A model generated the notes under the pieces. That model did not search any database, had not been told where the DNA came from, and saw nothing but the letters and a program-made list of their open reading frames with translations. Both the position numbers and the translations under genes were made by a program. Positions 1 through 64,000 of a DNA stretch of 64,000 nucleotides are shown here, piece by piece. Within the stretch, counting starts at the first letter, position 1. Every line of letters begins with the position of its first letter. Origin of the DNA: an uncultured Prevotellaceae bacterium (GTDB lineage Bacteria > Bacteroidota > Bacteroidia > Bacteroidales > Bacteroidaceae); assembly GCA_900314985.1 (NCBI GenBank), contig OMXL01000004.1:7502-71501 (forward strand). The letters run 5' to 3'.

Positions 1-963
1 GATGGTGGCACTGTTACCGTCAATGTCACCACAACAGCCAAAGAGTGGGGCGCCTATGCTACGGAGAACTTCATCAAGGTAGACTACGAGAATACCAACA
101 GTTCCAAGGGTACGGTGACTATTACGGTGGAAGAGAATCCTACGAGCTATGAGCGTACTGGTGCTGTAGTCATCATGTCTGGCAACAGCCGTAAGAGCAT
201 CGCTGTGTCGCAGGATGCATCGCTTGACTCTAATGCTCCCGAAGGTTATAAACTCGTCTGGCAGGATGAGTTTAATAGCGGTTCGGAGTTGAATGCCGCC
301 GACTGGACCCATGAGGTGCAGAACAGCGGTTGGGTGAACCACGAGTTGCAGAACTACGTCAACCACAAGACTCCCGAGGGGGCGCTGGTGACGGAGGTAC
401 GCAACGGTAAGCTGCGCATCACTGCCTTGAAGGAGAACGGCAAGGTCTATTCAGGTCGTGTCTATGCCAAGAGATCTGTGGGTTGGACATATGGCTATAT
501 CGAGGCCAGCATCAAGTTGCCAAAGGGTAAGGGCACATGGCCTGCCTTCTGGATGATGCCTGTCAACGGTACATCCTGGCCTGCTGATGGTGAGATAGAT
601 ATCATAGAAGAGGTGGGCTATCACCCCAACTATGTGTCGTCGAGCCTGCATGCCAATGCCCACGTTCATACCCAGGGCACTCAGGTGACCCACGAGATGC
701 TGTGTCCTGGTGCAGAGGATGATTTCCATACCTATGCCATCCTGTGGACTGCCGACAACATTACCACCTATGTGGATGGTCAGGTACAGCTCTCTTACAA
801 CAACCGTGGCTTAGGTCGCGACGATTGGCCTTATGACGATCCTTTCTACGTCATCTTCAACCTCGCATGGGGTGGCGACTGGGGTGGTTCCCAGGGTGTT
901 GACGAGTCTGCACTGCCTACCACCATGGAGGTAGATTATGTACGCGTGTTCCAGAAGAAGTGA
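1..963 (+). CDS. GH16 beta-glucanase/laminarinase with N-terminal BACON-like domain (5' end outside window)
   Basis: Frame open from base 1 (DGGTVTVNVTT...ENPTSYERTGAVVI...SIAVSQ, BACON-like). GH16 motifs WQDEF, WPAFWM and catalytic GEIDIIE. Confidence 0.9.
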   Translation, partial: DGGTVTVNVTTTAKEWGAYATENFIKVDYENTNSSKGTVTITVEENPTSYERTGAVVIMSGNSRKSIAVSQDASLDSNAPEGYKLVWQDEFNSGSELNAADWTHEVQNSGWVNHELQNYVNHKTPEGALVTEVRNGKLRITALKENGKVYSGRVYAKRSVGWTYGYIEASIKLPKGKGTWPAFWMMPVNGTSWPADGEIDIIEEVGYHPNYVSSSLHANAHVHTQGTQVTHEMLCPGAEDDFHTYAILWTADNITTYVDGQVQLSYNNRGLGRDDWPYDDPFYVIFNLAWGGDWGGSQGVDESALPTTMEVDYVRVFQKK

Positions 964-1002
964 ATAGTGATAAGTGAATAGTGAATAATTTGCTACCGCT
1001 TT

Positions 1003-3234
1003 ATGTTTAAAGTTCAAAGTATATTAATATCATTGATGATGACTGCCACTGCTCAGGCTCAGCAACTTCCCAAGTATCTCGATGAGACGGTTCCTGTGGA
1101 GCAGCGCATCGACGATGCACTCAGCAGGATGACACTCGACGAGAAGATTGCGGTGATTCATGCGCAGTCAAAGTTCTCGAGTCCTGGCGTGAAGCGTCTC
1201 GGTTTCCCCGACCTGTGGACAGACGATGGCCCTCATGGTGTGCGTCCTGACGTGCTTTGGGACGAGTGGGTACAGGCTGGACAGACCAACGACTCGTGCG
1301 TGGCATTTCCTGCGCTGACCTGTCTGGCTGCCACGTGGAACCCCACGATGGCATCCCTCTATGGCACGTCACTGGGTGAAGAGGCACTCTATCGCAACAA
1401 GAATGTGATATTGGGTCCTGGCGTCAACATCAACCGCACACCGTTAGGAGGTCGAAACTTTGAGTATATGGGTGAAGACCCTTATCTGGCCTCACAGATG
1501 GTGGTACCCTACGTAAAGGGTTTGCAGTCGAAGGGTGTGGCATCGTGTGTGAAGCACTATGCGCTGAACAATGATGAGGAATATCGCCATCAGGTGAATG
1601 TCATCATCAGCGACCGTGCGCTTCATGAAATCTATCTGCCTGCCTTCCGTGCTGCCGTTCAGCAGGGTGGGGCATGGGCCATTATGGGCGCCTACAACCT
1701 CTATAAAGACCAGCACAATTGTCATAACGATATCCTCCTGAACAAGATTCTGAAGCGCGACTGGGGCTTCGATGGTGTGGTAATCAGTGACTGGGGTGGC
1801 TGCCATAACACAGAAGAGGCTGTCACCAATGGTCTTGATCTGGAGTTTGGCACATGGACCGATGGTCTGAAGATGGGACGTACCAATGCCTACGACAGTT
1901 ACCACATGGCAGTAGCCTACAAGCAACTCATCCAGGAAGGAAAGTTCACCACCAAGGAACTCGACGAAAAGGTGCGTCGCGTGCTGCGCCTGTTCTATCG
2001 CACCACGATGAATCGCCACAAGCCCTATGGCTTCCTCTGTTCTGAGGCTCACTACGATGCAGCCAGAAAGATTGCACAGGAAGGTATCGTACTGCTGAAG
2101 AATGAGAAGAACCTGTTGCCGCTGGATAAGTCGAAGCAGCAACGTATCCTCGTGGTGGGTGAGAACGCCATCAAGATGATGACTGTAGGCGGTGGCTCGT
2201 CATCGCTGAAAGTACAACACGAGATTTTGCCTCTTGACGCAATGAATGTTCAATGTTCAATGTTGAATGTTCAATGTGATTTCGCTCGTGGCTATGTGGG
2301 CGATACCATCCAGAGCTTCGACGGTGTGACGGTAGGTCGCAGTCTTCGTGAAACCCGCTCGCAGGCTGAGCTGATTGCTGAGGCTGTAGAGAAGGCCAAG
2401 CAGGCTGATGTTGTCATCTTCTTCGGTGGTCTGAACAAGAGCGACTATCAGGATTGTGAGGGTCATGACCGCAAGCAGTATGAACTGCCTTATGGTCAGA
2501 ACGAGCTCATCGAGGCACTCGTGGCTGTGAATCCTCGTCTGGTGTATGTCAATATCAGTGGTAATGCTGTTGCTATGCCGTTTGCCAATAAGGTGCCAGC
2601 AATCCTGCAGGCATGGTTCCTCGGATCAGAAGCTGGCAATGCTATTGCTGATGTGCTGTTTGGCGATGTCAATCCCTCTGGTAAGTTGCCTTACACATGG
2701 TATCAGCGCTTGGATGACTGTGGTGCACACGCCTTGAAGGCCTTCCCTGGCACTTGGCGTGATGACTACAAGATTATCGACGAGGAATACAAGGAAGGCA
2801 TCTATGTAGGCTATCGCTGGGCAGACAAACAGAAGATTCGCCCACTGTTTGCCTTTGGTCATGGTCTTAGCTATACCTCTTTTAAATTAGATAAGGCAAC
2901 AGCTGATAAGAAAAAGATGACTGCCGACGAGAAGATTTCCTTCACTGTCAACGTCACCAATACGGGTCGTTGTGCTGGTGCAGAGACCATACAGCTCTAT
3001 GTCAGCGACAAGAAGGCTTCTGTAGACCGCCCTGTTAAGGAACTCAAAGCCTTCCAGAAAGTATATCTGCAGCCTGGCGAGAGTCGTGATGTGACACTCA
3101 CCATCGGTCGTGATGCCCTGAGCTTCTACGACGAGGCGAAAGGTCAGTGGACTGCTGAGCCAGGACAGTTTGAGGCACTCATCGGTACTGCTTCTGATTG
3201 TATCATGGGAAAATGTTCATTCGAATTGAAATAG
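1003..3234 (+). CDS. GH3 beta-glucosidase with C-terminal Fn3-like domain
   Basis: DGPHG, GRNFEYMGEDP, KHY, ISDWG nucleophile motif, PFAFGHGLSYT-like, KELKAFQKV; signal peptide. Confidence 0.95.
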   Translation: MFKVQSILISLMMTATAQAQQLPKYLDETVPVEQRIDDALSRMTLDEKIAVIHAQSKFSSPGVKRLGFPDLWTDDGPHGVRPDVLWDEWVQAGQTNDSCVAFPALTCLAATWNPTMASLYGTSLGEEALYRNKNVILGPGVNINRTPLGGRNFEYMGEDPYLASQMVVPYVKGLQSKGVASCVKHYALNNDEEYRHQVNVIISDRALHEIYLPAFRAAVQQGGAWAIMGAYNLYKDQHNCHNDILLNKILKRDWGFDGVVISDWGGCHNTEEAVTNGLDLEFGTWTDGLKMGRTNAYDSYHMAVAYKQLIQEGKFTTKELDEKVRRVLRLFYRTTMNRHKPYGFLCSEAHYDAARKIAQEGIVLLKNEKNLLPLDKSKQQRILVVGENAIKMMTVGGGSSSLKVQHEILPLDAMNVQCSMLNVQCDFARGYVGDTIQSFDGVTVGRSLRETRSQAELIAEAVEKAKQADVVIFFGGLNKSDYQDCEGHDRKQYELPYGQNELIEALVAVNPRLVYVNISGNAVAMPFANKVPAILQAWFLGSEAGNAIADVLFGDVNPSGKLPYTWYQRLDDCGAHALKAFPGTWRDDYKIIDEEYKEGIYVGYRWADKQKIRPLFAFGHGLSYTSFKLDKATADKKKMTADEKISFTVNVTNTGRCAGAETIQLYVSDKKASVDRPVKELKAFQKVYLQPGESRDVTLTIGRDALSFYDEAKGQWTAEPGQFEALIGTASDCIMGKCSFELK

Positions 3235-3328
3235 CAGTTAATAATAGGTTAGGTATAAAGAAAGACTGTTTATTAAGGATTCAATGAAAATTTGTCTGGG
3301 AAATGGCGACATTTTCCAGACTTTTTTG

Positions 3329-3336
3329 TATCTTTG
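3329..3336 (+). promoter_or_regulatory. -7 promoter element of the SusR-like regulator
   Basis: TATCTTTG 22 bp before ATG 3358. Confidence 0.7.
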
Positions 3337-3357
3337 TGCCCAAGAAACCAACATGAA

Positions 3358-5037
3358 ATGAAGAAACTACTATTACTATTCATTTTCCACACTTCCCTCT
3401 TCACGCTGCAGGCCTTTAGCCAGCGCAATCTGACGGAATATTGTCAGCAGATAGATGAGGCTATTGCTCATTCGCAGGACTACATCGCTGCCCGTGAACA
3501 GAAAATCGGACAGGCTCGTCATGCTTTGACACTGGAGACGACACCAAGGGGAAAATATCAGCAGAACTACCAACTCTACGAGCTCTACAAGCCTTTTGTC
3601 AGCGACTCGGCGATGTACTTCTTGCGTCAGTGTGTCTCGCTGGCTGATGGCATGGACGACCCGTCTTCTGCCGTCAGGTGTCGTTCACTGTTGGCCATCC
3701 GCTGCTCAAATATCGGTATGTATGACGAGGCCCTTAACATCCTCGACTCTATCAATTCTCAATTCTTAATTCTCAATTCTCAATTAGACACGCTGTCTCT
3801 CGGTACCTATTACGAGGCATATAACAATGTCTATAGCGAGTTAGCTTATTACACGCGTCTCGACAATATGCACCAGTATTACAATGCGCAGTCGTTACAC
3901 TACCAACAGTTGATGCTGGCTACGTTGCCAGCCACCAGTGAGTCGTGCTTCCTGCGTCGCGAACAACGTGCACAGGCTGAGGGCAAGCTGGATGAGGCCA
4001 TGAAGATTAACGATGAGTGGATGAAGACCGTTGAGCCAGGCTCTCACCCTTATGCCCTTGTGGCGCTCTATCGCTATATTGAGTATAAGTTGCGTGGCGA
4101 TAGTGCTCAGATGATGCATTGGCTGGTAGAGTCTGTGTTGGCTGATATCCGTAATGCCTCTATGGATCAGGGGTCAATGTGGGAATTGGCTAACGAACTG
4201 ATGTTGAATGGTGATATCGACAAGGCATCAAGCTATATCAGTTTCACCAGCGACTGTGCCAACCGCTACGGCTCTCGTCAGCGTAACTGGCAGATAGCAC
4301 CCTTGTTGGCCACTATTGCTAAGAATTACAAGGCACAGAGTGAGCGTAATACCGCCCAGCTATGGATAGCCCTCGTAGTCATCAGCATCCTGCTGTTGTT
4401 GCTGTTGGGGGTACTCCTGTTCCTACATCGTCGCAACAAGCAGTTGGCTACCGCCCGTAATGCCTTGAAAGAGTCTAATGACGAACTGGCTACAGCCAAC
4501 AAACAACTGGCATCGCAGACCCAAGAACTATCTACGCTGAATGCTCAACTCTCAACGCTCAATTCCCAACTGTCAGAGAGCAACCGCGTGAAAGAGGAAT
4601 ATATTGGTCGATTCATGAGTCTCTGTTCACAGTATATCGATAAGCTCGACAACTATCGAAAGATGGTGAACAAAAAGATGAAGAACAAGGAACTGGAAGA
4701 ACTCTTCCTGATGTCTAAATCTACAGAGCTCAAAGAGAAGGAACTGGAAGAACTCTTCCTGAACTTCGACAGCGTATTCCTGCACCTCTTCCCCAACTTT
4801 GTCAATGACTTCAATGCCTTGTTGCAGCCAGAAGTGCGCGTGCAGCCGAAGGAGGATAACCGCCTTACTACTGAAATCCGCATCTTTGCCCTGATTCGTC
4901 TGGGTATTGAGGACTCTTCAAAGATTGCTGAGTTCCTGCACTACAGCGTCAACACCATCTATAACTATCGTGCTCGCATCAAGAATGGTGCCATAGGTAA
5001 CCGCGAGCAGTTTGAACGTCAGATCAAAACCTTATAA
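3358..5037 (+). CDS. SusR-like / DUF6377 membrane-anchored transcriptional regulator
   Basis: Signal peptide, TPR-like periplasmic part, one TM helix (LWIALVVISILLLLLLGVLLFL), coiled coil and C-terminal HTH (RIFALIRLGIEDSSKIAEFLHYSVNTIYNYR). Start moved to ATG 3358, downstream of the promoter. Confidence 0.85.
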   Translation: MKKLLLLFIFHTSLFTLQAFSQRNLTEYCQQIDEAIAHSQDYIAAREQKIGQARHALTLETTPRGKYQQNYQLYELYKPFVSDSAMYFLRQCVSLADGMDDPSSAVRCRSLLAIRCSNIGMYDEALNILDSINSQFLILNSQLDTLSLGTYYEAYNNVYSELAYYTRLDNMHQYYNAQSLHYQQLMLATLPATSESCFLRREQRAQAEGKLDEAMKINDEWMKTVEPGSHPYALVALYRYIEYKLRGDSAQMMHWLVESVLADIRNASMDQGSMWELANELMLNGDIDKASSYISFTSDCANRYGSRQRNWQIAPLLATIAKNYKAQSERNTAQLWIALVVISILLLLLLGVLLFLHRRNKQLATARNALKESNDELATANKQLASQTQELSTLNAQLSTLNSQLSESNRVKEEYIGRFMSLCSQYIDKLDNYRKMVNKKMKNKELEELFLMSKSTELKEKELEELFLNFDSVFLHLFPNFVNDFNALLQPEVRVQPKEDNRLTTEIRIFALIRLGIEDSSKIAEFLHYSVNTIYNYRARIKNGAIGNREQFERQIKTL

Positions 5038-5044
5038 TAAAACA

Positions 5045-6229
5045 ATGAAACGAATCCTATTCCTCGCTGCCTGTAGCTTCCTGGCAATGGGCAGTATTGC
5101 ACAGCAACAACTGGGGCAGCGTCCCCGTGTGAAGTCACCCGTGGTAAATGCCGACGGCTCTGTGACGTTTAACTTCTACGATCCCTCTGCACAGACGGTT
5201 AGTGTCTTTGGCGACTTTAATGAAATCAGTGGCCAGCAGTTGGATCTGACTAAGCAGGACAATGGTGTGTGGACTGCTACAACAGCTCCTCTGTCACCAG
5301 AACTCTACTCGTATAGCCTGACGGTCGACGGACAGCGTTTCATTGACCCTGCTAATAGCTATGTGAATCGTGATATCTCTACACTCAGCAATATCTTTAT
5401 CGTGTCGAAGTCTGACAATGATAAAGGACATCTCTATGCTGTGAATAACGTACCCCACGGCACCCTGTCGCGAGTATGGTATGACAGTCCTACGCTTGGA
5501 CAGCAACGTCGCATGACTATTTATCTGCCACCTACATACGATGGCAAGAAGCGCTTCCCCGTCATGTATCTGTTGCATGGTCATGGTGGCGACGAGACAG
5601 CATGGGGTGATTTGGGACGTACGTCACAGATTATGGACAACCTCATCGCTGAGGGTCGTTGCGTACCGATGATTGTCGTGATGCCTAACGGTAATCCTAC
5701 ATGTAATGCTGCTCCTGGTTGGTGGCATGAGGGTATGTACACTCCTGATGGCAATGCTTTCAATGAACGTGGTGCCAAGTCGACAATGGAAGAAAGCTTT
5801 ATGGACATTGTTAACTATGTCGACAGCCACTATCAGACTATTAAGAAGCGCTCAGCCCGTGCCGTTACAGGACTGTCTATGGGCGGTGGTCATACTTTTG
5901 GTATCTCACGCCTCTATCCTGAGGCGTTCGACTACTATGGTCTACAGTCGGCAGCCTGTCGGATGCCGCGCGAGATAGTTCCTCAAGTCCAGAACTCAAA
6001 GCTAAACGTGGATTTCGATGGACAGATGGCACGCCTCTTCGCCTCTAAGCCTAAACTCTTCTGGATCGCTATTGGCAAGGACGACTTCCTCATGCAGATG
6101 AATACGGAATTGCGTAGCTATCTTGATGCCCACCACTATCCCTATGAGTATTATGAGAACGATGGTGGGCATATCTGGCGCAACTGGCGTATCTACCTCA
6201 CCATGTTTGCTCAGAAAATCTTTAAGTAA
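5045..6229 (+). CDS. Carbohydrate esterase (CE1-like) with N-terminal CBM48/E-set domain
   Basis: GLSMGG nucleophile elbow, YLLHGHGGDE, GGHIWRNWRIYL; N-terminal Ig-like GDFN...W...DPAN; signal peptide. Confidence 0.88.
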   Translation: MKRILFLAACSFLAMGSIAQQQLGQRPRVKSPVVNADGSVTFNFYDPSAQTVSVFGDFNEISGQQLDLTKQDNGVWTATTAPLSPELYSYSLTVDGQRFIDPANSYVNRDISTLSNIFIVSKSDNDKGHLYAVNNVPHGTLSRVWYDSPTLGQQRRMTIYLPPTYDGKKRFPVMYLLHGHGGDETAWGDLGRTSQIMDNLIAEGRCVPMIVVMPNGNPTCNAAPGWWHEGMYTPDGNAFNERGAKSTMEESFMDIVNYVDSHYQTIKKRSARAVTGLSMGGGHTFGISRLYPEAFDYYGLQSAACRMPREIVPQVQNSKLNVDFDGQMARLFASKPKLFWIAIGKDDFLMQMNTELRSYLDAHHYPYEYYENDGGHIWRNWRIYLTMFAQKIFK

Positions 6230-6239
6230 GCAGAACTTC

Positions 6240-8543
6240 TTATTGTACTCTCAGCGCCTGTGACAGGGTGTCATCACTATTGGTACCAATCATGATGTCG
6301 AAGATGCCTGGTTCGAGGACAGGCTCACCTTGTGCATTTAGGTACTGCAACTGTTCGCGGTCTATGCAGAAGGTGACGCGGCGCTGCTCGCCAGCCTTCA
6401 GGTGAATGCGCTGGAAGCCACGGAGCTCCTTCACCGGACGGGCGATAGATGATGCTTGCTGGTGGATGTAGAGCTGTACGACCTCGTCGCCGTCACGCTG
6501 ACCAGTATTGCTGACCATAATGCTGGCTTCTACAGAACCGTCGGCAGTCATTGTGGTGCTGCTTAGCGTCAGGTCAGAATAGCGGAAGGTGGTATAGGTC
6601 AGTCCGTAGCCGAAGGGGTAGAGTGGGTCGTTGCGCACCTCCAGGTAGTTACTGGCATATTTGCGGTATTTGTCGGCACCCTTCTCCACGGGGCGACCTG
6701 TATTCAGGTGGTTATAATAAATAGGTACCTGTCCGAGAGCTTGTGGCATGGTGACGGTAAGGCGTCCGCTGGGAGCTGTGTCGCCCAAGAGTACGTCGGC
6801 AATGGCGTCGCCAGCCTCAGAACCTGCAAACCATACGTTCATGATGGCATCGACATGTGCTTGTTCCCAGGTGAGCACGGTGGGACGACCTGAGAAGTTC
6901 AGCAGCACGATGGGCTTGCCAATCTTGACCAGCTCTTCCAACAGCTCGCGCTGAGCATCGGGCATCTCCAAGGTCGCACGACTCGACGACTCGCCAGAGA
7001 AATCGGCACACTCACCCATGGCACAGACGATGACGTCGGCCTTCTTGGCAATAGCCAGTGCCTCAGCCTTCGCCTTGGCAGCATCCACACGTGGAATATT
7101 CTTGCCAAACTCAGCAGCCTGCTGCAGGTCGGCATCGTGTGTCAGATTGCAGCCCTGTGCATAAAGCAGTTTGCCCTTGGGCAGGCGATGCTCCAGTGCC
7201 TCCTTGATGGTAGCATAGCGTTCTGGGGTATAGGCTACGCACCAGGTGCCTGCAATGTTTGCACGGTCATTAGCCAACGGACCGATGAGGGCGATGGTAT
7301 TATTGGCGTTGAGTGGCAATAGTGGCTTGCTCCCCTTTCCTTTTGGAGAGGGGGTGAGGCTATTCTTCAGCAACACAAAGGTCTCAGTGGCCAGCTGGCG
7401 CGAGGCGGCACGGTTCTCTGCGGTGTAGATATCCTTGGCACGACGGTTGGCATCGAGGTAGCGGTAGGGGTTGTCGAAGAGTCCCAGCTTCCACTTAGCC
7501 TCCAGCACACGGCGACAGGCCTGGTTGATGTCGGCCATGGTGACGGTGCCATCTGCCAGCGAGGCAGCCAGTGTACCCACAAAACCATTGGCACACATAT
7601 CCATATCGGTGCCCGCCTTCAGTGCTTTGGCAGAGTTGCTCTTCAAGTCGCCAAAGCCCCATATAGACATCTCGTTGATAGAGCCGTAGTCGGTGACTAC
7701 AAAGCCATCGAATTTCCACTGGTCGCGCAGCACGTCAGTGAGCAGCCAGTGATTGGCAGTGGCATGCTGTCCGTCGACAATGTTGAACGACGACATAAAC
7801 GAGCCGGCACCAGCTTCGGCAGCAGCCTTATAAGGGGGCAGATACTGGTTGTACATGCGCAGACGACTCATATCTACCGTGTTATAGTCACGACCAGCCT
7901 CTGAGGCACCATACAGCGCATAGTGCTTGACGCAAGCCATGACGTTTTCCACTTTCCACTTTCCACTTTCCACTTTGTTTCCCTGATAGCCGCGAACGTA
8001 GGCACGGGCAATCTCGCTACCTAAGTATGGGTCTTCACCACCACCCTCGGCAATACGTCCCCAACGGGCATCAACACAGATGTCGACCATGGGCGAGTAA
8101 ACCCAGTTGATGCCGTCGGCCGTGGCTTCACGGGCAGAGATGCGCGCCATGTTCTCAATGGCAGGGATATCCCATGAGCACGACAGTGCCAAGGGGATCG
8201 GGAAGATGGTCTCGTAGCCGTGGATGACGTCCATACCTACGATGAGGGGGATACCCAGACGCGACTTCTTGACGGCAATATCCTGCAGGGCACGAATCTT
8301 GTCGACGCCCTTCAGATTGAAGATGCCGCCCAGCTGTCCGTTGGCAATGCGCTGGCCCACCTGCGTGTCAACTGCTCCTCCTGTGACTATCTCGTCGCTG
8401 GCAGGTACCAGATTGAGTTGACCTAACTTCTCTTCCAGCGTCATCTTGCTCATTAACTGGTCAACGAACTGACGCATCTCTGTGGTTTGTGCCTGTAGCA
8501 TTTGGCAGATGAATAGGCAACAAGTCAACAATATATTCTTCAT
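6240..8543 (-). CDS. bglX: Periplasmic GH3 beta-glucosidase BglX
   Basis: SRLGIPL..GMDVIHG, DARWGR..EG.GEDPYL, CVKHYA, VVTDY, GESSSR, PLYPFGYGLTYT. Start at MKNILL. Confidence 0.93.
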   Translation of the reverse strand: MKNILLTCCLFICQMLQAQTTEMRQFVDQLMSKMTLEEKLGQLNLVPASDEIVTGGAVDTQVGQRIANGQLGGIFNLKGVDKIRALQDIAVKKSRLGIPLIVGMDVIHGYETIFPIPLALSCSWDIPAIENMARISAREATADGINWVYSPMVDICVDARWGRIAEGGGEDPYLGSEIARAYVRGYQGNKVESGKWKVENVMACVKHYALYGASEAGRDYNTVDMSRLRMYNQYLPPYKAAAEAGAGSFMSSFNIVDGQHATANHWLLTDVLRDQWKFDGFVVTDYGSINEMSIWGFGDLKSNSAKALKAGTDMDMCANGFVGTLAASLADGTVTMADINQACRRVLEAKWKLGLFDNPYRYLDANRRAKDIYTAENRAASRQLATETFVLLKNSLTPSPKGKGSKPLLPLNANNTIALIGPLANDRANIAGTWCVAYTPERYATIKEALEHRLPKGKLLYAQGCNLTHDADLQQAAEFGKNIPRVDAAKAKAEALAIAKKADVIVCAMGECADFSGESSSRATLEMPDAQRELLEELVKIGKPIVLLNFSGRPTVLTWEQAHVDAIMNVWFAGSEAGDAIADVLLGDTAPSGRLTVTMPQALGQVPIYYNHLNTGRPVEKGADKYRKYASNYLEVRNDPLYPFGYGLTYTTFRYSDLTLSSTTMTADGSVEASIMVSNTGQRDGDEVVQLYIHQQASSIARPVKELRGFQRIHLKAGEQRRVTFCIDREQLQYLNAQGEPVLEPGIFDIMIGTNSDDTLSQALRVQ

Positions 8544-8579
8544 GTATTTTGTTTTGTGTGTATTGAGTAATATTTTTGG

Positions 8580-8667
8580 CAAAAGTAACAAATAATTTTG
8601 AAATAGCCACATGATTAAAGAAAAAAGAATAGAAGAACTGTCGTTTTACAACTTTTTTGTACCTTTG
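8580..8667. promoter_or_regulatory. Divergent -7 elements for bglX and the GH43-esterase gene
   Basis: TACTTTTG (minus, 8580-8587) and TACCTTTG (plus, 8660-8667). Confidence 0.7.
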
Positions 8668-8722
8668 CAGATAGTATTTTAATACGACAAATTTTATAAC
8701 TAACAAAAAACAATAATTCAAG

Positions 8723-11638
8723 ATGTTTAGACGAGCAATCTTATGTACATTAGTGGCCTTACTATCAACCACTTTGTTTTCACAGTCCGTGAGCGACCTT
8801 GGTAATGGTAAGTACATGAATCCAGTTATCTTTGCAGACTTTCCTGACCCCGATGTCATTCGTGTCGGTGACACCTATTATATGGTTAGCACAACGATGG
8901 TCAACTTTCCTGGTGCCACCATCGTGAAATCGAAAGACTTGGTGAACTGGGAATATTGTGCACAACCGCTAAAGCAGCTGTCGACAAGTGATAACTACAG
9001 CCTGCAGAACGGCCAGAATGCCTATGCCAAAGGCATGTGGGCCTGCTCGATGAAATACCACAACGGAAAGTTCCATATTCTCATCAATGGCAATGACGCT
9101 GGCCCTTACATGCTGACAGCTACTGACCCTGAAGGCACTTGGGATAAGATTCAGTTGTCGCGCGGATACTATGATCCTGGTATGTTGTTTGACAATGGTA
9201 AGCTTTATGTGGCTTGTGGCATCAATCAAATACGGATGTGCGAACTCGACGAGCAGTTCAACTTCATACAGGAAAAGACCGTCGTCACACGCGAAGGTGC
9301 TGGTCTCGAAGGCTGTCACCTATACAAGATTGGAGAGTACTATTATATTTATGCAACTTACGGCGGATGGCCTAGCGGACAAGTTGTGTTTCGCTCGAAG
9401 AACATCTTCGGTCCCTATGAAGAGAAAATGCTGGTGGAGAAGTGGATCAATGGCGCTGCCAACACGATCCACCAGGGGGCACTTATTGACGTTGCTGATG
9501 AAAATGGAGAAATCACAGAATGGTGGACCATCATGCAACAAGACCTTGGCTGTCTGGGACGTATGCCCAACCTGCAACCAGTGACATGGGAGGACGGCTG
9601 GCCCATCGTCGCAAATAATGGTGTACCCTATACCACCTGTACTAAGCCCAATATCGTGGGGAGTACCCCATCAGTTCCCATGCCTACCAACGATGGATTC
9701 CGCACCTACCCACTCGGCATGCAGTGGCAGTGGAATCACAACCCCAACGACCAGACATGGAGCCTGTTTGAGCGTCCAGGATGGTTGCGTGTCAGAACGT
9801 CTGGAACGACGGATCGTCTGACTCAGGCCCGTAACATGCTGACACAGCGCATCTTTGCTTTCCACGGAAATCCCTCGAAGCAGTCGATTGGCACCATTCG
9901 TCTGGACGTCAGTCATTTGCAGGAGGGCGACCGTGCCGGTATCTGCATCCTGCAAGACCCCTACGCAGCCATTGCCGTAGAGGTAAAAGACGGTAAGAAA
10001 CAGTTGGTATGGTGGCAGGATCAGCTCTCTACCAACGATAATTTCTCACCATCGCAGAAGACAAAGACTATCGATATTGGCGATGTCATCTATCTGCGTG
10101 CCGGCATCACCTATGGCACCAGCAAGACGCAGTTCTACTATTCATTGGATAATAAGACCTTTACTAAGCTGGGCGGACAGACCGAGTTGAAATTCAACCT
10201 CTCCATATTCGTAGGTGCCCGTTTCGGTTTGTTCTGCTATAGCACCCGAACCAACAGCCCGGCAGGTTATGCTGACTTCGACTGGTTCACAACGGAAAGC
10301 AGCTTCGACGAGGATGAGTATTACGGTGGTCCCTTTGAGGGCTATAGCGATGCCCCCGTCGTTAAAGTCATCACCGTGAATGGCAAGACGCGTTCCTACT
10401 GGCTTCATGTTCCAAAGGATATTGAGACAGGTGCTCCGCTGGTTGTTGCCATGCATGGTGCCGGGGGCAGTAGCAACGACCAGAGCCCTCGCTTTAACGA
10501 GATAGCAGATGCTGAGAAGTTCATCGTTGCCTATCCGCAGGGTGAACCCATCTACTTCCCCGTCTTCGGAGGTACTGTCAATGGCTGGGATGCCACAGGC
10601 GGGTACAATGATGACGTGGCATTCATCAAGGCGATGGTCGAAGACGTGGCCCAGCAATACCACGTTGACCGTAACCGTATCTACGCCTGTGGATTCTCGA
10701 ATGGTGGTATGAACACCTATGCGCTGGCGAATACGTGCAGTGACATCTTTGCTGCCTGTGCCAGCATCAGTGGTTTCCCGCTTAATGAGTTCCATCTGCG
10801 TCATACTGGCAAGCGTCCTGTTCCCTTCCTGCATATCCACGGCAAGCAAGATAATTTCGTGAAGTATTCGCTGATGCCTACTATTGTTGACGAGATGGTG
10901 GCACGACTGGGCGCTAACCCCGTGCCTGTGAAGACCAGTGTCAGTGGTAAATACGACAAGAGTGTTTATGAGGCTATGGACGGTAGCTTCCCCTATGTCT
11001 ATTACGAAATTGATGGTATGGGACATAATGACTTTACTGTCAATACTGAGGACGGCAACTCGTCGCTGACTATGTGGAATTTCTTCAAGCAGTACACCCT
11101 TGATATGCCTTATGATGCCACCCTTCGCTGGCGTCCACGCATTGAAGAGGAAGGATTCGACCCAACGAGTCATGGTTGGACGATGAACAGAGTTACTACG
11201 TTATTGTCGTATGGTAATCAGAAAACGGATGATAATCAGAATGTCTATCACTCTTTACAGCTCACCAAAGGTAACTACGAGCTCAGCTTCTCTTCAGAGG
11301 GCGAGGCAGACAAGGCCATTACCGTCAAGATAAGCAAACAGCCTTCTGGTAATCTTGTATATACAGGTACCGCTACTACCAATGAGAATGTTACCATGCC
11401 CTTCAGCGTGGACGATGAATGGAGTGATTACAAGATTGTGTTTACACGTCAGAAAAAAGCGGATCAAATTTCCATCAAGAATATTGAGCTACGCATTGTT
11501 CCTGATGAGACTGGCATACGTAATATATACAGCAAGCCTGTCTGTGATAACCACTATTATAATCTCAATGGTCAGCGCGTGGCACAGCCTACTCACGGCC
11601 TGTACGTTGTTAATGGTCATAAAGTCGTGAAAAAGTAG
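8723..11638 (+). CDS. GH43 glycosidase + GH43 C-terminal beta-sandwich + PHB-depolymerase/LpqC-like esterase, Prevotella-type secretion C-terminus
   Basis: DFPDPDVIRVGDTYY, WAC, YDPG, EG.H (GH43); GFSNGG, HGKQD, GMGH (esterase); tail YNLNGQRVAQPTHGLYVVNGHKVVKK. Confidence 0.88.
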   Translation: MFRRAILCTLVALLSTTLFSQSVSDLGNGKYMNPVIFADFPDPDVIRVGDTYYMVSTTMVNFPGATIVKSKDLVNWEYCAQPLKQLSTSDNYSLQNGQNAYAKGMWACSMKYHNGKFHILINGNDAGPYMLTATDPEGTWDKIQLSRGYYDPGMLFDNGKLYVACGINQIRMCELDEQFNFIQEKTVVTREGAGLEGCHLYKIGEYYYIYATYGGWPSGQVVFRSKNIFGPYEEKMLVEKWINGAANTIHQGALIDVADENGEITEWWTIMQQDLGCLGRMPNLQPVTWEDGWPIVANNGVPYTTCTKPNIVGSTPSVPMPTNDGFRTYPLGMQWQWNHNPNDQTWSLFERPGWLRVRTSGTTDRLTQARNMLTQRIFAFHGNPSKQSIGTIRLDVSHLQEGDRAGICILQDPYAAIAVEVKDGKKQLVWWQDQLSTNDNFSPSQKTKTIDIGDVIYLRAGITYGTSKTQFYYSLDNKTFTKLGGQTELKFNLSIFVGARFGLFCYSTRTNSPAGYADFDWFTTESSFDEDEYYGGPFEGYSDAPVVKVITVNGKTRSYWLHVPKDIETGAPLVVAMHGAGGSSNDQSPRFNEIADAEKFIVAYPQGEPIYFPVFGGTVNGWDATGGYNDDVAFIKAMVEDVAQQYHVDRNRIYACGFSNGGMNTYALANTCSDIFAACASISGFPLNEFHLRHTGKRPVPFLHIHGKQDNFVKYSLMPTIVDEMVARLGANPVPVKTSVSGKYDKSVYEAMDGSFPYVYYEIDGMGHNDFTVNTEDGNSSLTMWNFFKQYTLDMPYDATLRWRPRIEEEGFDPTSHGWTMNRVTTLLSYGNQKTDDNQNVYHSLQLTKGNYELSFSSEGEADKAITVKISKQPSGNLVYTGTATTNENVTMPFSVDDEWSDYKIVFTRQKKADQISIKNIELRIVPDETGIRNIYSKPVCDNHYYNLNGQRVAQPTHGLYVVNGHKVVKK

Positions 11639-11651
11639 AATAAAAGCGGTC

Positions 11652-11718
11652 GTTCGCTGAAGAAAATGTGCTGTTCGCTGAAAGTGATGGGTCATTAATT
11701 AAACGATTTATATCTTTG
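11652..11718 (+). promoter_or_regulatory. Direct-repeat operator + -7 element
   Basis: GTTCGCTGAA at 11652-11661 and 11673-11682 (21-bp period); TATCTTTG at 11711-11718. Confidence 0.6.
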
Positions 11719-11775
11719 TTGCGTCTTAATAACAGAAAAGCGACAAACATGTATAACCCAATAAATAACAAACTT

Positions 11776-12261
11776 ATGAAAAAAATCGTTTTAATGATGG
11801 TAGCCCTCCTGTCAATGACAGCAGTACAGGCTCAAGAGAATGAAAAGAACAGTGAGCGACAGTTCCGTGGTCCAAGACAGATGACTCCCGAACAGATGAC
11901 TGAGCGCATGAGTGACAATCTGAAGTTGACTGATGAGCAAAAGACCAAAGTATTGGCGCTGAATAAGGAATATGAAAAGGTGATTGCTGGTCCAGGTATG
12001 CGTGCTCCTCGTCCTCGGAATACTGACGGAGAGTCGGGTGCTACCACCCAGCAGAACCAGCAGCGTCCGGAGCGTCCCCAGATGACCGATGCTCAGCGTG
12101 AAGAGATGAAGCAGCGTATGGAGAAGCGTAAGGAATATGAGGAGAAACTGAAAGAGATTCTTACTGAAGACCAGTATAAGAAGTATCAGGAGTCGCGTCC
12201 TGGACGTCGTGGATTCGGTGGTGGTCGTCCTGGAGGTCGTGGCCCTCGTCCACAGTTCTAA
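11776..12261 (+). CDS. Periplasmic LTxxQ-motif protein (DUF4890-like)
   Basis: Signal peptide MKKIVLMMVALLSMTAVQA; LKLTDEQK and ILTEDQYKKY motifs; Arg/Gly/Pro-rich tail. Confidence 0.7.
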   Translation: MKKIVLMMVALLSMTAVQAQENEKNSERQFRGPRQMTPEQMTERMSDNLKLTDEQKTKVLALNKEYEKVIAGPGMRAPRPRNTDGESGATTQQNQQRPERPQMTDAQREEMKQRMEKRKEYEEKLKEILTEDQYKKYQESRPGRRGFGGGRPGGRGPRPQF

Positions 12262-12279
12262 GCTAATCAATACAAGTAA

Positions 12280-12309
12280 GTAGGGCCTGTCCTCACGGAT
12301 AGGCCCTAC
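12280..12309. terminator. Hairpin between convergent genes
   Basis: GTAGGGCCTGTCC-TCAC-GGATAGGCCCTAC inverted repeat. Confidence 0.7.
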
Positions 12310-12350
12310 AACTTGGTTAATTAGCAAATTTTAATAGGTAGTAGTTTATC

Positions 12351-13448
12351 TTAATTCTCTCTATAGAAATCGAGCGCCTCTTTAATCTCCTCTTCTGTAG
12401 CTGTCTGATTGATGCGTATGTCGCCAATGCCAGCCAGTAGTGTGAAGTTGATAGCACTACCTTCGTTTTTCTTGTCGTGATGCATGAGCTCCAGCAGATG
12501 GGGGTAGTCATCACAGGTGATGGTCATCTTGCCGTAGTGTTCTTTGATATACTGTACCGTTTGACGCATCTTGTCGGTAGGGAAGCCTGTCTTCACGCAC
12601 GACAAGTAGAGCTCGACGACCAGACCGTAGGCTACGGCATAGCCGTGTAACAGAGGTGAGAGGTGAGAGGTGAGAGGTGAGCTCGCACGCTCCAGCGCTA
12701 GTGACTCAAAAGCGTGGCCTGCCGTATGGCCGAGGTTGAGCGCCTTGCGTAGTCCTTTCTCTGTGGGGTCTTCCGTGACGATGCGCTGCTTGACAGCAAC
12801 ACTCCGCTCAACAAGAGCGGATAGTCCCTCTAGATTGTCTAGGTGTTCTAGATTTCCAAGGATCTCTGCCCAGTGCTCTTCACAGTCGATGAGGCCATGC
12901 TTCAACATCTCTGCATAGCCAGAAAGGATGTTCTCCTGGTCGAGTGTCTTCAAGAACTCTGTATCTAAGATGACACAGTCTGCATTATTGAAGACGCCAA
13001 TTTCGTTCTTCAGTCCTCCGAAGTTGATACCAGTCTTACCACCAACAGAAGCGTCGACCATGGATAGCAGGGTCGTGGGTACATTAATAAAATGTATACC
13101 ACGCTTGAAGGTAGAAGCTGCAAAGCCTCCCAAATCAGTTACCATGCCACCACCCAGGTTAATCATCAGTGAGTGGCGTGTAGCTCCCATTCGCTGCAAC
13201 TCGCTCCATACATGACTTACTGCATCAAGCGTCTTGTGCTGATCGGTGGCACCGATAGTGATGACGCCAGGGGTGAGAGGTGAGGGGTGAGAGGTGAGAG
13301 CTGAAAGGTGAGAAGTCAGCACGGGCAGACAACATTTCTCCGTCGTTTCGTCGACAAGGACAAACAGACGGTCGTAGCTGCACTCGGTTAAAGTTTGATG
13401 GAGTGACTGCTCAAAATGCTGCGATATGACTACCTTTTGTTGGTTCAT
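12351..13448 (-). CDS. aroB: 3-dehydroquinate synthase
   Basis: GGGMVTDLGGF, RGI...VPTTLLSMVDASVGGKTGIN, LNLGHTAGHAFE, HGYAVA, HDKKN. Confidence 0.97.
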   Translation of the reverse strand: MNQQKVVISQHFEQSLHQTLTECSYDRLFVLVDETTEKCCLPVLTSHLSALTSHPSPLTPGVITIGATDQHKTLDAVSHVWSELQRMGATRHSLMINLGGGMVTDLGGFAASTFKRGIHFINVPTTLLSMVDASVGGKTGINFGGLKNEIGVFNNADCVILDTEFLKTLDQENILSGYAEMLKHGLIDCEEHWAEILGNLEHLDNLEGLSALVERSVAVKQRIVTEDPTEKGLRKALNLGHTAGHAFESLALERASSPLTSHLSPLLHGYAVAYGLVVELYLSCVKTGFPTDKMRQTVQYIKEHYGKMTITCDDYPHLLELMHHDKKNEGSAINFTLLAGIGDIRINQTATEEEIKEALDFYREN

Positions 13449-13596
13449 AACGGTTTACAGGGTGCAAAATTACAATAAATATGGCAAAGTCGTATGCAAA
13501 ATGAGGTATTATTGTTATTTTTACGTCATTTTTTCTTAGTTTTATTAAACTTTTCAACTTTTTGTGCGTCATAGAAAGCAAAACATCAATCATTAA

Positions 13597-16572
13597 ATGA
13601 CAATGAGAAAGCATCTATTCATTATTTTATTTTTATTGAGTAATCTGGTCGTGATGGCTCAGCGCCATGTGAGCGGAGTGGTAGTCGAGAGCGACACCCA
13701 GGAGCCTGTAGCACAGACCACCGTAAAACTGCTTCGCAGTGATTCTACACTGGTTACGGGTGGCTTGACTTCGTTAGAGGGTAAGTTCCGCGTGTCAGCA
13801 CCAAAGGCAGGCAAATACATCCTGCAAGTAACGTGTGTAGGTTTTAAACCATATACGAAACGTATTACTGTTACCGACGACAAAGATGTTGCCATGGGTA
13901 CGTTGGAGCTGAAGCCCGATGCTGTCATGCTGAAAGGTACCACGGTTACTGGTAATGCGTCGAAGGTGATAGTCAAGGCCGACACCTTTATATATAATGC
14001 TTCTGCCTACCGTACGCCAGAGGGTTCTGTCGTAGAGGAACTGGTAAAGCGTCTGCCTGGTGCTCAGGTTGATGACGACGGTAAGATTACCATCAACGGT
14101 AAAGAGGTAAAGAAGATTAAGGTGGATGGTAAGGAGTTTATGACAGGTGATACAAAGACCGCCATGAAGAACCTGCCAACAAACATTATTGAGCGCGTAA
14201 GAGCTTATGACCAGAAGAGCGACCTGGCTCGCGTCAGTGGTATTGACGATGGTGAGGAGGAAACCGTGCTCGACTTTGGTATCAAGACAGGTATGAATAA
14301 GGGTATCATGCTCAATGCCGACCTGGGAGCAGGTACCAAGGATCGTTATAGCAGCCGTATCTTCGGTGGTCTGATGAAGGATGACTTCAAGGCATTCCTC
14401 ATGACCAGTGCCAACAACGTGAATGATATGGGCTTTGGTGGCGGCGGTGGCCGTTTCGGTGGTGGCCGTCAGGGTCTGACAGCTACTAAGATGACGGGTT
14501 TGAACCTGAACTATGAGAAGACAGACCTGATTACCTTGGATGGTAGCATCCGTTGGAACCATAGTGACGGTGATGCTGTCAGCAAGACCTCCTCAGAGAA
14601 CTTTATGAGTTCAACGGTCAGTTCGTTCAGCAATCGTCTTAACAACAATCTGTCTCGCTCGAACAGTTGGAACGGTCAGTTCCGTCTGGAATGGACACCT
14701 GACTCGATGACCAATATCATGTTCCGTCCACAGTTTAACTACAACTCAAGTGACGGACTGACAGATGGTGGTAGTGCTACCTTCAGCCAGGACCCCTATA
14801 GCTTCAAGGGTATTACTGACCCATTGAATCAACTGGACAAATTAGCAGCTGAGGGCATCGTTAGAAATAGTAATATCAGTAACAGCCTGACTTACAGTGA
14901 TAATAAGAGCGTAGGTGGTTGGGGACAGTATAACCGAAAGCTTAACACCAGCGGACGTAACTTCACGGTGCGCTTGGGCGCTAACTACAGCGAGGGCTTG
15001 AGTAAGTCGTTCTCGAACGACAATGTGAAATACTATGGATCTACCGCTGATTTGGAGAACAACCGCTATGCTGTAACACCTACCAAGAACTGGGACTACA
15101 GCATCCGTCTGACCTATAGCGAGCCTATCATGCGTCGTACCTATCTGCAGTTCTCGTACCAGTATCAGTATAAGTATAGCAAGAGCGACCGTGGTACCTA
15201 CGACCTGAGTAATCATCCTGAGTGGGGCTTCATGAGCGTCATACCTTCTTATCGTAGCTTTGACGACTATCTGTCACGTATTAATGTTGGTACTTATGAA
15301 GATTACAAGTCTACCGATTTGAGTCGTTATTCTGAATACAAAAACTATATACATACAGCCGAGGTCATGCTGCGCGTGGTGCGTGATGCATACAACCTCA
15401 ATATCGGTGTACAGATGGTGCCCCAGAAGTCTGACTTCATTCAGGACTACAAGGGAGTACACTCTGATACGACCCGTACGGTTACCAACTTTTCTCCGAC
15501 AGCAGACTTCCGCTGGAAGATCTCGAATGTCAGCCAGATGCGTCTGACCTACCGTGCAAACACCAGTCAGCCTTCAATGAGCGACCTGCTTGACATTACT
15601 GACGACTCGAACCCGCTGAATATCCGTAAGGGTAATCCTGGTTTGAAGCCTTCGTTCACACAGAACATGCGCCTGCAGTACAATAACTACTGGCAGAGTC
15701 ACCAGCGTAGCTTGATGGCAAACCTGAACTTCTCGACGACTGCTAACAGCATCTCAAGTATGTTGACTTACGATGAGAAGACTGGTGTAAGAACGACCCG
15801 CCCAGAGAATATCAATGGCAACTGGAATGCCTTCGGTATGTTGATGTTCAATACCTCTATCGACTCTGCTGGCTACTTCAATGTCAATACCTTCACCACT
15901 CTGCGTTATGCACACAATGTAGGTTATGTAAGTCTTAACCAGATGACTTCGCAGGAGTCTGTGACACGCTCTACTACCTATGGCGAACGCTTGGCTGCCA
16001 GCTATCGCAACAGTTGGTTGGAATTCGAGTTGAACGGTTCGTTAGAGTACATACATGCTCGCAGTGAGCTGCAGGAGAACAATAACCTCGACACATGGAC
16101 CTTCTCCTATGGTGCCAGTCTGATGCTTACTGCTCCTTGGGGTACTCAGCTGTCGACGAGCATGAATATGAACAGCCGTCGTGGTTACAACGATGATGCC
16201 ATGAATACCAACGAGCTTATTTGGAATGCTCAACTGTCACAGTCGTTCCTGCGTGGTAATGCACTGACAGTATCATTGCAGTTCTATGATATCCTGCACG
16301 AGCAGTCTACCTTCAGCCGTACTATCGATGCGATGTCGCGTTCAGATGTCGAGTATAATGCTATTACCAATTACGCAATGCTACACGTTATCTATCGTCT
16401 GAACTTGTTCGGAGGTCTGGGTAATAACCGTCGTGGTCAGGGTGGTCCTGGCTTCGGAGGTCCTATGCCTGGCGGTGGCCGTGGCGGCCGTGGTGGTGGC
16501 TTCGGTGGACCTGGCGGTGGCTTCGGCGGTGGACGTCCTGCAGGTGGCTTCGGTGGCCCAGGCCGTTTCTAA
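13597..16572 (+). CDS. Outer-membrane beta-barrel / TonB-dependent-like receptor with N-terminal carboxypeptidase-regulatory-like domain and Gly-rich tail
   Basis: Signal peptide; DTFIYNASAY...VEELVKRLPG...DGKEF...KNLP plug-like motif; many amphipathic strands; GNPGLKPSF. Confidence 0.85.
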   Translation: MTMRKHLFIILFLLSNLVVMAQRHVSGVVVESDTQEPVAQTTVKLLRSDSTLVTGGLTSLEGKFRVSAPKAGKYILQVTCVGFKPYTKRITVTDDKDVAMGTLELKPDAVMLKGTTVTGNASKVIVKADTFIYNASAYRTPEGSVVEELVKRLPGAQVDDDGKITINGKEVKKIKVDGKEFMTGDTKTAMKNLPTNIIERVRAYDQKSDLARVSGIDDGEEETVLDFGIKTGMNKGIMLNADLGAGTKDRYSSRIFGGLMKDDFKAFLMTSANNVNDMGFGGGGGRFGGGRQGLTATKMTGLNLNYEKTDLITLDGSIRWNHSDGDAVSKTSSENFMSSTVSSFSNRLNNNLSRSNSWNGQFRLEWTPDSMTNIMFRPQFNYNSSDGLTDGGSATFSQDPYSFKGITDPLNQLDKLAAEGIVRNSNISNSLTYSDNKSVGGWGQYNRKLNTSGRNFTVRLGANYSEGLSKSFSNDNVKYYGSTADLENNRYAVTPTKNWDYSIRLTYSEPIMRRTYLQFSYQYQYKYSKSDRGTYDLSNHPEWGFMSVIPSYRSFDDYLSRINVGTYEDYKSTDLSRYSEYKNYIHTAEVMLRVVRDAYNLNIGVQMVPQKSDFIQDYKGVHSDTTRTVTNFSPTADFRWKISNVSQMRLTYRANTSQPSMSDLLDITDDSNPLNIRKGNPGLKPSFTQNMRLQYNNYWQSHQRSLMANLNFSTTANSISSMLTYDEKTGVRTTRPENINGNWNAFGMLMFNTSIDSAGYFNVNTFTTLRYAHNVGYVSLNQMTSQESVTRSTTYGERLAASYRNSWLEFELNGSLEYIHARSELQENNNLDTWTFSYGASLMLTAPWGTQLSTSMNMNSRRGYNDDAMNTNELIWNAQLSQSFLRGNALTVSLQFYDILHEQSTFSRTIDAMSRSDVEYNAITNYAMLHVIYRLNLFGGLGNNRRGQGGPGFGGPMPGGGRGGRGGGFGGPGGGFGGGRPAGGFGGPGRF

Positions 16573-16595
16573 GAAGATGTTTTAAAGTATATAAT

Positions 16596-16639
16596 AAAAA
16601 GACTGCGCTAACTCACATCGAGTAGCGCAGCCTTTTTTT
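16596..16639. terminator. Bidirectional intrinsic terminator
   Basis: AAAAA-GACTGCGCTA...TAGCGCAGCC-TTTTTTT between convergent genes. Confidence 0.85.
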
Positions 16640-16693
16640 ATGTTGAATGTTGAGGGTTGAATGTTCTATGTTTTAACTTTCAACTTTCCACTT

Positions 16694-18055
16694 TTATTGT
16701 TTATCCAGCTCTGCTAAGTTTGCAGCAATCATCTCGTCTGTAACAGTGTAGTTCTGCAGGTCGCCCTTGATGAAGGCCTCGTAGCTTGGCATATCAATCA
16801 GTCCGTGACCAGACAGGTTGAAGAGGATAACCTTCTCTTCGCCAGTCTCCTTGCACTTGTTAGCCTCACGGATGGTAGCGGCGATAGCGTGACAGCTCTC
16901 GGGAGCAGGGATGATGCCCTCGGTACGGGCAAACAGCATGCCAGCCTCGAAGGTTTCGAGCTGAGGAATATCTACACCATGCATCAGTCCATCCTTAATC
17001 AGCTGTGAGATGATCATACCAGCACCATGATAGCGCAGACCACCAGCGTGGATGTTAGAGGGTTTGAAGTTGTGACCCAGTGTGAACATGGGCAGCAGGG
17101 GAGTATAGCCAGCCTCGTCGCCAAAGTCATAGCGGAACTGACCGCGTGTCAGCTTAGGACAGCTATCAGGCTCAGCAGCGATGAACTCAGTATGGCGCTC
17201 ACCACTCAGGTTGTGACGCATGAAGGGGAACGAGATACCGCCGAAGTTAGAACCGCCACCGAAACAACCAATGACGATGTCAGGGTATTCGCCAGCCATC
17301 TGCATCTGCTTCTCAGCCTCCAGTCCGATAATAGTCTGGTGCAGACCTACGTGGTTGAGCACAGAGCCCAGCGTATATTTACAATTAGGTGTGGTGGTAG
17401 CCAGCTCTACAGCCTCAGAGATAGCAGTGCCTAATGAACCGGTATGCGTGGGATCCTTGGTCAGAATGTCCTTACCGGCACGTGTTGACATGGAAGGAGA
17501 ACCCTCAACCACAGCACCGAAGGTACGCATGATGCTTGAACGATAAGGTTTCTGCTGCATGGTAATCTTCACCTGATAAACAGCACAGTCAAGACCATAG
17601 ATCTTGGCAGCATAGCTCAGGGCTGCACCCCACTGACCGGCACCAGTCTCTGTGGTCACATTCTTCGTGCCTTCCTGCTTGGCATAGTAACACTGGGGCA
17701 GGGCAGAGTTGATCTTATGTGAACCCAGCGGGTTGGTCGACTCATTCTTGAAATAGATGTGGGCGGGAGTACCCAGCGCCTCCTCAAGGGCGTAGGCACG
17801 CACCAGCGGTGTTGAACGGTAATACTTGTACTTCTCCAGCACATCCTCAGGGATGTCTATCCAGCGATGCTCGGTGTCAAGCTCCTGCACACAGCATTCA
17901 CGGGGGAAGATGTGTGCCAAGTCATCAACGCCCAGAGGCTGCTTGGTAGCAGGATGGATGGGCGGCATGGGCTTGTTGGGCATGTCGGCCTGGATGTTGT
18001 ACCACTGTGTTGGAATCTCACTCTCTTGAAGGATAAATTTCTTCTGTTTTGCCAT
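16694..18055 (-). CDS. trpB2: TrpB-like PLP enzyme (type 2 tryptophan synthase beta)
   Basis: GSHKINSA, TTETGAGQWG, GGGSNFGG, GLRYHG, PAPES.HA, FNLSGHG. Confidence 0.93.
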   Translation of the reverse strand: MAKQKKFILQESEIPTQWYNIQADMPNKPMPPIHPATKQPLGVDDLAHIFPRECCVQELDTEHRWIDIPEDVLEKYKYYRSTPLVRAYALEEALGTPAHIYFKNESTNPLGSHKINSALPQCYYAKQEGTKNVTTETGAGQWGAALSYAAKIYGLDCAVYQVKITMQQKPYRSSIMRTFGAVVEGSPSMSTRAGKDILTKDPTHTGSLGTAISEAVELATTTPNCKYTLGSVLNHVGLHQTIIGLEAEKQMQMAGEYPDIVIGCFGGGSNFGGISFPFMRHNLSGERHTEFIAAEPDSCPKLTRGQFRYDFGDEAGYTPLLPMFTLGHNFKPSNIHAGGLRYHGAGMIISQLIKDGLMHGVDIPQLETFEAGMLFARTEGIIPAPESCHAIAATIREANKCKETGEEKVILFNLSGHGLIDMPSYEAFIKGDLQNYTVTDEMIAANLAELDKQ

Positions 18056-18210
18056 TGTTTATTGTTTGTTGGTTAGTGTTACCGCTTGCAAAAGTACTAA
18101 AATAAAGTGAAAAGTGAATAGTGAAGAGTGAAAAATTTGCTGCTGCCATTGAAAATTCTCAATTCTCCATTTCCAATTCTCAATTATATCCAGTACCTTT
18201 GCACCCAATT

Positions 18211-19668
18211 ATGACAATGATTGCTATCGTTTTATGCTATTTTGCCCTGTTGTTTGCCATTAGCCGATGGACTGGCAGACGAGCAACCAATCAGACTTTT
18301 TACCGTGCTGACCGTCAGTCACCATGGTATTTGGTGGCTATTGGTATGGTGGGCGCCTCTATCTCTGGAGTTACCTTCGTATCAGTGCCTGGTATGGTGA
18401 ATAGTATCGGTATGACGTATCTGCAGACGTGTATGGGCTTCATCGTTGGATATGTAGTCATTGCCTTTGTGCTCTTGCCACTCTATTACCGCTTGAATCT
18501 GACCACTATCTATAGCTATCTGGGACAGCGAATTGGTCAGCGTGCCTATAAGACGGGCGCGTCATTCTTCCTATTGTCTAAAATGACGGGCGCTGCTGTT
18601 CGCTTCTATGTGGTGTGTTGGATATTGATGGAATGCGGCTTGTCACCTTCGGCAGGGAAAGACGCTGGCAGTATGTGGTATAACGACTTACTCTTTGTCA
18701 TTGTGGTTGTCGTCATGATGCTACTCATCTGGCTCTACACCCGACAGGGAGGCATCAAGACACTGGTATGGACCGATGTGCTACAGACTGTTTGCCTCTT
18801 TGGTACTCTTCTCCTTATTATATATAAGGTGGTGGACGATCTGGATATGACGATGGGTGATGCTGCATCGGTTATCTACCATAGTGAACTGTCGCGTGTC
18901 TTTGTGATGGACGACTGGTTTTCCAAGCAGTATTTCTGGAAACAGTTCTTGAGTGGTGCATTTATCGCCATCGTGATGACTGGTTTGGATCAGGATATGA
19001 TGCAGAAAAACCTGACGTGCCGTTCACTGCGCGACGCACAGAAGGATATGTGTACTTATGGCGTAGCCTTTCTGCCAGCAAACCTGTTGTTCCTGTCATT
19101 GGGCGTATTACTCACGCTGTGGTATCAGCAACAAGGCCTGGCATTGCCGGTAAAGGGTGACGATTTATTGCCTCAGTTCATTTCTCTCACCTCTCACCTC
19201 TCACCCCTCACTTCTATTGTATTTATACTGGGCATGGTGGCTGCTGCTTTCTCCAGTGCAGATTCGGCACTGACAGCTTTGACAACGAGCTATTGTGTGG
19301 ATATCTGTGGACGACCTGACGATGAGCGTTTACGCCGTAGGGCGCATATTGCTATGGCTGGCATTTTTGTGGTGTTCATCCTGCTGTTTAGGATACTTAA
19401 TTCCACCAGTGTGATCGATGCCATCTATATTCTCTGCTCCTATACTTACGGTCCGCTGTTAGGATTGTTTGCCTTCGGACTGTTGACAAAGCGTAAAACC
19501 AACGACCGTTTGGTGCCATACATCTGTCTGGCATCACCTGTCATCTGTTATCTGCTGGATATATGCGTAGGACAACTGAGTGGCTACCGCTTCGGCTATG
19601 AACTGCTGATGCTGAATGGCCTCCTGACCTTCCTCGGTCTTTGGCTGTCTGTTAAACGAAAAAGCTAA
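18211..19668 (+). CDS. Sodium:solute symporter family protein
   Basis: Multiple TM helices; GMVGASISGVTFVSVPG, GLDQDMMQKNL, SSADSALTALTT. Start placed after the TACCTTTG promoter at 18194. Confidence 0.92.
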   Translation: MTMIAIVLCYFALLFAISRWTGRRATNQTFYRADRQSPWYLVAIGMVGASISGVTFVSVPGMVNSIGMTYLQTCMGFIVGYVVIAFVLLPLYYRLNLTTIYSYLGQRIGQRAYKTGASFFLLSKMTGAAVRFYVVCWILMECGLSPSAGKDAGSMWYNDLLFVIVVVVMMLLIWLYTRQGGIKTLVWTDVLQTVCLFGTLLLIIYKVVDDLDMTMGDAASVIYHSELSRVFVMDDWFSKQYFWKQFLSGAFIAIVMTGLDQDMMQKNLTCRSLRDAQKDMCTYGVAFLPANLLFLSLGVLLTLWYQQQGLALPVKGDDLLPQFISLTSHLSPLTSIVFILGMVAAAFSSADSALTALTTSYCVDICGRPDDERLRRRAHIAMAGIFVVFILLFRILNSTSVIDAIYILCSYTYGPLLGLFAFGLLTKRKTNDRLVPYICLASPVICYLLDICVGQLSGYRFGYELLMLNGLLTFLGLWLSVKRKS

Positions 19669-19699
19669 AAGCCAATTGCCAATCGCTAATAGCCAATAG

Positions 19700-20707
19700 C
19701 TAATCCTCCCCTCTCAATTGTGAGAAATACTCTTTCGGTTGCGCTCCTGTGACTCGCTTGAAAGAGGTGGCAAAGTATTTGGGGTCTTTAAATCCAACCT
19801 GGTAGGCAATATCGCTGACACGTAGGTCTGGATTCTCCTTGGCTAACTTGCAAGCTGTCTTGATGCGAATGTCACGGACAAAGTTGCTGATGTTCTTACC
19901 TGTCAACTCACGAATTTTATTATATAAGGTGCTGACACTGCATCCCATATCGGAAGCAAATGTCTGACGGTCGTAGTCTGTCTCGCTGAGGTGCTCGTTG
20001 ACACAGCGGATGGCACGCTGCAGGAATTCTTGATCGACAGAGTGGGGGGCTTTCATGATTTCTCTTATGCTGTTGTTGCCCGCCTCGTAGTCAGTAGGGA
20101 TGTCTATAGTGGGTACATGCAACTCAATGTTTGAGGGAATGTGGAAAGCTGAGGAAGTGTCGCTTTCCAGCTGTTCAGTCTCATAGGCATCTTTCTTGAT
20201 GGGTAACTCAATGGTAATGGTGTTGCCCTGATGGTCATAGTATTCATTCCTGATGGTTCCACGGTGGTAGGTTACCAAATGCTGAACTATCAATAGCCCG
20301 GTACTACTTATCTGAGGCCCATTGTCACTGATGCGAATACTGATACTATCGTATTGCTGATTGGTATAGGCACTCATCGTGACCTTTCCACCTTGTTCCA
20401 GGCGTTTTGCCGTGTCAGATAGCAACAGAAGTAGTATTCTGTCTAACATTTCCATATCGAACCAGCCCATCATACTCTCTGGTTCGCATTTCAACTTGAA
20501 TTCTATACCTCTGTTTTCTACAAGGGCCTTGACGTGATGACTACCTCCTTTCAAAAATAGCATGATATCATTATTGCTGACATGCAGTCCCATCCATTCA
20601 GGCAACGGAAAATGCAGGCTCCGAGATGGCTGGTGTAGCTTTTGGTAGATGATAACACTTACCAAAGCGATGATAATGGCGATAAATATGATATGACTGC
20701 TAACCAT
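19700..20707 (-). CDS. AraC-family regulator with N-terminal TM helix and degenerate HATPase remnant
   Basis: C-terminal AraC HTH (FASDMGCSVSTLYNKIRELTG...VSDIAYQVGFKDPKYF); ISDNG and GLLIVQHLVTYHRGTI resemble HATPase boxes. Confidence 0.8.
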   Translation of the reverse strand: MVSSHIIFIAIIIALVSVIIYQKLHQPSRSLHFPLPEWMGLHVSNNDIMLFLKGGSHHVKALVENRGIEFKLKCEPESMMGWFDMEMLDRILLLLLSDTAKRLEQGGKVTMSAYTNQQYDSISIRISDNGPQISSTGLLIVQHLVTYHRGTIRNEYYDHQGNTITIELPIKKDAYETEQLESDTSSAFHIPSNIELHVPTIDIPTDYEAGNNSIREIMKAPHSVDQEFLQRAIRCVNEHLSETDYDRQTFASDMGCSVSTLYNKIRELTGKNISNFVRDIRIKTACKLAKENPDLRVSDIAYQVGFKDPKYFATSFKRVTGAQPKEYFSQLRGED

Positions 20708-20906
20708 TTTTGATTATTTACGGTAACAAAAGTACGACTTTTACTCTAAACTACCTACTTTTGACGGTTAAAAAGATGTTAAATGGGTGTATTTTAGTTT
20801 GAAAAACGTTATTAAAGGTAGAATATTCGTGTAAATAACGTTATTTGAACCATATTTAATGCAATCTAAACCTATATATAAAAAATATTAATTATCTTTG
20901 CAATGT

Positions 20907-21045
20907 CGATAAAGATTAGCGAATCTGTCGATAATAGAGTGTTTCGTACTCTAAGTCATAACAAGAGATTTTTAATGGTTAAGGTTTATGGTTGATTAAT
21001 TTAGTTTTTACAAGGAAAAGCCTCGCTGTGAAGCGGGGCTTTTCT
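20907..21045 (+). ncRNA. Candidate orphan small RNA
   Basis: TATCTTTG at 20893-20900 facing a region with no + strand ORF, a U/G-rich body, and a hairpin with GUGA tetraloop followed by a T-tract at 21016-21045. Confidence 0.45.
21016..21045. terminator. Intrinsic terminator (bidirectional-capable)
   Basis: AAAAGCCTCGCT-GTGA-AGCGGGGCTTTT. Confidence 0.85.
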
Positions 21046-21056
21046 GATTTTTGTCT

Positions 21057-21135
21057 CTCCCCTAAGTTAGGGGAGGTAAGGTGGGGTTTGAAGGAGCGTT
21101 TGTTCAGACCCCCTATGTCCCCCTAACTTAGGGGG
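21057..21135. repeat. Inverted pair of REP-like palindromes
   Basis: CTCCCCTAAGTTAGGGGAG...GGGGTTTGAA and inverted copy TTCAGACCCC...TCCCCCTAACTTAGGGGA, just past the trxB stop. Confidence 0.75.
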
Positions 21136-21136
21136 A

Positions 21137-22072
21137 TTATGAGTTCTCCAAAAAGAAGCGCTCTGCCTCGATGGCAGCCTGACAACCTGTACCTGCTGCA
21201 CTGATAGCCTGGCGGTAAACTGGGTCAGCGCAGTCGCCAGCAACAAAGACGCCTGGCAGCTTAGTGCGTGGTGTACCGTCAATCTTCTTCAGGTAGCCCA
21301 CTTCGTCAGTGTCCAGCCACTCCTTGAAGATGTCTGTATTAGGCTTGTGACCAATGGCTAGGAAGAATCCGTCAATCTGGATGTCTACCAGCTGCTCGTC
21401 GGCTTCGCCCTTACGCTTAACCAGGTGAGCACCTTCTACACCGTTCTCGCCAAACAGTCCGAGGGTATTGTGCTCAAAGAGTATCTCGATGTTCTCTGCA
21501 GCCATTACGCGATCTTGCATCACCTTAGAGGCGCGCAGGAAAGGCTTGCGGACAATGAGATATACCTTCTTAGCCAGTCCGCTCAAGTAGAGTGCGTCTT
21601 CACAGGCCGTGTCGCCACCACCTACTACTGCCACCGTCTTCTTGCGATAGAAGAATCCGTCGCAGGTAGCACAGGCAGAGACGCCTTGTCCGTTGTATTT
21701 GCGTTCATCGTCCAGTCCCAGATACTTGGCTGAGGCTCCTGTTGCGATGATAACGGTCTCGGCTTCTATCTCGTTGTTGTCTTCGTCCCAGAGGTGGTAG
21801 GGGCGACTGGAGAAGTCGACCTTCGTGATGCTACCGTCGCGGATGTCAGCACCGAAGCGTTCGGCCTGTTCGCGCAAGTCCATCATCATCTGGTTGCCGT
21901 CAACACCCTGCGGATAACCAGGGAAGTTCTCTACTTCGGTGGTCTGTGTCAGCTGGCCACCAGGCTGCATACCACTATATTCTACGGGCTTCAGATTGGC
22001 TCTGCTTGCGTAGATAGCGGCAGTGTACCCTGCAGGTCCACTGCCGATAATCAGACATTTTACGTGTTCCAT
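21137..22072 (-). CDS. trxB: Thioredoxin-disulfide reductase
   Basis: GSGPAGYTAA, GGQL, CATCDG redox motif, GGGDTA, GDCAD..YRQAISAAG.GC. Confidence 0.97.
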   Translation of the reverse strand: MEHVKCLIIGSGPAGYTAAIYASRANLKPVEYSGMQPGGQLTQTTEVENFPGYPQGVDGNQMMMDLREQAERFGADIRDGSITKVDFSSRPYHLWDEDNNEIEAETVIIATGASAKYLGLDDERKYNGQGVSACATCDGFFYRKKTVAVVGGGDTACEDALYLSGLAKKVYLIVRKPFLRASKVMQDRVMAAENIEILFEHNTLGLFGENGVEGAHLVKRKGEADEQLVDIQIDGFFLAIGHKPNTDIFKEWLDTDEVGYLKKIDGTPRTKLPGVFVAGDCADPVYRQAISAAGTGCQAAIEAERFFLENS

Positions 22073-22076
22073 CGTT

Positions 22077-22628
22077 TTATTTCAGCAGTTCTTCGATTTG
22101 CTTAGCGATATTCTCGATTTTCTCTGTCGGCTCGAAGCGAGCGACGACTTGTCCTTTCTTATTAATAAGGAATTTAGTGAAGTTCCACTTGATGTCGGCC
22201 TTCTCTTTGTAGTTGGGGTCAGCCTTGGTGAGCATGTCGTCCAGGATGTGGGCAATGGGGTGCTCCATGTCCCAGCCAGCAAAGCCTTTCTGTTCTTTCA
22301 GGAACTGGAACAGTGGGTCGGCATCGTCACCATTCACCTTTACCTTCTTGAAACGGGGAAATTCGGTGCCGAAGTTCAGTTTACAGAACTCGTGGATGCT
22401 CTCGTCAGTGCCAGGGGCCTGCTGACCAAACTGATTGCAAGGGAAGTCGAGAATCTCGAAGCCCTCTGCATGGTACTTCTTGTACAGGGTTTCCAGTTCG
22501 TCGTACTGTGGGGTAAAACCGCACTTGGTGGCGGTGTTGACGATTAGCAGTACTTCGTTTGCATACTCTTTCAGTGAGACATCTTTTCCTTTTCTGTCTT
22601 TGACAGTGTAGTCGTAAACGGTTTTCAT
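22077..22628 (-). CDS. gpx: Glutathione peroxidase family protein
   Basis: VNTATKCGFTPQY, FPCNQFG.Q.PG, IKWNFTKFL. Confidence 0.95.
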   Translation of the reverse strand: MKTVYDYTVKDRKGKDVSLKEYANEVLLIVNTATKCGFTPQYDELETLYKKYHAEGFEILDFPCNQFGQQAPGTDESIHEFCKLNFGTEFPRFKKVKVNGDDADPLFQFLKEQKGFAGWDMEHPIAHILDDMLTKADPNYKEKADIKWNFTKFLINKKGQVVARFEPTEKIENIAKQIEELLK

Positions 22629-22730
22629 TGTGTTGTTTGTTGTAATATTGATATAATAATTAAAGTCGTATCATTGCTTTGCAGCAAAGATACGACTTTT
22701 CTGTGGGAAAACCAAAGGTTTTACAATTTT

Positions 22731-23675
22731 TTATTGTTGCCACGTCCATTCTTTCTCCATCTGCGAATGTGCGATGTTCTCTACCTGGTTCTCGATATCG
22801 TCTGGTAGATTGCAGAAGAAGTCGATGCCGGTATTATTCTGGAGTGCCTGAATGGTAACGGCGTAGCTCTTGATACTAGATGATGTATAGCTGTCTTGGG
22901 GAATCCAGAAACCAGTAGCTTTGAAGCTGGTGCCCTTCTTGCCGAGTACTGCCATGAAGAAGTATTTGGGTACAGGAATTCTATTGTTGCCGCTACCAAG
23001 ATATTTAATAATCCATTCGCTCTTGTCGATAGTGCCGCCCTTGCAGACAAACAATGTGTCGAATTTTTTTGCCCATGTGCGTACCTGGTTCTCCATTTTT
23101 TCCCAAATGCCAGCGTTGAAATTGTGATTTTGTGGCTGCATATTGGTCATACAGAATGTTTGTCGATTAGCTTCTTCAGAGCATACTCGGTCTTGTGATG
23201 GACAGATGTGTCCATGGTCATATCCTGAGCCTTTATATGAATCTTTTGTAAACTGGTATTCTGTAGGTAGTTCAGGGTCGTTTGGATATTGGCCTGTTGC
23301 GTATGATAAAGTGTTGTCTACGTCGTGAGCCTTGTCATATCGTTGAACATATTGAGCATTCACATCGCTGTACATTTGGTAGCATGTCCAACGTTGTGCG
23401 TGCATCTCAGTATCCCATTCTACACTGAAATTTACGACAGTTTTGTTGTTGGTGAGTTTTGCGTTATGCACCACAACTACGCTTTTGCCCCCTTTCAGTG
23501 CAGGGAACTCAAGGTTGTACTTGGCAATTTCAGGACCTGATGATTGACGATCGTCAGGCTGTACGGGAGTGTCTTCACCCTTTTTGCCACCAATATTGTA
23601 CTCATTGCTGTCGTCTCCGCAAGCTACGAAGATCATGAGAAGTGCTGCTGATAGCAGTAAATGAAGCTTTTTCAT
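22731..23675 (-). CDS. Lipoprotein DNA/RNA non-specific endonuclease (beta-beta-alpha-Me, NUC family)
   Basis: Lipobox FVAC followed by acidic GDDSNE; YDHGHICPS active site, TNMQPQ..NFNAGIWEKME, IPVPKYFF. Confidence 0.9.
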   Translation of the reverse strand: MKKLHLLLSAALLMIFVACGDDSNEYNIGGKKGEDTPVQPDDRQSSGPEIAKYNLEFPALKGGKSVVVVHNAKLTNNKTVVNFSVEWDTEMHAQRWTCYQMYSDVNAQYVQRYDKAHDVDNTLSYATGQYPNDPELPTEYQFTKDSYKGSGYDHGHICPSQDRVCSEEANRQTFCMTNMQPQNHNFNAGIWEKMENQVRTWAKKFDTLFVCKGGTIDKSEWIIKYLGSGNNRIPVPKYFFMAVLGKKGTSFKATGFWIPQDSYTSSSIKSYAVTIQALQNNTGIDFFCNLPDDIENQVENIAHSQMEKEWTWQQ

Positions 23676-23828
23676 AGTGTCGGATTTTTTAGTCTTATTA
23701 GTTAGTTGTTTTGTATGTTTCTGTTTTGAATGGTAAAGGTGCCCACAAGGCATATGCAACTACCCTGTACGCACCTTCAATGTCTTGTTCAGCGTGAAAT
23801 ATCTTATTGTTTCACAACCAAACCTCTC

Positions 23829-24083
23829 TTACTTCTTGGCTGCCTTACCGTAGCGGCTCATGAACTTGTCGACGCGACCAGCGGTGTCGACGAGCTTGCT
23901 CTTACCGGTATAGAACGGGTGAGAAGTGCTCGAAATTTCAATCTTTACCACAGGGTAAGTTTCGCCTTCGAACTCTACAGTGTCGTTAGTCTTAGCGGTA
24001 GAGCGCGAGAGGAACATATCGCCGTTGGACATGTCCTTAAACACGACGGGGCGATAGTTTTCTGGATGAATACCTTTTTTCAT
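23829..24083 (-). CDS. rpmE2: 50S ribosomal protein L31 type B
   Basis: [17 protein letters not shown]...[11 protein letters not shown]...DTAGRVDKF. Confidence 0.97.
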
Positions 24084-24134
24084 TTTACTTGTTAATTAAT
24101 ATCTGTTATTTAATATAAGTGCATATTGCGGCTG

Positions 24135-24142
24135 CAAAGGTA
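24135..24142 (-). promoter_or_regulatory. Bacteroidota -7 promoter element for rpmE2
   Basis: TACCTTTG on the minus strand (TAnnTTTG consensus). Confidence 0.75.
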
Positions 24143-24256
24143 CAAAGAATTTTTGAACTACGCAAATGTTTTTGAGCTTTATTTTCTTTTTTGTATTAAA
24201 GATAGGTACGTGGCGCGGGTGTACCTGGGTTTGCGATTAATGCCGTCGATGCTGTA

Positions 24257-24433
24257 ACAGCTGTTCTCGTTCATGAGACAGCTGTTCCCGAACATGAGAT
24301 AGCTGTAGCCAGCAGCGAGACAGCTGTATATGCGGAAAAGTCGTAGGACTTTCTGGAAAGTGGTACGACTTTTCCAAAAGTGGTACCACTTTCTGATGGG
24401 AACAGCCAATACATGGCTGTGTACAGCTGTCTC
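24257..24433. repeat. Composite palindromic repeat cassette (21-bp and 20-bp periods)
   Basis: ACAGCTGT-core 21-mers at 24257, 24278, 24299 and 24320, plus a further core at ~24422-24433. Three 20-bp hairpin units at 24335-24394, including the perfect palindrome AAAGTGGTACCACTTT. Confidence 0.8.
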
Positions 24434-24564
24434 GTTACCGTATTAGCCACTCCCGTATGTGGGATAGTCACTCTTTTCAGTATATTAGTCATTTTTTGGG
24501 GGATGCATTAATAATGATCGCGTGCGGGTGTACCGTGCGCGCGCGAGTTCGTTTCAAAAAATAT

Positions 24565-24775
24565 CCTTCACCTTCACCAGCAAGGCCGGAAATGCCGTGT
24601 ACAAAGGCTTTCCGCCCATCAGTACCCGAAATGCGCTTTCAAATTACCTTCACCCATCCTTCACCTTCTGCATTGGTGAAGGTTCGATGAAGGTTCCACA
24701 TACCTTCGCGCTCGCGGGAAATGCCCGCGAACCTTTATTTATAGAGCATTTTGGCATTAGCGGTGAAGGTGAAGG
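24565..24775. repeat. ~210-bp element with terminal inverted repeats and central hairpin (MITE-like)
   Basis: CCTTCACCTTCACC at 24565-24578 and GGTGAAGGTGAAGG at 24762-24775; internal ACCTTCA..CCTTCACC / GGTGAAGG..TGAAGGT at ~24646-24694. Confidence 0.7.
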
Positions 24776-25203
24776 TTATTTTTTGTGTTGCAAGGTGATG
24801 GCTTCCACCAGGCTCGTGAGCAGCCCCCTTTGAATCCTGCCACAACCTGCCCCAGATGCTTGCCGTCTGGCAAGTCCTCTTTTACTCTCACTATCATGTG
24901 GATGTGGTCGGGCATGATGCAGACTTTCCAGATCTCTATCATTTTATAGAAGTGCGGAATCTTCTTTATCTCCTCGTTGTAGATGGCCTTTCCGAGTTCT
25001 GTCAATTCTACGTGAGCTCCCTGTTGTTGTGTGGGCATAATCAATCTCCCCAGTACAGGCAACCTGCCATCAACCACCAATGTCAGCATGTAGGTGCCTT
25101 TGCGGTGATAGTCATGCCATGGCTTACGGCGCTTCATGTTATGTCGCGCCTCTTCGACTTTTACACCAGCCGCAATCGCTTCTTCTCTATTTCTGGACAT
25201 TAT
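24757..25203 (-). pseudogene. Truncated Y1/HUH transposase (IS200/RAYT-like)
   Basis: R..WHDY....TYMLTL N-terminus and CIMPDHIHMI HUH motif. The ORF runs into the inverted-repeat element and stops with no recognisable downstream catalytic Tyr helix. Confidence 0.75.
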
Positions 25204-25275
25204 GGTTAGAAAATAGTTTTCCGTACAAAGATACACATTTCCCTCCAGTATTCCAAACTATTGCAATGTTTTTGC

Positions 25276-25313
25276 AAAAAAAAACGGCTGCACGCCAGAG
25301 TAGGGTGCAGCCG
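25276..25313 (-). terminator. Intrinsic terminator (paralogous to 27725-27760)
   Basis: Minus strand CGGCTGCAC...GTGCAGCCG followed by a T-run. Confidence 0.85.
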
Positions 25314-25337
25314 ATTGATATAAGTTTGCTCGATGAC

Positions 25338-27158
25338 TTATTTCTTTGTCAGTGTGGCATCGTCAACGATAACATCCTCACCAGATGAGTAGTTACTAGA
25401 TTTTGGATTCATCACAATCAGGCATACGGTCGTTTCTGCATCCAGCGTGAAGTCATAACTTATCTGCTGCCATCCTGCACTTAATGTAGTATAGTCTCCA
25501 TAAGTGTAGTTGCCTACTGCCCCATCAACTACAGGAACATAACCGGGACGAACCTGGGCTATGTTTTCAGAAGTTGGTTTTACCCAGAATGAGAAGTTGT
25601 AAGAACCAGCAGCCAGTTTGATTTCCTGACTGGCAAGGCGCTTGTTAGCGGTTGTATTTCCCTTTACGATGCATGCATAGTTGCCACCGTGAGCATCTGT
25701 GCTCTGTTCCAGCGTTGCTGAGCTGGCTGTAGAAGCAGATTTCCAACCAGTAGGAAGATTGTTAGCCCATGTCTCGAAGTTACCGTTGGTTAGAGAGGTT
25801 GCAGCTTCACCACCGCCACCACCTTCTTCACCGTCAAGCTGAGGAGCCTGACCATTTACGCTGATAAGAGTTCCTGAGTTCTGTGCCGTTTCTGGTGTGT
25901 TACCGTTGTAGTTCATCAGTTTACCGCTAACAATGACTGTAGCACCTTTAGGAATCTTATATCCTTCCTTGAGAGCTTGGCCATCAGCACCCTTTACGCG
26001 GTATGCCTTAAATTTCTCAGAAGCTCCCTCGGTATCAACCATGTCAAATGTCGCATTTTTGTAGCTGTCAACAGTATATTCTGCATTAACAATACCCTTA
26101 ACGTAGAAAACCTCTGTGGTTGCAGTTGTTCCAGCTTCTTTACACTTTGCAACTGCAGCTGCTACGTTAAATGGATCAGCCTGTGTGCCTGTACCTGCAG
26201 GGATAATAGTCTGTCCACCGCCACCTCCTTGACCACTTTCTGCTGTTGCTCCATTCAGTGAGTAGATGTAGGCTTGTTTGTTTGCGGTTTCTGGCGTATT
26301 CCCGTTGTAGTTGATGACCTTGCCACATAGAATGACATTGTCACCTATGGCTATCTGTGTGTTGCCATCTTCCCATGCTTTATTGCCCAAATAGTAGCAA
26401 CCATATGCCATAAACTGCTTGTCACTTTCAGTACCGTCGTCAGTGATGTTAAAAGTGGCAGTACCATACTGAGCACTGAAGGTGTATCTGATGCTGCTGA
26501 TTTTTCCCTTGATATAATAGACTTCCTCTGATGTGACGCCACCTTCCATAGCAGCCACGATGTTGTATGCCTGTGAGGCAGTAAGTGGATTGGTTGCAGT
26601 TCCTGTAGAGCCAGTCTCACCGCCAGTTCCACCACCTTCTGTCTGGCCGTTAATGGAAACAATGCATGCCTGACCTTGTACTGTCTCTGGGGTTGTCCCT
26701 CTATAGTAAACAACCTTACCACGGACAACAACCTTGTCACCTACGTTGACGTTGAGAGCTGTTGCATCGCTGTACATCTCATTGCCAAAATATAAGCCGC
26801 GGTAGAAAGTCAGAGTTGTCATGCTATACTCTGTGTCGGCCATCGTAAATTGAGCGTTGCCATATTGCACATTGAAAGCTTCTCTTACAGTTCTGACATA
26901 GCCGGTAATGAAGAGTTCGTTTTCCGATGGTGTGTCTGCACCCAAACCTTTGATGTATTCTACTGCAGCAGCTACATTGAACGGATCGGCTTCTGTTCCT
27001 GACCCTTTCAGCTCGTCTTGTATAAAAGAAATTTGCCTGATTGTGCTGATGTCAAAAATTGCAGTCTCGCCATTACTGCCCTCAACAACCATATATTCCT
27101 GTGCAAACAACAGGGTTGTGCAGAATAATGCTACTATGGTAAATAAATATTTTTTCAT
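25338..27158 (-). CDS. Secreted protein with 3 putative OB-fold repeat modules + C-terminal CBM4/9-like beta-sandwich
   Basis: SPI signal; three G.GT..DP(F/L).V/A...PET modules; C-terminal NGNFETW...VDDATLTKK domain shared with 27784-29589. Confidence 0.75.
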   Translation of the reverse strand: MKKYLFTIVALFCTTLLFAQEYMVVEGSNGETAIFDISTIRQISFIQDELKGSGTEADPFNVAAAVEYIKGLGADTPSENELFITGYVRTVREAFNVQYGNAQFTMADTEYSMTTLTFYRGLYFGNEMYSDATALNVNVGDKVVVRGKVVYYRGTTPETVQGQACIVSINGQTEGGGTGGETGSTGTATNPLTASQAYNIVAAMEGGVTSEEVYYIKGKISSIRYTFSAQYGTATFNITDDGTESDKQFMAYGCYYLGNKAWEDGNTQIAIGDNVILCGKVINYNGNTPETANKQAYIYSLNGATAESGQGGGGGQTIIPAGTGTQADPFNVAAAVAKCKEAGTTATTEVFYVKGIVNAEYTVDSYKNATFDMVDTEGASEKFKAYRVKGADGQALKEGYKIPKGATVIVSGKLMNYNGNTPETAQNSGTLISVNGQAPQLDGEEGGGGGEAATSLTNGNFETWANNLPTGWKSASTASSATLEQSTDAHGGNYACIVKGNTTANKRLASQEIKLAAGSYNFSFWVKPTSENIAQVRPGYVPVVDGAVGNYTYGDYTTLSAGWQQISYDFTLDAETTVCLIVMNPKSSNYSSGEDVIVDDATLTKK

Positions 27159-27631
27159 TTCTTTACGATTTTAATTGTTTGACTTTTTCCTACTCTTACA
27201 AGATAAACGCCTTTCTGTTGTCCGCTAAGGCTGATTGTTGCGGTATCGCCACTACGGCTGATGCTGCCACATTGGCGTCCTGCCATATCACATACCATGA
27301 TACGGTCACCTTGTGACAGTCCGTTAATCTCCAAATGGTCGGCATCCGTCTGTTTGTACACCAACGCATCTTTCAACGTTTCTTTCAGACCGGTGTGATC
27401 GCCTGTGAAGTAGAATCGCTTCACCTGGCTGCGTTCATAATCTGTCTGCACGCTTTCTGTTTTAATCCTCAGTAGTGTGCCTTCAATTGTCAGTACTGGC
27501 TTGTCCTGCAATACATAATTTGCAGTCTGGCCAGTGGTCAGCTCAACGACAAGCGTCGTCTCTGCTGCCAATGCACTGAGTGGCAGCAATAGTGCTGCCA
27601 GAAAAAGCCATTTGAGTCTTTTCATAATCAT
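27155..27631 (-). CDS. Small T9SS type-A C-terminal-domain protein
   Basis: Signal peptide; C-terminus IMVCDMAGRQ...ISLSGQQKGVYLVRVGKSQTIKIVKK; 4-bp overlap with the downstream gene. Confidence 0.75.
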   Translation of the reverse strand: MIMKRLKWLFLAALLLPLSALAAETTLVVELTTGQTANYVLQDKPVLTIEGTLLRIKTESVQTDYERSQVKRFYFTGDHTGLKETLKDALVYKQTDADHLEINGLSQGDRIMVCDMAGRQCGSISRSGDTATISLSGQQKGVYLVRVGKSQTIKIVKK

Positions 27632-27724
27632 TTATGTTTTAGGTTTGCAATATTTGTATGTCTGCAAAGATACAATATTTCTTTTAATAACGCAAGTGTT
27701 TTATGCATTTTCTTTTGCACAAAC

Positions 27725-27760
27725 AAAAACGGCTGCACGCCCGAGGGTGGGGTGCAGCCG
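27725..27760 (-). terminator. Intrinsic terminator (paralogous to 25276-25313)
   Basis: Minus strand CGGCTGCAC...GTGCAGCCG-TTTTT. Confidence 0.85.
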
Positions 27761-27783
27761 TATGGTATGAGTCTGATTGCTAC

Positions 27784-29589
27784 TTATTTTTTAGTCAGAG
27801 TTGCGTCGTCAACGAGTACATCCTCGCCAGATGTGTAGGAATTTGCTTTTGGATTCATAACTACCAAGCATACGGTAGTTTCTGCTGCCAGTGTGAAGTC
27901 ATAGCTAACCTGCTGCCATCCTGCGTTTAGTGTTGCATATTCTCCATATTGATAGCTGCCTGCTGAACCATCAGTAACGGGTACATAACCAGGACGAACC
28001 TGAGCCTTGTTCCCACTAGTTGGTTTAACCCAGAATGAGAAGTTGTAAGAACCTGCTGCCAGTTTTATCTCTTGGCTGGCAAGGCGCTTGTTTCCAGAAG
28101 TTCCGCCACCTTTTACCAGGACAGAATAGCTACCTCCATGGGCATCAGTACTCTGTTCAAGAGTGGCTGAGCTTGCTGTACATGCCGACTTCCAACCAGT
28201 TGGCAGACCATTAGCCCATGTCTCAAAGTTTCCGTTGGTCAGTTCAGATGCTGCTTCACCGCCGCCGCCAGTGCCACTTCCGCCACCACTAGTACCATCA
28301 TCAAATTCAGGAGCATTGCCGTTCACGCTAATCAGTGTACCGCTGTTCTGAGCTGTTTCTGGCGTATTGTTACTGTAATTTACAAGTTTACCACTAACAA
28401 TTACTGTAGCGCCTTTTGGAATCTTATAGCCTTGTTTGAGGTCCTTGCCATCAGCACCCTTTACACGGTATGCCTTAAATTTCTCAGAAGCTCCCTCGGT
28501 ATCAACCATGTCGAATGTTGCGTTCTTGTAGCTGTCAACAGTATATTCTGCATTAACAATACCCTTAACGTAGAAAACCTCTGTGGTTGCAGTTGTTCCA
28601 GCTTCTTTACATTTTGCAACTGCAGCTGCTACGTTAAATGGATCAGTCTGTGTGCCTGTACCTGCGGGTGTTCCTGGCGTGACGCTTCCACCACCACCGT
28701 CACCAGTAGCTGTACCATTGATACTTACGATATAAGCTCCGGTAGCTGTTTCAGGAGTATTGCCCTTAAAGTTTACAACAGGACCATAAACGATGATGAC
28801 ATCACCCTTGTTCACTTTGAAACCTTCTTCGAAGTCCTTATTATTGGCACCCTTGCAACGGAATACCTTAAATTTGTCAGAAGAACCTTCTGCGTCAACA
28901 ATCTCAACTTCAATGTTCTTGTAGCTGCCAACGGTGTAGTCTGCATCAGCAATACCCTTAATATAGTATTTCTCTGTAGAAGCGGTTTCGCCTACCTCTT
29001 TACATTTTGCAATAGCAGCCGCAACATTGAATGGGTCAGCTTCGGTACCTGTGCCCTTAGCTTCGCCAGTACCACCACCGCTTGTGCCACCGCCAGTACC
29101 ATTGATAGATACTACGTAAGCCTTACCCTGTGAGGTCTCAGGGGTTGTGCCCTTATAGTAGATAACTTTACCACAGATGACAACCTTGTCGCCAACATTA
29201 ACGCCAACAGCAGATGCATCGCTGTATTTGACGTTGCCGAGATACAGGCCACGATAGAACGTGAAGACGCTCTTGCCATTCTCTACGTCAGCAATCTTGA
29301 AAGTAGCATTGCCATACTGAGTACCAAAAGCCTCAGTTACTTCTGTAACGATACCTGAGATGTAAACATCAATTGGCGACTCTGCATCAGAGCCTAAACC
29401 CTTGACATAATCCAGAGCAGCAGCTACGTTGTAGGGGTCTGTAGCCGTACCGCTACCAGCGGGATCGACCGTAGTCGAAGAACCTGAATTGGGGTTGATG
29501 GGCTGTCCGAATGGTTCGGGCACGTCCTCACAACTGGTGAATGTGAAAGCCATCATGGCCATCGCAATCAGATAATAAATCTTTTTCAT
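27784..29589 (-). CDS. Lipoprotein with 3 putative OB-fold repeat modules + C-terminal CBM4/9-like domain
   Basis: Lipobox FTSC followed by EDVPEP; modules at ~29100-29465, ~28715-29065 and ~28320-28670. Confidence 0.78.
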   Translation of the reverse strand: MKKIYYLIAMAMMAFTFTSCEDVPEPFGQPINPNSGSSTTVDPAGSGTATDPYNVAAALDYVKGLGSDAESPIDVYISGIVTEVTEAFGTQYGNATFKIADVENGKSVFTFYRGLYLGNVKYSDASAVGVNVGDKVVICGKVIYYKGTTPETSQGKAYVVSINGTGGGTSGGGTGEAKGTGTEADPFNVAAAIAKCKEVGETASTEKYYIKGIADADYTVGSYKNIEVEIVDAEGSSDKFKVFRCKGANNKDFEEGFKVNKGDVIIVYGPVVNFKGNTPETATGAYIVSINGTATGDGGGGSVTPGTPAGTGTQTDPFNVAAAVAKCKEAGTTATTEVFYVKGIVNAEYTVDSYKNATFDMVDTEGASEKFKAYRVKGADGKDLKQGYKIPKGATVIVSGKLVNYSNNTPETAQNSGTLISVNGNAPEFDDGTSGGGSGTGGGGEAASELTNGNFETWANGLPTGWKSACTASSATLEQSTDAHGGSYSVLVKGGGTSGNKRLASQEIKLAAGSYNFSFWVKPTSGNKAQVRPGYVPVTDGSAGSYQYGEYATLNAGWQQVSYDFTLAAETTVCLVVMNPKANSYTSGEDVLVDDATLTKK

Positions 29590-29637
29590 ATTGTTTTTCG
29601 TTTTTGTTTATTCGTATGTTAGTATTAGAATGCGTAA

Positions 29638-31689
29638 TTACTCAGCAAGTTCTGGAGCACTGCCGTTAACGCTGATAAGAGTTCCGGAATTCTGTGCCGT
29701 TTCTGGTGTGTTTCCATTGTAGTTAACAAGCTTACCACTAACAACCACGGTAGCACCCTTCGGAATCTTATATCCTTCCTTGAGGCCTTTGCCGTCAGCA
29801 CCCTTTACACGGAATGCTTTAAACTTTTGTGAAGCTCCCTCGGTGTCAACCAAGTCGATTGTTGCGTTTTTATAGCTGTCAACAGTATATTCAGCGTTCA
29901 CGATACCCTTTACAAAGTATATGTCTGTGGTTGCTGTCGTTCCAGTTTCTTGACACTTCGCAATAGCTGCTGCAACATTGAAGGGGTCTGCCTCTGTTCC
30001 TGTACCTTTGGCTTCCCCAGTTGCACCGCTGCCACTGTCTTCACCGTCAAGTTGAGGGGCTTGTCCGTTTACGCTGATAAGAGTTCCAGAGTTCTGTGCT
30101 GTTTCGGGTGTATTTCCGCCGTAGTTAACAAGCTTGCCGCTAACAATCACTGTGGCACCCTTAGGAATCTTATAACCTTCTTTTAGAGCCTTGCCGTCAG
30201 CACCCTTTACGCGGAATGCTTTGAACTTCTGTGAAGCTCCTTCAGCATCTACTAAGTCAAATGTCGCGTTTTTATAGCTATCAACTGTGTAGTCTGCGTT
30301 TACAATGCCTTTGACATAGAAAATCTCAGAAGAAGCAGTCTGACCAACTTCTTGGCACTTTGCAATAGCTGCTGCAACATTGAATGGGTCAGCTTCAGTA
30401 CCTGTTCCCTTGGCTTCGCCTGTGTCACCGCTGCCGCCTTCGCCACCTCCATCACTGTTAAGAGAATATAGGTATGCTTTGTTCTGTGCTGTCTCAGGTG
30501 TAGAACCATAGTTGTTGACGAATTTTACCACCTTACCACAGATAACGACCTTGTCGCCTTTCTTGACTTGAGTGTCAGAAGCGGTGAACTTCTTGTTGCC
30601 AAGGTAAAGACCACGATAGAATGTGAATGAGTTGCTTGCAAATTCATCATCGCTGACAATGAATGTTCCATTGCCGTACTGAGTGGTAAACTCTTCAGTA
30701 ATGCTGGTAATAATACCAGAGAAGTACACGTCGTTTGGAGATTCTACATTGTCGCCAAGTGACTCAACATAAGCCAGTACGCCTGCTACGTTGTAAGGAT
30801 TATCTTTCGTTCCTGTACCTGCAGGATCTGGAGGAGTGATGGGTTCGTGTGTAGATTTCTGGATGTCGTCCTGTGTGCGAGGCATAATCTGCCATGTGTT
30901 GTTATAGCGTGCAGCAATACCTGTGATGTCAATAGCTTCAGTAGGCATAATCATGGCAGCATACTTTGCATATGTGCTGGTACGAACTACCACGTTGCTC
31001 ATGCCGTCGATGTCACGATTAACGCAACCGCCAACAAGCTGAGCACTACCATCGCCTGGAGCAAAGGTTATCTTACCGTCAGCGCCTTTCATCTTGACGC
31101 CAACCAATGTAATTAGTTTGCCACAGTCTTTCTCCATATCCAGTGCACTCATGCTGCGAATTTCTTCAGGTTTAGCGCTAAGACCTTCCACAGGAGAAAT
31201 CAACTTGAAATGGTCTTGCCAGGTATAGCGGCTCATGCGACCGACCTGATCCATGTTCTTGCTATCGTTGTGATAGAAGGTGCCAATCTCAGGCTGTTTG
31301 CCATAAGCGCCAATATAGAGACCCTCCAGTTCGATGAGCATGCACTGACCAACAGCAGCTTCGCTGAAGATACCGCTCTTGTCGATGCTCATATAGAGAG
31401 AACCGGTGCCGTCAGATACATACAATTGTTTATAGAGGTTGCTACCTTCATCGTTGCCGGTAACAATCACCTTAATCTGTGTGGGCTTGGTAATCTGCTG
31501 CAGACCATTGTCGCTGATGACGCTCTTGTACTGAGTCTTCAGAGCGGCGATAGTTACCACATTGGTCTCTTGGATGTACTGATTACCATAGCTCTCCATT
31601 CCAGCTTCCGCCGAAGGTTCGTCCCAAGTGTGGCACGCTGCGGCAAAGATAGCTGAAAGTGCTAATAGGAAAATATTTCTTGTCTTCAT
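29638..31689 (-). CDS. Lipoprotein with DUF5689-like N-terminal domain + 3 putative OB-fold repeat modules
   Basis: Lipobox AAAC; VTGNDEGSNLYKQLYVSDGTG and VVRTSTYAKYA...WQIMPR (DUF5689-like); modules at ~30457-30825, ~30064-30415 and ~29663-30012. Confidence 0.78.
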   Translation of the reverse strand: MKTRNIFLLALSAIFAAACHTWDEPSAEAGMESYGNQYIQETNVVTIAALKTQYKSVISDNGLQQITKPTQIKVIVTGNDEGSNLYKQLYVSDGTGSLYMSIDKSGIFSEAAVGQCMLIELEGLYIGAYGKQPEIGTFYHNDSKNMDQVGRMSRYTWQDHFKLISPVEGLSAKPEEIRSMSALDMEKDCGKLITLVGVKMKGADGKITFAPGDGSAQLVGGCVNRDIDGMSNVVVRTSTYAKYAAMIMPTEAIDITGIAARYNNTWQIMPRTQDDIQKSTHEPITPPDPAGTGTKDNPYNVAGVLAYVESLGDNVESPNDVYFSGIITSITEEFTTQYGNGTFIVSDDEFASNSFTFYRGLYLGNKKFTASDTQVKKGDKVVICGKVVKFVNNYGSTPETAQNKAYLYSLNSDGGGEGGSGDTGEAKGTGTEADPFNVAAAIAKCQEVGQTASSEIFYVKGIVNADYTVDSYKNATFDLVDAEGASQKFKAFRVKGADGKALKEGYKIPKGATVIVSGKLVNYGGNTPETAQNSGTLISVNGQAPQLDGEDSGSGATGEAKGTGTEADPFNVAAAIAKCQETGTTATTDIYFVKGIVNAEYTVDSYKNATIDLVDTEGASQKFKAFRVKGADGKGLKEGYKIPKGATVVVSGKLVNYNGNTPETAQNSGTLISVNGSAPELAE

Positions 31690-31703
31690 AATGCTTCAGT
31701 GTT

Positions 31704-34322
31704 TTAGAATCTGTAACCAATGTTCAGCATACCGTTGATACCCCAAGCATAGTATTTCTTCGGGTTCTTGTCGAAGCGGTACAGGCGGCTGGTATTGATT
31801 TCGCCATCATTAGAACCGATAGAGTAGTTACTACGACTCTGCTCGTAACCGCCAGTACACAACTTTGTGTTGTTCAGCAGGTTGGTCAGCGAGAGGTTGA
31901 TAGACAGCTGGCCTGACTTCATGCGGATGGAACGACCAATGCTCAGGTCCATCATAAAGCCGCCCTTACCCTTTGACTGGTCAAGGGCACTCTGGATAAC
32001 GTTGCCGTCATCGTCGAGAGTGCGCTCGGCATCAATACCACGAGCAATGGCTGCCTTGTTACGGTTTACGATGGTGCTCTCATAGCGATAAACGGGTGAG
32101 TAAGAGAGGTAGATGCGATCGTAGTAGTTACCGCTCAAGTCAATGAACCAACCACTAGCGCTGTAGCTCAGTGTCACGCCATAGACTGACAGTGGGGTAC
32201 CAGCTTCACGCATGTTCTTATTTAATACAGTCTCTTCTGCATAGAAATTGTCATCCTCGATAGGTTTTGCAGAACTCATGTAGCGTACGCGGGCATTGTT
32301 CGTGTTCTTTGCCTCGCTGATAGCTGCCAGAGCGCGGATGCTCCATGCAGAGTTGAGAGAAGCTTTGATACCTAACTCTACACCGTAGTACTCTTTCTTG
32401 ATACCTGTCATAGATACGTAAGAGAATGAGTTGATGTCATCGTCGAAGAAGTTCTGCCACTCAGTAACATCGCTCAATTTGCTGTAGTAGGCATTAACGT
32501 TGGCTTTGAGCCATGTAGTAGCAAACTGATAGCCAAACTCGCTGCTGAAAATCTTTTCGTTCTTCAGGTTTGCACAGAACTCGTTGGTCATCTCAGGAGA
32601 TACGAATACTGCGTTGGCAGTAGGAGTCTTCATCTCATAGCCTGCACCGATGCTAATGACGTTACCTGCACCGAGGTTATAGGTCAGACCGCCCTTTACA
32701 CCACCGTCAAGGAAACGGGCTGTCTCGCTCTTACCGAAAGAGCTAAGTCCCATGCTCTCGGCAATACCGTTGCGCATCTTGCCATCGCGCTGCATGCTGG
32801 TACCTGCAACACGACCTGAAAGGAAGGCAGCCAAAGATTTCTTCTGGTATTTCAAAGCAGCCCAAACCTGTGCCTTGTTGACCAACAGGTTGTAGTCGTA
32901 GTTCATCTTGTCTCCCTCTTTCACTACAGCATTGGGATTGTTCAGGTCGTACTGGATGCGAGGATCCGTAGCACTGTAAGTTCCCAAAGCGTAGGTGTTG
33001 ATGTCGTGGAAGACGTTTGCACCCAACAAGTCGTCCATGGTCTTGTAGTGAGCACCCTGGTTTGTTCCCAGGCTGAAACCGATATTCAGGTTAGTGGTCT
33101 TGCTCAGAGTGGTCTTCAGGGTAGATGCCAATGTCAAGTTCAGCGTGTTAATGTTCTTAGCTTGCACATAGTATTTAGCATCGCTGTTGGTGGCATTGCC
33201 CTGACGGTTGGTGTAGTACATGCGATCCCAGTTGATCTGGCGAGCTTCCTCGCTACCCATAAAGTAGGTACGAGCATAGTAGTACTTGTTGTAGCCATCG
33301 GCATTGTTGGCGGCTTCGTCATACCATACATCGTAGTAGCTTGATGGCATGAGCTTCCAGTAGTCTGGAGCGGGGTTCTCACCACCATTGTATCCCAGAC
33401 TTGTACCTTTGTACATTGAGTAGCGGCCAGTCAGTGCTGTCTGCACTTTCATGTTGTCGTTAATCTTCCAGTCCCAGTTGATGAGTACTGTAGGTGAAAA
33501 GTCCTTTACAACGCGAGAGTTACGAACTTTACCGTCCTGATAGCCCCAATAGGGGTTGTAGTAGTTGCTGTTGGCCATCCAGTATGCCTCGTCAGTAGCT
33601 GCGCCTTGTGAGGCACGCTCTGTGGGACTACCCCAGGTGATGAAGGCTACTGAGTGGGCATCGTTGAACTTCTTTTCAGCACCGAAGAAGTATGACAGCG
33701 AGTTGTAGAAGGTTCCCTTTGCATAACCGCGCTGTGCCCAACGATAGGTCAGACCACCAGAGATAGCCCATCCGTCGGGTCTCAGACCTGTGTTGTAGGT
33801 GTACATGCCACGAACGGTGTAGCTACGGTTGGCACCAGCAATTGATGCATACTGTCCGGTTGCCATACGGCTGGGTCGGAAATCGTAGTTATTAGAGCCC
33901 GCCATTGACGGCATTGAGAAGTTGTTGAACTCGAAGGGCAATGATGTCTCGCGGCCACTGTTGGTCTGACGGTTCAAACCGCCAATCAGTGCAAAACGGA
34001 ACTGTCCTGACTCCATGTCGTTCATGGGAGCACCGTTAATGTAAATCTCATTGTACTTTTGATTAAAAGCACGATAGCGGAAGCGTCCAGCGCTGAACTG
34101 GAAACCAGACGAATTGGCAAAGATGTTCTGATTCGATGAGATAATCGATACATTCTGAGACATGTCGTCGTCTTCGCCCAATTGTGCTTCCGTGAAAGTG
34201 AAGGCTTGCTCGTTCAGGACAGCCTGCTCTTCCTCCGTGACCACAGTGGTCTTGGGCTCCTGAGCAAACGCAGTCGTAGCGACGAATAGAGCCAACACGG
34301 CTAAATGAAGCTTTTTTTGCAT
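31704..34322 (-). CDS. TonB-dependent outer-membrane receptor (non-SusC)
   Basis: Signal peptide; plug-like FRYRAFNQKYNEIYINGAPMND; beta-barrel strands; terminal LNIGYRF; no SusC signature and no SusD partner. Confidence 0.85.
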   Translation of the reverse strand: MQKKLHLAVLALFVATTAFAQEPKTTVVTEEEQAVLNEQAFTFTEAQLGEDDDMSQNVSIISSNQNIFANSSGFQFSAGRFRYRAFNQKYNEIYINGAPMNDMESGQFRFALIGGLNRQTNSGRETSLPFEFNNFSMPSMAGSNNYDFRPSRMATGQYASIAGANRSYTVRGMYTYNTGLRPDGWAISGGLTYRWAQRGYAKGTFYNSLSYFFGAEKKFNDAHSVAFITWGSPTERASQGAATDEAYWMANSNYYNPYWGYQDGKVRNSRVVKDFSPTVLINWDWKINDNMKVQTALTGRYSMYKGTSLGYNGGENPAPDYWKLMPSSYYDVWYDEAANNADGYNKYYYARTYFMGSEEARQINWDRMYYTNRQGNATNSDAKYYVQAKNINTLNLTLASTLKTTLSKTTNLNIGFSLGTNQGAHYKTMDDLLGANVFHDINTYALGTYSATDPRIQYDLNNPNAVVKEGDKMNYDYNLLVNKAQVWAALKYQKKSLAAFLSGRVAGTSMQRDGKMRNGIAESMGLSSFGKSETARFLDGGVKGGLTYNLGAGNVISIGAGYEMKTPTANAVFVSPEMTNEFCANLKNEKIFSSEFGYQFATTWLKANVNAYYSKLSDVTEWQNFFDDDINSFSYVSMTGIKKEYYGVELGIKASLNSAWSIRALAAISEAKNTNNARVRYMSSAKPIEDDNFYAEETVLNKNMREAGTPLSVYGVTLSYSASGWFIDLSGNYYDRIYLSYSPVYRYESTIVNRNKAAIARGIDAERTLDDDGNVIQSALDQSKGKGGFMMDLSIGRSIRMKSGQLSINLSLTNLLNNTKLCTGGYEQSRSNYSIGSNDGEINTSRLYRFDKNPKKYYAWGINGMLNIGYRF

Positions 34323-34377
34323 AAGAATGTTTTGTTTTAAATTGTGTTTTTGTTATTTCGGTTCAAAGATTCTGCTG

Positions 34378-34468
34378 CAAAGATAATGAATTAAATGCAA
34401 AAAAAAGTATCTTTTCGTGTTTTTTTTTGAAAAAAATTAGAATATCTCAAAAATAATGCGTATCTTCG
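34378..34468. promoter_or_regulatory. Divergent promoters for receptor operon and nuclease operon
   Basis: TATCTTTG on the minus strand (34378-34385) and the TATCTTCG variant on the plus strand (34461-34468). Confidence 0.6.
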
Positions 34469-34483
34469 CAGCAATAAATCTAA

Positions 34484-35539
34484 ATGATTATGAAAAAACT
34501 ACTATCCTTAATGGCCGTTTTGTTCCTGGTAGGAACGATAAACGCATTGGCACAGGAGAAGAAATATTCTGTCTATGCCATTGGTTTCTACAACCTTGAA
34601 AACCTATTTGATACCCTTCATGATGAAGGTCATAATGACTACGAATACTTGCCGGATGGCAGGAATAAGTGGACAGGTATGAAGTATCGTAACAAGCTAA
34701 AGAATATGTCGCGCGTATTGGCAGAGATGGGTACCGACGTGTTACCTACTGTAGGTGCTGCTGCCATCGGTGTCTCTGAAGTAGAGAATGCAGGATGTCT
34801 GAAGGATCTCTGCGAACAGGAACCCCTGAAGAAGCGTAACTTCCAGTATGTACTCCTTGAAGGCCCTGACCATCGTGGTGTTGACTGCGGTCTGCTATAC
34901 AATCCGGCATTGTTCACATTGCGCAACGTAAAGTTGGTACCTTATATATATGATAAGCCTGAGGATGCACGTCGTGCTACCCGTGGCTTCTTGGTATGTA
35001 GCGGTACACTGGCCGACGAACATGTTACCATTATTGTCAACCACCTGCCCTCACGTGGCGCAACGAGCTACTATCGTGAGTTAGGTGGCAAACAAATCCG
35101 TGCCGTGAAGGACTCATTGCTGAAGGATGACCCCAACGTAAAACTCTTCATTATGGGTGATATGAATGACGACCCTGCTGATCCTTCTATGTCAAAGGCT
35201 CTTGGTGCCCAGCGCGAACTGGAGGATGTGAAGCCTGGTGGCCTGTTCAACCCATTCTGGAATATTCATGCCAGTGGTACGGGTACGTTGATGTATGATG
35301 GTAAGTGGAATCTCTTCGACCAGATTATCATGTCGCACTCTCTGCTGAACCAGAAGGGAAAGAAGGATTATTCGACGCTGAAGTACTGGAAAGCTCAGAT
35401 CTTCCGTCGTGACTATCTGTTCCAGCAGGAAGGCCGTTACAAGGGTAACACCTTGCGTACGCATGCTGGTGGTGTATGGCTTAATGGCTATAGCGACCAC
35501 CTGCCTACACTGGTATATATAGTAAAAGAACAAAAATAA
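34484..35539 (+). CDS. Secreted endonuclease/exonuclease/phosphatase (EEP, DNase I-like) protein
   Basis: FYNLENLFDT, GVSEVEN, VNHLPSR, MGDMND, WNLFDQI, YSDHLP; SPI signal peptide. Confidence 0.92.
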   Translation: MIMKKLLSLMAVLFLVGTINALAQEKKYSVYAIGFYNLENLFDTLHDEGHNDYEYLPDGRNKWTGMKYRNKLKNMSRVLAEMGTDVLPTVGAAAIGVSEVENAGCLKDLCEQEPLKKRNFQYVLLEGPDHRGVDCGLLYNPALFTLRNVKLVPYIYDKPEDARRATRGFLVCSGTLADEHVTIIVNHLPSRGATSYYRELGGKQIRAVKDSLLKDDPNVKLFIMGDMNDDPADPSMSKALGAQRELEDVKPGGLFNPFWNIHASGTGTLMYDGKWNLFDQIIMSHSLLNQKGKKDYSTLKYWKAQIFRRDYLFQQEGRYKGNTLRTHAGGVWLNGYSDHLPTLVYIVKEQK

Positions 35540-36154
35540 ATGTACATTATCGGAATTGCAGGCGGTACAGGATCAGGAAAGACCACCGTCGTAAAGAGAA
35601 TTGCCAGCGTGCTGCCACCTCATTGTGCAGCAGTAGTACCATTGGACTCGTATTATAACGATACGACGGGAATGACCGACGAAGAGCGTAAGGCCATCAA
35701 CTTCGACCATCCTGATGCCTTCGACTGGAAGTTGCTCACTGAGCATATCAAGATGCTCAAGAGTGGTCAGGCCGTTGAACAGCCTACCTATTCTTATCTC
35801 ATCTCCAATCGCCTGCAAGAGACGATACACGTAGAACCTAAACCCGTTATCATTCTTGAGGGAATCATGACGCTTCACTATAAGAAGTTGCGTGACATGA
35901 TGGACCTAAAGATATTCGTGGATACCGACTCTGACGTTCGTCTGATTCGTAACATTCGTCGTGATGTGGTAGAACGCGGACGTACTGTCGACATGGTGCT
36001 TGACCGCTATGAGAAAGTCCTCAAACCCATGCACGAACAGTTTATCGAACCCACCAAGAAGTTTGCGGACCTCATCATTCCCTGGGGTGGCGACAACAAG
36101 ACGGGTATCCATATCCTCAAAACCTATATCGAAGGCATTGTTACCAATGTATAA
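35540..36154 (+). CDS. udk: Uridine kinase
   Basis: GIAGGTGSGKTT, DSYY, NFDHPDAFD, ILEGI, RLIRNIRRDV.ERGR, FIEPTK..AD. Confidence 0.95.
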   Translation: MYIIGIAGGTGSGKTTVVKRIASVLPPHCAAVVPLDSYYNDTTGMTDEERKAINFDHPDAFDWKLLTEHIKMLKSGQAVEQPTYSYLISNRLQETIHVEPKPVIILEGIMTLHYKKLRDMMDLKIFVDTDSDVRLIRNIRRDVVERGRTVDMVLDRYEKVLKPMHEQFIEPTKKFADLIIPWGGDNKTGIHILKTYIEGIVTNV

Positions 36155-36812
36155 CGGAGAGAAAACAGTAGAAGAGAGTGGCGCAACCACTCTCTTCTTA
36201 GTACGTCATGGTGAGACTGTCGATAATGCCCGACAGATCATGCAGGGACAGACGCAGGGGTGCCTGAATGAGAAGGGTAGAGAACAGGCCCAGCAGGTGG
36301 CGCAGCGACTGGCAGGAGAAGCGATTGATGCCGTTGTTGCCAGCGACCTGCACCGCGCCATACAAACAGCTGAAATCATCGCCGCGCCTCATGGTTTACC
36401 TGTAAGGACTACTAAACTGCTTCGCGAACGCGACTGGGGAGGTTTTACAGGACGTTATATTCCCGATTTGAAAGGCGAGGTATGGCCTGATGACATAGAA
36501 AGTGAACAGGCCTTGTTGCAGCGTGCTGCTGACTTTCTGCAATACATAACGGCCACCTATCCCGGTAAGCGGGTGGTGGCCGTAGGTCATGGCATTATCA
36601 ACAAAGCTATTTTATCTGTTTATGCGGGATGTACGATGCGCGAGGTGCAACGTATGATGAATGCTGAGGTGCGTATCTTAACGACGACTGCCGAACGAAC
36701 CGCTGCTTCTGCTGCCGCCGCTATGGCTGCTACTGCTGCGGCTGCCTCCTCCAAAACCTCCACGACTGGCGCTGCTACTGCTGGAGCTACTACTGCGGCT
36801 ACTGCCGAATGA
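36147..36812 (+). CDS. Histidine phosphatase (phosphoglycerate mutase family) with Ala/Thr-rich read-through tail
   Basis: LVRHGET, SDLHRAIQTA, LRERDWG, VGHG. The tail lies antisense to the 3' end of the next gene. Confidence 0.88.
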   Translation: MYNGEKTVEESGATTLFLVRHGETVDNARQIMQGQTQGCLNEKGREQAQQVAQRLAGEAIDAVVASDLHRAIQTAEIIAAPHGLPVRTTKLLRERDWGGFTGRYIPDLKGEVWPDDIESEQALLQRAADFLQYITATYPGKRVVAVGHGIINKAILSVYAGCTMREVQRMMNAEVRILTTTAERTAASAAAAMAATAAAASSKTSTTGAATAGATTAATAE

Positions 36813-37601
36813 GCCATTGCTGCGGCTACTGCCAAATGATCCTCCATTGCTGCCGCGGCTGCTGCCAAATGAGCCACTGCTGCGGCTGCTACCGAATGAG
36901 CCACTGCTGTGATTGACAGTAGTACGTGTAGAACTGGTGCGTGGTCCTCCAGAGTTGTCTGGACGATGATGACCCTTGCCATGGTTTGTGCTGGTGCCAC
37001 CATGATGACCTGTTGTACCGCCATGATGTCCTAAGTTTCCTCCGTGATGACTTGGCTTTCCACCGTGATGGTGGTGGAAGTCACCGCGATTCCAACGATC
37101 TAACATGCCAAAGTGTGTATGTCTTGCAGGACGGAAGTGGTGGCGGTGGTGATAGTAGTAACCGTGTGTACCATGCAGATGCCAGGCGTGAGCACCACGA
37201 TAGGTGGCATAGAACACTGGACGTCCGAAATAGAAGTAGTCGCGATGTGGATAGCGGGCATAGATGCCGAAATGCCAGTAACCGTCGCTCCAGTATAGTG
37301 GACGGTAGAAATAACTGGCAGCGATATATGCCTGCCACTGTGCATCAAGGAGTATGTAGCTAAGGTCGCGGTTGCGGCGCTCCCAGTAGTCACCATAGAC
37401 GTCATCGTAGCTCGTTACACCCATCAGGTAGTCGAGGTTGATTTCGTAGGCGGCCTCATACTGCTCATCAGTCAGATTCAGCTCGTAAGCCATTTTATCG
37501 GTCAGGAACAGTGCCTCATTGCGAGCCTGTTCGTAACTCATTGCCTTGCCCGATGCTGCTATCGTCAGCATACCGAAAAGGGCTATCATCATCTTCTTCA
37601 T
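36678..37601 (-). CDS. Exported hypothetical protein with LTxxQ motif and His/Gly/Ser-rich disordered tail
   Basis: Signal peptide; LTDKMAYELNLTDEQY; aromatic/His-rich middle; GSFGSSRS repeats. Confidence 0.75.
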   Translation of the reverse strand: MKKMMIALFGMLTIAASGKAMSYEQARNEALFLTDKMAYELNLTDEQYEAAYEINLDYLMGVTSYDDVYGDYWERRNRDLSYILLDAQWQAYIAASYFYRPLYWSDGYWHFGIYARYPHRDYFYFGRPVFYATYRGAHAWHLHGTHGYYYHHRHHFRPARHTHFGMLDRWNRGDFHHHHGGKPSHHGGNLGHHGGTTGHHGGTSTNHGKGHHRPDNSGGPRTSSTRTTVNHSSGSFGSSRSSGSFGSSRGSNGGSFGSSRSNGSFGSSRSSSSSSSSASRGGFGGGSRSSSSHSGGSRSSGSFGSRR

Positions 37602-37628
37602 AATTGCAAGTATTAATTGTTCACGTTG

Positions 37629-37774
37629 CAAAGGTAGGAAGAATATGGACATAGTACAAAGGATTATCCCTATACCCTCAGGGGGATTTCCCTATACTTG
37701 GCTTTGGAAAAACATACTAAACCTCGGAAAAAGTGAAATATATTTGCTTTTTCGCTCACTTATTCGTACCTTTG
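37629..37774. promoter_or_regulatory. Divergent promoters with a direct repeat
   Basis: TACCTTTG minus (37629-37636) and plus (37767-37774); TCCCTATAC at 37667 and 37689 (22-bp period). Confidence 0.6.
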
Positions 37775-37796
37775 CACCCGATTTTGAAATAATAAG

Positions 37797-38420
37797 GTGA
37801 AAATGAAGGATATAAAAGCTGCATTATTCGATCTGGATGGTGTCGTGTTTGACACGGAGCCGCAGTATACGATATTCTGGGGTTCGCAGTGCCGTGAGTT
37901 CCATCCGGAGCATCCAGGACTGGAGCACGAGATTAAGGGACAGACGCTGGTGCAGATATACGATGCGTGGTTTTCAGGTGAACTGACTGATAAGCAGCCT
38001 CTGATTACAGAGCGCTTGAATCAGTTTGAACAACAGATGGATTATAACTATGTGGCAGGCTTTGAGGCGTTTGTTGCTAAGCTGCGCCAACAAGGTGTGA
38101 AGACGGCTGTGGTAACCAGCTCGAACCAGCCTAAGATGCAGGCGGTATATGCCAGTCGGCCTGAGTTCCGTGGTCTGTTTGATGCCATTCTTACTTCAGA
38201 AGATTTCGAACGTTCCAAGCCTGATCCCGACTGCTATCTGAAGGCAGCCGAGCGCTTTGGCGTGGAACCCAAAGATTGTGTAGTCTTCGAAGACTCGTTT
38301 AATGGTTTGAAGTCTGGTCGAGCTGCAGGCATGTATGTGATAGGCTTAGCCACAACGAACGCTGCTGATGCTATTCGTCCACTATGTGACGAAGTGGTTA
38401 GCGACTTCACACAGTTATAA
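37797..38420 (+). CDS. HAD-family phosphatase (beta-PGM-like)
   Basis: FDLDGVVFDT, VTSS, SKPDPDCY, VFEDS.NG. Confidence 0.92.
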   Translation: MKMKDIKAALFDLDGVVFDTEPQYTIFWGSQCREFHPEHPGLEHEIKGQTLVQIYDAWFSGELTDKQPLITERLNQFEQQMDYNYVAGFEAFVAKLRQQGVKTAVVTSSNQPKMQAVYASRPEFRGLFDAILTSEDFERSKPDPDCYLKAAERFGVEPKDCVVFEDSFNGLKSGRAAGMYVIGLATTNAADAIRPLCDEVVSDFTQL

Positions 38421-38460
38421 TTATCAATTCTCAATAGTCAATTTTTAATTTTAAAAAGTT

Positions 38461-39282
38461 ATGTCAGGATATTTAGTTAGCGACAATCGCAAAGTAACAA
38501 CACACCGTTTTATGGAGATGAAGCAGAAAGGCGAGAAGATCTCCATGCTTACCTCGTATGACTATACCATGGCTGGCATCGTCGACAAGGCTGGCGTCGA
38601 TGCTATCCTCGTTGGTGACTCTGCATCGAATGTGATGGCAGGTAATGCTACCACACTGCCGATGTCTGTGGACCATATGATTTATCACGCCCGTTCGGTG
38701 GTGCGTGCTACACAGCGCGCCTTGGTAGTGTGCGACATGCCCTTCGGTTCGTATCAGGTGAATGCTGCAGAGGGTGTGGCCAACGCCATCCGCATCATGA
38801 AGGAGAGTGGTTGCGACGCCCTGAAAATGGAGGGTGGTGAGGAAATTCTCGACACAGTGAAGCGCATTCTTGACGCTGGTATCCCCGTAATGGCACATCT
38901 GGGACTGACACCTCAGTCAATTAATAAGTTTGGTACCTATGCCGTGCGCGCCAAGGAACAGGCTGAGGCTGAGAAGCTGATGCATGACGCCCAGTTGCTG
39001 GATGAGGTAGGCTGCTTTGGCATCACACTGGAGAAGGTGCCTGCAGCGTTGGCTGCGGAAGTGACCAAGATGGTGAAGTGTCCGACCATCGGTATTGGTG
39101 CAGGCAATGGCTGTGACGGTCAGGTGCTGGTGATTGCTGACATGTTGGGCATGACTCAGGGCTTCTCACCGCGTTTCCTGCGTCGCTATGCCGACTTGAA
39201 CACCATCATCAACGATGCTGTGGGACACTACGTGGAGGACGTCAAGAGCGGCGACTTCCCCAATGCGAACGAATCGTATTAA
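38461..39282 (+). CDS. panB: 3-methyl-2-oxobutanoate hydroxymethyltransferase
   Basis: MLTSYD, LVGDS, DMPFGSY, K.EGG, GHLGLTPQ-like, [16 protein letters not shown]. Confidence 0.97.
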
Positions 39283-39285
39283 TGA

Positions 39286-40455
39286 ATGAATACACAGAAT
39301 ACTCCTGTTCATATCAAGCTGTGGCATAGAGATTTCTGGCTGATGGCGGTGGCATCCTTGCTGCTAACCTTGTCAGTCTATATTCTGTTGCCTGTAATGC
39401 CGCGCTGGCTGATGGAAGAAGAGCATTTCTCTGCTGTTGAAGCTGGACGTTGTATGGGCGTCTTTGGCTTAGGAATATATCTGCTTGGTATGTTCTGTTC
39501 ATGGCTCGTGCAGCGTTATCGTCGTAACGTGGTATGTATGTGGGCTATGGTGGCACTGATTGTCAATCTGTCACTATTGTATTATATAGATACGGTGCAT
39601 ACAGATTCAGCCATGTTCTCCATTGTGATGGTTCATCGTTTCATCCTTGGTGCCACTTTCGGACTGGCTCAGATGGTATTGTCATCGACACTGATTATTG
39701 ATACGTGTGAGTCGTTCCAACGTACGGAGGCCAATCATAGTGCCTCATGGTTTGCACGCTTTGCGCTGTCGTTAGGACCACTGGCAGGACTTGTCATCTA
39801 TGGCCTCTATGGTTTCAATGGTGTTTTGTTGGGAGCCTTAGGATGTGCATTGGGTGCTTTGCTGCTGGTGAAGATTGTTACGTTCCCGTTCCGTACACCC
39901 GAAGAGGGTGTCAAGGTGGTATCGCTTGACCGCTTTTTCTTGACGCATGGCTTTGTGCTGTTTGTCAACCTGCTACTGGTTACCGTCGTGATAGGTTTGC
40001 TACTGTCCATGCCCTTCGAACCGCTTTTCTATGCGTTGATGATGGCTGGCTTCTTGTTTGCTTTGCTAGCGCAGCGTTTCGTATTTCGTGACGCTGAGCT
40101 GAAGAGTGAGATTATTACGGGATTGTTCCTGCTGTTAGCTGCCTTACTCATCTTGCTCGTTGCACCTGCATCGCCAGTATCTCCCATTTTTGTCGGACTG
40201 AGTGCAGGCATTATTGGTTCACGTTTCCTGCTGTTCTTTATCAAGTTGAGCCGTCATTGTCAGCGTGGTACTTCGCAGAGTACTTATTTCTTGGGCTGGG
40301 AAACAGGACTTGCCGCAGGACTTGCTATAGGATATAGTTGTTTCTATCAGCAACCTACTCAGCTGATTGATACAGCCTTAGTGCTGACTGGTGTAGCGCT
40401 ATTGCTCTATCATTTCTATACGCATCAGTGGTTCTTGCGTAATAAGAACCGTTAG
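39286..40455 (+). CDS. MFS transporter
   Basis: About 12 hydrophobic helices with MFS-like spacing. Confidence 0.8.
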   Translation: MNTQNTPVHIKLWHRDFWLMAVASLLLTLSVYILLPVMPRWLMEEEHFSAVEAGRCMGVFGLGIYLLGMFCSWLVQRYRRNVVCMWAMVALIVNLSLLYYIDTVHTDSAMFSIVMVHRFILGATFGLAQMVLSSTLIIDTCESFQRTEANHSASWFARFALSLGPLAGLVIYGLYGFNGVLLGALGCALGALLLVKIVTFPFRTPEEGVKVVSLDRFFLTHGFVLFVNLLLVTVVIGLLLSMPFEPLFYALMMAGFLFALLAQRFVFRDAELKSEIITGLFLLLAALLILLVAPASPVSPIFVGLSAGIIGSRFLLFFIKLSRHCQRGTSQSTYFLGWETGLAAGLAIGYSCFYQQPTQLIDTALVLTGVALLLYHFYTHQWFLRNKNR

Positions 40456-40461
40456 AATAGT

Positions 40462-43173
40462 TTACCGTCTGCACATCTGCAGATACGGACAAGTACGACA
40501 GACCTTCAAGTCTGTAGTGGGAGTGAACGGGATGTTCTGTGAGAATATCTCGTTCACTTTTGCTTCCAGCAGCTCGCAGAAACGCTCGCTATATTCTCGA
40601 ATGTCGAGAATCCTCTCCTTGCCGAAGCACAACGTGGGGTCGTAGTCTTTGCTTGCAGCATGCTGGATGAACAGCAGGGCTGGTGAAACGGGACTAGACT
40701 CCTGGCGACTGACGATGTCGGCATAGGTGAAGGTTTGCAGATAGTAGTCGGAGTGGTCGTGAATCTTAGCAGGGTCGAAGATGTCCTCTACACTGCCCAG
40801 CGCTTTCAGCTTCCTGCTGCCCGTCTTGTAGTCTACCACACGGATGCGTCCATCGCTCATCTGGTCTAAGCGGTCAATGCGTCCACCGATTCTAAGAGGT
40901 GAGTGGTGAGTGGTGAGTGGTGAGAACTCGCGTGTGACGTCGCACTCCAGACCCAGAATGTCGAAGGGAGTAAGGGCCTTATCAATCTCGATGAGCTGTC
41001 GCAGGTAGCGGATAATGACCTCTCGATTAATAAGGTGTAGACCACCCATGACGGCATAGGGTAACTCCTGATGGAAGGCGTCGTCTACTGCTTTCTCAAT
41101 GGCTATCTTACTTTTCAGTAGCTGATCAAGGGACTCTCGTGTGACATGCTTGGGTAGCTGGTGATAGAGCGTGTCGGCAGCCTGGTGGAAGATGTTACCG
41201 AAGATACGGTTGTCGAGTTCTTGTTCATCATCGGGCTCGTCTGGCTCCTTGATGCCCGCAATGTAACGATAGTAGAACTGCAGGGGACAGCGCATGTATT
41301 TGTTGATGGCTGAAGGTGACAGTAAGGTATCATTACCCGTGAATTGCTGATAGAGCAGTTTAAGGACATGCTCCGTTTTCTCGATGGCATCGGGTGTATA
41401 GCGGGCAATCGTTTTGCCCGATTGTAACGCATGCTGTGTGATGGTCTGCCCACTCTCTACCATCAGCTGTAGCATGAAACGACTCATCTCACCACGTTGA
41501 CCGTCCTCTGTAGCATTGTTCCATAGAATGGTGACATCCTTGGCACGCTGCAACAGGCGATGGAAATAGTAGGCATAGATGCTTACCTTGTTCTCTACGG
41601 TGGTCAACTCGTAGGCTTGACGGATGTTGTGCGGAATGAACGAGCTGTCATTAACACCCTTGGGCATGTTACCCTCATTGCAGCTAAGCAGCAGCACATG
41701 GTCGAAGTCGAGGTTGCGGGTTTCCAAAACGCCCATTACCTGAATACCTTCAGCGGGCTCACCGTGGAAGGGAATAGTGGTCTGTTGAATCAGCTGGTTG
41801 ACGAGGCGTTGCAGTGTGGTGTTTGTTACCTGTAGGTCGCCACTCTCAATAAGCGCATTAAGGCGGTTGATGAGCGTATAGGCGCGGAATAACGATTCTT
41901 GGAATAGCGGATCTGTAATCTCATCCTTGGCACCTTGGGCAATCTGTCGCAGCATTTTGCAGAGTTCTAAGGTAATCTCTTGCTTCTTGCTTCCTGCCTC
42001 TTGCTTCTCTTCTACATATTTATAATATGGATGTCTTTTGAAGGCGCGCACCAGTCGAGGACTGCTACCACCCAGCAGCATGTCGTAGTAGCGTTGGATG
42101 AAGGAAGCGACAGGAGTCTGCGACAAGGGATAGCCCGTGGTGACATTGACTTTTTCTACCTCATCGGGCAGACAATGGATAACGGTGGGTAGCAGTTGTT
42201 CGTTACAAAGCACGATGGCTGTCTTCCTGCCGTCCTTGTAGCGCTGCTGGTCGCGCAGCCAACTGCTGACATAGCGTGCCTGGATATGTTCCGTGGGTGC
42301 TGCGAGGTAGGTGATCTCTTTGGGATGTTGGAAATTCTTATAGATATCATCATTCTGACTATCCAACTCGTTGGGGAAGTATTTGAGGTAGGTGGCGATA
42401 TAGCGGCCAGCCTCGTGGTTGTGCATATAGTAGTCGTCGAAATCCCAATAGAAGTATGCCTTCCCTGCCTTTTGCAGTTGTGAGAAGAACTGCTGCTCTA
42501 CCTTCTGTAGCAGGTTGAAGCCCACGAAGAGGTAGCGGTCGTACTCGGAGTGGTGAGAGGTGAGGGGTGAGGGGTGAGAGGTGACCACAGAGCGGTAGAG
42601 GGCACCTTCGTAGGCGAGACCTTGTTGGGCAAGACGTCCGTTGAAGTCGTGATAGATATCAATGAAGTGGCTCCACAGTCGCAGGAAGCGCTGTTTGAGC
42701 TCCGTCTCATGCTCCTCAGTGAAGTGGCTGAAGAAGTGTTTCAGCAGCTCTCGCTGTTCATCCGTGAGGTAGCTGAGGTCATCGAGCTCATGAATGTCGC
42801 GCAGGTTAGCAAAGACGCGGTCGGCATCGGCCATATTCTTGTCGATGTCGTCGAAGTCGCTGATGAGCAGTTGTCCCCAACCATAGAATTTGTCGAGCGT
42901 CTCCTCGGAGCCTGTATGCAGGCAGAACGACTTGTGAAGATCACATACCAGCTTGATAGGGTCAGCCACTGATAGTGGCGATTGCTGGCGGAACAGTTCG
43001 CTGATGGTGATATAGGCAGGACTCCACAGTGGCTTGCCATTCGTTAGACGCGCCAGTTTGTCATTGAGAAACAGCGAGGCACGTTTGTTGGGGAACACCA
43101 CCGCTGTACGTGACAAGTCGGTGCCGTATTTCTGGATGATATCTTCTGCGACGTATTCTAAAAAACTCTTCAT
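40462..43173 (-). CDS. AddB-like PD-(D/E)XK nuclease subunit
   Basis: VFPNKRA, QVMGVLETRNLDF, LSPSAINKYMRCP, GRIDRLD, VDYKTG, C-terminal CRTCPY..MC. Confidence 0.88.
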   Translation of the reverse strand: MKSFLEYVAEDIIQKYGTDLSRTAVVFPNKRASLFLNDKLARLTNGKPLWSPAYITISELFRQQSPLSVADPIKLVCDLHKSFCLHTGSEETLDKFYGWGQLLISDFDDIDKNMADADRVFANLRDIHELDDLSYLTDEQRELLKHFFSHFTEEHETELKQRFLRLWSHFIDIYHDFNGRLAQQGLAYEGALYRSVVTSHPSPLTSHHSEYDRYLFVGFNLLQKVEQQFFSQLQKAGKAYFYWDFDDYYMHNHEAGRYIATYLKYFPNELDSQNDDIYKNFQHPKEITYLAAPTEHIQARYVSSWLRDQQRYKDGRKTAIVLCNEQLLPTVIHCLPDEVEKVNVTTGYPLSQTPVASFIQRYYDMLLGGSSPRLVRAFKRHPYYKYVEEKQEAGSKKQEITLELCKMLRQIAQGAKDEITDPLFQESLFRAYTLINRLNALIESGDLQVTNTTLQRLVNQLIQQTTIPFHGEPAEGIQVMGVLETRNLDFDHVLLLSCNEGNMPKGVNDSSFIPHNIRQAYELTTVENKVSIYAYYFHRLLQRAKDVTILWNNATEDGQRGEMSRFMLQLMVESGQTITQHALQSGKTIARYTPDAIEKTEHVLKLLYQQFTGNDTLLSPSAINKYMRCPLQFYYRYIAGIKEPDEPDDEQELDNRIFGNIFHQAADTLYHQLPKHVTRESLDQLLKSKIAIEKAVDDAFHQELPYAVMGGLHLINREVIIRYLRQLIEIDKALTPFDILGLECDVTREFSPLTTHHSPLRIGGRIDRLDQMSDGRIRVVDYKTGSRKLKALGSVEDIFDPAKIHDHSDYYLQTFTYADIVSRQESSPVSPALLFIQHAASKDYDPTLCFGKERILDIREYSERFCELLEAKVNEIFSQNIPFTPTTDLKVCRTCPYLQMCRR

Positions 43174-43211
43174 ACTATAACCATTAACCAATAACCATTA
43201 ACCAATAACCG

Positions 43212-46200
43212 TTAACCAATAACCTCCTCGATTTTATTGCTATACACATACCACAGCCACCCCTTTACATTCGGGTGTCCCATCTGTTGCAACAGCTGCA
43301 TGTATTCACGTACCTGCTCCTGGTATTCAGGTTTTGGTCGACCAAACTTAAAGTCGACCACATGCGTCTCTTGTCCGTCTGTCATCACACGGTCGGGACG
43401 GCGTTCTTCCACTACACCTTGTTCGTTGAGGCGCAGAATGCTACACTCGTTGAATAATTGCCAACGGCCAGAGAACCAGTCCTTCACACGAAGGTTTTCT
43501 AAACGTTTGTGTAGCATCGCTGTCAGTTTTGCTGCGGTCACCTCATCATCGTAGAGCACACCATCATGCTGCAACTGGCACAGGGCACCTTCGATGTCCG
43601 CTGTGGTGTGGATGGTTGAGAATATCTCATGGAGCACACTGCCCATCTTGATGTAGCTGAGCTCTTGCTGTTCGTCATCGCCCTCAATGAACTCGCGGCT
43701 CTTGTTACTCTGGCGGAACTCTGTCTTGCCCTCGAAGGTCTCCAACTGAATCTGTACAGGCGTGACGGGCTTGAGGAAAACGTTTTCGCTGATGGGCTTA
43801 ATGGGTTTAATGGGCGATGTGGGGGATGTGGGCCCATTCAGCCCATTAGAGCCATAAGAAAAATCCAACTCACTTTCCTCGTCATCTTCGCCGCTAATGA
43901 CACTTCCCTCCAGTTTCATTTCCGATAGTACAGCCTCGATGAGTGCCGAACGGTTGCTCTTTGCACCTCGTTGCCCAATGACATACAGACTGTCTACGGC
44001 ACGCGTGAAGGCCACATACAGCAGGTTGAGATTATCAACGATGTTCTGCAGATGTTCGTCTAAATAGTATTGTTCATAGATGGTGCCTTTCATCTGGCTG
44101 GCGCTGAAGTCGATAGGTGCCAGTGGTAGTGCATCGAACGGTGTCTCAGTAGGTTTGCACCAGAGCACGTCGGGCATCTCCAATTTCCAATCGCAGAAGG
44201 GGATAATGACATGAGGATATTCCAGACCCTTACTCTTATGGATGGACAGGATGCGCACACCGTCTGCAGCGTCGCTTTGGATGGTCTTACTACAGATGGT
44301 CTCTTCCCACTCACGGATGAATGCATCAATATCTGAGGTGTAGTCCTGTACAAACTGATTCAGACGGTCGTAGAAGGCGCAGAGATAGGCACTCTGTTCG
44401 TTAAGACGCTCCAGTTGGAAGATGCTATAGAGTCGCTCAACCAATTCGTAGAGTGGCATCTGTAGCAGTTCCTGCATGTGTTGGATATAGGCCTCAGGCA
44501 ATAGCGTGTCGAGGTTGCGGTCTTTGATGAGCAACTCCTGCTCGGCAACTGAATTACTGAGCACGGTGCGCTGGTAAAGCTTGACGATGGTGGCCTTAGC
44601 CAGCAGGTCGTCAGGATGCGTCAATAGGTGGAGAGCCTGAATGAGCAGACAGATGGATACAGAGGCATCAAGTCGGAAGGCCTCGTCACTGATGATTCGC
44701 ACGTCTGGCAGATGCTCGTCGAAATAGGCAGCGATAAGGGGGATATGCTTGTTAGTGCGTACGAGAATGGCAATGTCGTGCAATGCTACTCCTTGCTGCT
44801 GCAATGCTCGTATCGTATCAGCAATGGCTGTCATCGTCTGCTCTTGATAGTCGTCAGCAGGCAGTAGGCGGATGTTGACATAGCCACTGCGGTTGCGTCC
44901 TTCGGGTATTTCCTGAGCGACATCGTCATAAGCGTGGCGCAGTTGCTCAGCGCCAGCAGGATATTCCTCGCGCTGTGCCTCGTATTCTTGTTTGGCAGCC
45001 GTCTGGAAGAAGGCATTGTTGAATTCTATGATGTTACGTGCCGAACGCCAGTTGACCTTCAACGGCTGTATCTCTACCGATTCTTGAGCATAGGGGAACT
45101 GCTGGTCGATGGCGTTGAGCAGGCGCCAGTCACCAGAGCGCCAGCGGTAGATGCTCTGCTTGACATCGCCCACTATCAGGTTTTGAGAATCCTGGTGACT
45201 CATGCACTCCTGCAATAGCACCTTGAAGTTCTGCCACTGTACGGTACTGGTATCCTGAAACTCGTCAATCATGACGTGTTCCAGCTGAGTACCAATCTTC
45301 TCAAAGATAAATGGTGAGTCGCTGTCGCTGATAAGGTCGTGCAACAGCTGTTGCGTATCGCTAAGCAGGAAGCGGTTGGCCTCTTCATTGAGGTTACGCA
45401 CCTTCTGTTCAATGCTACCTAATAGACGTAGCTGACTGAGGTGGCGCAGTGTGAGGTCGGCAGACTGGTAAATCTTATATTGTCGTGGTCGCTCGTCCAT
45501 CGCACGAATCAGCAATGGCCTCAGTGAAGACTCTGCAACAGCATAGATATGCGCAGCCTGTTCACTCTTCTTGGAATACCATTTCTCTGGGTCCTCCCTA
45601 CAGTCGCAGACGCGCTTACCCTCAATACTCTCGTCGAACACTCCATTCTGTAGCTTGATGAAGAATCCTGCGACACCAGATTTCTTGTTGGAAAGGTCGT
45701 CGATGCTCAGTCCTTCGCTCTCCAGAATGTCGAAGAACTCATTGCCCATAGCCTTCATGTGCTCCAGAGCCGTACTGCGCAGTTCTTTCAACTGTTTGGT
45801 ATATTCCTCCATGAAACCCTTCTGGCTAATGACATTACCCAGTTCCTTACGGTTGGCTTTGTAGTAGTCGCGGAAGATGGTCTTACCAAACTGTTTCACC
45901 TGTCCGATGATGTTCCATGAATGGTCGTCGTTGATCTTCTCCATGATATAGCTCAGCAACCATTGCAGCATGCGGTCGGTATGTGTCAGAGAGTCGATGA
46001 GTTGGTCGACAGCCTGCTCTTCCACCTGTGTATCGTTCAGACTGATACGCAGGTTAGCTGTTAGGTCGAGCTCACGAGCTAGATTGCGCAACACGCTCTG
46101 GAAGAACGAGTCGATGGTCTCTACGCGGAAATAGTTGTAGTTATGCAGCAGCAGACGCAATGCGATGCCAGCACGCTCTTTAATGGTATTGATGGGTAAC

Positions 46201-46442
46201 CCCGTTAATGCGAGGATACGGTCAGTATAACTCTTGGAGTCGTCGAGTCCTTGCGAGATGCCATACAGCTGACTGAGTATGCGCATCTTCATCTCCTCCG
46301 TAGCCTTGTTGGTGAAGGTGACGGCCAGGATGTTGCGATAGCTGGTAGGATTCTGTACCAGCAGCTTGATATATTCTACTGCCAGTGTGAAGGTCTTTCC
46401 TGAACCTGCACTGGCCTTATATACGGTGAGTGGTTTTACCAT
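43212..46442 (-). CDS. AddA-like UvrD helicase-nuclease
   Basis: ASAGSGKT, TFTNKAT, DEFQD, VGDVKQSIYRWR, SIHKSKGLE, YVAFTRA, C-terminal RPDRV...VDFK. Confidence 0.92.
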   Translation of the reverse strand: MVKPLTVYKASAGSGKTFTLAVEYIKLLVQNPTSYRNILAVTFTNKATEEMKMRILSQLYGISQGLDDSKSYTDRILALTGLPINTIKERAGIALRLLLHNYNYFRVETIDSFFQSVLRNLARELDLTANLRISLNDTQVEEQAVDQLIDSLTHTDRMLQWLLSYIMEKINDDHSWNIIGQVKQFGKTIFRDYYKANRKELGNVISQKGFMEEYTKQLKELRSTALEHMKAMGNEFFDILESEGLSIDDLSNKKSGVAGFFIKLQNGVFDESIEGKRVCDCREDPEKWYSKKSEQAAHIYAVAESSLRPLLIRAMDERPRQYKIYQSADLTLRHLSQLRLLGSIEQKVRNLNEEANRFLLSDTQQLLHDLISDSDSPFIFEKIGTQLEHVMIDEFQDTSTVQWQNFKVLLQECMSHQDSQNLIVGDVKQSIYRWRSGDWRLLNAIDQQFPYAQESVEIQPLKVNWRSARNIIEFNNAFFQTAAKQEYEAQREEYPAGAEQLRHAYDDVAQEIPEGRNRSGYVNIRLLPADDYQEQTMTAIADTIRALQQQGVALHDIAILVRTNKHIPLIAAYFDEHLPDVRIISDEAFRLDASVSICLLIQALHLLTHPDDLLAKATIVKLYQRTVLSNSVAEQELLIKDRNLDTLLPEAYIQHMQELLQMPLYELVERLYSIFQLERLNEQSAYLCAFYDRLNQFVQDYTSDIDAFIREWEETICSKTIQSDAADGVRILSIHKSKGLEYPHVIIPFCDWKLEMPDVLWCKPTETPFDALPLAPIDFSASQMKGTIYEQYYLDEHLQNIVDNLNLLYVAFTRAVDSLYVIGQRGAKSNRSALIEAVLSEMKLEGSVISGEDDEESELDFSYGSNGLNGPTSPTSPIKPIKPISENVFLKPVTPVQIQLETFEGKTEFRQSNKSREFIEGDDEQQELSYIKMGSVLHEIFSTIHTTADIEGALCQLQHDGVLYDDEVTAAKLTAMLHKRLENLRVKDWFSGRWQLFNECSILRLNEQGVVEERRPDRVMTDGQETHVVDFKFGRPKPEYQEQVREYMQLLQQMGHPNVKGWLWYVYSNKIEEVIG

Positions 46443-48451
46443 CGGCGGAACAGTTCTATGGTGAATTTACATCCAAAGCTCTGGAAGTGAGTGTTGAGGA
46501 AACTAGCGAAGATGCCTGTCGAGAAGAAACGGTTCTGGAAACCGTAGCCCAGCTCGAAATAGGGGCGTGTATGTTCAATGGACAGGGCACTGATATAGAT
46601 GCGCTCTGTCTCTACGATACGTCCTACCCATGGCAGCCATGAGAGCATGAGCAAGGGAGAGTCGTAGGAAACATGGCTGCGCACATAGTAGTTCGACTCA
46701 TTATACCAACGACTGTCCAGCAGTTGAAACTGTCCAGTCCAGTCGTCCTCCCAACCCGTAGGCAGGTTGTTGTCGCGGAAGTTGGTGAAGTCAACGAAAT
46801 AGTCGGTGCTACGCTGGGTATAGAAACCAGTACCCAGGCGCAGGTTCAGAATGCGCACACTCTTGTTCTGGTGCTTATAGACAGCATCAAACTCCCAGCG
46901 CTCGTAGGCGAGGTTAGACTGCAGGACACCTTTGATGCCTCGCTCGTAGTTGGCAGTAAGTGTTGGTCCTTTCTGCCAAGGACTCAGCCTGACGGTAAGC
47001 GAAGGAGCAAAGCTGAGGAACTTATCAGCAAGTCCTGCCTGTTGCATCAGCGCTTTGTCGCTGCTTCTACGACGGTGGTATACCATACCGGTGGTCACCT
47101 CTAGCCAGTCGTAGGCTGCCACATTATTGATGAGTTGGAAGTATTCGTCTTTGAAGTCAGGCATGGCGATGGTGTCGCCCATTACCTTCTGAAACGCTTC
47201 GCCAAGGGCAGCATGCGAGGTGCGGTTGCCATTACCCCATGTAAATTCAGCAAAGCCGTTACGCTTGGGGTTGTAGGTCATACGTAGAGGGATGGTATAG
47301 TAGAATTGCTGTCCCTTGAAGTTGTAACCGAACTGTGGATTCAGCGTCAGATAGCGATGCGTATTCCAGGCATAGCGTGCTCCGATGTCGAGTTTATAGG
47401 AGATACCTTTGCTGTGACTATAACCCATATACAGCGGATTCAGCAAGGGTGACATGTTCAGCGTGATATTCTCCGTTTCAGTGTGTCTGCTGCTGATGAG
47501 ATTGTCACCGATGAAGTCCCATGCCACATCTTTCACCTCCTTCAGACGGTCGTTGGTCTTGCGGGTGGTGTCATTCTGCTCTTCTGTCTGCTCTTGCTGC
47601 TGGCGAGAAGCATAGATTTTCTTCTCTTCTTTTCCTAATGGTTTAGGACGCAGCTTCTTCATCCATGCCGGGTCGTCCACACTGTCGATGGAGTCGGGGA
47701 GAGTCTTCTGACAGTTATAGAAGGACGTGATGGTCGACTTGATATTATTCCCCAAGAACTTAAACGTTGCTTCTGTGGTGCTTTGGTCGGGCAGTGGATT
47801 ATGATGGTCGCGCCTGTCCATCCTTGCATCAATCTTGAAGTCAATCATGTCGAACTCTCCTTCCCAATTAAATGTAAGGATGCGTCCTGTCCTTGGGTCA
47901 ATGGTGACTTGTCCTTCAATCAATTGCGTGTTGCTGCTGCGAGGACGGAAAGAGATGATGACGTCGCCACCCTTCCGCCTGACACGATATTTATAGAAGA
48001 AACGGTTGGTGCGATGAAAGGGTGACAGGATTCTGTTGGGATAGAGTTGTACACCATAGAGATTGGGTGTAATCAACTCAAAGATGACAGGCATCACATT
48101 ACGATTGCGGGGAATGGTGCCACAGATGACCTGACGATGGATGCTGTAGTCGTGGGCACTATGGTAGGTGAGCTTGCTGTAGCTCTCTCCGACGTAGTCC
48201 TTGTCGCCTCGTGCTATGCTGTACATGGTGGGAATCAGATAGAGTAGGGCATTGCGACGCTTGGTGCTGAAATGGTACACCGTGTACAGATTCTTCTCTA
48301 CTCCTTCGATGTTGTATGTGCAGTGGTCGTAGTAGTCCCACATGCGGCTGATGAGGACCGAGTCGGCAGTACGGCTGCGCGCATAACAAATGCTGGGCAT
48401 GAAAACCATCATGCCCAGCATCATTATAATTATGTGCAGCTTCTGATTCAC
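46436..48451 (-). CDS. Outer-membrane-associated hypothetical protein (DUF5686-like)
   Basis: Signal peptide; C-terminal beta-strand-rich region ending FTIELFRRW. Confidence 0.65.
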   Translation of the reverse strand: MNQKLHIIIMMLGMMVFMPSICYARSRTADSVLISRMWDYYDHCTYNIEGVEKNLYTVYHFSTKRRNALLYLIPTMYSIARGDKDYVGESYSKLTYHSAHDYSIHRQVICGTIPRNRNVMPVIFELITPNLYGVQLYPNRILSPFHRTNRFFYKYRVRRKGGDVIISFRPRSSNTQLIEGQVTIDPRTGRILTFNWEGEFDMIDFKIDARMDRRDHHNPLPDQSTTEATFKFLGNNIKSTITSFYNCQKTLPDSIDSVDDPAWMKKLRPKPLGKEEKKIYASRQQQEQTEEQNDTTRKTNDRLKEVKDVAWDFIGDNLISSRHTETENITLNMSPLLNPLYMGYSHSKGISYKLDIGARYAWNTHRYLTLNPQFGYNFKGQQFYYTIPLRMTYNPKRNGFAEFTWGNGNRTSHAALGEAFQKVMGDTIAMPDFKDEYFQLINNVAAYDWLEVTTGMVYHRRRSSDKALMQQAGLADKFLSFAPSLTVRLSPWQKGPTLTANYERGIKGVLQSNLAYERWEFDAVYKHQNKSVRILNLRLGTGFYTQRSTDYFVDFTNFRDNNLPTGWEDDWTGQFQLLDSRWYNESNYYVRSHVSYDSPLLMLSWLPWVGRIVETERIYISALSIEHTRPYFELGYGFQNRFFSTGIFASFLNTHFQSFGCKFTIELFRRW

Positions 48452-48491
48452 GACCCCAAAAGTACGAAAAAAATCTGGAGCCGCAAAATAT

Positions 48492-49364
48492 TTATCCTAA
48501 ATATTTCATCAGAATGCGTGCATTTCCTGAGTCGCGCAATTTGGCAATGCTCTTCTCACGAATCTGACGAACACGCTCACGGGTCAGTCCCAGCTGGTCG
48601 CCGATTTCCTCCAGACCCTTCTCGTGGCAGCCAATGCCGAAGCATTCGCGGATGATGGTAATCTCACGCTCCTTGAGTACCTTCTGCAGTACGGTGTTCA
48701 ACTCCTGAGCCATTGACTCGTGGTCAACATGACGGTCGGTACGTGAGTCGTCGCCAGAGGCCATGACATCCAACATACAGTTGTCCTCACCATCCTGGAA
48801 AGGAGCATCGATAGAGACGTGGTGACTGTCAGCCTGCATAGACTGGGCAATCTTCTCCTCGTCCATATTGGTAGCGTCGCTCAACTCTGATACAGAGGGG
48901 TGGCGCTGGAATTCCTGTTCGAAGCGGTTAATCTCGTGGCTGATCTTGTTCAGGCTACCTACCTGGTTCAGGGGCAGACGGACAATACGGCTCTGCTCAG
49001 CAATAGCCTGCAGAATGCTCTGACGAATCCACCATACAGCGTAGGAGATAAACTTAAAACCACGTGTTTCATCAAATTTCTGTGCGGCTTTGATGAGGCC
49101 GATGTTACCCTCGTCAATCAAGTCAGTCAGCGTCAGTCCCTGATGCTGATACTGCTTAGCAACAGATACCACGAATCGCAGGTTGGCAGTCACCAACTTA
49201 TCCTTAGCGCGCTCGCCTTCAGGACCGCCCTTGCGTATCTTCTGAGCCAGCTCGATTTCCTCGTCGATACTGATCAGTGGCGCACGGCCGATTTCCACCA
49301 GATACTTATCCAGTGCCTCACTAGAGCGATTCGTAATACTCTTTTGAATTTTTAATTGTCTCAT
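48492..49364 (-). CDS. RpoD/SigA-family sigma-70 factor (Bacteroidota-type, no region 1.1; probably a paralog of the primary sigma)
   Basis: MRQLKI..SITNR, ANLRFVVSVAKQY, FDETRGFKFISYAVWWIRQ, LEEIG..LGLTRERVRQI. Confidence 0.92.
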   Translation of the reverse strand: MRQLKIQKSITNRSSEALDKYLVEIGRAPLISIDEEIELAQKIRKGGPEGERAKDKLVTANLRFVVSVAKQYQHQGLTLTDLIDEGNIGLIKAAQKFDETRGFKFISYAVWWIRQSILQAIAEQSRIVRLPLNQVGSLNKISHEINRFEQEFQRHPSVSELSDATNMDEEKIAQSMQADSHHVSIDAPFQDGEDNCMLDVMASGDDSRTDRHVDHESMAQELNTVLQKVLKEREITIIRECFGIGCHEKGLEEIGDQLGLTRERVRQIREKSIAKLRDSGNARILMKYLG

Positions 49365-49522
49365 ATTTACCTATTAAATCCGTGCTAACTGTCTGATAGT
49401 CAGCATTGTCTACAAATAATAACTTTTAAAAGCGGTGCAAAGTTACAAAAAATCCCGATACGTTGTTATCGCACCCCCCATTTATTTTTTCTTAAAAAAG
49501 TTTAAAGGGGTGGTCGATGGGG

Positions 49523-50833
49523 TTAATGGGTTTGATGGGCGTTTTGGGTGTTTGGCGCCTTAGGCGCTTTCTTTCGATGGTGCCCACGGTGCCCATTGGC
49601 CCCATTAGCCCCATGATGACTTCCCTTTCCGCCACGTCCTCTGCCTCCTTTGCCTCGTGAGTTCTTGCGGGGTGCTGACACCTTGTATTCCGGTCCTTCA
49701 CCCAGTCCCTCTGGCAGCGGATTCTTCTGGATGTCTTTCTCCAGGAAGCGCTCGATGTCAGCAAAGTAGCGCATGTCGGCCTCTGATACGAAGGTGATGG
49801 CGACACCATCGCGCTGGGCACGGGCAGTACGTCCGATGCGATGTACATAGTCCTCTGCATCGTGGGGAACGTCATAGTTGATGACCATGAGGATGTCGTC
49901 GATGTCGATGCCTCGTGATACAATGTCGGTGGCTACCAATACGTCCACCTGACCAGCCTTGAATCGGAACATCACATCGTCGCGCTCAGCCTGCGAGAGG
50001 TCGCTGTGCATGGAGGCACAGTTAATCTTCATGTGCTTCAGCTCGCGGGTGATGTCCTTCACCTTGTCTTTCTTACCAGAGAAGATGATGACGCGCTGCA
50101 GTTCGCCAGCCTTGAACAGATTGCGGATGATGCCCAGTTTCTGGGGCTCGTAGCAGACGTAGGCTGACTGCTGAATCTTCTCTGCAGGTTTCGATACGGC
50201 AATCTTTACCTCTGCAGGATGGTCGAGCAGGGTGCGTGCCAGCTGCTGTATCTTGTCGGGCATGGTGGCCGAGAACATGATGGTCTGGTGACCCTCAGGC
50301 AGCATCTTGGCAATGCTCAGAATATCGTCAGAGAATCCCATGTCGAGCATGCGGTCAGCCTCGTCGAGTACAAAGAAAGAGAGTTTCGACAAGTCCAGAT
50401 GTCCCATGCGAATATGTGAGAGCAGACGTCCTGGTGTGGCGATGATGACGTCGGCGCCCATCTTCAGACCCTTCGTCTCCACGTCAAAGCGGTTACCATC
50501 GTTACCACCATAGACAGCCACACTGCTGACACCATCGAGGTAGTAGCCAAAGCCCTGCATGGCCTGGTCTATCTGCTGTGCTAACTCACGGGTAGGCGAC
50601 ATGATGATGCAGTTGACGGCATCGCGTGGATAACCACCATCGTCGAGCATGGAGAGGATAGGCAGCAGATAGGCTGCCGTCTTGCCTGTTCCGGTCTGTG
50701 CTACGCCGATAAGGTCTTGTCCGTCAAGTATTTTTGGAATACACTGTTCCTGAATAGGTGTCATCTCCTCGAAGTGCATGTCGTAAAGGGCATCGAGGAT
50801 GTTATCGTTCAAATATGTTTCTTCAAATGTCAT
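49523..50833 (-). CDS. DEAD-box RNA helicase
   Basis: AQTGTGKT, PTRELA, TPGR, LDEADRM, SAT, HRIGRT.R. Confidence 0.96.
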   Translation of the reverse strand: MTFEETYLNDNILDALYDMHFEEMTPIQEQCIPKILDGQDLIGVAQTGTGKTAAYLLPILSMLDDGGYPRDAVNCIIMSPTRELAQQIDQAMQGFGYYLDGVSSVAVYGGNDGNRFDVETKGLKMGADVIIATPGRLLSHIRMGHLDLSKLSFFVLDEADRMLDMGFSDDILSIAKMLPEGHQTIMFSATMPDKIQQLARTLLDHPAEVKIAVSKPAEKIQQSAYVCYEPQKLGIIRNLFKAGELQRVIIFSGKKDKVKDITRELKHMKINCASMHSDLSQAERDDVMFRFKAGQVDVLVATDIVSRGIDIDDILMVINYDVPHDAEDYVHRIGRTARAQRDGVAITFVSEADMRYFADIERFLEKDIQKNPLPEGLGEGPEYKVSAPRKNSRGKGGRGRGGKGSHHGANGANGHRGHHRKKAPKAPNTQNAHQTH

Positions 50834-52036
50834 TTAATTCGGTGCTTTTTTATAGCAATAGTATGCGATGAATGCATACAGAATATTAGGAATCCATGCT
50901 GCCAGGATAGGTGGCGTATCAGCGTTGATGGCAAAGGTGGCACTTACCGTCTGCAGCAAGATATAGGTGAATGATAGTGCCAGTCCGATACCCAAGTACA
51001 TACCCATGCCGCCCTTGCGTTTGCGTGACGACAGCGATACGCCGATGATGGTCAGAATGAACGAGGCAAACGAGGTTGCTATGCGTTTGTGGTACTCCAC
51101 CTCATACTGCACCACATTGCTAGAGCCACGCTGCTGTTGCTTGGAGATATAGCGTTTCAGCTCTGGCGACGTGAAGGTCTCCTGCTGACCTTTAGAGAAC
51201 ACCAAGTCCATGGGCTCCATCTGTATCAGCGTGTCTATCTCGAAACCGCTGGTAATCTCCTCACGCATGCCTTTCAGCGTGCGAATCTTGTAGTTGCGAG
51301 CCTTCCAGTGGTAGCGCTCCTCAGCGATGGTGTCATACTGGATGACGTTGGCATTCATCTGCGATACCATCTTCTTGTTCTCAAACTTATACAGTGCAAA
51401 GCCGTAACCCGTCTTGCGGGTGTCGTCGTATTGTGAGAGGTAGGCCACCACACCCTTGTCGACCATCAGCTGGATGTTTGATGCCGACGTATTCTTCTTG
51501 TTGTTCTTGTAGAGCGACTCGAAGTCGTGGCGCACCACTGTTCCCTTGGGGATGACATACGAGCCGAGGTAGAAGTTGAGCAGGGCGATGAGTGCTGCTG
51601 AGATGAGGTAGGGGCGCAGCAGTCGCTTGAAACTCATACCGCAGGCCAGCATGGCGATAATCTCCGAATTGCCTGCCAGCTTGGAGGTAAAGAAGATGAC
51701 GGCAATGAAGACGAACAGTGGCGAGAAGAGGTTGGCAAAGTAGGGCACGAAGTTGGCGTAGTAGTCGAAGACGATGGCGCGCAACGGTGCATTGTTAGAG
51801 GTGAACTTCGCCAGGTTCTCGTTGACGTCGAAGACGATACTGATCGAGATAATCAGGACGATGGAGTAGACGTAGGTGCCAATGAACTTGTTGATGATGT
51901 ACCAGTCCATGCGTTTGATAGGCAGCCTACCCCCAGCCCCTCCCAAAAGGGAGGGGAGCTTGACCCCCCTTAAATAAAGAGCTGTACTCTTCAGTCTTTG
52001 AAGAAATTTATTAATATTTTCTTGAATCTTCATCAA
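50834..52036 (-). CDS. LptF/LptG family LPS export permease
   Basis: DWYII.KF.GT, NSEIIAMLACG.SF.R, Y.VE.HKR.A, AAWIPN. Start uncertain. Confidence 0.9.
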   Translation of the reverse strand: MMKIQENINKFLQRLKSTALYLRGVKLPSLLGGAGGRLPIKRMDWYIINKFIGTYVYSIVLIISISIVFDVNENLAKFTSNNAPLRAIVFDYYANFVPYFANLFSPLFVFIAVIFFTSKLAGNSEIIAMLACGMSFKRLLRPYLISAALIALLNFYLGSYVIPKGTVVRHDFESLYKNNKKNTSASNIQLMVDKGVVAYLSQYDDTRKTGYGFALYKFENKKMVSQMNANVIQYDTIAEERYHWKARNYKIRTLKGMREEITSGFEIDTLIQMEPMDLVFSKGQQETFTSPELKRYISKQQQRGSSNVVQYEVEYHKRIATSFASFILTIIGVSLSSRKRKGGMGMYLGIGLALSFTYILLQTVSATFAINADTPPILAAWIPNILYAFIAYYCYKKAPN

Positions 52037-52086
52037 TAATCCTTTTCTATGTTCCCCCTCCCTTTGGAGGGGGCTAGGGGGAGGCT
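51924..52086. repeat. Inverted pair of REP-like palindromes flanking the lptF/G start
   Basis: AGCCTACCCCCAGCCCCTCCCAAAAGGGAGGGGAG (51924-51958) and inverted CCCCCTCCCTTTGGAGGGGGCTAGGGGGAGGCT (52054-52086). Confidence 0.8.
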
Positions 52087-53229
52087 TTACCTTCTTCGTC
52101 CTAAGTTATCTATTACTGAGCGTTTCCACTGTGTGAAGTCACCTTGTTCTATATGCGTGCGCGCGTCCGTGACCAGTCGGAGGTAGAAGGCCAGATTGTG
52201 TATCGATGCTATCTGCATGGCCAGCAGTTCTTGTGCCTTAAACAGGTGGTGCAGATAGGCCTTCGAGTGGATGCGGTCGATGTCGCAACCATCAGGGTCG
52301 ATGGGCGAGAAGTCGTCTTCCCACTTCTTGTTCCTCATATTCATGGTACCCTCGTAGGTGAACAACATGGCGTTGCGACCATTGCGGGTAGGCATGACGC
52401 AGTCGAACATGTCGACACCACGCTCGATGGCCTCCAGAATGTTCTGGGGCGTACCCACACCCATCAGATAGCGTGGACGGTCCTTGGGCAGGATGTCGTT
52501 GACCACCTCAATCATCTCGTACATGACCTCAGTAGGCTCGCCAACAGCCAGTCCGCCGATGCTAGCACCACCACCGTCGTTCAGCTTGCCCAGCGTGTCA
52601 ACGACATGCTTGGCAGCATCCTGTCGCAGGTCTTTATAGGTACAGCCCTGCACGATGGGGAACAACGTCTGATGGTGACCATATAGCGGCTCAGTCTCGT
52701 TGAATCGCTTTACACAGCGTTCCAGCCAGCGCTGGGTCAGTTTGAGCGAGTTCTTGGCATACTGGTAGTCGCTCTGTCCTGGTGGACACTCGTCGAAGGC
52801 CATCATGATGTCGGCACCAATGACGCGCTCTGTGTCCATCACGTTCTCGGGTGTGAAGATATGCTTCGAACCGTCGATGTGACTGCGGAACTCGCAGCCT
52901 TCCTCTTTCAGCTTGCGGATGCCCGTCAGCGAGAATACCTGGAAGCCGCCAGAGTCCGTCAGGATGGGGCGATCCCACGTGTTGAACTTATGCAGTCCAC
53001 CCGCCTTGCGCAGGATATCGAGTCCTGGACGCAGATACAAGTGGTAGGTGTTGCCCAGAATGATCTGTGCTTTCACCTGCTCGCGGAGTTCAGCAAAGTG
53101 CACACCCTTCACGCTGCCTACCGTGCCTACAGGCATGAAGATAGGCGTCTTGATGGGACCGTGGTCGGTCTGAATCAGTCCTGTACGGGCGCTGCTATAG
53201 GGGTCGTTATGTTGTACTTCAAACGTCAT
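52087..53229 (-). CDS. tgt: Queuine tRNA-ribosyltransferase
   Basis: TPIFMPVGT, NTYHL, LTDSGGFQVFS, RYLMGVG, DMFDCV.PTRNGRN, HNL.FY. Confidence 0.97.
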   Translation of the reverse strand: MTFEVQHNDPYSSARTGLIQTDHGPIKTPIFMPVGTVGSVKGVHFAELREQVKAQIILGNTYHLYLRPGLDILRKAGGLHKFNTWDRPILTDSGGFQVFSLTGIRKLKEEGCEFRSHIDGSKHIFTPENVMDTERVIGADIMMAFDECPPGQSDYQYAKNSLKLTQRWLERCVKRFNETEPLYGHHQTLFPIVQGCTYKDLRQDAAKHVVDTLGKLNDGGGASIGGLAVGEPTEVMYEMIEVVNDILPKDRPRYLMGVGTPQNILEAIERGVDMFDCVMPTRNGRNAMLFTYEGTMNMRNKKWEDDFSPIDPDGCDIDRIHSKAYLHHLFKAQELLAMQIASIHNLAFYLRLVTDARTHIEQGDFTQWKRSVIDNLGRRR

Positions 53230-55682
53230 TAGTTCTTCTTCTCCTCTTTCTCCTCTGGGATTTCAAATACGAGCGGATGCTCCACCATCTCGTCTGTCAG
53301 GGCGAATTTCCAGACGTCCTGCACATTCTCTACATAGTGGAATGTGACGCCCTGCAGATACATGTCAGGAATCTCGTTGATGTCCTTCTCGTTCTCCTTG
53401 CACATCACGATGTCGGTGATGCCGGCACGCTTGGCAGCCAGAATCTTCTCCTTGATGCCACCAACGGGCAATACCTTGCCACGCAGGGTAATCTCACCGG
53501 TCATGGCCGTGTTCTTGCGCACCTTGCGCTGAGTCAGTGCCGAAGCAATACTGGTGGCGATGGTGATACCTGCCGAGGGACCGTCCTTGGGTGTGGCACC
53601 CTCAGGAACGTGGATGTGGATGTTCCAATGGTCGAAGATGCGGTAGTCGATGCCCAACAGGTCGACGTGAGCCTTGACATACTCCAAAGCAATCACTGCC
53701 GACTCCTTCATCACGTCGCCCAGATTACCAGTCAGCGTCAGCTTGCCAGCCTTGCCTTTTGAGAGCGAGGTCTCGATAAACAGTATCTCACCACCTACGC
53801 TGGTCCATGCCAGTCCGGTCACTACGCCAGCGTATGCGTTGCCCTGATAGATGTCGCGATAGAAGGGGGGCTTGCCCAGCAGGTCTTCAATCTCTGTGGG
53901 TGTAATCTTCTCGTAGGGCAGCTCACCGCTCTCGGCCTTCTTGAAAGCCAGTTTGCGCAGGGCTTTGTTGACCTGCTTCTCCAGCTGGCGCACACCACTC
54001 TCGCGGGTGTACTGCTCGATAATCTTCTCGATGGCAGCCTTGTTGAAGGTCAGCTTCTTGTCTGTCAGACCGGTGTTGTCCTTCTCCTTCGGAATGAGGT
54101 GGCGCTTGGCAATCTCGTATTTCTCCTCTGTGATATAGCCGCTGACCTCGATAATCTCCATACGGTCCAGTAGGGGACGGGGAATGGTGCCGAGGTTGTT
54201 GGCGGTGGCGATGAACATCACCTTCGACAGGTCGTAGTCTACGTCCAGATAGTTGTCGTGGAAGGCGTTGTTCTGCTCTGGGTCGAGTACCTCCAGCAGG
54301 GCACTGGCGGGGTCGCCATTATGCGTGTTCTGTGTCACCTTGTCAATCTCGTCAAGGATGAAGACGGGGTTGCTGGAACCTGCCTTCTGGATGTTCTTGA
54401 TGATGCGGCCAGGCATGGCACCGATGTAGGTGCGACGGTGTCCGCGAATCTCAGCCTCGTCGTGCAAACCACCCAGCGATACGCGCACATACTTACGTTT
54501 CAGGGCGTCGGCAATCGACTTGCCCAGCGAGGTCTTACCGACTCCCGGAGGACCATAGAGACAGAGAATAGGACTCTTCAGGTCGCCACGCAATGACAGC
54601 ACGGCGATGTATTCCAGGATGCGCTCCTTGACCTTCTCCATACCGTAGTGGTCGCGGTCCAGTATCTTCTGGGCACGCTGCAGATTCAGGTCGTCCTTGG
54701 TATATTCGCCCCAAGGCAGATTGACCAGCGTCTGCAGGTAGGTCAGCTGCACGTTGAAGTCGGGCGAGTTGGGATTCACCTGATCCAGCTTCTCCAGCTC
54801 TTTGTAGAAGAACTTCTCTATCTCTTCCGGCCACTTCTTCTTGGCAGCCTTCTCCATCAGTTCCTTCTTCTCGGGCGTGCTCTCGTTGCCCATCTCTGCC
54901 TGCAGGTTCTTGATCTGCTGCTGCAGGAAGTAGTTGCGCTGCTGCTCGTCGATGTCATCGCGCGTCTTGTTGCGGATGTCGAGCTTCAGGTTCTGCAGGT
55001 TAATCTCACGGTTCACGATGCGCATCGTGCTGAACAGGCGCTCCTTGATGCTGTCAAGCTGGAGCAGAGCCATCTTCTCCTTGATGCTGAACGGCATGTT
55101 CGAACAGATGAAGTTCAGGGCCATGATGTTGTTTCCCACGTTCTTGATGGCAAACGAGGCTTCCTCGGGGATGTCATCACTCATGTGGATATACTCTGCC
55201 GTCTGGTTGCGCAGGTCTTCGATGGCCGTGCGGAACTCCATGTCTCTCTGGTCGGGCTCCTCCTCGGGGGCCTTCACCGTATGTCCTATCATGTAGGGCT
55301 TGTATTTCAGAATCTCCTGCAGACGCAGACGACTCAGACCCTGCACGATGGCAGTGATGTTACCGTTGGGCAACGTCAGTATCTTCAATACCTTGGCCAA
55401 CACGCCGTAGTCGTAGAGGTCGGCGCGGATAGGACTCTCCACCTCTGGGTCACGCTGACAGACCACGCCTATCATGCCGTCTTGCTTCTCAGCTTTGCGG
55501 ATGAGCGTCATGCTCGACTCGCGACCAATCAGAATGGGGGATACTACACCAGGAAACAGTACCAGATTGCGCACAGCCAGAATGGGCAATGCCTCGGGCA
55601 TTTCCATATTCATCAGGTCGCTGTAATCGCCCTCTACATCGGCAATCATCTGGAACGACCTATTCTTGTTATCCATGTACAT
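53229..55682 (-). CDS. lon: ATP-dependent Lon protease
   Basis: [57 protein letters not shown]. Start uncertain (55700/55682/55676); the -7 element at 55710-55717 argues against 55712. Confidence 0.97.
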
Positions 55683-55788
55683 TGTTATTTTCTCTTCCAT
55701 AATAGGGTGCAAAGTTACAACTTTTTCTTGAAATAACGCGCACGCGATAAGATATTTTAATATCTTTCCTCAATTTATTAGTCTGTCT

Positions 55789-55872
55789 CGTGTCCGTATT
55801 AGCGTGTCCCGTGTCCGTATTAGCGTGTCCCGTGTCCGTATTAGCGTGTCCTGTGTTCGTATTAGCGTGTCC
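55789..55872. repeat. 4 x 21-bp tandem repeat
   Basis: CGTGTCCGTATTAGCGTGTCC x3 exact + 1 variant; no spacers. Confidence 0.9.
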
Positions 55873-56056
55873 CTCACGCCCTCACGCCCTAACGCACTCA
55901 CATTAGGTTTTTGCAATAGTACCTAACAGATGATATTATAGTATTATTAATTTTATATATATTATAATATATATAAAATCTATATAAGATATCAGGTGAG
56001 TGTGTAACATTAGAAAATACCAAATGTGAGTGTGTTAGGGTGTTAGTGCGTTAGGT
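55873..56056. repeat. ~185-bp inverted-repeat element centred on a perfect 28-bp AT palindrome
   Basis: Left CCCTAACGCACTCACATTAGG matches the reverse complement of the right arm (CCCTAACACACTCACATTTGG). Centre TTTTATATATATTATAATATATATAAAA at 55951-55978. Confidence 0.8.
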
Positions 56057-56208
56057 CGTCTTGTTAAATCCAAAGATAAATGAAAATAAAACGGAGAAAC
56101 GCTTGGCGAACTCGCTGATTTTTCGTATCTTTGCAGAGTAAAAGAAATGGGGTATCGAGTAGTCGCGTAAGTAGGTTGATAGGGTGGTTGAAAAACTATA
56201 GTTTTAGC

Positions 56209-56895
56209 ATGTTTCAGTTTAAGCAGTTTACCATACAGCAGGAGCTATGCGCCATGAAGGTGGGCACCGATGGCGTGTTGCTGGGGTCGTGGGCCAAGGG
56301 TGGTCAGCGCATCCTGGATGCAGGTACGGGTACGGGTGTCATTGCCTTGATGATGGCACAGCGCTACCCAGAGGCGCAAGTGATGGCGATAGATATTGAT
56401 GAGGGAGCCGTCCGTCAGGCACAGCAGAATGTGGCGCAGTCGCCCTTCAGTGGCCGTGTCGAGGTGCTGAGGAAATCAGTGCAGGAGTTTGATGGGGTGA
56501 ATGGGTTTAATGGGCGAGATGGGAGTTATGATGCCATCATTAGCAATCCACCTTTCTTTATCGACTCCTTGGCTGCTCCCGACGAACAACGGAACATGGC
56601 GCGCCATACGCAGACGCTGACCTATGCGGAACTGATGCAGGCGGCCTACAGACTGCTAAGCGACGATGGTGAACTGAGCGTGGTGGTGCCCTTCGACTAT
56701 CGTCAGCGCATGGAGGATGAGGCCATCTTCGTGGGTTTCTTTCCCAGCCGTGTGTGTGCTGTTAAAACCACCGAGAAGAAGCCTGCCAAGCGTTATCTGC
56801 TGGCGTTCAGGAAGCATCCCTGTCCTTGTCAGAAAGAACAACTGACGATAGGCTCAGAAGACTATCAGGCGCTGACTAGCGCCTTTTACCTCTGA
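56209..56895 (+). CDS. trmN6: tRNA1(Val) adenine(37)-N6 methyltransferase
   Basis: MFQFKQFTIQQ..CAMKVGTDGVLLG, LDAGTGTG, ISNPPFF. Confidence 0.9.
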   Translation: MFQFKQFTIQQELCAMKVGTDGVLLGSWAKGGQRILDAGTGTGVIALMMAQRYPEAQVMAIDIDEGAVRQAQQNVAQSPFSGRVEVLRKSVQEFDGVNGFNGRDGSYDAIISNPPFFIDSLAAPDEQRNMARHTQTLTYAELMQAAYRLLSDDGELSVVVPFDYRQRMEDEAIFVGFFPSRVCAVKTTEKKPAKRYLLAFRKHPCPCQKEQLTIGSEDYQALTSAFYL

Positions 56896-56929
56896 TGTCG
56901 AAGTTTCGATGCTTCGATGTTTCGAGGAA

Positions 56930-58339
56930 CTATTTGTGAAAACCCGTCTTGACGAATTCGTCAAACTGGTTCTGATAGCCATTGAACACGTTGATGTCCA
57001 CGTCGCCAGTGATGCCATCGACACGACCGTCAGGACATAGCTGCCAATAGACCAGTCGCACATCGGGCTTGTACTGTCCGTAGCGTGCTATCCACACATT
57101 ATATTTCTTCTTGATGTCGGCAGCATTGGCCATGTGGCGGTTGATAAACATCTGACTGATATAGAGGATGGGGCGCATGCCTGTGTGCTTCTCGACATAT
57201 TCCATGAAGATGCGGATGCGTCGCATGAGTACCTCGTCGCCACCAATCTGCCGAATCTGAGCATCAGTGGGTTCTACGTCGAGCACGGGAGGAAAGTCGC
57301 CTTTGCGGAACAGCGTGTGGTTGACAAAGTATTTGGCCTGCTGCTCTGCTGACGACTTGAGCGAGAAGAAGTGGTAGGCGCCCACATGGATGCCCGCTTT
57401 CTTGGCTCTCAGATAGTCTTGTGCGAAGTAGCGGTTGCGGATGGTCGTACCCTCTGTCGATTTGATATAGAGGAAGGACACGGGGAACGTGCGTCCTTGT
57501 GCGTCGTGACGCTTGCCCAGCGAGGTGATGCGCAGCTTAGAGAAGTCGATGCCAAAACGCTTGCGACCCTTCTCGTGCTGGTGGCGTGAGATGTCGATGC
57601 CATAGATGCGCTCGGTGGTGTATTTCAGTTTCTCACCCAGAAATTTTCCTTCCTTCCATTCGCCTACACGCAGTTGGTGGTTGGGCGAGGAGTCGAAGCC
57701 AAAGCCATGCATCTGGTCGTCTTGCCAGAAGCCTTCCTTATGACAGCCGTCCCACTCGTCCATCATGCCTTGTCCACAGGCTTGCAGCAGTGAGTCCATC
57801 TGTCCGATATAGCGTCCTTGGTGGCCTGTGCGCATGGCATAAACAACGGTGTCACAGTTCCATACGGCCGAGACGATGCGTCCTTGCCAGTCGCGTGCCA
57901 AGCCCTTGCCGTTGAGACTACCCACCAAGAAATGGCCTGCCTTCCAGTAGCCACCACTCATCTTGACAGCTATCATGGGGCGGTCTTTGGCGAGGATGGT
58001 GTCTCTGGTAACTCTAAGGGATTTAGATGGTCTGTATTGTCTATACGATTTGGCTTTCTGTACCAGCTGCGTGTTGTATTGCGCTACATACTGATAGCCC
58101 TCGTCAGAGACGTTATGCACCTTCAGGTAATAGCGCATCTCGTCCATCTCCGCCTCTATGCGGGCTTGCTGCAGAGAGTCGGGGGCTACCGTTTTGTGAT
58201 AGCGAATCTCTACCTTGTTAGGTATATGGGGCGTGGTCTTGCGAGAAGACGGCTGTAGTGGACTCAGTGGGTTGAGTATCACGACAAGTGCCAGCACCAG
58301 CAAGTCGGCAAAGGTTGCTATGGAACGCAGCTTCTTCAT
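56930..58339 (-). CDS. Membrane-anchored GH25 muramidase with MORN-like repeats
   Basis: N-terminal TM; YIGQ/EGFW/GEWKEG repeats; GIDISRHQ, KSTEG, GAYHFF, PPVLDVE, WIARY, VDINVFNG. Confidence 0.88.
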   Translation of the reverse strand: MKKLRSIATFADLLVLALVVILNPLSPLQPSSRKTTPHIPNKVEIRYHKTVAPDSLQQARIEAEMDEMRYYLKVHNVSDEGYQYVAQYNTQLVQKAKSYRQYRPSKSLRVTRDTILAKDRPMIAVKMSGGYWKAGHFLVGSLNGKGLARDWQGRIVSAVWNCDTVVYAMRTGHQGRYIGQMDSLLQACGQGMMDEWDGCHKEGFWQDDQMHGFGFDSSPNHQLRVGEWKEGKFLGEKLKYTTERIYGIDISRHQHEKGRKRFGIDFSKLRITSLGKRHDAQGRTFPVSFLYIKSTEGTTIRNRYFAQDYLRAKKAGIHVGAYHFFSLKSSAEQQAKYFVNHTLFRKGDFPPVLDVEPTDAQIRQIGGDEVLMRRIRIFMEYVEKHTGMRPILYISQMFINRHMANAADIKKKYNVWIARYGQYKPDVRLVYWQLCPDGRVDGITGDVDINVFNGYQNQFDEFVKTGFHK

Positions 58340-58362
58340 TTTCCTTCACTAATCACTATTCG

Positions 58363-59112
58363 TTATTCACTAGCGAAGCGCTCCAGCCAGCTGTCAAGGA
58401 GTTGGCGCGCAATAGATAACTTTTCTGGAATATGTGGCAGGTGGTTGCGGTCGAACCAAGCACCCTTCGATAACTCTGATCGCTGCAGGTGAATCTTACC
58501 ACCGTCGTAGTCAGCAGTGAAGCCCACCATCAGACCACAGGGGTAGGGCCATGGCTGACTGCCAAAATAGCGCAGGTTGGTAATGTGCAGCCCCGTCTCT
58601 TCCATGACCTCACGATAGACGGCCTCTTCCAGTGTCTCGCCAGTCTCTACGAAGCCTGCCACCAGTCCGTAGTGGTCGTCGCGGAAGTTGTTGGCATGTA
58701 CCAGCAACACCTCGTCGCCCTTGCGTACCAACACGATGACGGCAGGAGCCAGCAGGGGCCATATCTCTTTGCCACACTGGTCGCACTTCTTGGAGATGGG
58801 GGTGTCGAAATGCATCGTACCACCACAGACGCCACAGAACTTCGTGCTCTGGTCCCAGTAGAGCAGCTCACGACACTTACCTGCCAGTCGGTAGTCAGCC
58901 TCCGACAGTTTGTAGTAGCTCTGGCGCAGGCCACACATCTCGTAGCGGTCAGAATTGGTGATGGGCTGGTCTATACGATATGCCTTGGCACCGTCAATGT
59001 CCATCACGGTAGTCCAAGGCTTTAGTTCAGTAGGTGCCTCTTCCGGAATTTGATAGCTGTCGCCCGTCTTCTGCAATACAAGGTCACTCTGGCAAAATAC
59101 AAAATATTTCAT
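58363..59112 (-). CDS. nudC: NAD(+) diphosphatase
   Basis: C..CG zinc ribbon, Nudix box AGFVETGETLEEAVYREVMEETG, SQPWPYP. Confidence 0.95.
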   Translation of the reverse strand: MKYFVFCQSDLVLQKTGDSYQIPEEAPTELKPWTTVMDIDGAKAYRIDQPITNSDRYEMCGLRQSYYKLSEADYRLAGKCRELLYWDQSTKFCGVCGGTMHFDTPISKKCDQCGKEIWPLLAPAVIVLVRKGDEVLLVHANNFRDDHYGLVAGFVETGETLEEAVYREVMEETGLHITNLRYFGSQPWPYPCGLMVGFTADYDGGKIHLQRSELSKGAWFDRNHLPHIPEKLSIARQLLDSWLERFASE

Positions 59113-59224
59113 TTCAAAGTTCAATGTTCAAAGTTCAAAGTTCAAAGTTCAATGTTCAATGTTCAAAGTTCAAAGTTCAAAGTTCAATGTTCAAAGTTCA
59201 AAGTTCAAAGTTCAATGTTCAAAG
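59113..59224. repeat. 16-unit heptamer microsatellite TTCAA(A/T)G
   Basis: 11 TTCAAAG + 5 TTCAATG units, contiguous. Confidence 0.95.
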
Positions 59225-60915
59225 ATCATCTTCCTGTCTCGTTCAATGGCTGGTCGTGCCCATGCGTCAGGGATAAAGCGCCAGTTGTTGAAGCTCTTTG
59301 CCTCAATCTGCCCTTCGCGTTCAATCTTCTGTGTCAGATAATAGCGCTGGTCACGCTCACTCATATAGATGATGCGGCTGTTGATGGAGTCGAGGGGAAT
59401 GCCCGCACCCAGGGTGAGCAACTCGCCACCACCATTGCCGCGATAGCTATTCATAGCCACCTTATACCATGCCTTCTCGTCGAAAGGACGTCCGTCGGAG
59501 AACTGCAGGATGCGTACCTTCTGACCCTCTGGCTTGGTGACATCTACCACATAGTCGATGCCTGCTGCTGAGTCGAAGTTGAAGGTGTAGTTCTTGAAGC
59601 CTTCGCGCTGGTTGTCACCAGGTGCCTTGGGAGCAAGAAGCATGATGTGGTCGTCAGCGCTCTGCATGGTATTCGTCCATAGGTCGTAACTCATCTCCAG
59701 GTGTTTGCGTACTTCCTCACCTGTCATGCGGAGTACGTAGATTTTGTTTTCGAAACGGTAGAGTTTGAACATGTCGCTCATATATACTGGCCCTGCTTGG
59801 ATGTCAGTGTCGAAAGCCAGAGGTGCATTGAACGAGATGTCGGCATGCGTATATTCTAACTGCAACTGATGGATGAGGTCTGTGAAGGCTGTAGGGCCAA
59901 AGAAGGCATCGCGAGAGCGCATGGTGGTGGCGAAGGTGCCCAACTGGTGCTCCACATACTGGCGAACGGCATCAATCTGTGGCTGGAAATGCGCCATGTA
60001 TTGCTGGTCGATGGCTTCGCCAGTGACATCGATGAGCTCGCCCTTCTTGCTGATGACCTTGCCATTGCGTACTTGAATGGTTGCTTGAGCGACTTTGACA
60101 GCATTACATGAAGGATCCATGCAAAGCACGCCATTGATGGTGGTATTGCGCTCTGTATGGTCGTGTCCAAAGAAGATGACGTCGAAACCTTCTACCGTCT
60201 CGGCCATCTTCTTAGCGACGTCTTCCTCATAGTTGGGTGTGACGATGCCACCTTCCCAACCGCTATGGAAGAGTCCTACGATGACGTCGGCTTTCTCCTG
60301 CTCCTTCAGCACCTTAATCCATTGGTGTGCACTCTTAATCATATCGTCAAAGCGAAGGCCTGTCCACAGACTCTCGTGCAACCAGTTGGGAATGGCGGGT
60401 GTCAGCATGCCTAAGATGGCGATGCGCACGCCCTCACGCTCGATGATGGTGTAGGGTTTGACGTAGGGCTTGTTCGTCTTGGTGTCGATGATATTGGCAC
60501 CCAGCACCGGACATTTGATTTCCTTGATCCACTTGTCATAGACAGCATGACCTGTCTCTACGTCGTGGTTGCCAAAGGTCTGGGCGTCGTATTGCAGGTA
60601 GTTGACAACCTCTGCGGCAATATTAGGTTCGTCAGTCTTGACAAAATTAGTATAGTAGCAGGTGGGCTGTCCTTGCAGAATGTCGCCATTCTCTAGCAGG
60701 ATGACGTGGTCGCCATAGCTCTTGCGCTGGCGCTTGAGGTAGGTGCTGACACGTGCCATTGTTCCCTGCATGGGACGGCGCTCGGTGAAGTTGTAAGGAA
60801 AGAAAGCTCCGTGGACATCAGAGGTTTCTATCAGTCGGATAGTCACAGTTTTTCCTTTGGCCATCATGGTCATATTAATACAAATGAGTACGAGGATGAT
60901 AATCGTCTTTTTCAT
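59212..60915 (-). CDS. Bifunctional metallophosphatase / 5'-nucleotidase (CpdB/UshA family)
   Basis: ETSDVHG, NGDILQG, GNHDVE, GLFHSG, FFGHDH, C-terminal nucleotidase domain (AMNSYRGNGGG); signal peptide. Confidence 0.92.
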   Translation of the reverse strand: MKKTIIILVLICINMTMMAKGKTVTIRLIETSDVHGAFFPYNFTERRPMQGTMARVSTYLKRQRKSYGDHVILLENGDILQGQPTCYYTNFVKTDEPNIAAEVVNYLQYDAQTFGNHDVETGHAVYDKWIKEIKCPVLGANIIDTKTNKPYVKPYTIIEREGVRIAILGMLTPAIPNWLHESLWTGLRFDDMIKSAHQWIKVLKEQEKADVIVGLFHSGWEGGIVTPNYEEDVAKKMAETVEGFDVIFFGHDHTERNTTINGVLCMDPSCNAVKVAQATIQVRNGKVISKKGELIDVTGEAIDQQYMAHFQPQIDAVRQYVEHQLGTFATTMRSRDAFFGPTAFTDLIHQLQLEYTHADISFNAPLAFDTDIQAGPVYMSDMFKLYRFENKIYVLRMTGEEVRKHLEMSYDLWTNTMQSADDHIMLLAPKAPGDNQREGFKNYTFNFDSAAGIDYVVDVTKPEGQKVRILQFSDGRPFDEKAWYKVAMNSYRGNGGGELLTLGAGIPLDSINSRIIYMSERDQRYYLTQKIEREGQIEAKSFNNWRFIPDAWARPAIERDRKMIFEH

Positions 60916-61061
60916 AAGTATAATTGTGTTTAGGCTAAAAATGAGTCCTTGTTGTTGATTTTGCTCGCAAAGGTAGAGATTATTTTTCAATCCGCCAAGC
61001 TCTTAGGCACGCTTTTTGCTGGTAAAAGGTTAAAAGAAAATAAAAACAAGGAGGTAGTATT

Positions 61062-61730
61062 ATGGCATTTATTGATTACTACAAGATTTTAGGGGTTGAC
61101 AAGACGATACCCCAGAAGGATGTGAAGCGTGCTTACTTGAAGCGTGCCAAGCAGTTTCATCCCGATCTGCACCCTGACGACCCTAAGGCTAAGGCCAAGT
61201 TCCAGGCGCTGACGGAGGCCTACGATGTGATTGGCGATCCGGAGAAGCGTGCTAAATACGATAAGTATGGTGAACAGTGGAAGCAGGCAGAGGCTTATGA
61301 GAAGGCTGGTGGCGGCTTTAGCGGCTATGGTGGCGCACAGGGCAATCCCTTTGAGGGCTTCGACTTCTCGTCGTTTGGTGGTGGAGGTGGTGGCTTCTCG
61401 TCGTTCTTCCAAGACCTGTTTGGCGGTGGCATGCGAGGTGGTCAGGGCTTTGGTGCCCATACCACTTACAAGGAGCAGCCCAAGAATACGCAGGCTACTG
61501 TCACCATCGATATGTACACGGCTTTGCTGGGTGGCGACATCATGGTAACTACGGGTACGGGTGAACGACTGAAACTGAAGGTAAAGCCTGAGACACAGCC
61601 TGGTACAAAGGTGCGTCTGCGTGGTAAGGGTAGGGGTGGTACCGACCTCATCCTGACCTATCAGGTGAAGTTGCCGACAGGACTGACAGAACGGCAGAAA
61701 CAGCTGTTGCAACAGATGCAGCAAGGCTGA
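61062..61730 (+). CDS. DnaJ/CbpA-like co-chaperone (short form)
   Basis: DYYKILGV, HPD motif, G/F-rich linker, a single C-terminal subdomain. Confidence 0.88.
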   Translation: MAFIDYYKILGVDKTIPQKDVKRAYLKRAKQFHPDLHPDDPKAKAKFQALTEAYDVIGDPEKRAKYDKYGEQWKQAEAYEKAGGGFSGYGGAQGNPFEGFDFSSFGGGGGGFSSFFQDLFGGGMRGGQGFGAHTTYKEQPKNTQATVTIDMYTALLGGDIMVTTGTGERLKLKVKPETQPGTKVRLRGKGRGGTDLILTYQVKLPTGLTERQKQLLQQMQQG

Positions 61731-61753
61731 TAGAAATGCAAAATGCAGGGCGC

Positions 61754-62503
61754 TTAACCCTGCATTTGTGTTTTTAGGAATTCTTCTGCGCGTTGCAGGT
61801 CTTCTGGCGTATCGATGCCCACCGTCTCTACGTTGGTAATGCCTACTCGGATGCGGTAGCCGTTCTCCAGCCAGCGCAGTTGTTCCAGGCTCTCTGCTTT
61901 CTCCAGTGACGACTGTGGCAACTGTGTGACTTCGTGGAGCACTTCGCGACGATAAGCATAGACGCCTAAATGCTTCAGGTAGGGGAAATGCTCCAACCAG
62001 GTGGCTGGCTCCTGACCACGAACATAGGGTATCACGCTACGGCTGAAATAGAGGGCGAAACCACGACGGTCACAGGCAATCTTAGGCGAGTTCGGATTCT
62101 GTACGGCCTCCATACTCTCGAAAGGTTTTCCCAAGGTGCCAATCTGTGTGGTGGGGTCATCGAACAGTTGCATCAGCGTGGTAATCTGCGACTGCTGGAT
62201 GAAGGGCTCATCACCCTGGATATTGATGATGACGTCAGCATCGGTGCCTATCTTGCTGGCAGCTTCCTCCAGGCGGTCTGTGCCACTCTTGTGGTCGGTA
62301 CGGGTCATCACGGCCTTGCCGCCAAAAGCTTCTACTGCCTGATAGATACGCTCGTCATCGGTGGCGACGTACGCCTCGTCGAGTATGGCTGAAGCCTGTT
62401 CGTAAACGCGCTGGATGACAGTCTTTCCACCCAGCAGGGCCAATGGTTTGCCAGGGAAGCGTGTTGACGCATATCTGGCGGGTATGATAGCAATAAATTT
62501 CAT
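61754..62503 (-). CDS. kdsB: 3-deoxy-manno-octulosonate cytidylyltransferase
   Basis: IIPARYASTRFPGKPL, ATDD, SGTDR, NIQGDEP, LEQLRWLENG, GIDTPEDL. Confidence 0.97.
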   Translation of the reverse strand: MKFIAIIPARYASTRFPGKPLALLGGKTVIQRVYEQASAILDEAYVATDDERIYQAVEAFGGKAVMTRTDHKSGTDRLEEAASKIGTDADVIINIQGDEPFIQQSQITTLMQLFDDPTTQIGTLGKPFESMEAVQNPNSPKIACDRRGFALYFSRSVIPYVRGQEPATWLEHFPYLKHLGVYAYRREVLHEVTQLPQSSLEKAESLEQLRWLENGYRIRVGITNVETVGIDTPEDLQRAEEFLKTQMQG

Positions 62504-62603
62504 AATTTGTGCAATTTGTCTGCAAAGTTAGTGAATATTTTTTAAAACGCTTTGTAGTATCGATTTTTTTTTATACCTTTGTCAAGTTTAAATGTCTATT
62601 CTT

Positions 62604-63725
62604 ATGAACAAACGATATATACTACTATCTCTAACTACCCTGTTGGCACTGTCGGTGTCGGCACAAAAGATTACCCTTGGCTCCTGCAAAATGAAAGATG
62701 GAGGAGAGTTCAAAGGACAGATGATGGCTGGTAAGCCTCATGGTAAAGGTACAACAACATGGAAGGACGGTGACCGCTTCGAAGGTGAGTATGTGAAAGG
62801 TAAGCGCCAGGGTTATGGCGTCTATACTTTCCATGACGGTGAGAAGTATGAAGGCCAGTGGATGCAAGACCACCAGCACGGCAAGGGAACCTTCTATTTC
62901 AACAATAACAACAAGTATGATGGTCTGTGGTATCGTGACGAACAGGAAGGTCACGGTGTCATGCACTACTATAATGGTGATGTCTATGATGGTCAGTGGA
63001 AACAAAGCCTGCGTCATGGAAAAGGCCGCTATACCTATAAAAGTGGCGCTTACTATGAGGGTGAGTGGATGAACGACCAGAAGAACGGACGTGGCGTCTT
63101 CAACTGGGGCGACGGCTCTTCGTATGATGGTCAGTGGAAAGACAACCGTCAGAACGGAAAAGGCACTTTTCGCTATGCCAATGGCGATGCCTATGTAGGG
63201 CAGTTCACCAATGACCTCCAGAATGGCAAGGGCATCTATAAGTTCCAGAATGGCGACTTCTACGATGGCGACTATGTCAATGGTGAGCGCACAGGACAGG
63301 GCATCTTCCGCTATGCTAATGGCGACCGCTATACGGGTCAGTTTTATAAGGGCGACAAGCACGGACAGGGCACGCTGGTATGGAAGAATGGTAACACCTA
63401 TCAGGGTGAGTGGAAGGCTGACAAACCCAATGGTCGTGGTAAGCTGACCATGAAGAATGGCGACTATTTCGAGGGACAGTTCCGTAATGGTACCATCCAT
63501 GGTGAGGGTATTGCCCGCTATGCTGATGGTTCTAAGTTCCGTGGCCATTTCAAAGATGGCAAGCGTCATGGCCCTGCAATTGAGGAAAACAAAGAGGGGC
63601 TGCGTTTCGAAGGAACCTATGTTGATGACCGACGTGATGGACGCTTTGTAGAGAAAGACCGCAATGGCAATATCACTGCCCAAGGAACCTACGTGCGTGG
63701 TAGACGTCAACTGGATGCGAATTGA
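62604..63725 (+). CDS. Secreted MORN-repeat protein
   Basis: Signal peptide followed by ~14 Y/F.G.W/F......G.G repeats of 23 aa. Confidence 0.9.
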   Translation: MNKRYILLSLTTLLALSVSAQKITLGSCKMKDGGEFKGQMMAGKPHGKGTTTWKDGDRFEGEYVKGKRQGYGVYTFHDGEKYEGQWMQDHQHGKGTFYFNNNNKYDGLWYRDEQEGHGVMHYYNGDVYDGQWKQSLRHGKGRYTYKSGAYYEGEWMNDQKNGRGVFNWGDGSSYDGQWKDNRQNGKGTFRYANGDAYVGQFTNDLQNGKGIYKFQNGDFYDGDYVNGERTGQGIFRYANGDRYTGQFYKGDKHGQGTLVWKNGNTYQGEWKADKPNGRGKLTMKNGDYFEGQFRNGTIHGEGIARYADGSKFRGHFKDGKRHGPAIEENKEGLRFEGTYVDDRRDGRFVEKDRNGNITAQGTYVRGRRQLDAN

Positions 63726-63751
63726 ATAATTAATTAAATAAAAAAGACGCT

Positions 63752-64000
63752 ATGATAATTGACAAATTAGAGAACTTAGAGAAATATGCGACGCTCAATC
63801 CGCTGTTCCCTAAGGTGGTGGAATTCCTGAAAGCGAATGACCTGAGCAAGATGGAGGATGGTAAGTATGAAATTGAGGGCAAAGACCTCTTTGTCAACAT
63901 TACTACCACCAGGGGTAAGACTCCTGATGAGGCTGTCATCGAGACTCACAATAAGATGATTGATATCCAGATACCGCTGACGGCTGCTGAGACATACGGC
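63752..64000 (+). CDS. YhcH/YjgK/YiaL family protein (truncated by window end; not in the ORF track)
   Basis: Manual translation MIIDKLENLEKYATLNPLFPKVVEFL...GKYEIEGKDLFVN...IETHNKMIDIQIPL; E.H...IDIQ motif. Confidence 0.85.
   Translation, partial: MIIDKLENLEKYATLNPLFPKVVEFLKANDLSKMEDGKYEIEGKDLFVNITTTRGKTPDEAVIETHNKMIDIQIPLTAAETYG

Follow-up and report, generated by a model that had tools for sequence, protein, structure and literature searches.

The window analysed here is a 64-kb stretch of DNA from a rumen Prevotellaceae bacterium, in which short tandem arrays of 7-nt units, called with TRF and by direct inspection of the sequence, lie both inside and between genes. The original prediction had listed such runs in coding sequence; all were found, with their positions confirmed exactly or to within a few bases, and every host ORF is open, but it left out about nine intergenic arrays of the same family (at 959, 16640-16694, 18054, 18104, 18154, 19660, 38415, 43178 and 59113). 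The heptamer arrays are a real, enriched feature of the window. Eleven strict period-7 arrays occur in the 64 kb, and neither mononucleotide nor 3-mer shuffles produced any (0); the other periods from 5 to 13 yielded none, and no period but 7 is enriched. Within coding sequence, the codon-shuffle control that had been proposed gave the same answer (8 strict arrays vs 0 in 200 within-ORF shuffles).

The first coding array, 4.7 copies of AATGTTC at 2245..2277 (plus strand), lies in a GH3 beta-glucosidase gene (1003-3234, plus strand) and is read as MNVQCSMLNVQC around residue 415. In sister species this site holds another repeat peptide (GLTSALSRQTS...) of equal 45-nt length, and 121 orthologs with 80-93% identity show 35 variants of the loop. 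The SusR-like regulator gene (PF19904/DUF6377; 3358-5037, plus strand) contains 4.9 copies of TCAATTC at 3752..3785 (plus strand), read as INSQFLILNSQL and missing (-18 nt) from L002, L164 and the introgressed alleles of L175 and L179; recombination has made a mosaic of the 2-7 kb region. A second heptamer array predicted in this gene at 4544-4571 is rather a 21-nt (7-aa) repeat, LSTLNAQ LSTLNSQ, at 4526..4575 (plus strand), where TRF gives 79% matches for period 21 and only 72% for period 7. It is common to the sister species and is not a recent insertion but either an array of some age or a genuine heptad repeat. In the second GH3 gene (6240-8543, minus strand), 4.4 copies of GTGGAAA (sense) at 7946..7976 (minus strand) are read as KVESGKWKVE; at the same codon, L004 (89% amino acid identity) has a GGTGAGA-type array (SLTSNPSPLTT) of 34 vs 31 nt.

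Two arrays of TCACCTC (sense) occur in aroB (12351-13448, minus strand). The first, 4.3 copies at 12652..12681 (minus strand), is transcribed and encodes SSPLTSHLSPL at residues 254-265; relative to all relatives, 39 nt here replace 12 nt (+27). The second, 6 copies read as LTSHLSALTSHPSPLT at residues 44-61, was predicted at 13270-13318 and is present, although its bounds are really 13269..13311 (minus strand). It is 15 nt shorter in L002 and L004, and L001 carries a different 14-mer array at the site. The sodium:solute symporter gene (18211-19668, plus strand) holds 4 copies of CTCTCAC at 19184..19211 (plus strand), read as SLTSHLSPLTS. This array is common to L002 and L004, is replaced by a CATCWTC array in L001 and is missing from the more distant L045 and L069. 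The addB-like PD-(D/E)XK nuclease gene (40462-43173, minus strand) holds three arrays, all on the minus strand. Four copies of CTCACCA/CTCACCT (sense) at 40895..40924 encode SPLTTHHSPL around residue 756; in 15 of 79 relatives the site is filled, with units of several kinds, and it is empty in L095, L097 and L101. The 4.4 copies of AGCAAGA (sense) at 41978..42008 encode EKQEAGSKKQE around residue 395, making the protein about 10 residues longer there than its nearest relatives, and independent TCACCTC arrays fill this loop in L117, L120 and L121. Finally, 5.3 copies of TCACCYC (sense) at 42548..42584, read as VTSHPSPLTSHHS around residue 203, occupy a hypervariable loop; in L120 the same unit forms an array of 33 aa there, and L117 has another unit.

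Among the non-coding arrays, AGTGAAT at 959..987 (plus strand) provides the stop of a GH16 gene and fills its junction with the first GH3 gene; L002 does not have it. Opposed arrays of ATGTTGA and then TTTCMAC (16640..16694) lie between convergent genes, directly after a hairpin resembling an intrinsic terminator, and an AGCCAAT/AGCTAAT array (19660..19704) separates the convergent symporter and AraC-type genes. The symporter gene probably begins with the ATG at 18211, and the arrays at 18104-18132 and 18154-18185 would therefore belong to promoter regions rather than to coding sequence. The former (AAAGTGA, minus strand) lies upstream of the minus-strand -7 box TActTTTG of a PALP-enzyme gene (16694-18055) and ends a few nt before it; the orthologous promoters keep the box and carry arrays of other units. 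The latter (AATTCTC, plus strand), 8 nt upstream of a symporter -7 box read in the sequence as TAccTTTG, is a 31-nt gain relative to L001, L002 and L004. TTATCAA at 38415..38443 (plus strand) marks the junction of a HAD-hydrolase gene and panB. TGGTTAT/TGGTTAA (sense) at 43178..43224 (minus strand) spans the addA-like stop and ends 4 nt before the addB-like ATG; gene callers translate into it as MVNGYWLMVNGYS. The longest array, 16.6 copies of CTTTGAA/CATTGAA (sense) at 59113..59228 (minus strand), lies between 5'-nucleotidase and NUDIX genes.

A genome-wide seeding process had been proposed, and the excess in 80 related species, which mirrors that of the window (91 period-7 arrays vs 1-11 for each other period), extends it to the clade. 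About half of the arrays are translated, and the modal length is 28-34 nt, typically 4-5 units (about 30 nt), both in ORFs and between genes. The arrays had been thought unrelated, but their units form one degenerate family with the consensus K-TGA-R-A-R (logo TGA-R-A-R-K): 164 arrays fall into only 72 unit classes against 152 in the null, TGA stands on one strand in 68% of units vs 24% expected, and the units are G/C-poor, with CCG, GCC and CGC nearly absent. Units are also shared inside single genomes (27 pairs vs 9.3±3.3 expected; p~0.0006). In 44 in-ORF arrays the TGA is solely antisense, and in two sense-oriented arrays the in-frame TGA has been changed, to CGA in GH3a of L175 and to TTA in aroB of L027. 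At co-directional junctions in the clade it lies on the sense strand in 22 of 29 arrays, and nine arrays end no more than 6 nt from the next ATG; a second class lies 4-9 nt upstream of a -7 promoter box.

These arrays are a new clade of the known class of heptanucleotide repeats (STRR and long SSRs). Mrazek, Guo and Shah (2007), as summarised in PMC4679880 and PMC4692102, found tandem 7-nt units over-represented among long prokaryotic SSRs, with a sporadic phylogenetic spread and lengths that differ between close relatives; polymerase slippage was the proposed cause, and 7 nt was suggested to be the contact length of the polymerase. As far as those summaries show, neither Prevotella nor the Bacteroidota was highlighted, and the Prevotella arrays differ from the SSRs described there in being about half translated, in belonging to one K-TGA-R-A-R family and in their mode near 30 nt. 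Cyanobacterial STRR heptamers and the GGGAATC and GGGGA(T/C)T arrays of Xanthomonas and Nostoc are likewise dispersed (Rehm et al., 2015; PMC4692102). Many of these arrays lie 0-50 bp from gene ends without a link to gene function, and sister species keep their positions with different lengths and sequences, as in Prevotella; their origin is unexplained. In contrast to the Prevotella units, which are frequent in ORFs, they are rich in G, form quadruplexes, lie mainly between genes and are under-represented on the coding strand. Marine Beggiatoaceae, some cyanobacteria and five Bacteroidetes have TAACTGA direct repeats (MacGregor, 2015; PMC4679880) that share the TGA core and the sense orientation, in short groups of 2-6 copies that mostly lie directly before start codons. 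However, they consist of a single unit, are almost wholly intergenic and were interpreted as the binding site of a translational regulator, whereas Prevotella has many related units, coding insertions and the promoter class.

As had been supposed, the in-gene arrays are insertions or replacements at the DNA level and not ancestral protein: in the closest orthologs the peptides are missing or unrelated ones stand at the same site, and close relatives have either no array or, at the same codon, one built of a different unit. Relatives at ≥90% protein identity are sister species (81-86% nucleotide identity), so the gains and swaps are dated imprecisely. The prediction of tolerant loops agrees with hypervariable alignment columns and with the AlphaFold (AF2) model of AroB (pLDDT 87.8), in which the arrays fall in the lowest-confidence, non-helical loops (pLDDT <50 at residues 53-57). 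The in-gene arrays thus sit in hypervariable surface loops, some of them hot: three in aroB, five in the addB-like protein and at least four in GH3a. The idea that only net gains of three units keep the frame did not hold, since the net changes (+27, +18, +15, about +30 and 0 nt) are divisible by 3 and not by 21; the reason is that an array can include part of a unit and replaces a few bases at its site.

A check for unit-number polymorphism had been proposed, and contigs of the same species do vary by whole units, so slippage happens: +7 nt at 16682 (+ACTTTCC in X3, X14, L176 and L181), -7 nt at 19688 (-AATAGCC in X3 and L176) and -7 or -14 nt in aroB. The aroB changes are natural frameshifts, in line with the claim that single-unit slippage would switch a gene off. 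The -7 allele of the 12652..12681 array occurs in three assemblies (L166-L168) and the -14 allele of the 13269..13311 array in two (L169 and L170), on two haplotypes, each otherwise identical to an intact allele. These alleles, known from metagenome assemblies, are unlikely to be assembly artefacts; slippage by one or two repeats broke aroB in some wild strains.

The coding 'microsatellites' are probably local representatives of a family of short heptanucleotide arrays that extends through the rumen Prevotella clade and would be generated by slippage and some form of intragenomic copying. Arrays would arise in DNA at many places, upstream of promoters, at gene junctions and in coding sequence, and would survive inside genes only where the net length change is divisible by 3, no in-frame stop is created and the encoded peptide falls within an insertion-tolerant loop. 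Because in-frame stops are excluded, the TGA strand is almost always antisense or an in-frame TGA is mutated, and the threefold filter would account for the refilling of the same few loops by different units across species. Established arrays would then change through replication slippage of whole units, tolerated between genes and inactivating, by frameshift, inside them, as in the natural aroB alleles; in-gene copies would be tolerated by-products rather than functional switches. The arrays are not driven by the protein, since the same units also occur between genes, and the exact TCACCTC array reaches a local depth of 190-870x in rumen metagenomes. Simple slippage from random local seeds fails to predict the restricted repertoire, the peaked length of about 30 nt, the recurrence of rare units in the same genome and the same-site, same-length unit swaps (GH3a, GH3b and aroB site 1), so the generating mechanism is only partly accounted for.

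The restricted repertoire with its conserved TGA core, the characteristic module in coding and non-coding DNA alike, the genome-specific re-use of rare units and the repeated striking of the same sites would also suit a dedicated trans-acting writer or mobiliser, for which a nuclease or transposase (e.g. a RAYT-like Y1 enzyme), a cassette protein of the four-helix-bundle or GxxExxY type and a templated polymerase are candidates, with in-gene copies as off-target insertions or footprints. Rickettsia palindromic elements and REP/REPIN-RAYT systems are selfish-looking short DNA whose in-frame elements are tolerated in surface loops of conserved proteins, a likeness to the present arrays, and a RAYT-like Y1-transposase family (NCBIfam NF047646) is conserved in Prevotella. 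However, its truncated copy in the window (24757-25236) lacks the catalytic-Tyr region, and eight RAYT-like loci are flanked by hairpins of species-specific 6- or 12-nt words, not by heptamer arrays. Unlike palindromic elements, the arrays have no conserved ends, palindrome or fixed length, and those of one unit family have unrelated flanks and neither terminal repeats nor target duplications. The TCACCTC array was almost absent from the viral contigs searched for it. The suggested footprints of four-helix-bundle/GxxExxY cassettes found no counterpart either: Pfam, applied to all 41 long ORFs of the window and to its gap ORFs, identified no gene of either kind, and no gene-sized cassette between inverted arrays was found in 2.4 Mb of related DNA. 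A dedicated writer is accordingly judged unlikely.

Adaptive, reversible phase variation is unproven, and it is quite improbable that the in-gene arrays are contingency loci, in which unit gain and loss would switch aroB, the addB-like gene, the GH3 genes and others as bet-hedging in the rumen. Classical loci, such as the tetranucleotide repeats of Haemophilus influenzae (PMC2651432) and the heptanucleotide repeats of the HMW1A promoter (PMC8262952), likewise have non-triplet units in ORFs or promoter repeats, with slippage that shifts the frame and natural on and off alleles. As 7 and 3 are coprime, gain or loss of one unit always shifts the frame; the -7 and -14 alleles truncate aroB, and the independent origin of -14 on two haplotypes also found intact is the pattern expected of recurrent switching. 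Nevertheless, the hosts are housekeeping and catabolic enzymes, and the arrays are scattered over the genome rather than concentrated in surface or restriction-modification genes. They are also short (4-6 units), and classical switches are longer. The exact intact AroB protein is encoded on 233 contigs against 5-6 broken (about 250 aroB contigs), and the assemblies with broken aroB have other genes broken by unrelated, non-array deletions of 40-53 nt. The symporter array does not vary in 15 cluster members, and no length variants of the symporter, addB-like and GH3 arrays occur among the members listed.

That the repeat peptides (e.g. TSHLSPL) are selected as linkers or modification sites, with DNA periodicity secondary, is hardly credible: TSH(L/P)SPL does recur in aroB (twice), the symporter, the addB-like protein and many orthologs of other species, but it results automatically when TCACCTC is read through its three frames, the opposite strand contains TGA and is unreadable, closest orthologs do without it, the aroB copies lie in low-confidence loops, and non-coding junctions and promoters are filled by arrays of these same unit families.

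About 20 period-7 arrays of 3.3–16.6 head-to-tail copies were located in the 64-kb window by Tandem Repeats Finder (TRF) and by a scan of our own. A strict self-similarity scan returned 11 arrays of period 7 and none of periods 5, 6 or 8–13, and shuffled versions of the window (mononucleotide and 3-mer) gave no strict period-7 array. The 41 long ORFs contain eight strict arrays, against none in 200 within-ORF codon shuffles. Ten arrays of the window are internal to ORFs, placed where changes in unit number shift the reading frame, and about nine additional arrays of the same kind are found between genes. By Pfam, the host genes encode two GH3 glycosidases (GH3a, 1003–3234, plus strand; GH3b, 6240–8543, minus strand), a SusR-like regulator (PF19904; 3358–5037, plus strand), 3-dehydroquinate synthase (aroB; 12351–13448, minus strand), a sodium:solute symporter (18211–19668, plus strand) and an addB-like PD-(D/E)XK nuclease (40462–43173, minus strand). 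The original prediction had named heptamer runs in these genes; all of them were recovered by TRF and every host ORF was confirmed to be open, although the run at 4526–4575 is a 21-nt (7-aa) repeat common to sister species. The observation behind the prediction is confirmed, and its interpretation is partly supported. The symporter start is probably at 18211, and two arrays that had been assigned to the 5' part of the gene would then be promoter arrays.

Among 80 related species, 1.47 Mb of sequence contained 91 strict period-7 arrays, against 1–11 for each other period from 4 to 12. This set consists of aroB relatives with 10-kb flanks, all from rumen or gut Prevotella and Prevotellaceae, the best amino acid identity being 85%. 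The period-7 excess is therefore a clade-level phenomenon that is not confined to this genome, and array density is uneven among the 80 species, from 0 to 3.5 per 10 kb.

Among the long simple repeats of bacteria, heptanucleotide arrays are the most frequent type. They were described as the most abundant long simple sequence repeats (SSRs) of many prokaryotes, and slippage tied to polymerase contact length was proposed for them (Mrazek, 2007, as cited in PMC4679880 and PMC4692102). Published members of the class include the cyanobacterial STRR heptamers and the GGGAATC arrays of Xanthomonas (PMC4692102). The Prevotella arrays belong to this published class: they are tandem 7-nt units in at least three copies, with an excess of period 7 and with whole-unit variation in copy number. 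Between 74 and 78 of the 164 arrays in the window and the 80 loci lie inside long ORFs, which does not match the mainly intergenic description of STRR and GGGAATC arrays; a predominantly intergenic location was a property of the earlier examples and is not part of the class definition. TAACTGA repeats, usually upstream of start codons, were reported from five Bacteroidetes (PMC4679880), and their TGA core is common to the Prevotella units as well. A search of the available literature found no paper on such heptamer arrays in Prevotella. What Prevotella adds to the class is a high translated share, a K-TGA-R-A-R unit family, a module of about 30 nt, placement close to promoters, loops that are occupied repeatedly and frameshift alleles that exist in nature.

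The 164 arrays fall into 72 unit classes when rotation and strand are disregarded (null mean 152, null minimum 140), the commonest units being GAGAGGT (17 times in 10 genomes) and AAAAGTG (16 times in 11). TGA is present on one strand in 68% of units compared with 24% expected (111 vs. 40.5 ± 5.8). The unit logo registered on TGA reads T-G-A-R-A-R-K, and GC-rich trinucleotides are nearly missing. Because 7 and 3 are coprime, every array passes through all three reading frames, and for that reason only the strand opposite to TGA can be translated in a TGA-bearing unit; TCACCTC, for example, always yields TSHLSPL in some rotation. The 44 TGA-bearing arrays within ORFs all carry TGA on the antisense strand. 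The exceptions met with have a single unit in which the in-frame TGA is mutated (AAAACGA in GH3a of the same-species contig L175; AGTTAAG in aroB of the related locus L027).

Comparison with orthologs shows that the arrays in coding sequence are insertions or REPLACEMENTS located in tolerant loops. The expectation of insertions had been right, but not the rule that they would measure n × 7 aa, as net changes are multiples of 3 and not of 21. At aroB site 2 (12652–12681), 39 nt stand in place of 12 nt in all close relatives, a net gain of 27, and the same loop has received unrelated insertions in four other species. Two related loci (L002 and L004) share the array at aroB site 1 (13269–13311) in a form shorter by 15 nt; a third (L001) has a different, 14-mer array, and most species have an array-free sequence of 11 residues. 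The SusR-like array at 3752 is an 18-nt gain, and the addB-like array near residue 395 makes the protein about 10 residues longer than its nearest relatives. In both GH3 genes an array of another unit but nearly equal length occupies the same codon in the nearest relatives: TTTCCAC (31 nt) in the window vs. GGTGAGA (34 nt) in L004 for the GH3b array at 7946, and AATGTTC vs. a decayed CCNTCAG-type array in L002, both of 45 nt, for the GH3a array at 2245.

Mapping of arrays on the alignments gave three hot loops in aroB and five in the addB-like protein, whose loops at about residues 203 and 756 are hypervariable and carry arrays in many lineages. The GH3a loop at residue 415 exists in 35 variants with at least five repeat-peptide families among 121 orthologs of 80–93% identity; it also has a short form that probably lacks an array. 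GH3a loops 369, 376 and 608 behave like loop 415. AlphaFold2 modelling of AroB (mean pLDDT 87.8, pTM 0.88) places the two arrays, as well as the third hot site, in non-helical connecting loops of lowest confidence, with residues 53–57 below a pLDDT of 50. Both the alignments and the model bear out the proposal that surviving arrays sit in tolerant loops. Relatives in the protein clusters at ≥90% were ruled out as strains, their DNA identity being only 81–86%. In two same-species contigs (L175 and L179), the array-less ('empty') SusR-like allele and an additional GH3a array fall in an introgressed mosaic. The GH16/GH3/SusR-like/esterase/GH3 polysaccharide-utilization cluster (2000–7500) is a recombination mosaic relative to the same-species contigs L173–L182, with 83–95% identity over 2000–7500 vs. 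about 99% over 8–22 kb.

Slippage was followed in contigs from four independent bovine metagenomes and in ten same-species contigs (95.5–99.9% identity). Two non-coding arrays showed exact one-unit changes, a gain of ACTTTCC at 16682 and a loss of AATAGCC at 19688. The aroB cluster contains two truncated proteins, which come from same-species contigs of 98.1–99.7% identity. In three assemblies array 2 has three units instead of four (-7 nt), and the protein ends in SPLTSHL-CYTAMP*; in two assemblies array 1 has lost 14 nt, which splits the gene at Met87. In one scaffold, array 1 is missing because of a 70-nt deletion bounded by GTGC microhomologies. The two -14 alleles occur on different SNP haplotypes, each identical to an intact allele, and so arose independently. 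All three -7 alleles are on one private haplotype, which points to a heritable lineage rather than to random assembly error. The intact protein was found on 233 contigs, and a metatranscriptome contig crosses array 2 free of gaps. No length variants of the symporter, addB-like or GH3 arrays were seen among the cluster members listed. It is concluded that whole-unit slippage is real and able to inactivate genes, as had been foreseen; the conclusion stops short of a regulated or adaptive switch. The positions of the arrays, ten in ORFs and others 4–9 nt upstream of -7 boxes, are such that unit changes would alter the reading frame or promoter spacing, as in phase-variable loci, and the window hosts (aroB, addB-like, GH3, SusR-like and symporter genes) show no enrichment in surface, host-interaction or restriction-modification genes. 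On frequent, reversible switching within a clonal population, the occurrence of the -14 allele on two haplotypes bears indirectly. Same-species contigs also have non-repeat deletions of 46, 21, 53 and 40 nt at 4291, 6290, 6802 and 22597, three of which split genes, namely the SusR-like regulator (L173), GH3b (L182) and the glutathione-peroxidase region (L182); these are either real pseudogenes or assembly errors.

Outside genes, 25 of 86 non-coding arrays end 4–9 nt upstream of a Bacteroidota -7 box (TAnnTTTG) pointing away from the array, although several represent one orthologous promoter in different species, so that independent events are fewer than the raw count. Boxes pointing toward the array were found for 4 of the 86, and about 1.5 are expected by chance. 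TCA is on the promoter sense strand in 19 promoter arrays and on the opposite strand in three. Orthologous promoters retain the array while the unit differs by species, and two divergent promoters at 18.06–18.21 kb both have the design of an array followed by a -7 box. At co-directional junctions the TGA strand is sense in 22 arrays and antisense in seven, and 9 of the 22 TGA-sense arrays end ≤6 nt before the next ATG. A junction array also precedes the addB-like gene (43173–43224; proteins P0047–P0061) and is open in frame (MVNGYWLMVNGYS), which leads to three start calls as an annotation artefact. Internal length polymorphism was ruled out for the resulting 903-, 909- and 916-aa forms, which reflect start-codon calls into the array. 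Another cluster protein, P0050, is no length variant, being truncated by a contig end, and P0006 looks like a chimera assembled via a shared array.

Array length peaks at 4–4.9 units in both settings (48 of 78 coding and 47 of 86 non-coding arrays; median 32 nt in both), and the lengths of exact-repeat tracts form bumps rather than a geometric distribution. Arrays at separate sites of the same genome share units in 27 pairs vs. 9.3 ± 3.3 by chance (p ~0.0006); the sharing persists when the two commonest units are left out (8 vs. 2.9, p ~0.008), and certain units are private to one genome. Flanks are unrelated among 24 TCACCTC-type, 22 AAAGTGA-type and other arrays, promoter boxes excepted. The peaked length, the sharing of units within genomes and the unrelated flanks are not predicted by plain local slippage. 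Matches between new arrays and proto-repeats in empty sites would have little power, since chance alone should give one with up to 2 mismatches. Slippage together with some intragenomic copying best explains the origin of the arrays and is fairly probable. Their persistence through frame, stop and loop filters combined with whole-unit slippage is well supported.

A more specific proposal, which we regard as unlikely, is that a lineage-specific process in rumen Prevotella writes K-TGA-R-A-R modules of about 30 nt by copying arrays of the same genome. Copying might proceed by template switching where replication forks stall or DNA breaks, or through some enzyme. Promoter-upstream and start-codon-proximal copies would then be functional expression modules, and coding copies collateral insertions. 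If true, this would offer the first mechanistic handle on the dominance of 7 nt among bacterial long SSRs, which has been unexplained since 1990.

That a dedicated writer makes the arrays is rather improbable. One lead, not support, is a truncated gene for a RAYT-like Y1 (HUH) transposase at 24757–25236 (minus strand), between an OB-fold protein gene and rpmE. Its HUH motif (PDHIHMIV) is present, it scores 31.5 bits against NF047646 (cut-off 80), and it lacks the catalytic-Tyr region YLDDNPRRL that full-length relatives of 217–250 aa retain. The family occupies a single-copy, syntenic locus across Prevotella. The flanks (24246–24396 and 24555–24785) hold a 33-nt inverted repeat of GGTGAA/TTCACC hexamers and three tandem AAAGTGGTACCACTTT-type palindromes. 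Such flank hairpins are built of species-specific short words, hexamers in the window and 12-mers in the related locus L185, and are not heptamer arrays. With the window copy truncated and the flanks of intact relatives made of other word repeats, the gene was set aside as the array source. Three RAYT-like proteins (P0213, P0250 and P0248) have low-complexity repeat insertions just after the HUH motif, e.g. GGQAMESLGTEARGGQA..., and RAYT-like genes seem to be targeted by the array-type insertion process as well.

The suggestion that the arrays are footprints of four-helix-bundle (PF05635)/GxxExxY cassettes found no support: Pfam detected no such gene in the window, and in 2.4 Mb no pair of opposed arrays brackets a unit of gene size, the inverted array pairs there being only of a short hairpin type, 25–131 nt apart and enclosing no gene. 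A classical mobile element of the MITE/RPE/REPIN type was ruled out by the lack of conserved termini and the unrelated flanks of one array family, and phage carriage of the TCACCTC array by only two matches in IMG/VR viral contigs. The depth of the TCACCTC array in rumen metagenomes is 190–870 times local depth.

Rumen Prevotella constitute an unusually rich natural experiment, in which different units have settled repeatedly in the same loops and promoters across hundreds of species, the unit family is restricted and has a TGA core, one module size is preferred, and natural alleles exist in which slippage of one or two units knocks out a biosynthetic gene. If promoter-proximal arrays tune expression, they would add an unrecognized layer of regulation to a genus that is dominant in gut and rumen. 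There are practical effects as well: short-read assemblies are broken at arrays, and metagenome (Logan) contigs end there; start codons are wrongly called, as for the addB-like gene; genes appear as pseudogenes in MAGs; and proteins seem more divergent in their loops than they are.

Other repeats were noted in the window. A Gly-rich 21-nt repeat (CCTGGCGGTGGCTTCGGCGGA x3) lies at 16468–16534, at the 3' end of an outer-membrane beta-barrel gene (13597–16572); its product is 972, 984 or 986 aa long among strains, and L177 and L179 have an insertion block at 15219–15243. A 402-nt tandem duplication (29663–30435; 1.9 copies, 81% identity) is located in a DUF5689/OB-fold gene (29638–31689) within a run of three OB-fold/CBM surface-protein genes. 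Finally, the divergent lon/methyltransferase promoter region (55776–56055) contains a 21-nt repeat in 4.7 copies, 8-mer arrays and an AT palindrome.

Follow-up and report, generated by a model that had tools for sequence, protein, structure and literature searches.

A predicted rumen Prevotellaceae version of the Bacteroidales ddb DNA-utilization locus whose three accessory proteins share nine OB-fold modules

Genes and features of the locus

Coordinates are positions in a 64,000-nt stretch of contig OMXL01000004.1 (assembly GCA_900314985.1, uncultured Prevotellaceae bacterium), referred to as the window. The open reading frames, the types of signal peptide and nine related modules of about 125 aa were all located where a preliminary description of this DNA had placed them.

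The transporter is a DdbC-like outer-membrane protein of 872 aa (31704..34322, minus strand) with an SPI leader, a C-terminal Phe, a diverged plug (approximately residues 43–142) and a TBDT-type barrel (approximately residues 150–872). Pfam and NCBIfam gave no match of its own for this receptor; its residues 58–142 align within the Pfam Plug match of a relative (P0481), and a Foldseek comparison of the AF2 barrel with the PDB returned the TonB-dependent transporters PqqU, Fiu, and FhuA (E about 1e-21 to 2e-21). The plug region was poorly modelled (pLDDT <50, residues 1–147), no TonB box was identified in the receptor, and it lacks the N-terminal CarboxypepD_reg domain carried by most family members. 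More than 4131 homologues were found, some of them named TonB-dependent receptor, and the family forms 1684 clusters at 50% identity. The barrel and the absence of SusD from the locus were both confirmed.

The DdbD-like surface lipoprotein of 683 aa (29638..31689, minus strand) contains a DUF5689 domain (PF18942, E 5.9e-57; DNA 30862–31566, minus strand) and, according to the module alignment used for all three module proteins, OB modules on the same strand at 30439–30825 (subtype A), 30049–30435 (B), and 29647–30033 (B); PF01336 scores 32.1 bits in this protein (cutoff 27). Three further modules (29083–29469, A; 28696–29082, B; 28303–28689, B; minus strand) belong to a lipoprotein of 601 aa (27784..29589, minus strand; lipobox FTSC followed by EDVPEP) with a CBM_4_9-like C-terminal domain (27874–28242, minus strand, E 2.5e-11), which is a probable SusE/F-like capture protein. 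The last three (26631–27017, A; 26235–26621, A; 25836–26222, B; minus strand) are found in a paralogue of 606 aa (25338..27158, minus strand; PF01336 31.4 bits), which shares the CBM-like C-terminal domain (approximately 25341–25796, minus strand). The two genes are about 80% identical in nucleotide sequence at a spacing of 2446–2467 bp. The 606-aa protein has an SPI leader but neither a lipobox and lipid anchor nor a recognisable T9SS tail.

Between these paralogues lies a gene that the preliminary description had overlooked (27155..27631, minus strand). Its product of 158 aa has an SPI leader and, C-terminally, a sorting domain of T9SS type A (TIGR04183, E 1.5e-6, 28.1 bits, cutoff 23); the stop codon of the gene overlaps the start codon of the 606-aa gene (ATGA). 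It was exclusive to the window among 83 loci compared and was confirmed in metagenome unitigs. Since unitigs of four independent metagenomes (two studies) reproduce 24589–26028 and 26150–28495 with zero differences and even depth, the arrangement is no assembly artefact.

The second lipoprotein nuclease that had been described downstream on the receptor strand is present there as NUC (22731..23678, minus strand), a DNA/RNA non-specific beta-beta-alpha-Me endonuclease and surface lipoprotein (PF01223, Endonuclease_NS, E 4.9e-44) in which the DHGH motif is intact and the Mg-binding Asn is present. The lipobox (FVAC followed by GDD) agrees with the published lipoprotein export signal, and the Met at 23678 is probably its true start. 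Matches include EXOG, EndoG, NucA, and Serratia nuclease (E down to 4e-17), the alignment spanning GYDHGH. Between NUC and the receptor operon lie three features absent from the preliminary description: a terminator-like hairpin, a truncated REP-associated (RAYT)/IS200-like Y1 transposase ORF (24757..25236, minus strand; partial PF01797 match, E 4e-5; NF047646 31.5 bits, under the cutoff of 80), and the bystander rpmE (ribosomal protein L31; 23829..24083, minus strand), the RNA depth of which is very high. The transposase ORF, absent in the relatives L001 and L002, is an insertion outside the system; the pairing of L31 with NUC is kept across Prevotella.

On the other side of the receptor gene, an AT-rich divergent intergenic region of 161 bp (34323..34483) presumably contains the promoters of the two flanking operons; a sigma-70 scan, of a kind that does not cover Bacteroidota promoters, gave nothing above chance in it. 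Beyond it begins an EEP-fold nuclease (Exo_endo_phos_3; 34484..35539, plus strand; PF19580, E 3.3e-93, full length) with an SPI leader, which is predicted to be periplasmic and is probably DdbB-like. Its stop abuts the start of udk, encoding a cytoplasmic uridine kinase (35540..36154, plus strand; NF004018, E 4e-86), with zero gap, and the ATG of a histidine phosphatase (His_Phos_1; 36147..36812, plus strand; PF00300, E 8.8e-42) at 36147 overlaps the end of udk by 8 nt. The three genes are one tight operon in the window. The phosphatase has no signal peptide, a point the preliminary description had missed, and is therefore cytoplasmic. Contigs of four rumen metatranscriptomes cover the receptor, EEP, and udk genes; transcription of the receptor gene is seen in these data.

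The OB modules and their ligand

An alignment of the nine modules spans about 125 aa, and 14 of its columns are invariant. The modules fall into subtypes A (n=4) and B (n=5); B modules are 53–88% identical to one another, and A and B modules share about 35% identity. An AF2 model of the module (pLDDT 95.4) found its best PDB matches in the anticodon-binding OB domain of LysRS and in RPA32, the Foldseek assignment being weak (E 2.7e-3, TM about 0.5). Pfam places the modules in the nucleic-acid-binding OB families PF01336 and PF13742; of the three module proteins, those of 683 and 606 aa score above the cutoff of PF01336. The modules are rich in aromatic residues and acidic (pI 4.5–7.7 in the window, median 4.7 over 148 modules), which is unusual for DNA binders. 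Of the proposal that they are nucleic-acid binders, the OB fold stands; because the modules are acidic and two of the proteins end in a CBM_4_9-like domain, binding of nucleic acid is something that we only infer.

These properties also bear on another ligand. OB folds are able to bind oligosaccharides, and the CBM_4_9 match, the acidic, aromatic-rich modules, and the lack of any similarity between modules and DUF5689 in a profile comparison are what would be expected if modules and C-terminal domain bound a glycan or other non-nucleic-acid ligand, for example by tethering the nucleases or the cell to a plant or microbial polysaccharide. This is considered very improbable: the two Pfam families are nucleic-acid-binding, the closest structural matches are OB domains that bind anticodons or ssDNA, and the locus has no glycoside hydrolase. 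Furthermore, the modules were found only beside nucleases, even with an unrelated receptor. All three single-module proteins for which the gene context was examined sit in nuclease loci. In one of these loci (L088), no similarity between the receptor and DdbC could be detected, but both nuclease families, EEP included, are present there too.

Returning to the modules as putative nucleic-acid binders, their number sets the window apart, with nine against a maximum of four in any other locus. The excess consists of the modules added to DdbD and of the duplicated OB/CBM gene, with the T9SS-tail gene in between; elsewhere among the relatives, OB modules are exchanged for choice-of-anchor-J modules. 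Nine modules would presumably increase avidity or widen the range of substrate forms. The OB-module lipoproteins had been proposed to replace SusD, SusE, and SusF. They are indeed better seen as SusE/F analogues, but the SusD analogue of the locus is the DUF5689 protein (DdbD).

Conservation and proposed function

Synteny was assessed over 82 related loci with the receptor as anchor, a check that had been proposed earlier, and denominators vary per feature. Both nucleases accompany the receptor in most loci, so that the refutation named in the preliminary description, a lack of nuclease synteny elsewhere, did not occur: EEP is divergent and upstream in 64 of 77, and NUC lies downstream on the receptor strand in 54 of 68. 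The DUF5689 gene comes next after the receptor (75/81), the OB-module gene next after DUF5689 (59/73), and a homologue of the 601-aa lipoprotein gene holds the same position in 59–65 of 73. In a more distant locus (L084), the five genes sit together in a single compact cluster that lacks rpmE, with NUC directly in the operon. The coupling to udk, tight in the window, is confined to the Prevotella clade: udk lies beyond EEP in 38 of 60 loci, usually with a glycosylase-like gene of about 600 bp intervening, and hisS and other genes occupy its place in more distant loci.

With a probability of roughly 75%, the locus belongs to the ddb class of loci for nucleic-acid utilization, here in a Prevotellaceae bacterium, and would bind, cut, and import DNA/RNA. 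Extracellular DNA or RNA would be cut by NUC, the activity of which is suggested by its catalytic motif and export signal. The OB fold, the Pfam OB matches, and the strict co-occurrence with nucleases suggest that fragments are then held at the surface by the DUF5689 lid on the barrel (DdbD) and by the tandem OB-module lipoproteins. Oligonucleotides may be imported, presumably with energy from TonB, through DdbC, for which a barrel fold and, by homology, a plug are shown, and degraded in the periplasm by the SPI-type EEP nuclease, by analogy with DdbB. After dephosphorylation and uptake, Udk would trap uridine and cytidine.

A main role in remodelling extracellular DNA of a biofilm or matrix, or in escape from host DNA traps, with the transporter of minor importance, is judged unlikely. 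The BT3560–3563 operon of the ddb locus in Bacteroides thetaiotaomicron first came to light because loss of the DNase BT3563 led to a bile-dependent defect in biofilm (Bechon et al. 2022, PMC8851478), and secreted DNases of P. intermedia change biofilm and degrade neutrophil traps (PMC12568770). Such a role does not explain why a transporter, a lid of the DUF5689 type, and a periplasmic nuclease are strict partners at the locus, nor why output of uracil and xanthine depends on ddb (PMC12478041). It and an import role are not mutually exclusive.

Comparison with known systems

As in SusC/SusD PULs, whose SusE/F lipoproteins bind glycans at the surface, a surface hydrolase, surface binding lipoproteins with tandem modules, a lidded TonB-type barrel, and a periplasmic hydrolase are found together; here, however, SusD and the SusC-type signature are missing, nucleases serve as the hydrolases, and the locus showed no linked regulator. 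Extracellular nucleases with PF01336-type OB domains also exist, such as YhcR of Bacillus subtilis, in which secreted tRNA_anti-codon-type OB modules are likewise associated with sugar-non-specific nucleases, whereas those of the window form arrays of three on separate non-catalytic proteins and are not fused to a nuclease.

In Riemerella anatipestifer, a barrel and a DUF5689 protein (RA0C_RS04915/RA0C_RS04920) were essential for transformation in a transposon screen (PMC8459023). The barrel family and the DUF5689 partner are common to both systems, and the ddb paper reports a ddbB-like nuclease adjoining the Riemerella pair and a shared ancestry with ddb (PMC12478041). In Riemerella, CarboxypepD_reg forms the N-terminal domain of the barrel protein, and the partner carries DUF5017/choice-of-anchor J; the window has neither, but the relatives L001 and L084 do carry these features. 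What has been demonstrated in Riemerella is transformation and not catabolism. The locus might, rather than serving catabolism, take up DNA at the outer membrane for natural transformation, its modules capturing long DNA for intact import. We regard this as doubtful, given that two nucleases are conserved, one of them lipid-anchored at the surface and from a family of non-specific, strongly degradative enzymes, that a nucleoside kinase is co-transcribed with the locus, that DNA-uptake results in gut Bacteroidales are inconsistent (PMC12478041), and that no competence genes adjoin the locus in the annotated neighbours of L001 and L002.

For utilization, the closest parallel is the ddb locus of B. 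thetaiotaomicron, defined by the DdbC transporter, the DUF5689 protein DdbD, and secreted nucleases (Sharan et al., PNAS 2025, PMC12478041); it is the simpler receptor–DUF5689–nuclease locus that the preliminary description had expected in Bacteroides. Deletion of the homologous ddbABCDEF in B. thetaiotaomicron abolishes DNA depletion and uracil/xanthine production, and nuclease activity was shown for DdbA, DdbB, and DdbF (PMC12478041), which supports the proposed binding, cutting, and import through a PUL-like, SusD-less receptor. In both loci, a TonB-dependent-type barrel that has no SusD is immediately followed by a DUF5689 lipoprotein, and both include an SPI-type nuclease, at least one SPII-type nuclease, and an extra SPII accessory protein, with PUL-like logic. 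The window differs in its host, a rumen Prevotellaceae, in accessory proteins built of tandem OB modules and a CBM-like domain, in three OB modules added to DdbD, in an EEP nuclease divergently transcribed in an operon with udk and the phosphatase, and in a NUC gene behind rpmE. Membership of the published subtypes (Bt1, Bt2, Pv1, and Pv2) needs more than 50% identity (PMC12478041). The receptor probably lies outside all four, because neither B. thetaiotaomicron nor P. vulgatus is represented among the best 80 loci of species-representative genomes, a set that extends to identities as low as 40%. Prevotella, OB folds, and uridine kinase are all absent from the main text of the ddb paper (PMC12478041), as is the Prevotellaceae accessory set of tandem OB-module lipoproteins with a CBM_4_9-like C-terminal domain. 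As judged from gene content and homology, the locus is the rumen Prevotellaceae version of the Bacteroidales ddb locus and hence a variant of a known system. Its core was already known, and, as the preliminary description had anticipated in placing any novelty in the module expansion, only the presence of nine OB-fold modules, spread over three accessory proteins, is unusual.

Gene content and conservation of the locus

The open reading frame map of the window agrees with the gene layout of the preliminary description and adds one gene to it; families were assigned from Pfam and NCBIfam matches. On the minus strand, the receptor (31704-34322; 872 aa, SPI leader, C-terminal Phe) is followed by a 683-aa lipoprotein (29638-31689; DUF5689, PF18942, E 5.9e-57, residues 42-276), a 601-aa lipoprotein (27784-29589; CBM_4_9, E 2.5e-11), the added gene for a 158-aa SPI protein with a T9SS type-A sorting tail (27155-27631; TIGR04183, 28.1 bits, cutoff 23), a 606-aa SPI protein (25338-27158) and, at some distance, the lipoprotein nuclease NUC (22731-23678, counted from the likely Met; Endonuclease_NS, PF01223, E 4.9e-44). 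The plus strand carries, divergently from the receptor, the SPI-type nuclease EEP (34484-35539; Exo_endo_phos_3, PF19580, E 3.3e-93), udk (35540-36154; uridine kinase family, E 4e-86) and a histidine phosphatase (from the ATG at 36147; His_Phos_1, E 8.8e-42), arranged as an operon with zero intergenic space. A SusD or SusC/RagA family match was found in Pfam or NCBIfam for none of the locus genes. The Rfam search of the window returned no RNA family, and its scan for sigma-70 promoters and terminators gave nothing above shuffled expectation, Bacteroidota promoters lying outside the coverage of the scan.

NUC can be aligned with EXOG, EndoG, NucA and the Serratia nuclease over a stretch that takes in the catalytic GYDHGH and the metal-binding Asn. 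Its DHGH is intact, and the residues after the lipidated Cys, GDD (CGDD), agree with the C-x-(D/E)(D/E) signal published for lipoprotein export. Secreted nucleases of SPI and SPII type, by which ddb (the DNA-utilization locus of Bacteroides thetaiotaomicron) is recognised, are thus both found in the window, as EEP with its SPI leader and NUC with its lipobox.

Related loci were taken from the best 80 of 584 receptor matches in species-representative genomes, down to 40% identity, together with two contigs, and each was scored with profiles of the window proteins. All of these best 80 belong to Prevotellaceae or to GTDB Bacteroidaceae; the closest named genome among the matches listed is Prevotellaceae bacterium MN60 (80% identity), and Segatella copri stands at 56%. 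EEP lies upstream and divergent in 64 of the 77 loci with enough flank. The DUF5689 gene, which in the window starts 15 bp past the receptor stop, adjoins the receptor in 75/81, and an OB-module gene comes next in 59/73 (65/73 if a CBM-like domain alone is counted). NUC is found downstream on the receptor strand in 54/68, mostly straight after rpmE, and udk lies beyond EEP in 38/60, all within the Prevotella clade. A more distant cluster of very high abundance (39% identity, 1821 member sequences), represented by locus L084, has the order hisS-EEP <> DdbC-DUF5689-lipoprotein-NUC, with neither rpmE nor udk. By this gene order NUC is assigned to the system, rpmE is judged a bystander and the linkage to udk is lineage-specific.

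In most loci, a gene of about 600 bp separates EEP from udk; the S. copri gene has similarity to DNA-deoxyinosine glycosylase, at a score short of the cutoff (TIGR04274, 46.7 bits). The window and its closest relatives lack this glycosylase-like gene, so that in the window EEP abuts udk. Udk was also considered as an integral component of the system and was downgraded, its linkage being limited to one clade and usually broken by the deoxyinosine-glycosylase-like gene. In the S. copri locus (L035), this intervening gene (8086-8655, 189 aa) belongs to the UDG superfamily and shares the strand of EEP and udk. A further locus (L022), from a MAG labelled Flexilinea sp. (Chloroflexota), is of typical Prevotella type, with a receptor 55% identical to that of the window; the public record has probably been mislabelled or the locus wrongly binned.

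The receptor

The receptor has no Pfam or NCBIfam family match of its own. Its AF2 model, built from 36 homologues, is moderately confident over the barrel (residues 150-872, pLDDT mostly 70-85) and shows the 22-stranded C-terminal beta-barrel of TonB-dependent transporters (TBDTs). When the model was compared with the PDB by Foldseek, the top 50 hits were all TBDTs (PqqU, Fiu, FhuA, BtuB), with E down to 2e-21. The first ~150 residues are modelled at pLDDT <50 and have no Pfam Plug match; residues 58-142 can be aligned with the homologue P0481 (its residues 131-215), inside a Plug match of P0481 above the gathering cutoff, and the two proteins are 31% identical overall (E 7e-149). From the TBDT-like barrel and the plug alignment, the receptor is predicted to be a diverged TonB-dependent-type transporter. 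An invariant FTFTEAQLGEDDD stretch at residues 41-53 is a candidate TonB box only. The CarboxypepD_reg N-terminal domain carried by most family members is absent from the receptor.

The receptor family is large, with >4131 proteins and 1684 clusters at 50% identity. Neither Bacteroides nor Phocaeicola occurred among the names from a profile search of this wider family, and the names of ten cluster representatives were only MAG, Alistipes and Azobacteroides. Sequence searches of the PDB with the receptor, the DdbD-like DUF5689 protein, EEP and the CBM-like domain gave nothing useful.

OB modules and accessory lipoproteins

The nine related modules noticed in the preliminary description are borne out: each is about 125 aa long, they can be aligned, and 14 columns are invariant across them (GT..P...G...Y...D...G...G...TPET...S.N). 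Two subtypes are distinguished, A (n=4) and B (n=5); the B copies are 53-88% identical to one another, and A and B share about 35%. The AF2 model from 60 sequences (pLDDT 95.4) consists of a helix followed by a small beta-barrel, predicted to be five-stranded and closed like those of known nucleic-acid-binding OB domains. The match is weak, the closest solved structures being the anticodon-binding OB domain of LysRS and RPA32 (E 2.7e-3, TM 0.46-0.53). PF01336 (tRNA_anti-codon, cutoff 27) scores 32.1 bits in the 683-aa protein, 31.4 in the 606-aa protein and 28.4 in the S. copri orthologue; in the 601-aa protein, 22.2 bits fall below the cutoff. Derivation of the modules from diverged copies of DUF5689 was rejected at the sequence level, as hhalign found nothing (probability 0.6%).

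A profile search returned 83 mostly single-module proteins of 71-225 aa, and the three whose gene context was checked all lie in nuclease loci. Two of these loci (L087 and L089) are of ddb type. In the third (L088), the transporter is of OMP_b-brl_4 type, is 1107 aa long and shows no similarity to the window receptor by BLAST; this locus carries BACON proteins as well as the two nuclease families of the window, Endonuclease_NS and Exo_endo_phos_3. Its region 2856-10091 represents another type of nuclease locus, built around a TonB-dependent transporter unrelated to that of the window, with the genes ordered as BACON protein, single OB-module protein, BACON + Endonuclease_NS lipoprotein and Exo_endo_phos_3 nuclease; it may be kin to the BACON-containing B. 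thetaiotaomicron variant of Bechon et al.

The OB assignment and the nuclease gene context support nucleic-acid binding by the modules. On the other side stand the CBM-like domain on two of the module proteins, the exchange of modules for another domain and the lack of similarity to DUF5689; the acidity of the modules (pI 4.5-7.7 in the window, median 4.7 over 148 modules) argues against simple electrostatic binding of nucleic acid. Binding of glycan by the accessory proteins, to which the CBM-like domain would be suited, is considered very improbable beside the nuclease context. Capture of nucleic acid is the most likely role of the modules, and we hold it, from sequence and model, as a somewhat favoured reading.

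The third gene of the loci keeps its lipobox, the C-EDVP-x-P residues after it and a CBM_4_9-like C-terminal domain, and its middle varies. OB modules occupy this middle in most Prevotella loci, and two choice-of-anchor-J domains (NF038128, E 2.5e-12) do so in the distant ddb-type locus L084. In locus L001 (12649-16149), the receptor is 88% identical to that of the window and the accessory domains are different: the DdbD-like protein has DUF5689, one OB module of a third subtype and a C-terminal domain that is choice-of-anchor-J-like by eye only, and the third gene has the order OB, OB, CBM, OB. The difference between receptor and accessory domains indicates very fast domain shuffling, as judged from these sequences, in the surface-exposed part of the system.

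With its nine modules, the window is an outlier among the 83 compared loci; 66 of the 82 others have at least one detectable module, and among those the maximum is four and the median two. The extra modules have two sources, namely the addition of two B-type modules to the DdbD-like protein and a tandem duplication of the OB/CBM gene, the copies of which show ~80% nucleotide identity with a period of 2446-2467 bp. The second copy (606 aa) has an SPI leader in place of the lipobox and is preceded by the T9SS-tail gene, the stop of which overlaps its start and which is absent from all 82 other loci. In their leaders and first residues, the 158-aa and 606-aa proteins (in the order former, latter) are weakly similar by BLASTP (E 0.006), which hints that the SPI leader of the latter was derived from the former. 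Unitigs from four metagenomes (two studies) reproduce the duplication junctions of the window exactly and at even depth, so the nine-module arrangement is genuine.

A joint in an RNA contig (26058->28526) was considered as a single-copy strain variant and rejected; it falls within an 86-bp stretch common to the two paralogues, these repeats also interrupt the DNA unitigs, and the joint is best attributed to the assembler. In metagenome X7, one contig of low depth (16 vs ~179) joins 25316 to 29086 and skips 3769 bp; with only 30 bases on one side of the joint, it may come from a minor strain that lacks the duplicated segment or from faulty assembly. The segment 24100-25330 is an insertion relative to close relatives. 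It holds a truncated ORF (24757-25236) for a Y1 transposase of the REP-associated/IS200-like kind, a number of short hairpins rich in G+C and, just past the 606-aa gene, a terminator-like hairpin. RNA depth is near zero over 24969-25535 in three of four runs, and DNA of the insertion is present in metagenomes.

Expression, function and relation to known systems

Rumen and gut are rich in nucleic acids, and both are dominated by Prevotellaceae, the most abundant lineage of the rumen and of the non-Western gut. Between 95 and 99% of sampled words of the window sequence are present in bovine gut and rumen metagenomes, and the receptor gene was found in rumen metatranscriptome assemblies. Approximate word depths were obtained by placing contigs from four RNA runs on the region. 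Contig depth reflects expression poorly and the assemblies may contain DNA; these values show presence in transcript assemblies and not regulation: receptor, 12-122; EEP, udk and phosphatase, 11-192; NUC, 0-16; module genes, 1-42 for the most part, a few bins being near zero; rpmE, 200-1189; and the transposase-fragment bin 24402-24968, 0. By far the highest regional contig depth after rpmE (92-1476) belongs to a gene for a 324-aa protein (36678-37652, minus strand) with a signal or TM leader, a His-rich middle and GSFGSSR-type repeats at the C-terminus; it has no Pfam or NCBIfam match. Its ORF is convergent with that of the phosphatase and overlaps it, and it is kept beside the phosphatase in loci L001 and L002.

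To our knowledge, the sole characterised system of this class is that of Bacteroides and Phocaeicola. The B. thetaiotaomicron locus ddbABCDEF has three active secreted nucleases and the TonB-dependent transporter DdbC (Sharan et al., bioRxiv 2025; PNAS 2025, PMC12478041); DdbD is a DUF5689 protein predicted to cap DdbC, and DdbE is an SPII accessory protein (PMC12478041). Deletion of ddb abolished DNA depletion and the production of uracil and xanthine in vitro and lowered both products in gnotobiotic mice (PMC12478041). The authors term ddb PUL-like and see it as related to RA0C_RS04915/04920, the transformation genes of Riemerella; Prevotella, Segatella, OB folds and uridine kinase go unmentioned in the main text of their PNAS paper (PMC12478041). 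In the light of this work, the proposal in the preliminary description that the locus captures, cuts and imports DNA/RNA fragments is essentially the published model (Sharan et al., PMC12478041). By analogy with it, we consider it probable (roughly three chances in four) that the window locus encodes a ddb-type pathway that would capture, cut, import and degrade nucleic acid, to which pyrimidine ribonucleoside salvage driven by Udk would be a lineage-specific add-on.

The version in strain VPI-5482, BT3560-3563, was found through a bile-dependent biofilm phenotype (Bechon et al. 2022, PMC8851478). Remodelling of matrix or eDNA as the main role may be set beside this phenotype and is compatible with a ddb-type pathway; with the metabolic effects of ddb deletion on the other side, it is rated improbable. 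Outer-membrane uptake of DNA for transformation would fit the kinship with Riemerella, the pair of which consists of a carboxypeptidase-regulatory-like-domain protein and a DUF5689/DUF5017, choice-of-anchor-J protein (PMC8459023). The receptor relatives do carry CarboxypepD_reg and the NCBI name given for RA0C_RS04915, which, together with the pairing of the family with DUF5689 (75/81), points indirectly to homology of the receptor with DdbC and RA0C_RS04915. Riemerella-type features recur among relatives of the window locus (CarboxypepD_reg in homologues P0022 and P0044 and in L087; choice-of-anchor J in L084 and, by eye, L001). The window proteins differ from the Riemerella pair in that they lack both the CarboxypepD_reg N-terminus on the barrel and a DUF5017/choice-of-anchor-J partner, and transformation is an unlikely function.

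Under the ddb-type reading, the OB modules might be a previously unnamed family for nucleic-acid capture at the surface, the counterpart of CBMs, which spread through ddb-type loci by shuffling, multiplication and exchange for choice-of-anchor-J modules and was also recruited to L088; the nine-module array and the co-transcription of EEP and udk would then mark a specialisation in scavenging RNA or ribonucleosides, not DNA. Taken jointly, these proposals are speculative. The modular OB lipoproteins are nevertheless concrete candidates for the substrate-capture step of ddb-type systems, and the speed at which modules are shuffled from one close relative to the next suggests that the cell-surface part of the system is under selection. 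We have not found the OB-module lipoproteins, the choice-of-anchor-J shuffling or the recurrence beside nucleases on an unrelated transporter described in the literature that we consulted.

Four ddb subtypes (Bt1, Bt2, Pv1, Pv2) are published for Bacteroides and Phocaeicola, defined by >50% identity and >75% coverage to a reference DdbC, WP_008762511.1 being among the published DdbC sequences (PMC12478041). No B. thetaiotaomicron or P. vulgatus locus occurs among the best 80 of 584 matches, down to 40% identity, and from the species make-up of these 80 the receptor probably lies outside all four subtypes. The window locus differs from SusC/SusD PULs in having neither a SusD lipoprotein nor a SusC/RagA-type signature. 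With ddb it shares the DUF5689 protein directly downstream of the transporter and the secreted SPI and SPII nucleases. The core is already known, and the window locus is its Prevotellaceae variant; with a ddb-type core conserved across Prevotellaceae, including Segatella copri, and present in rumen transcript assemblies, the ddb discovery is extended to that lineage.
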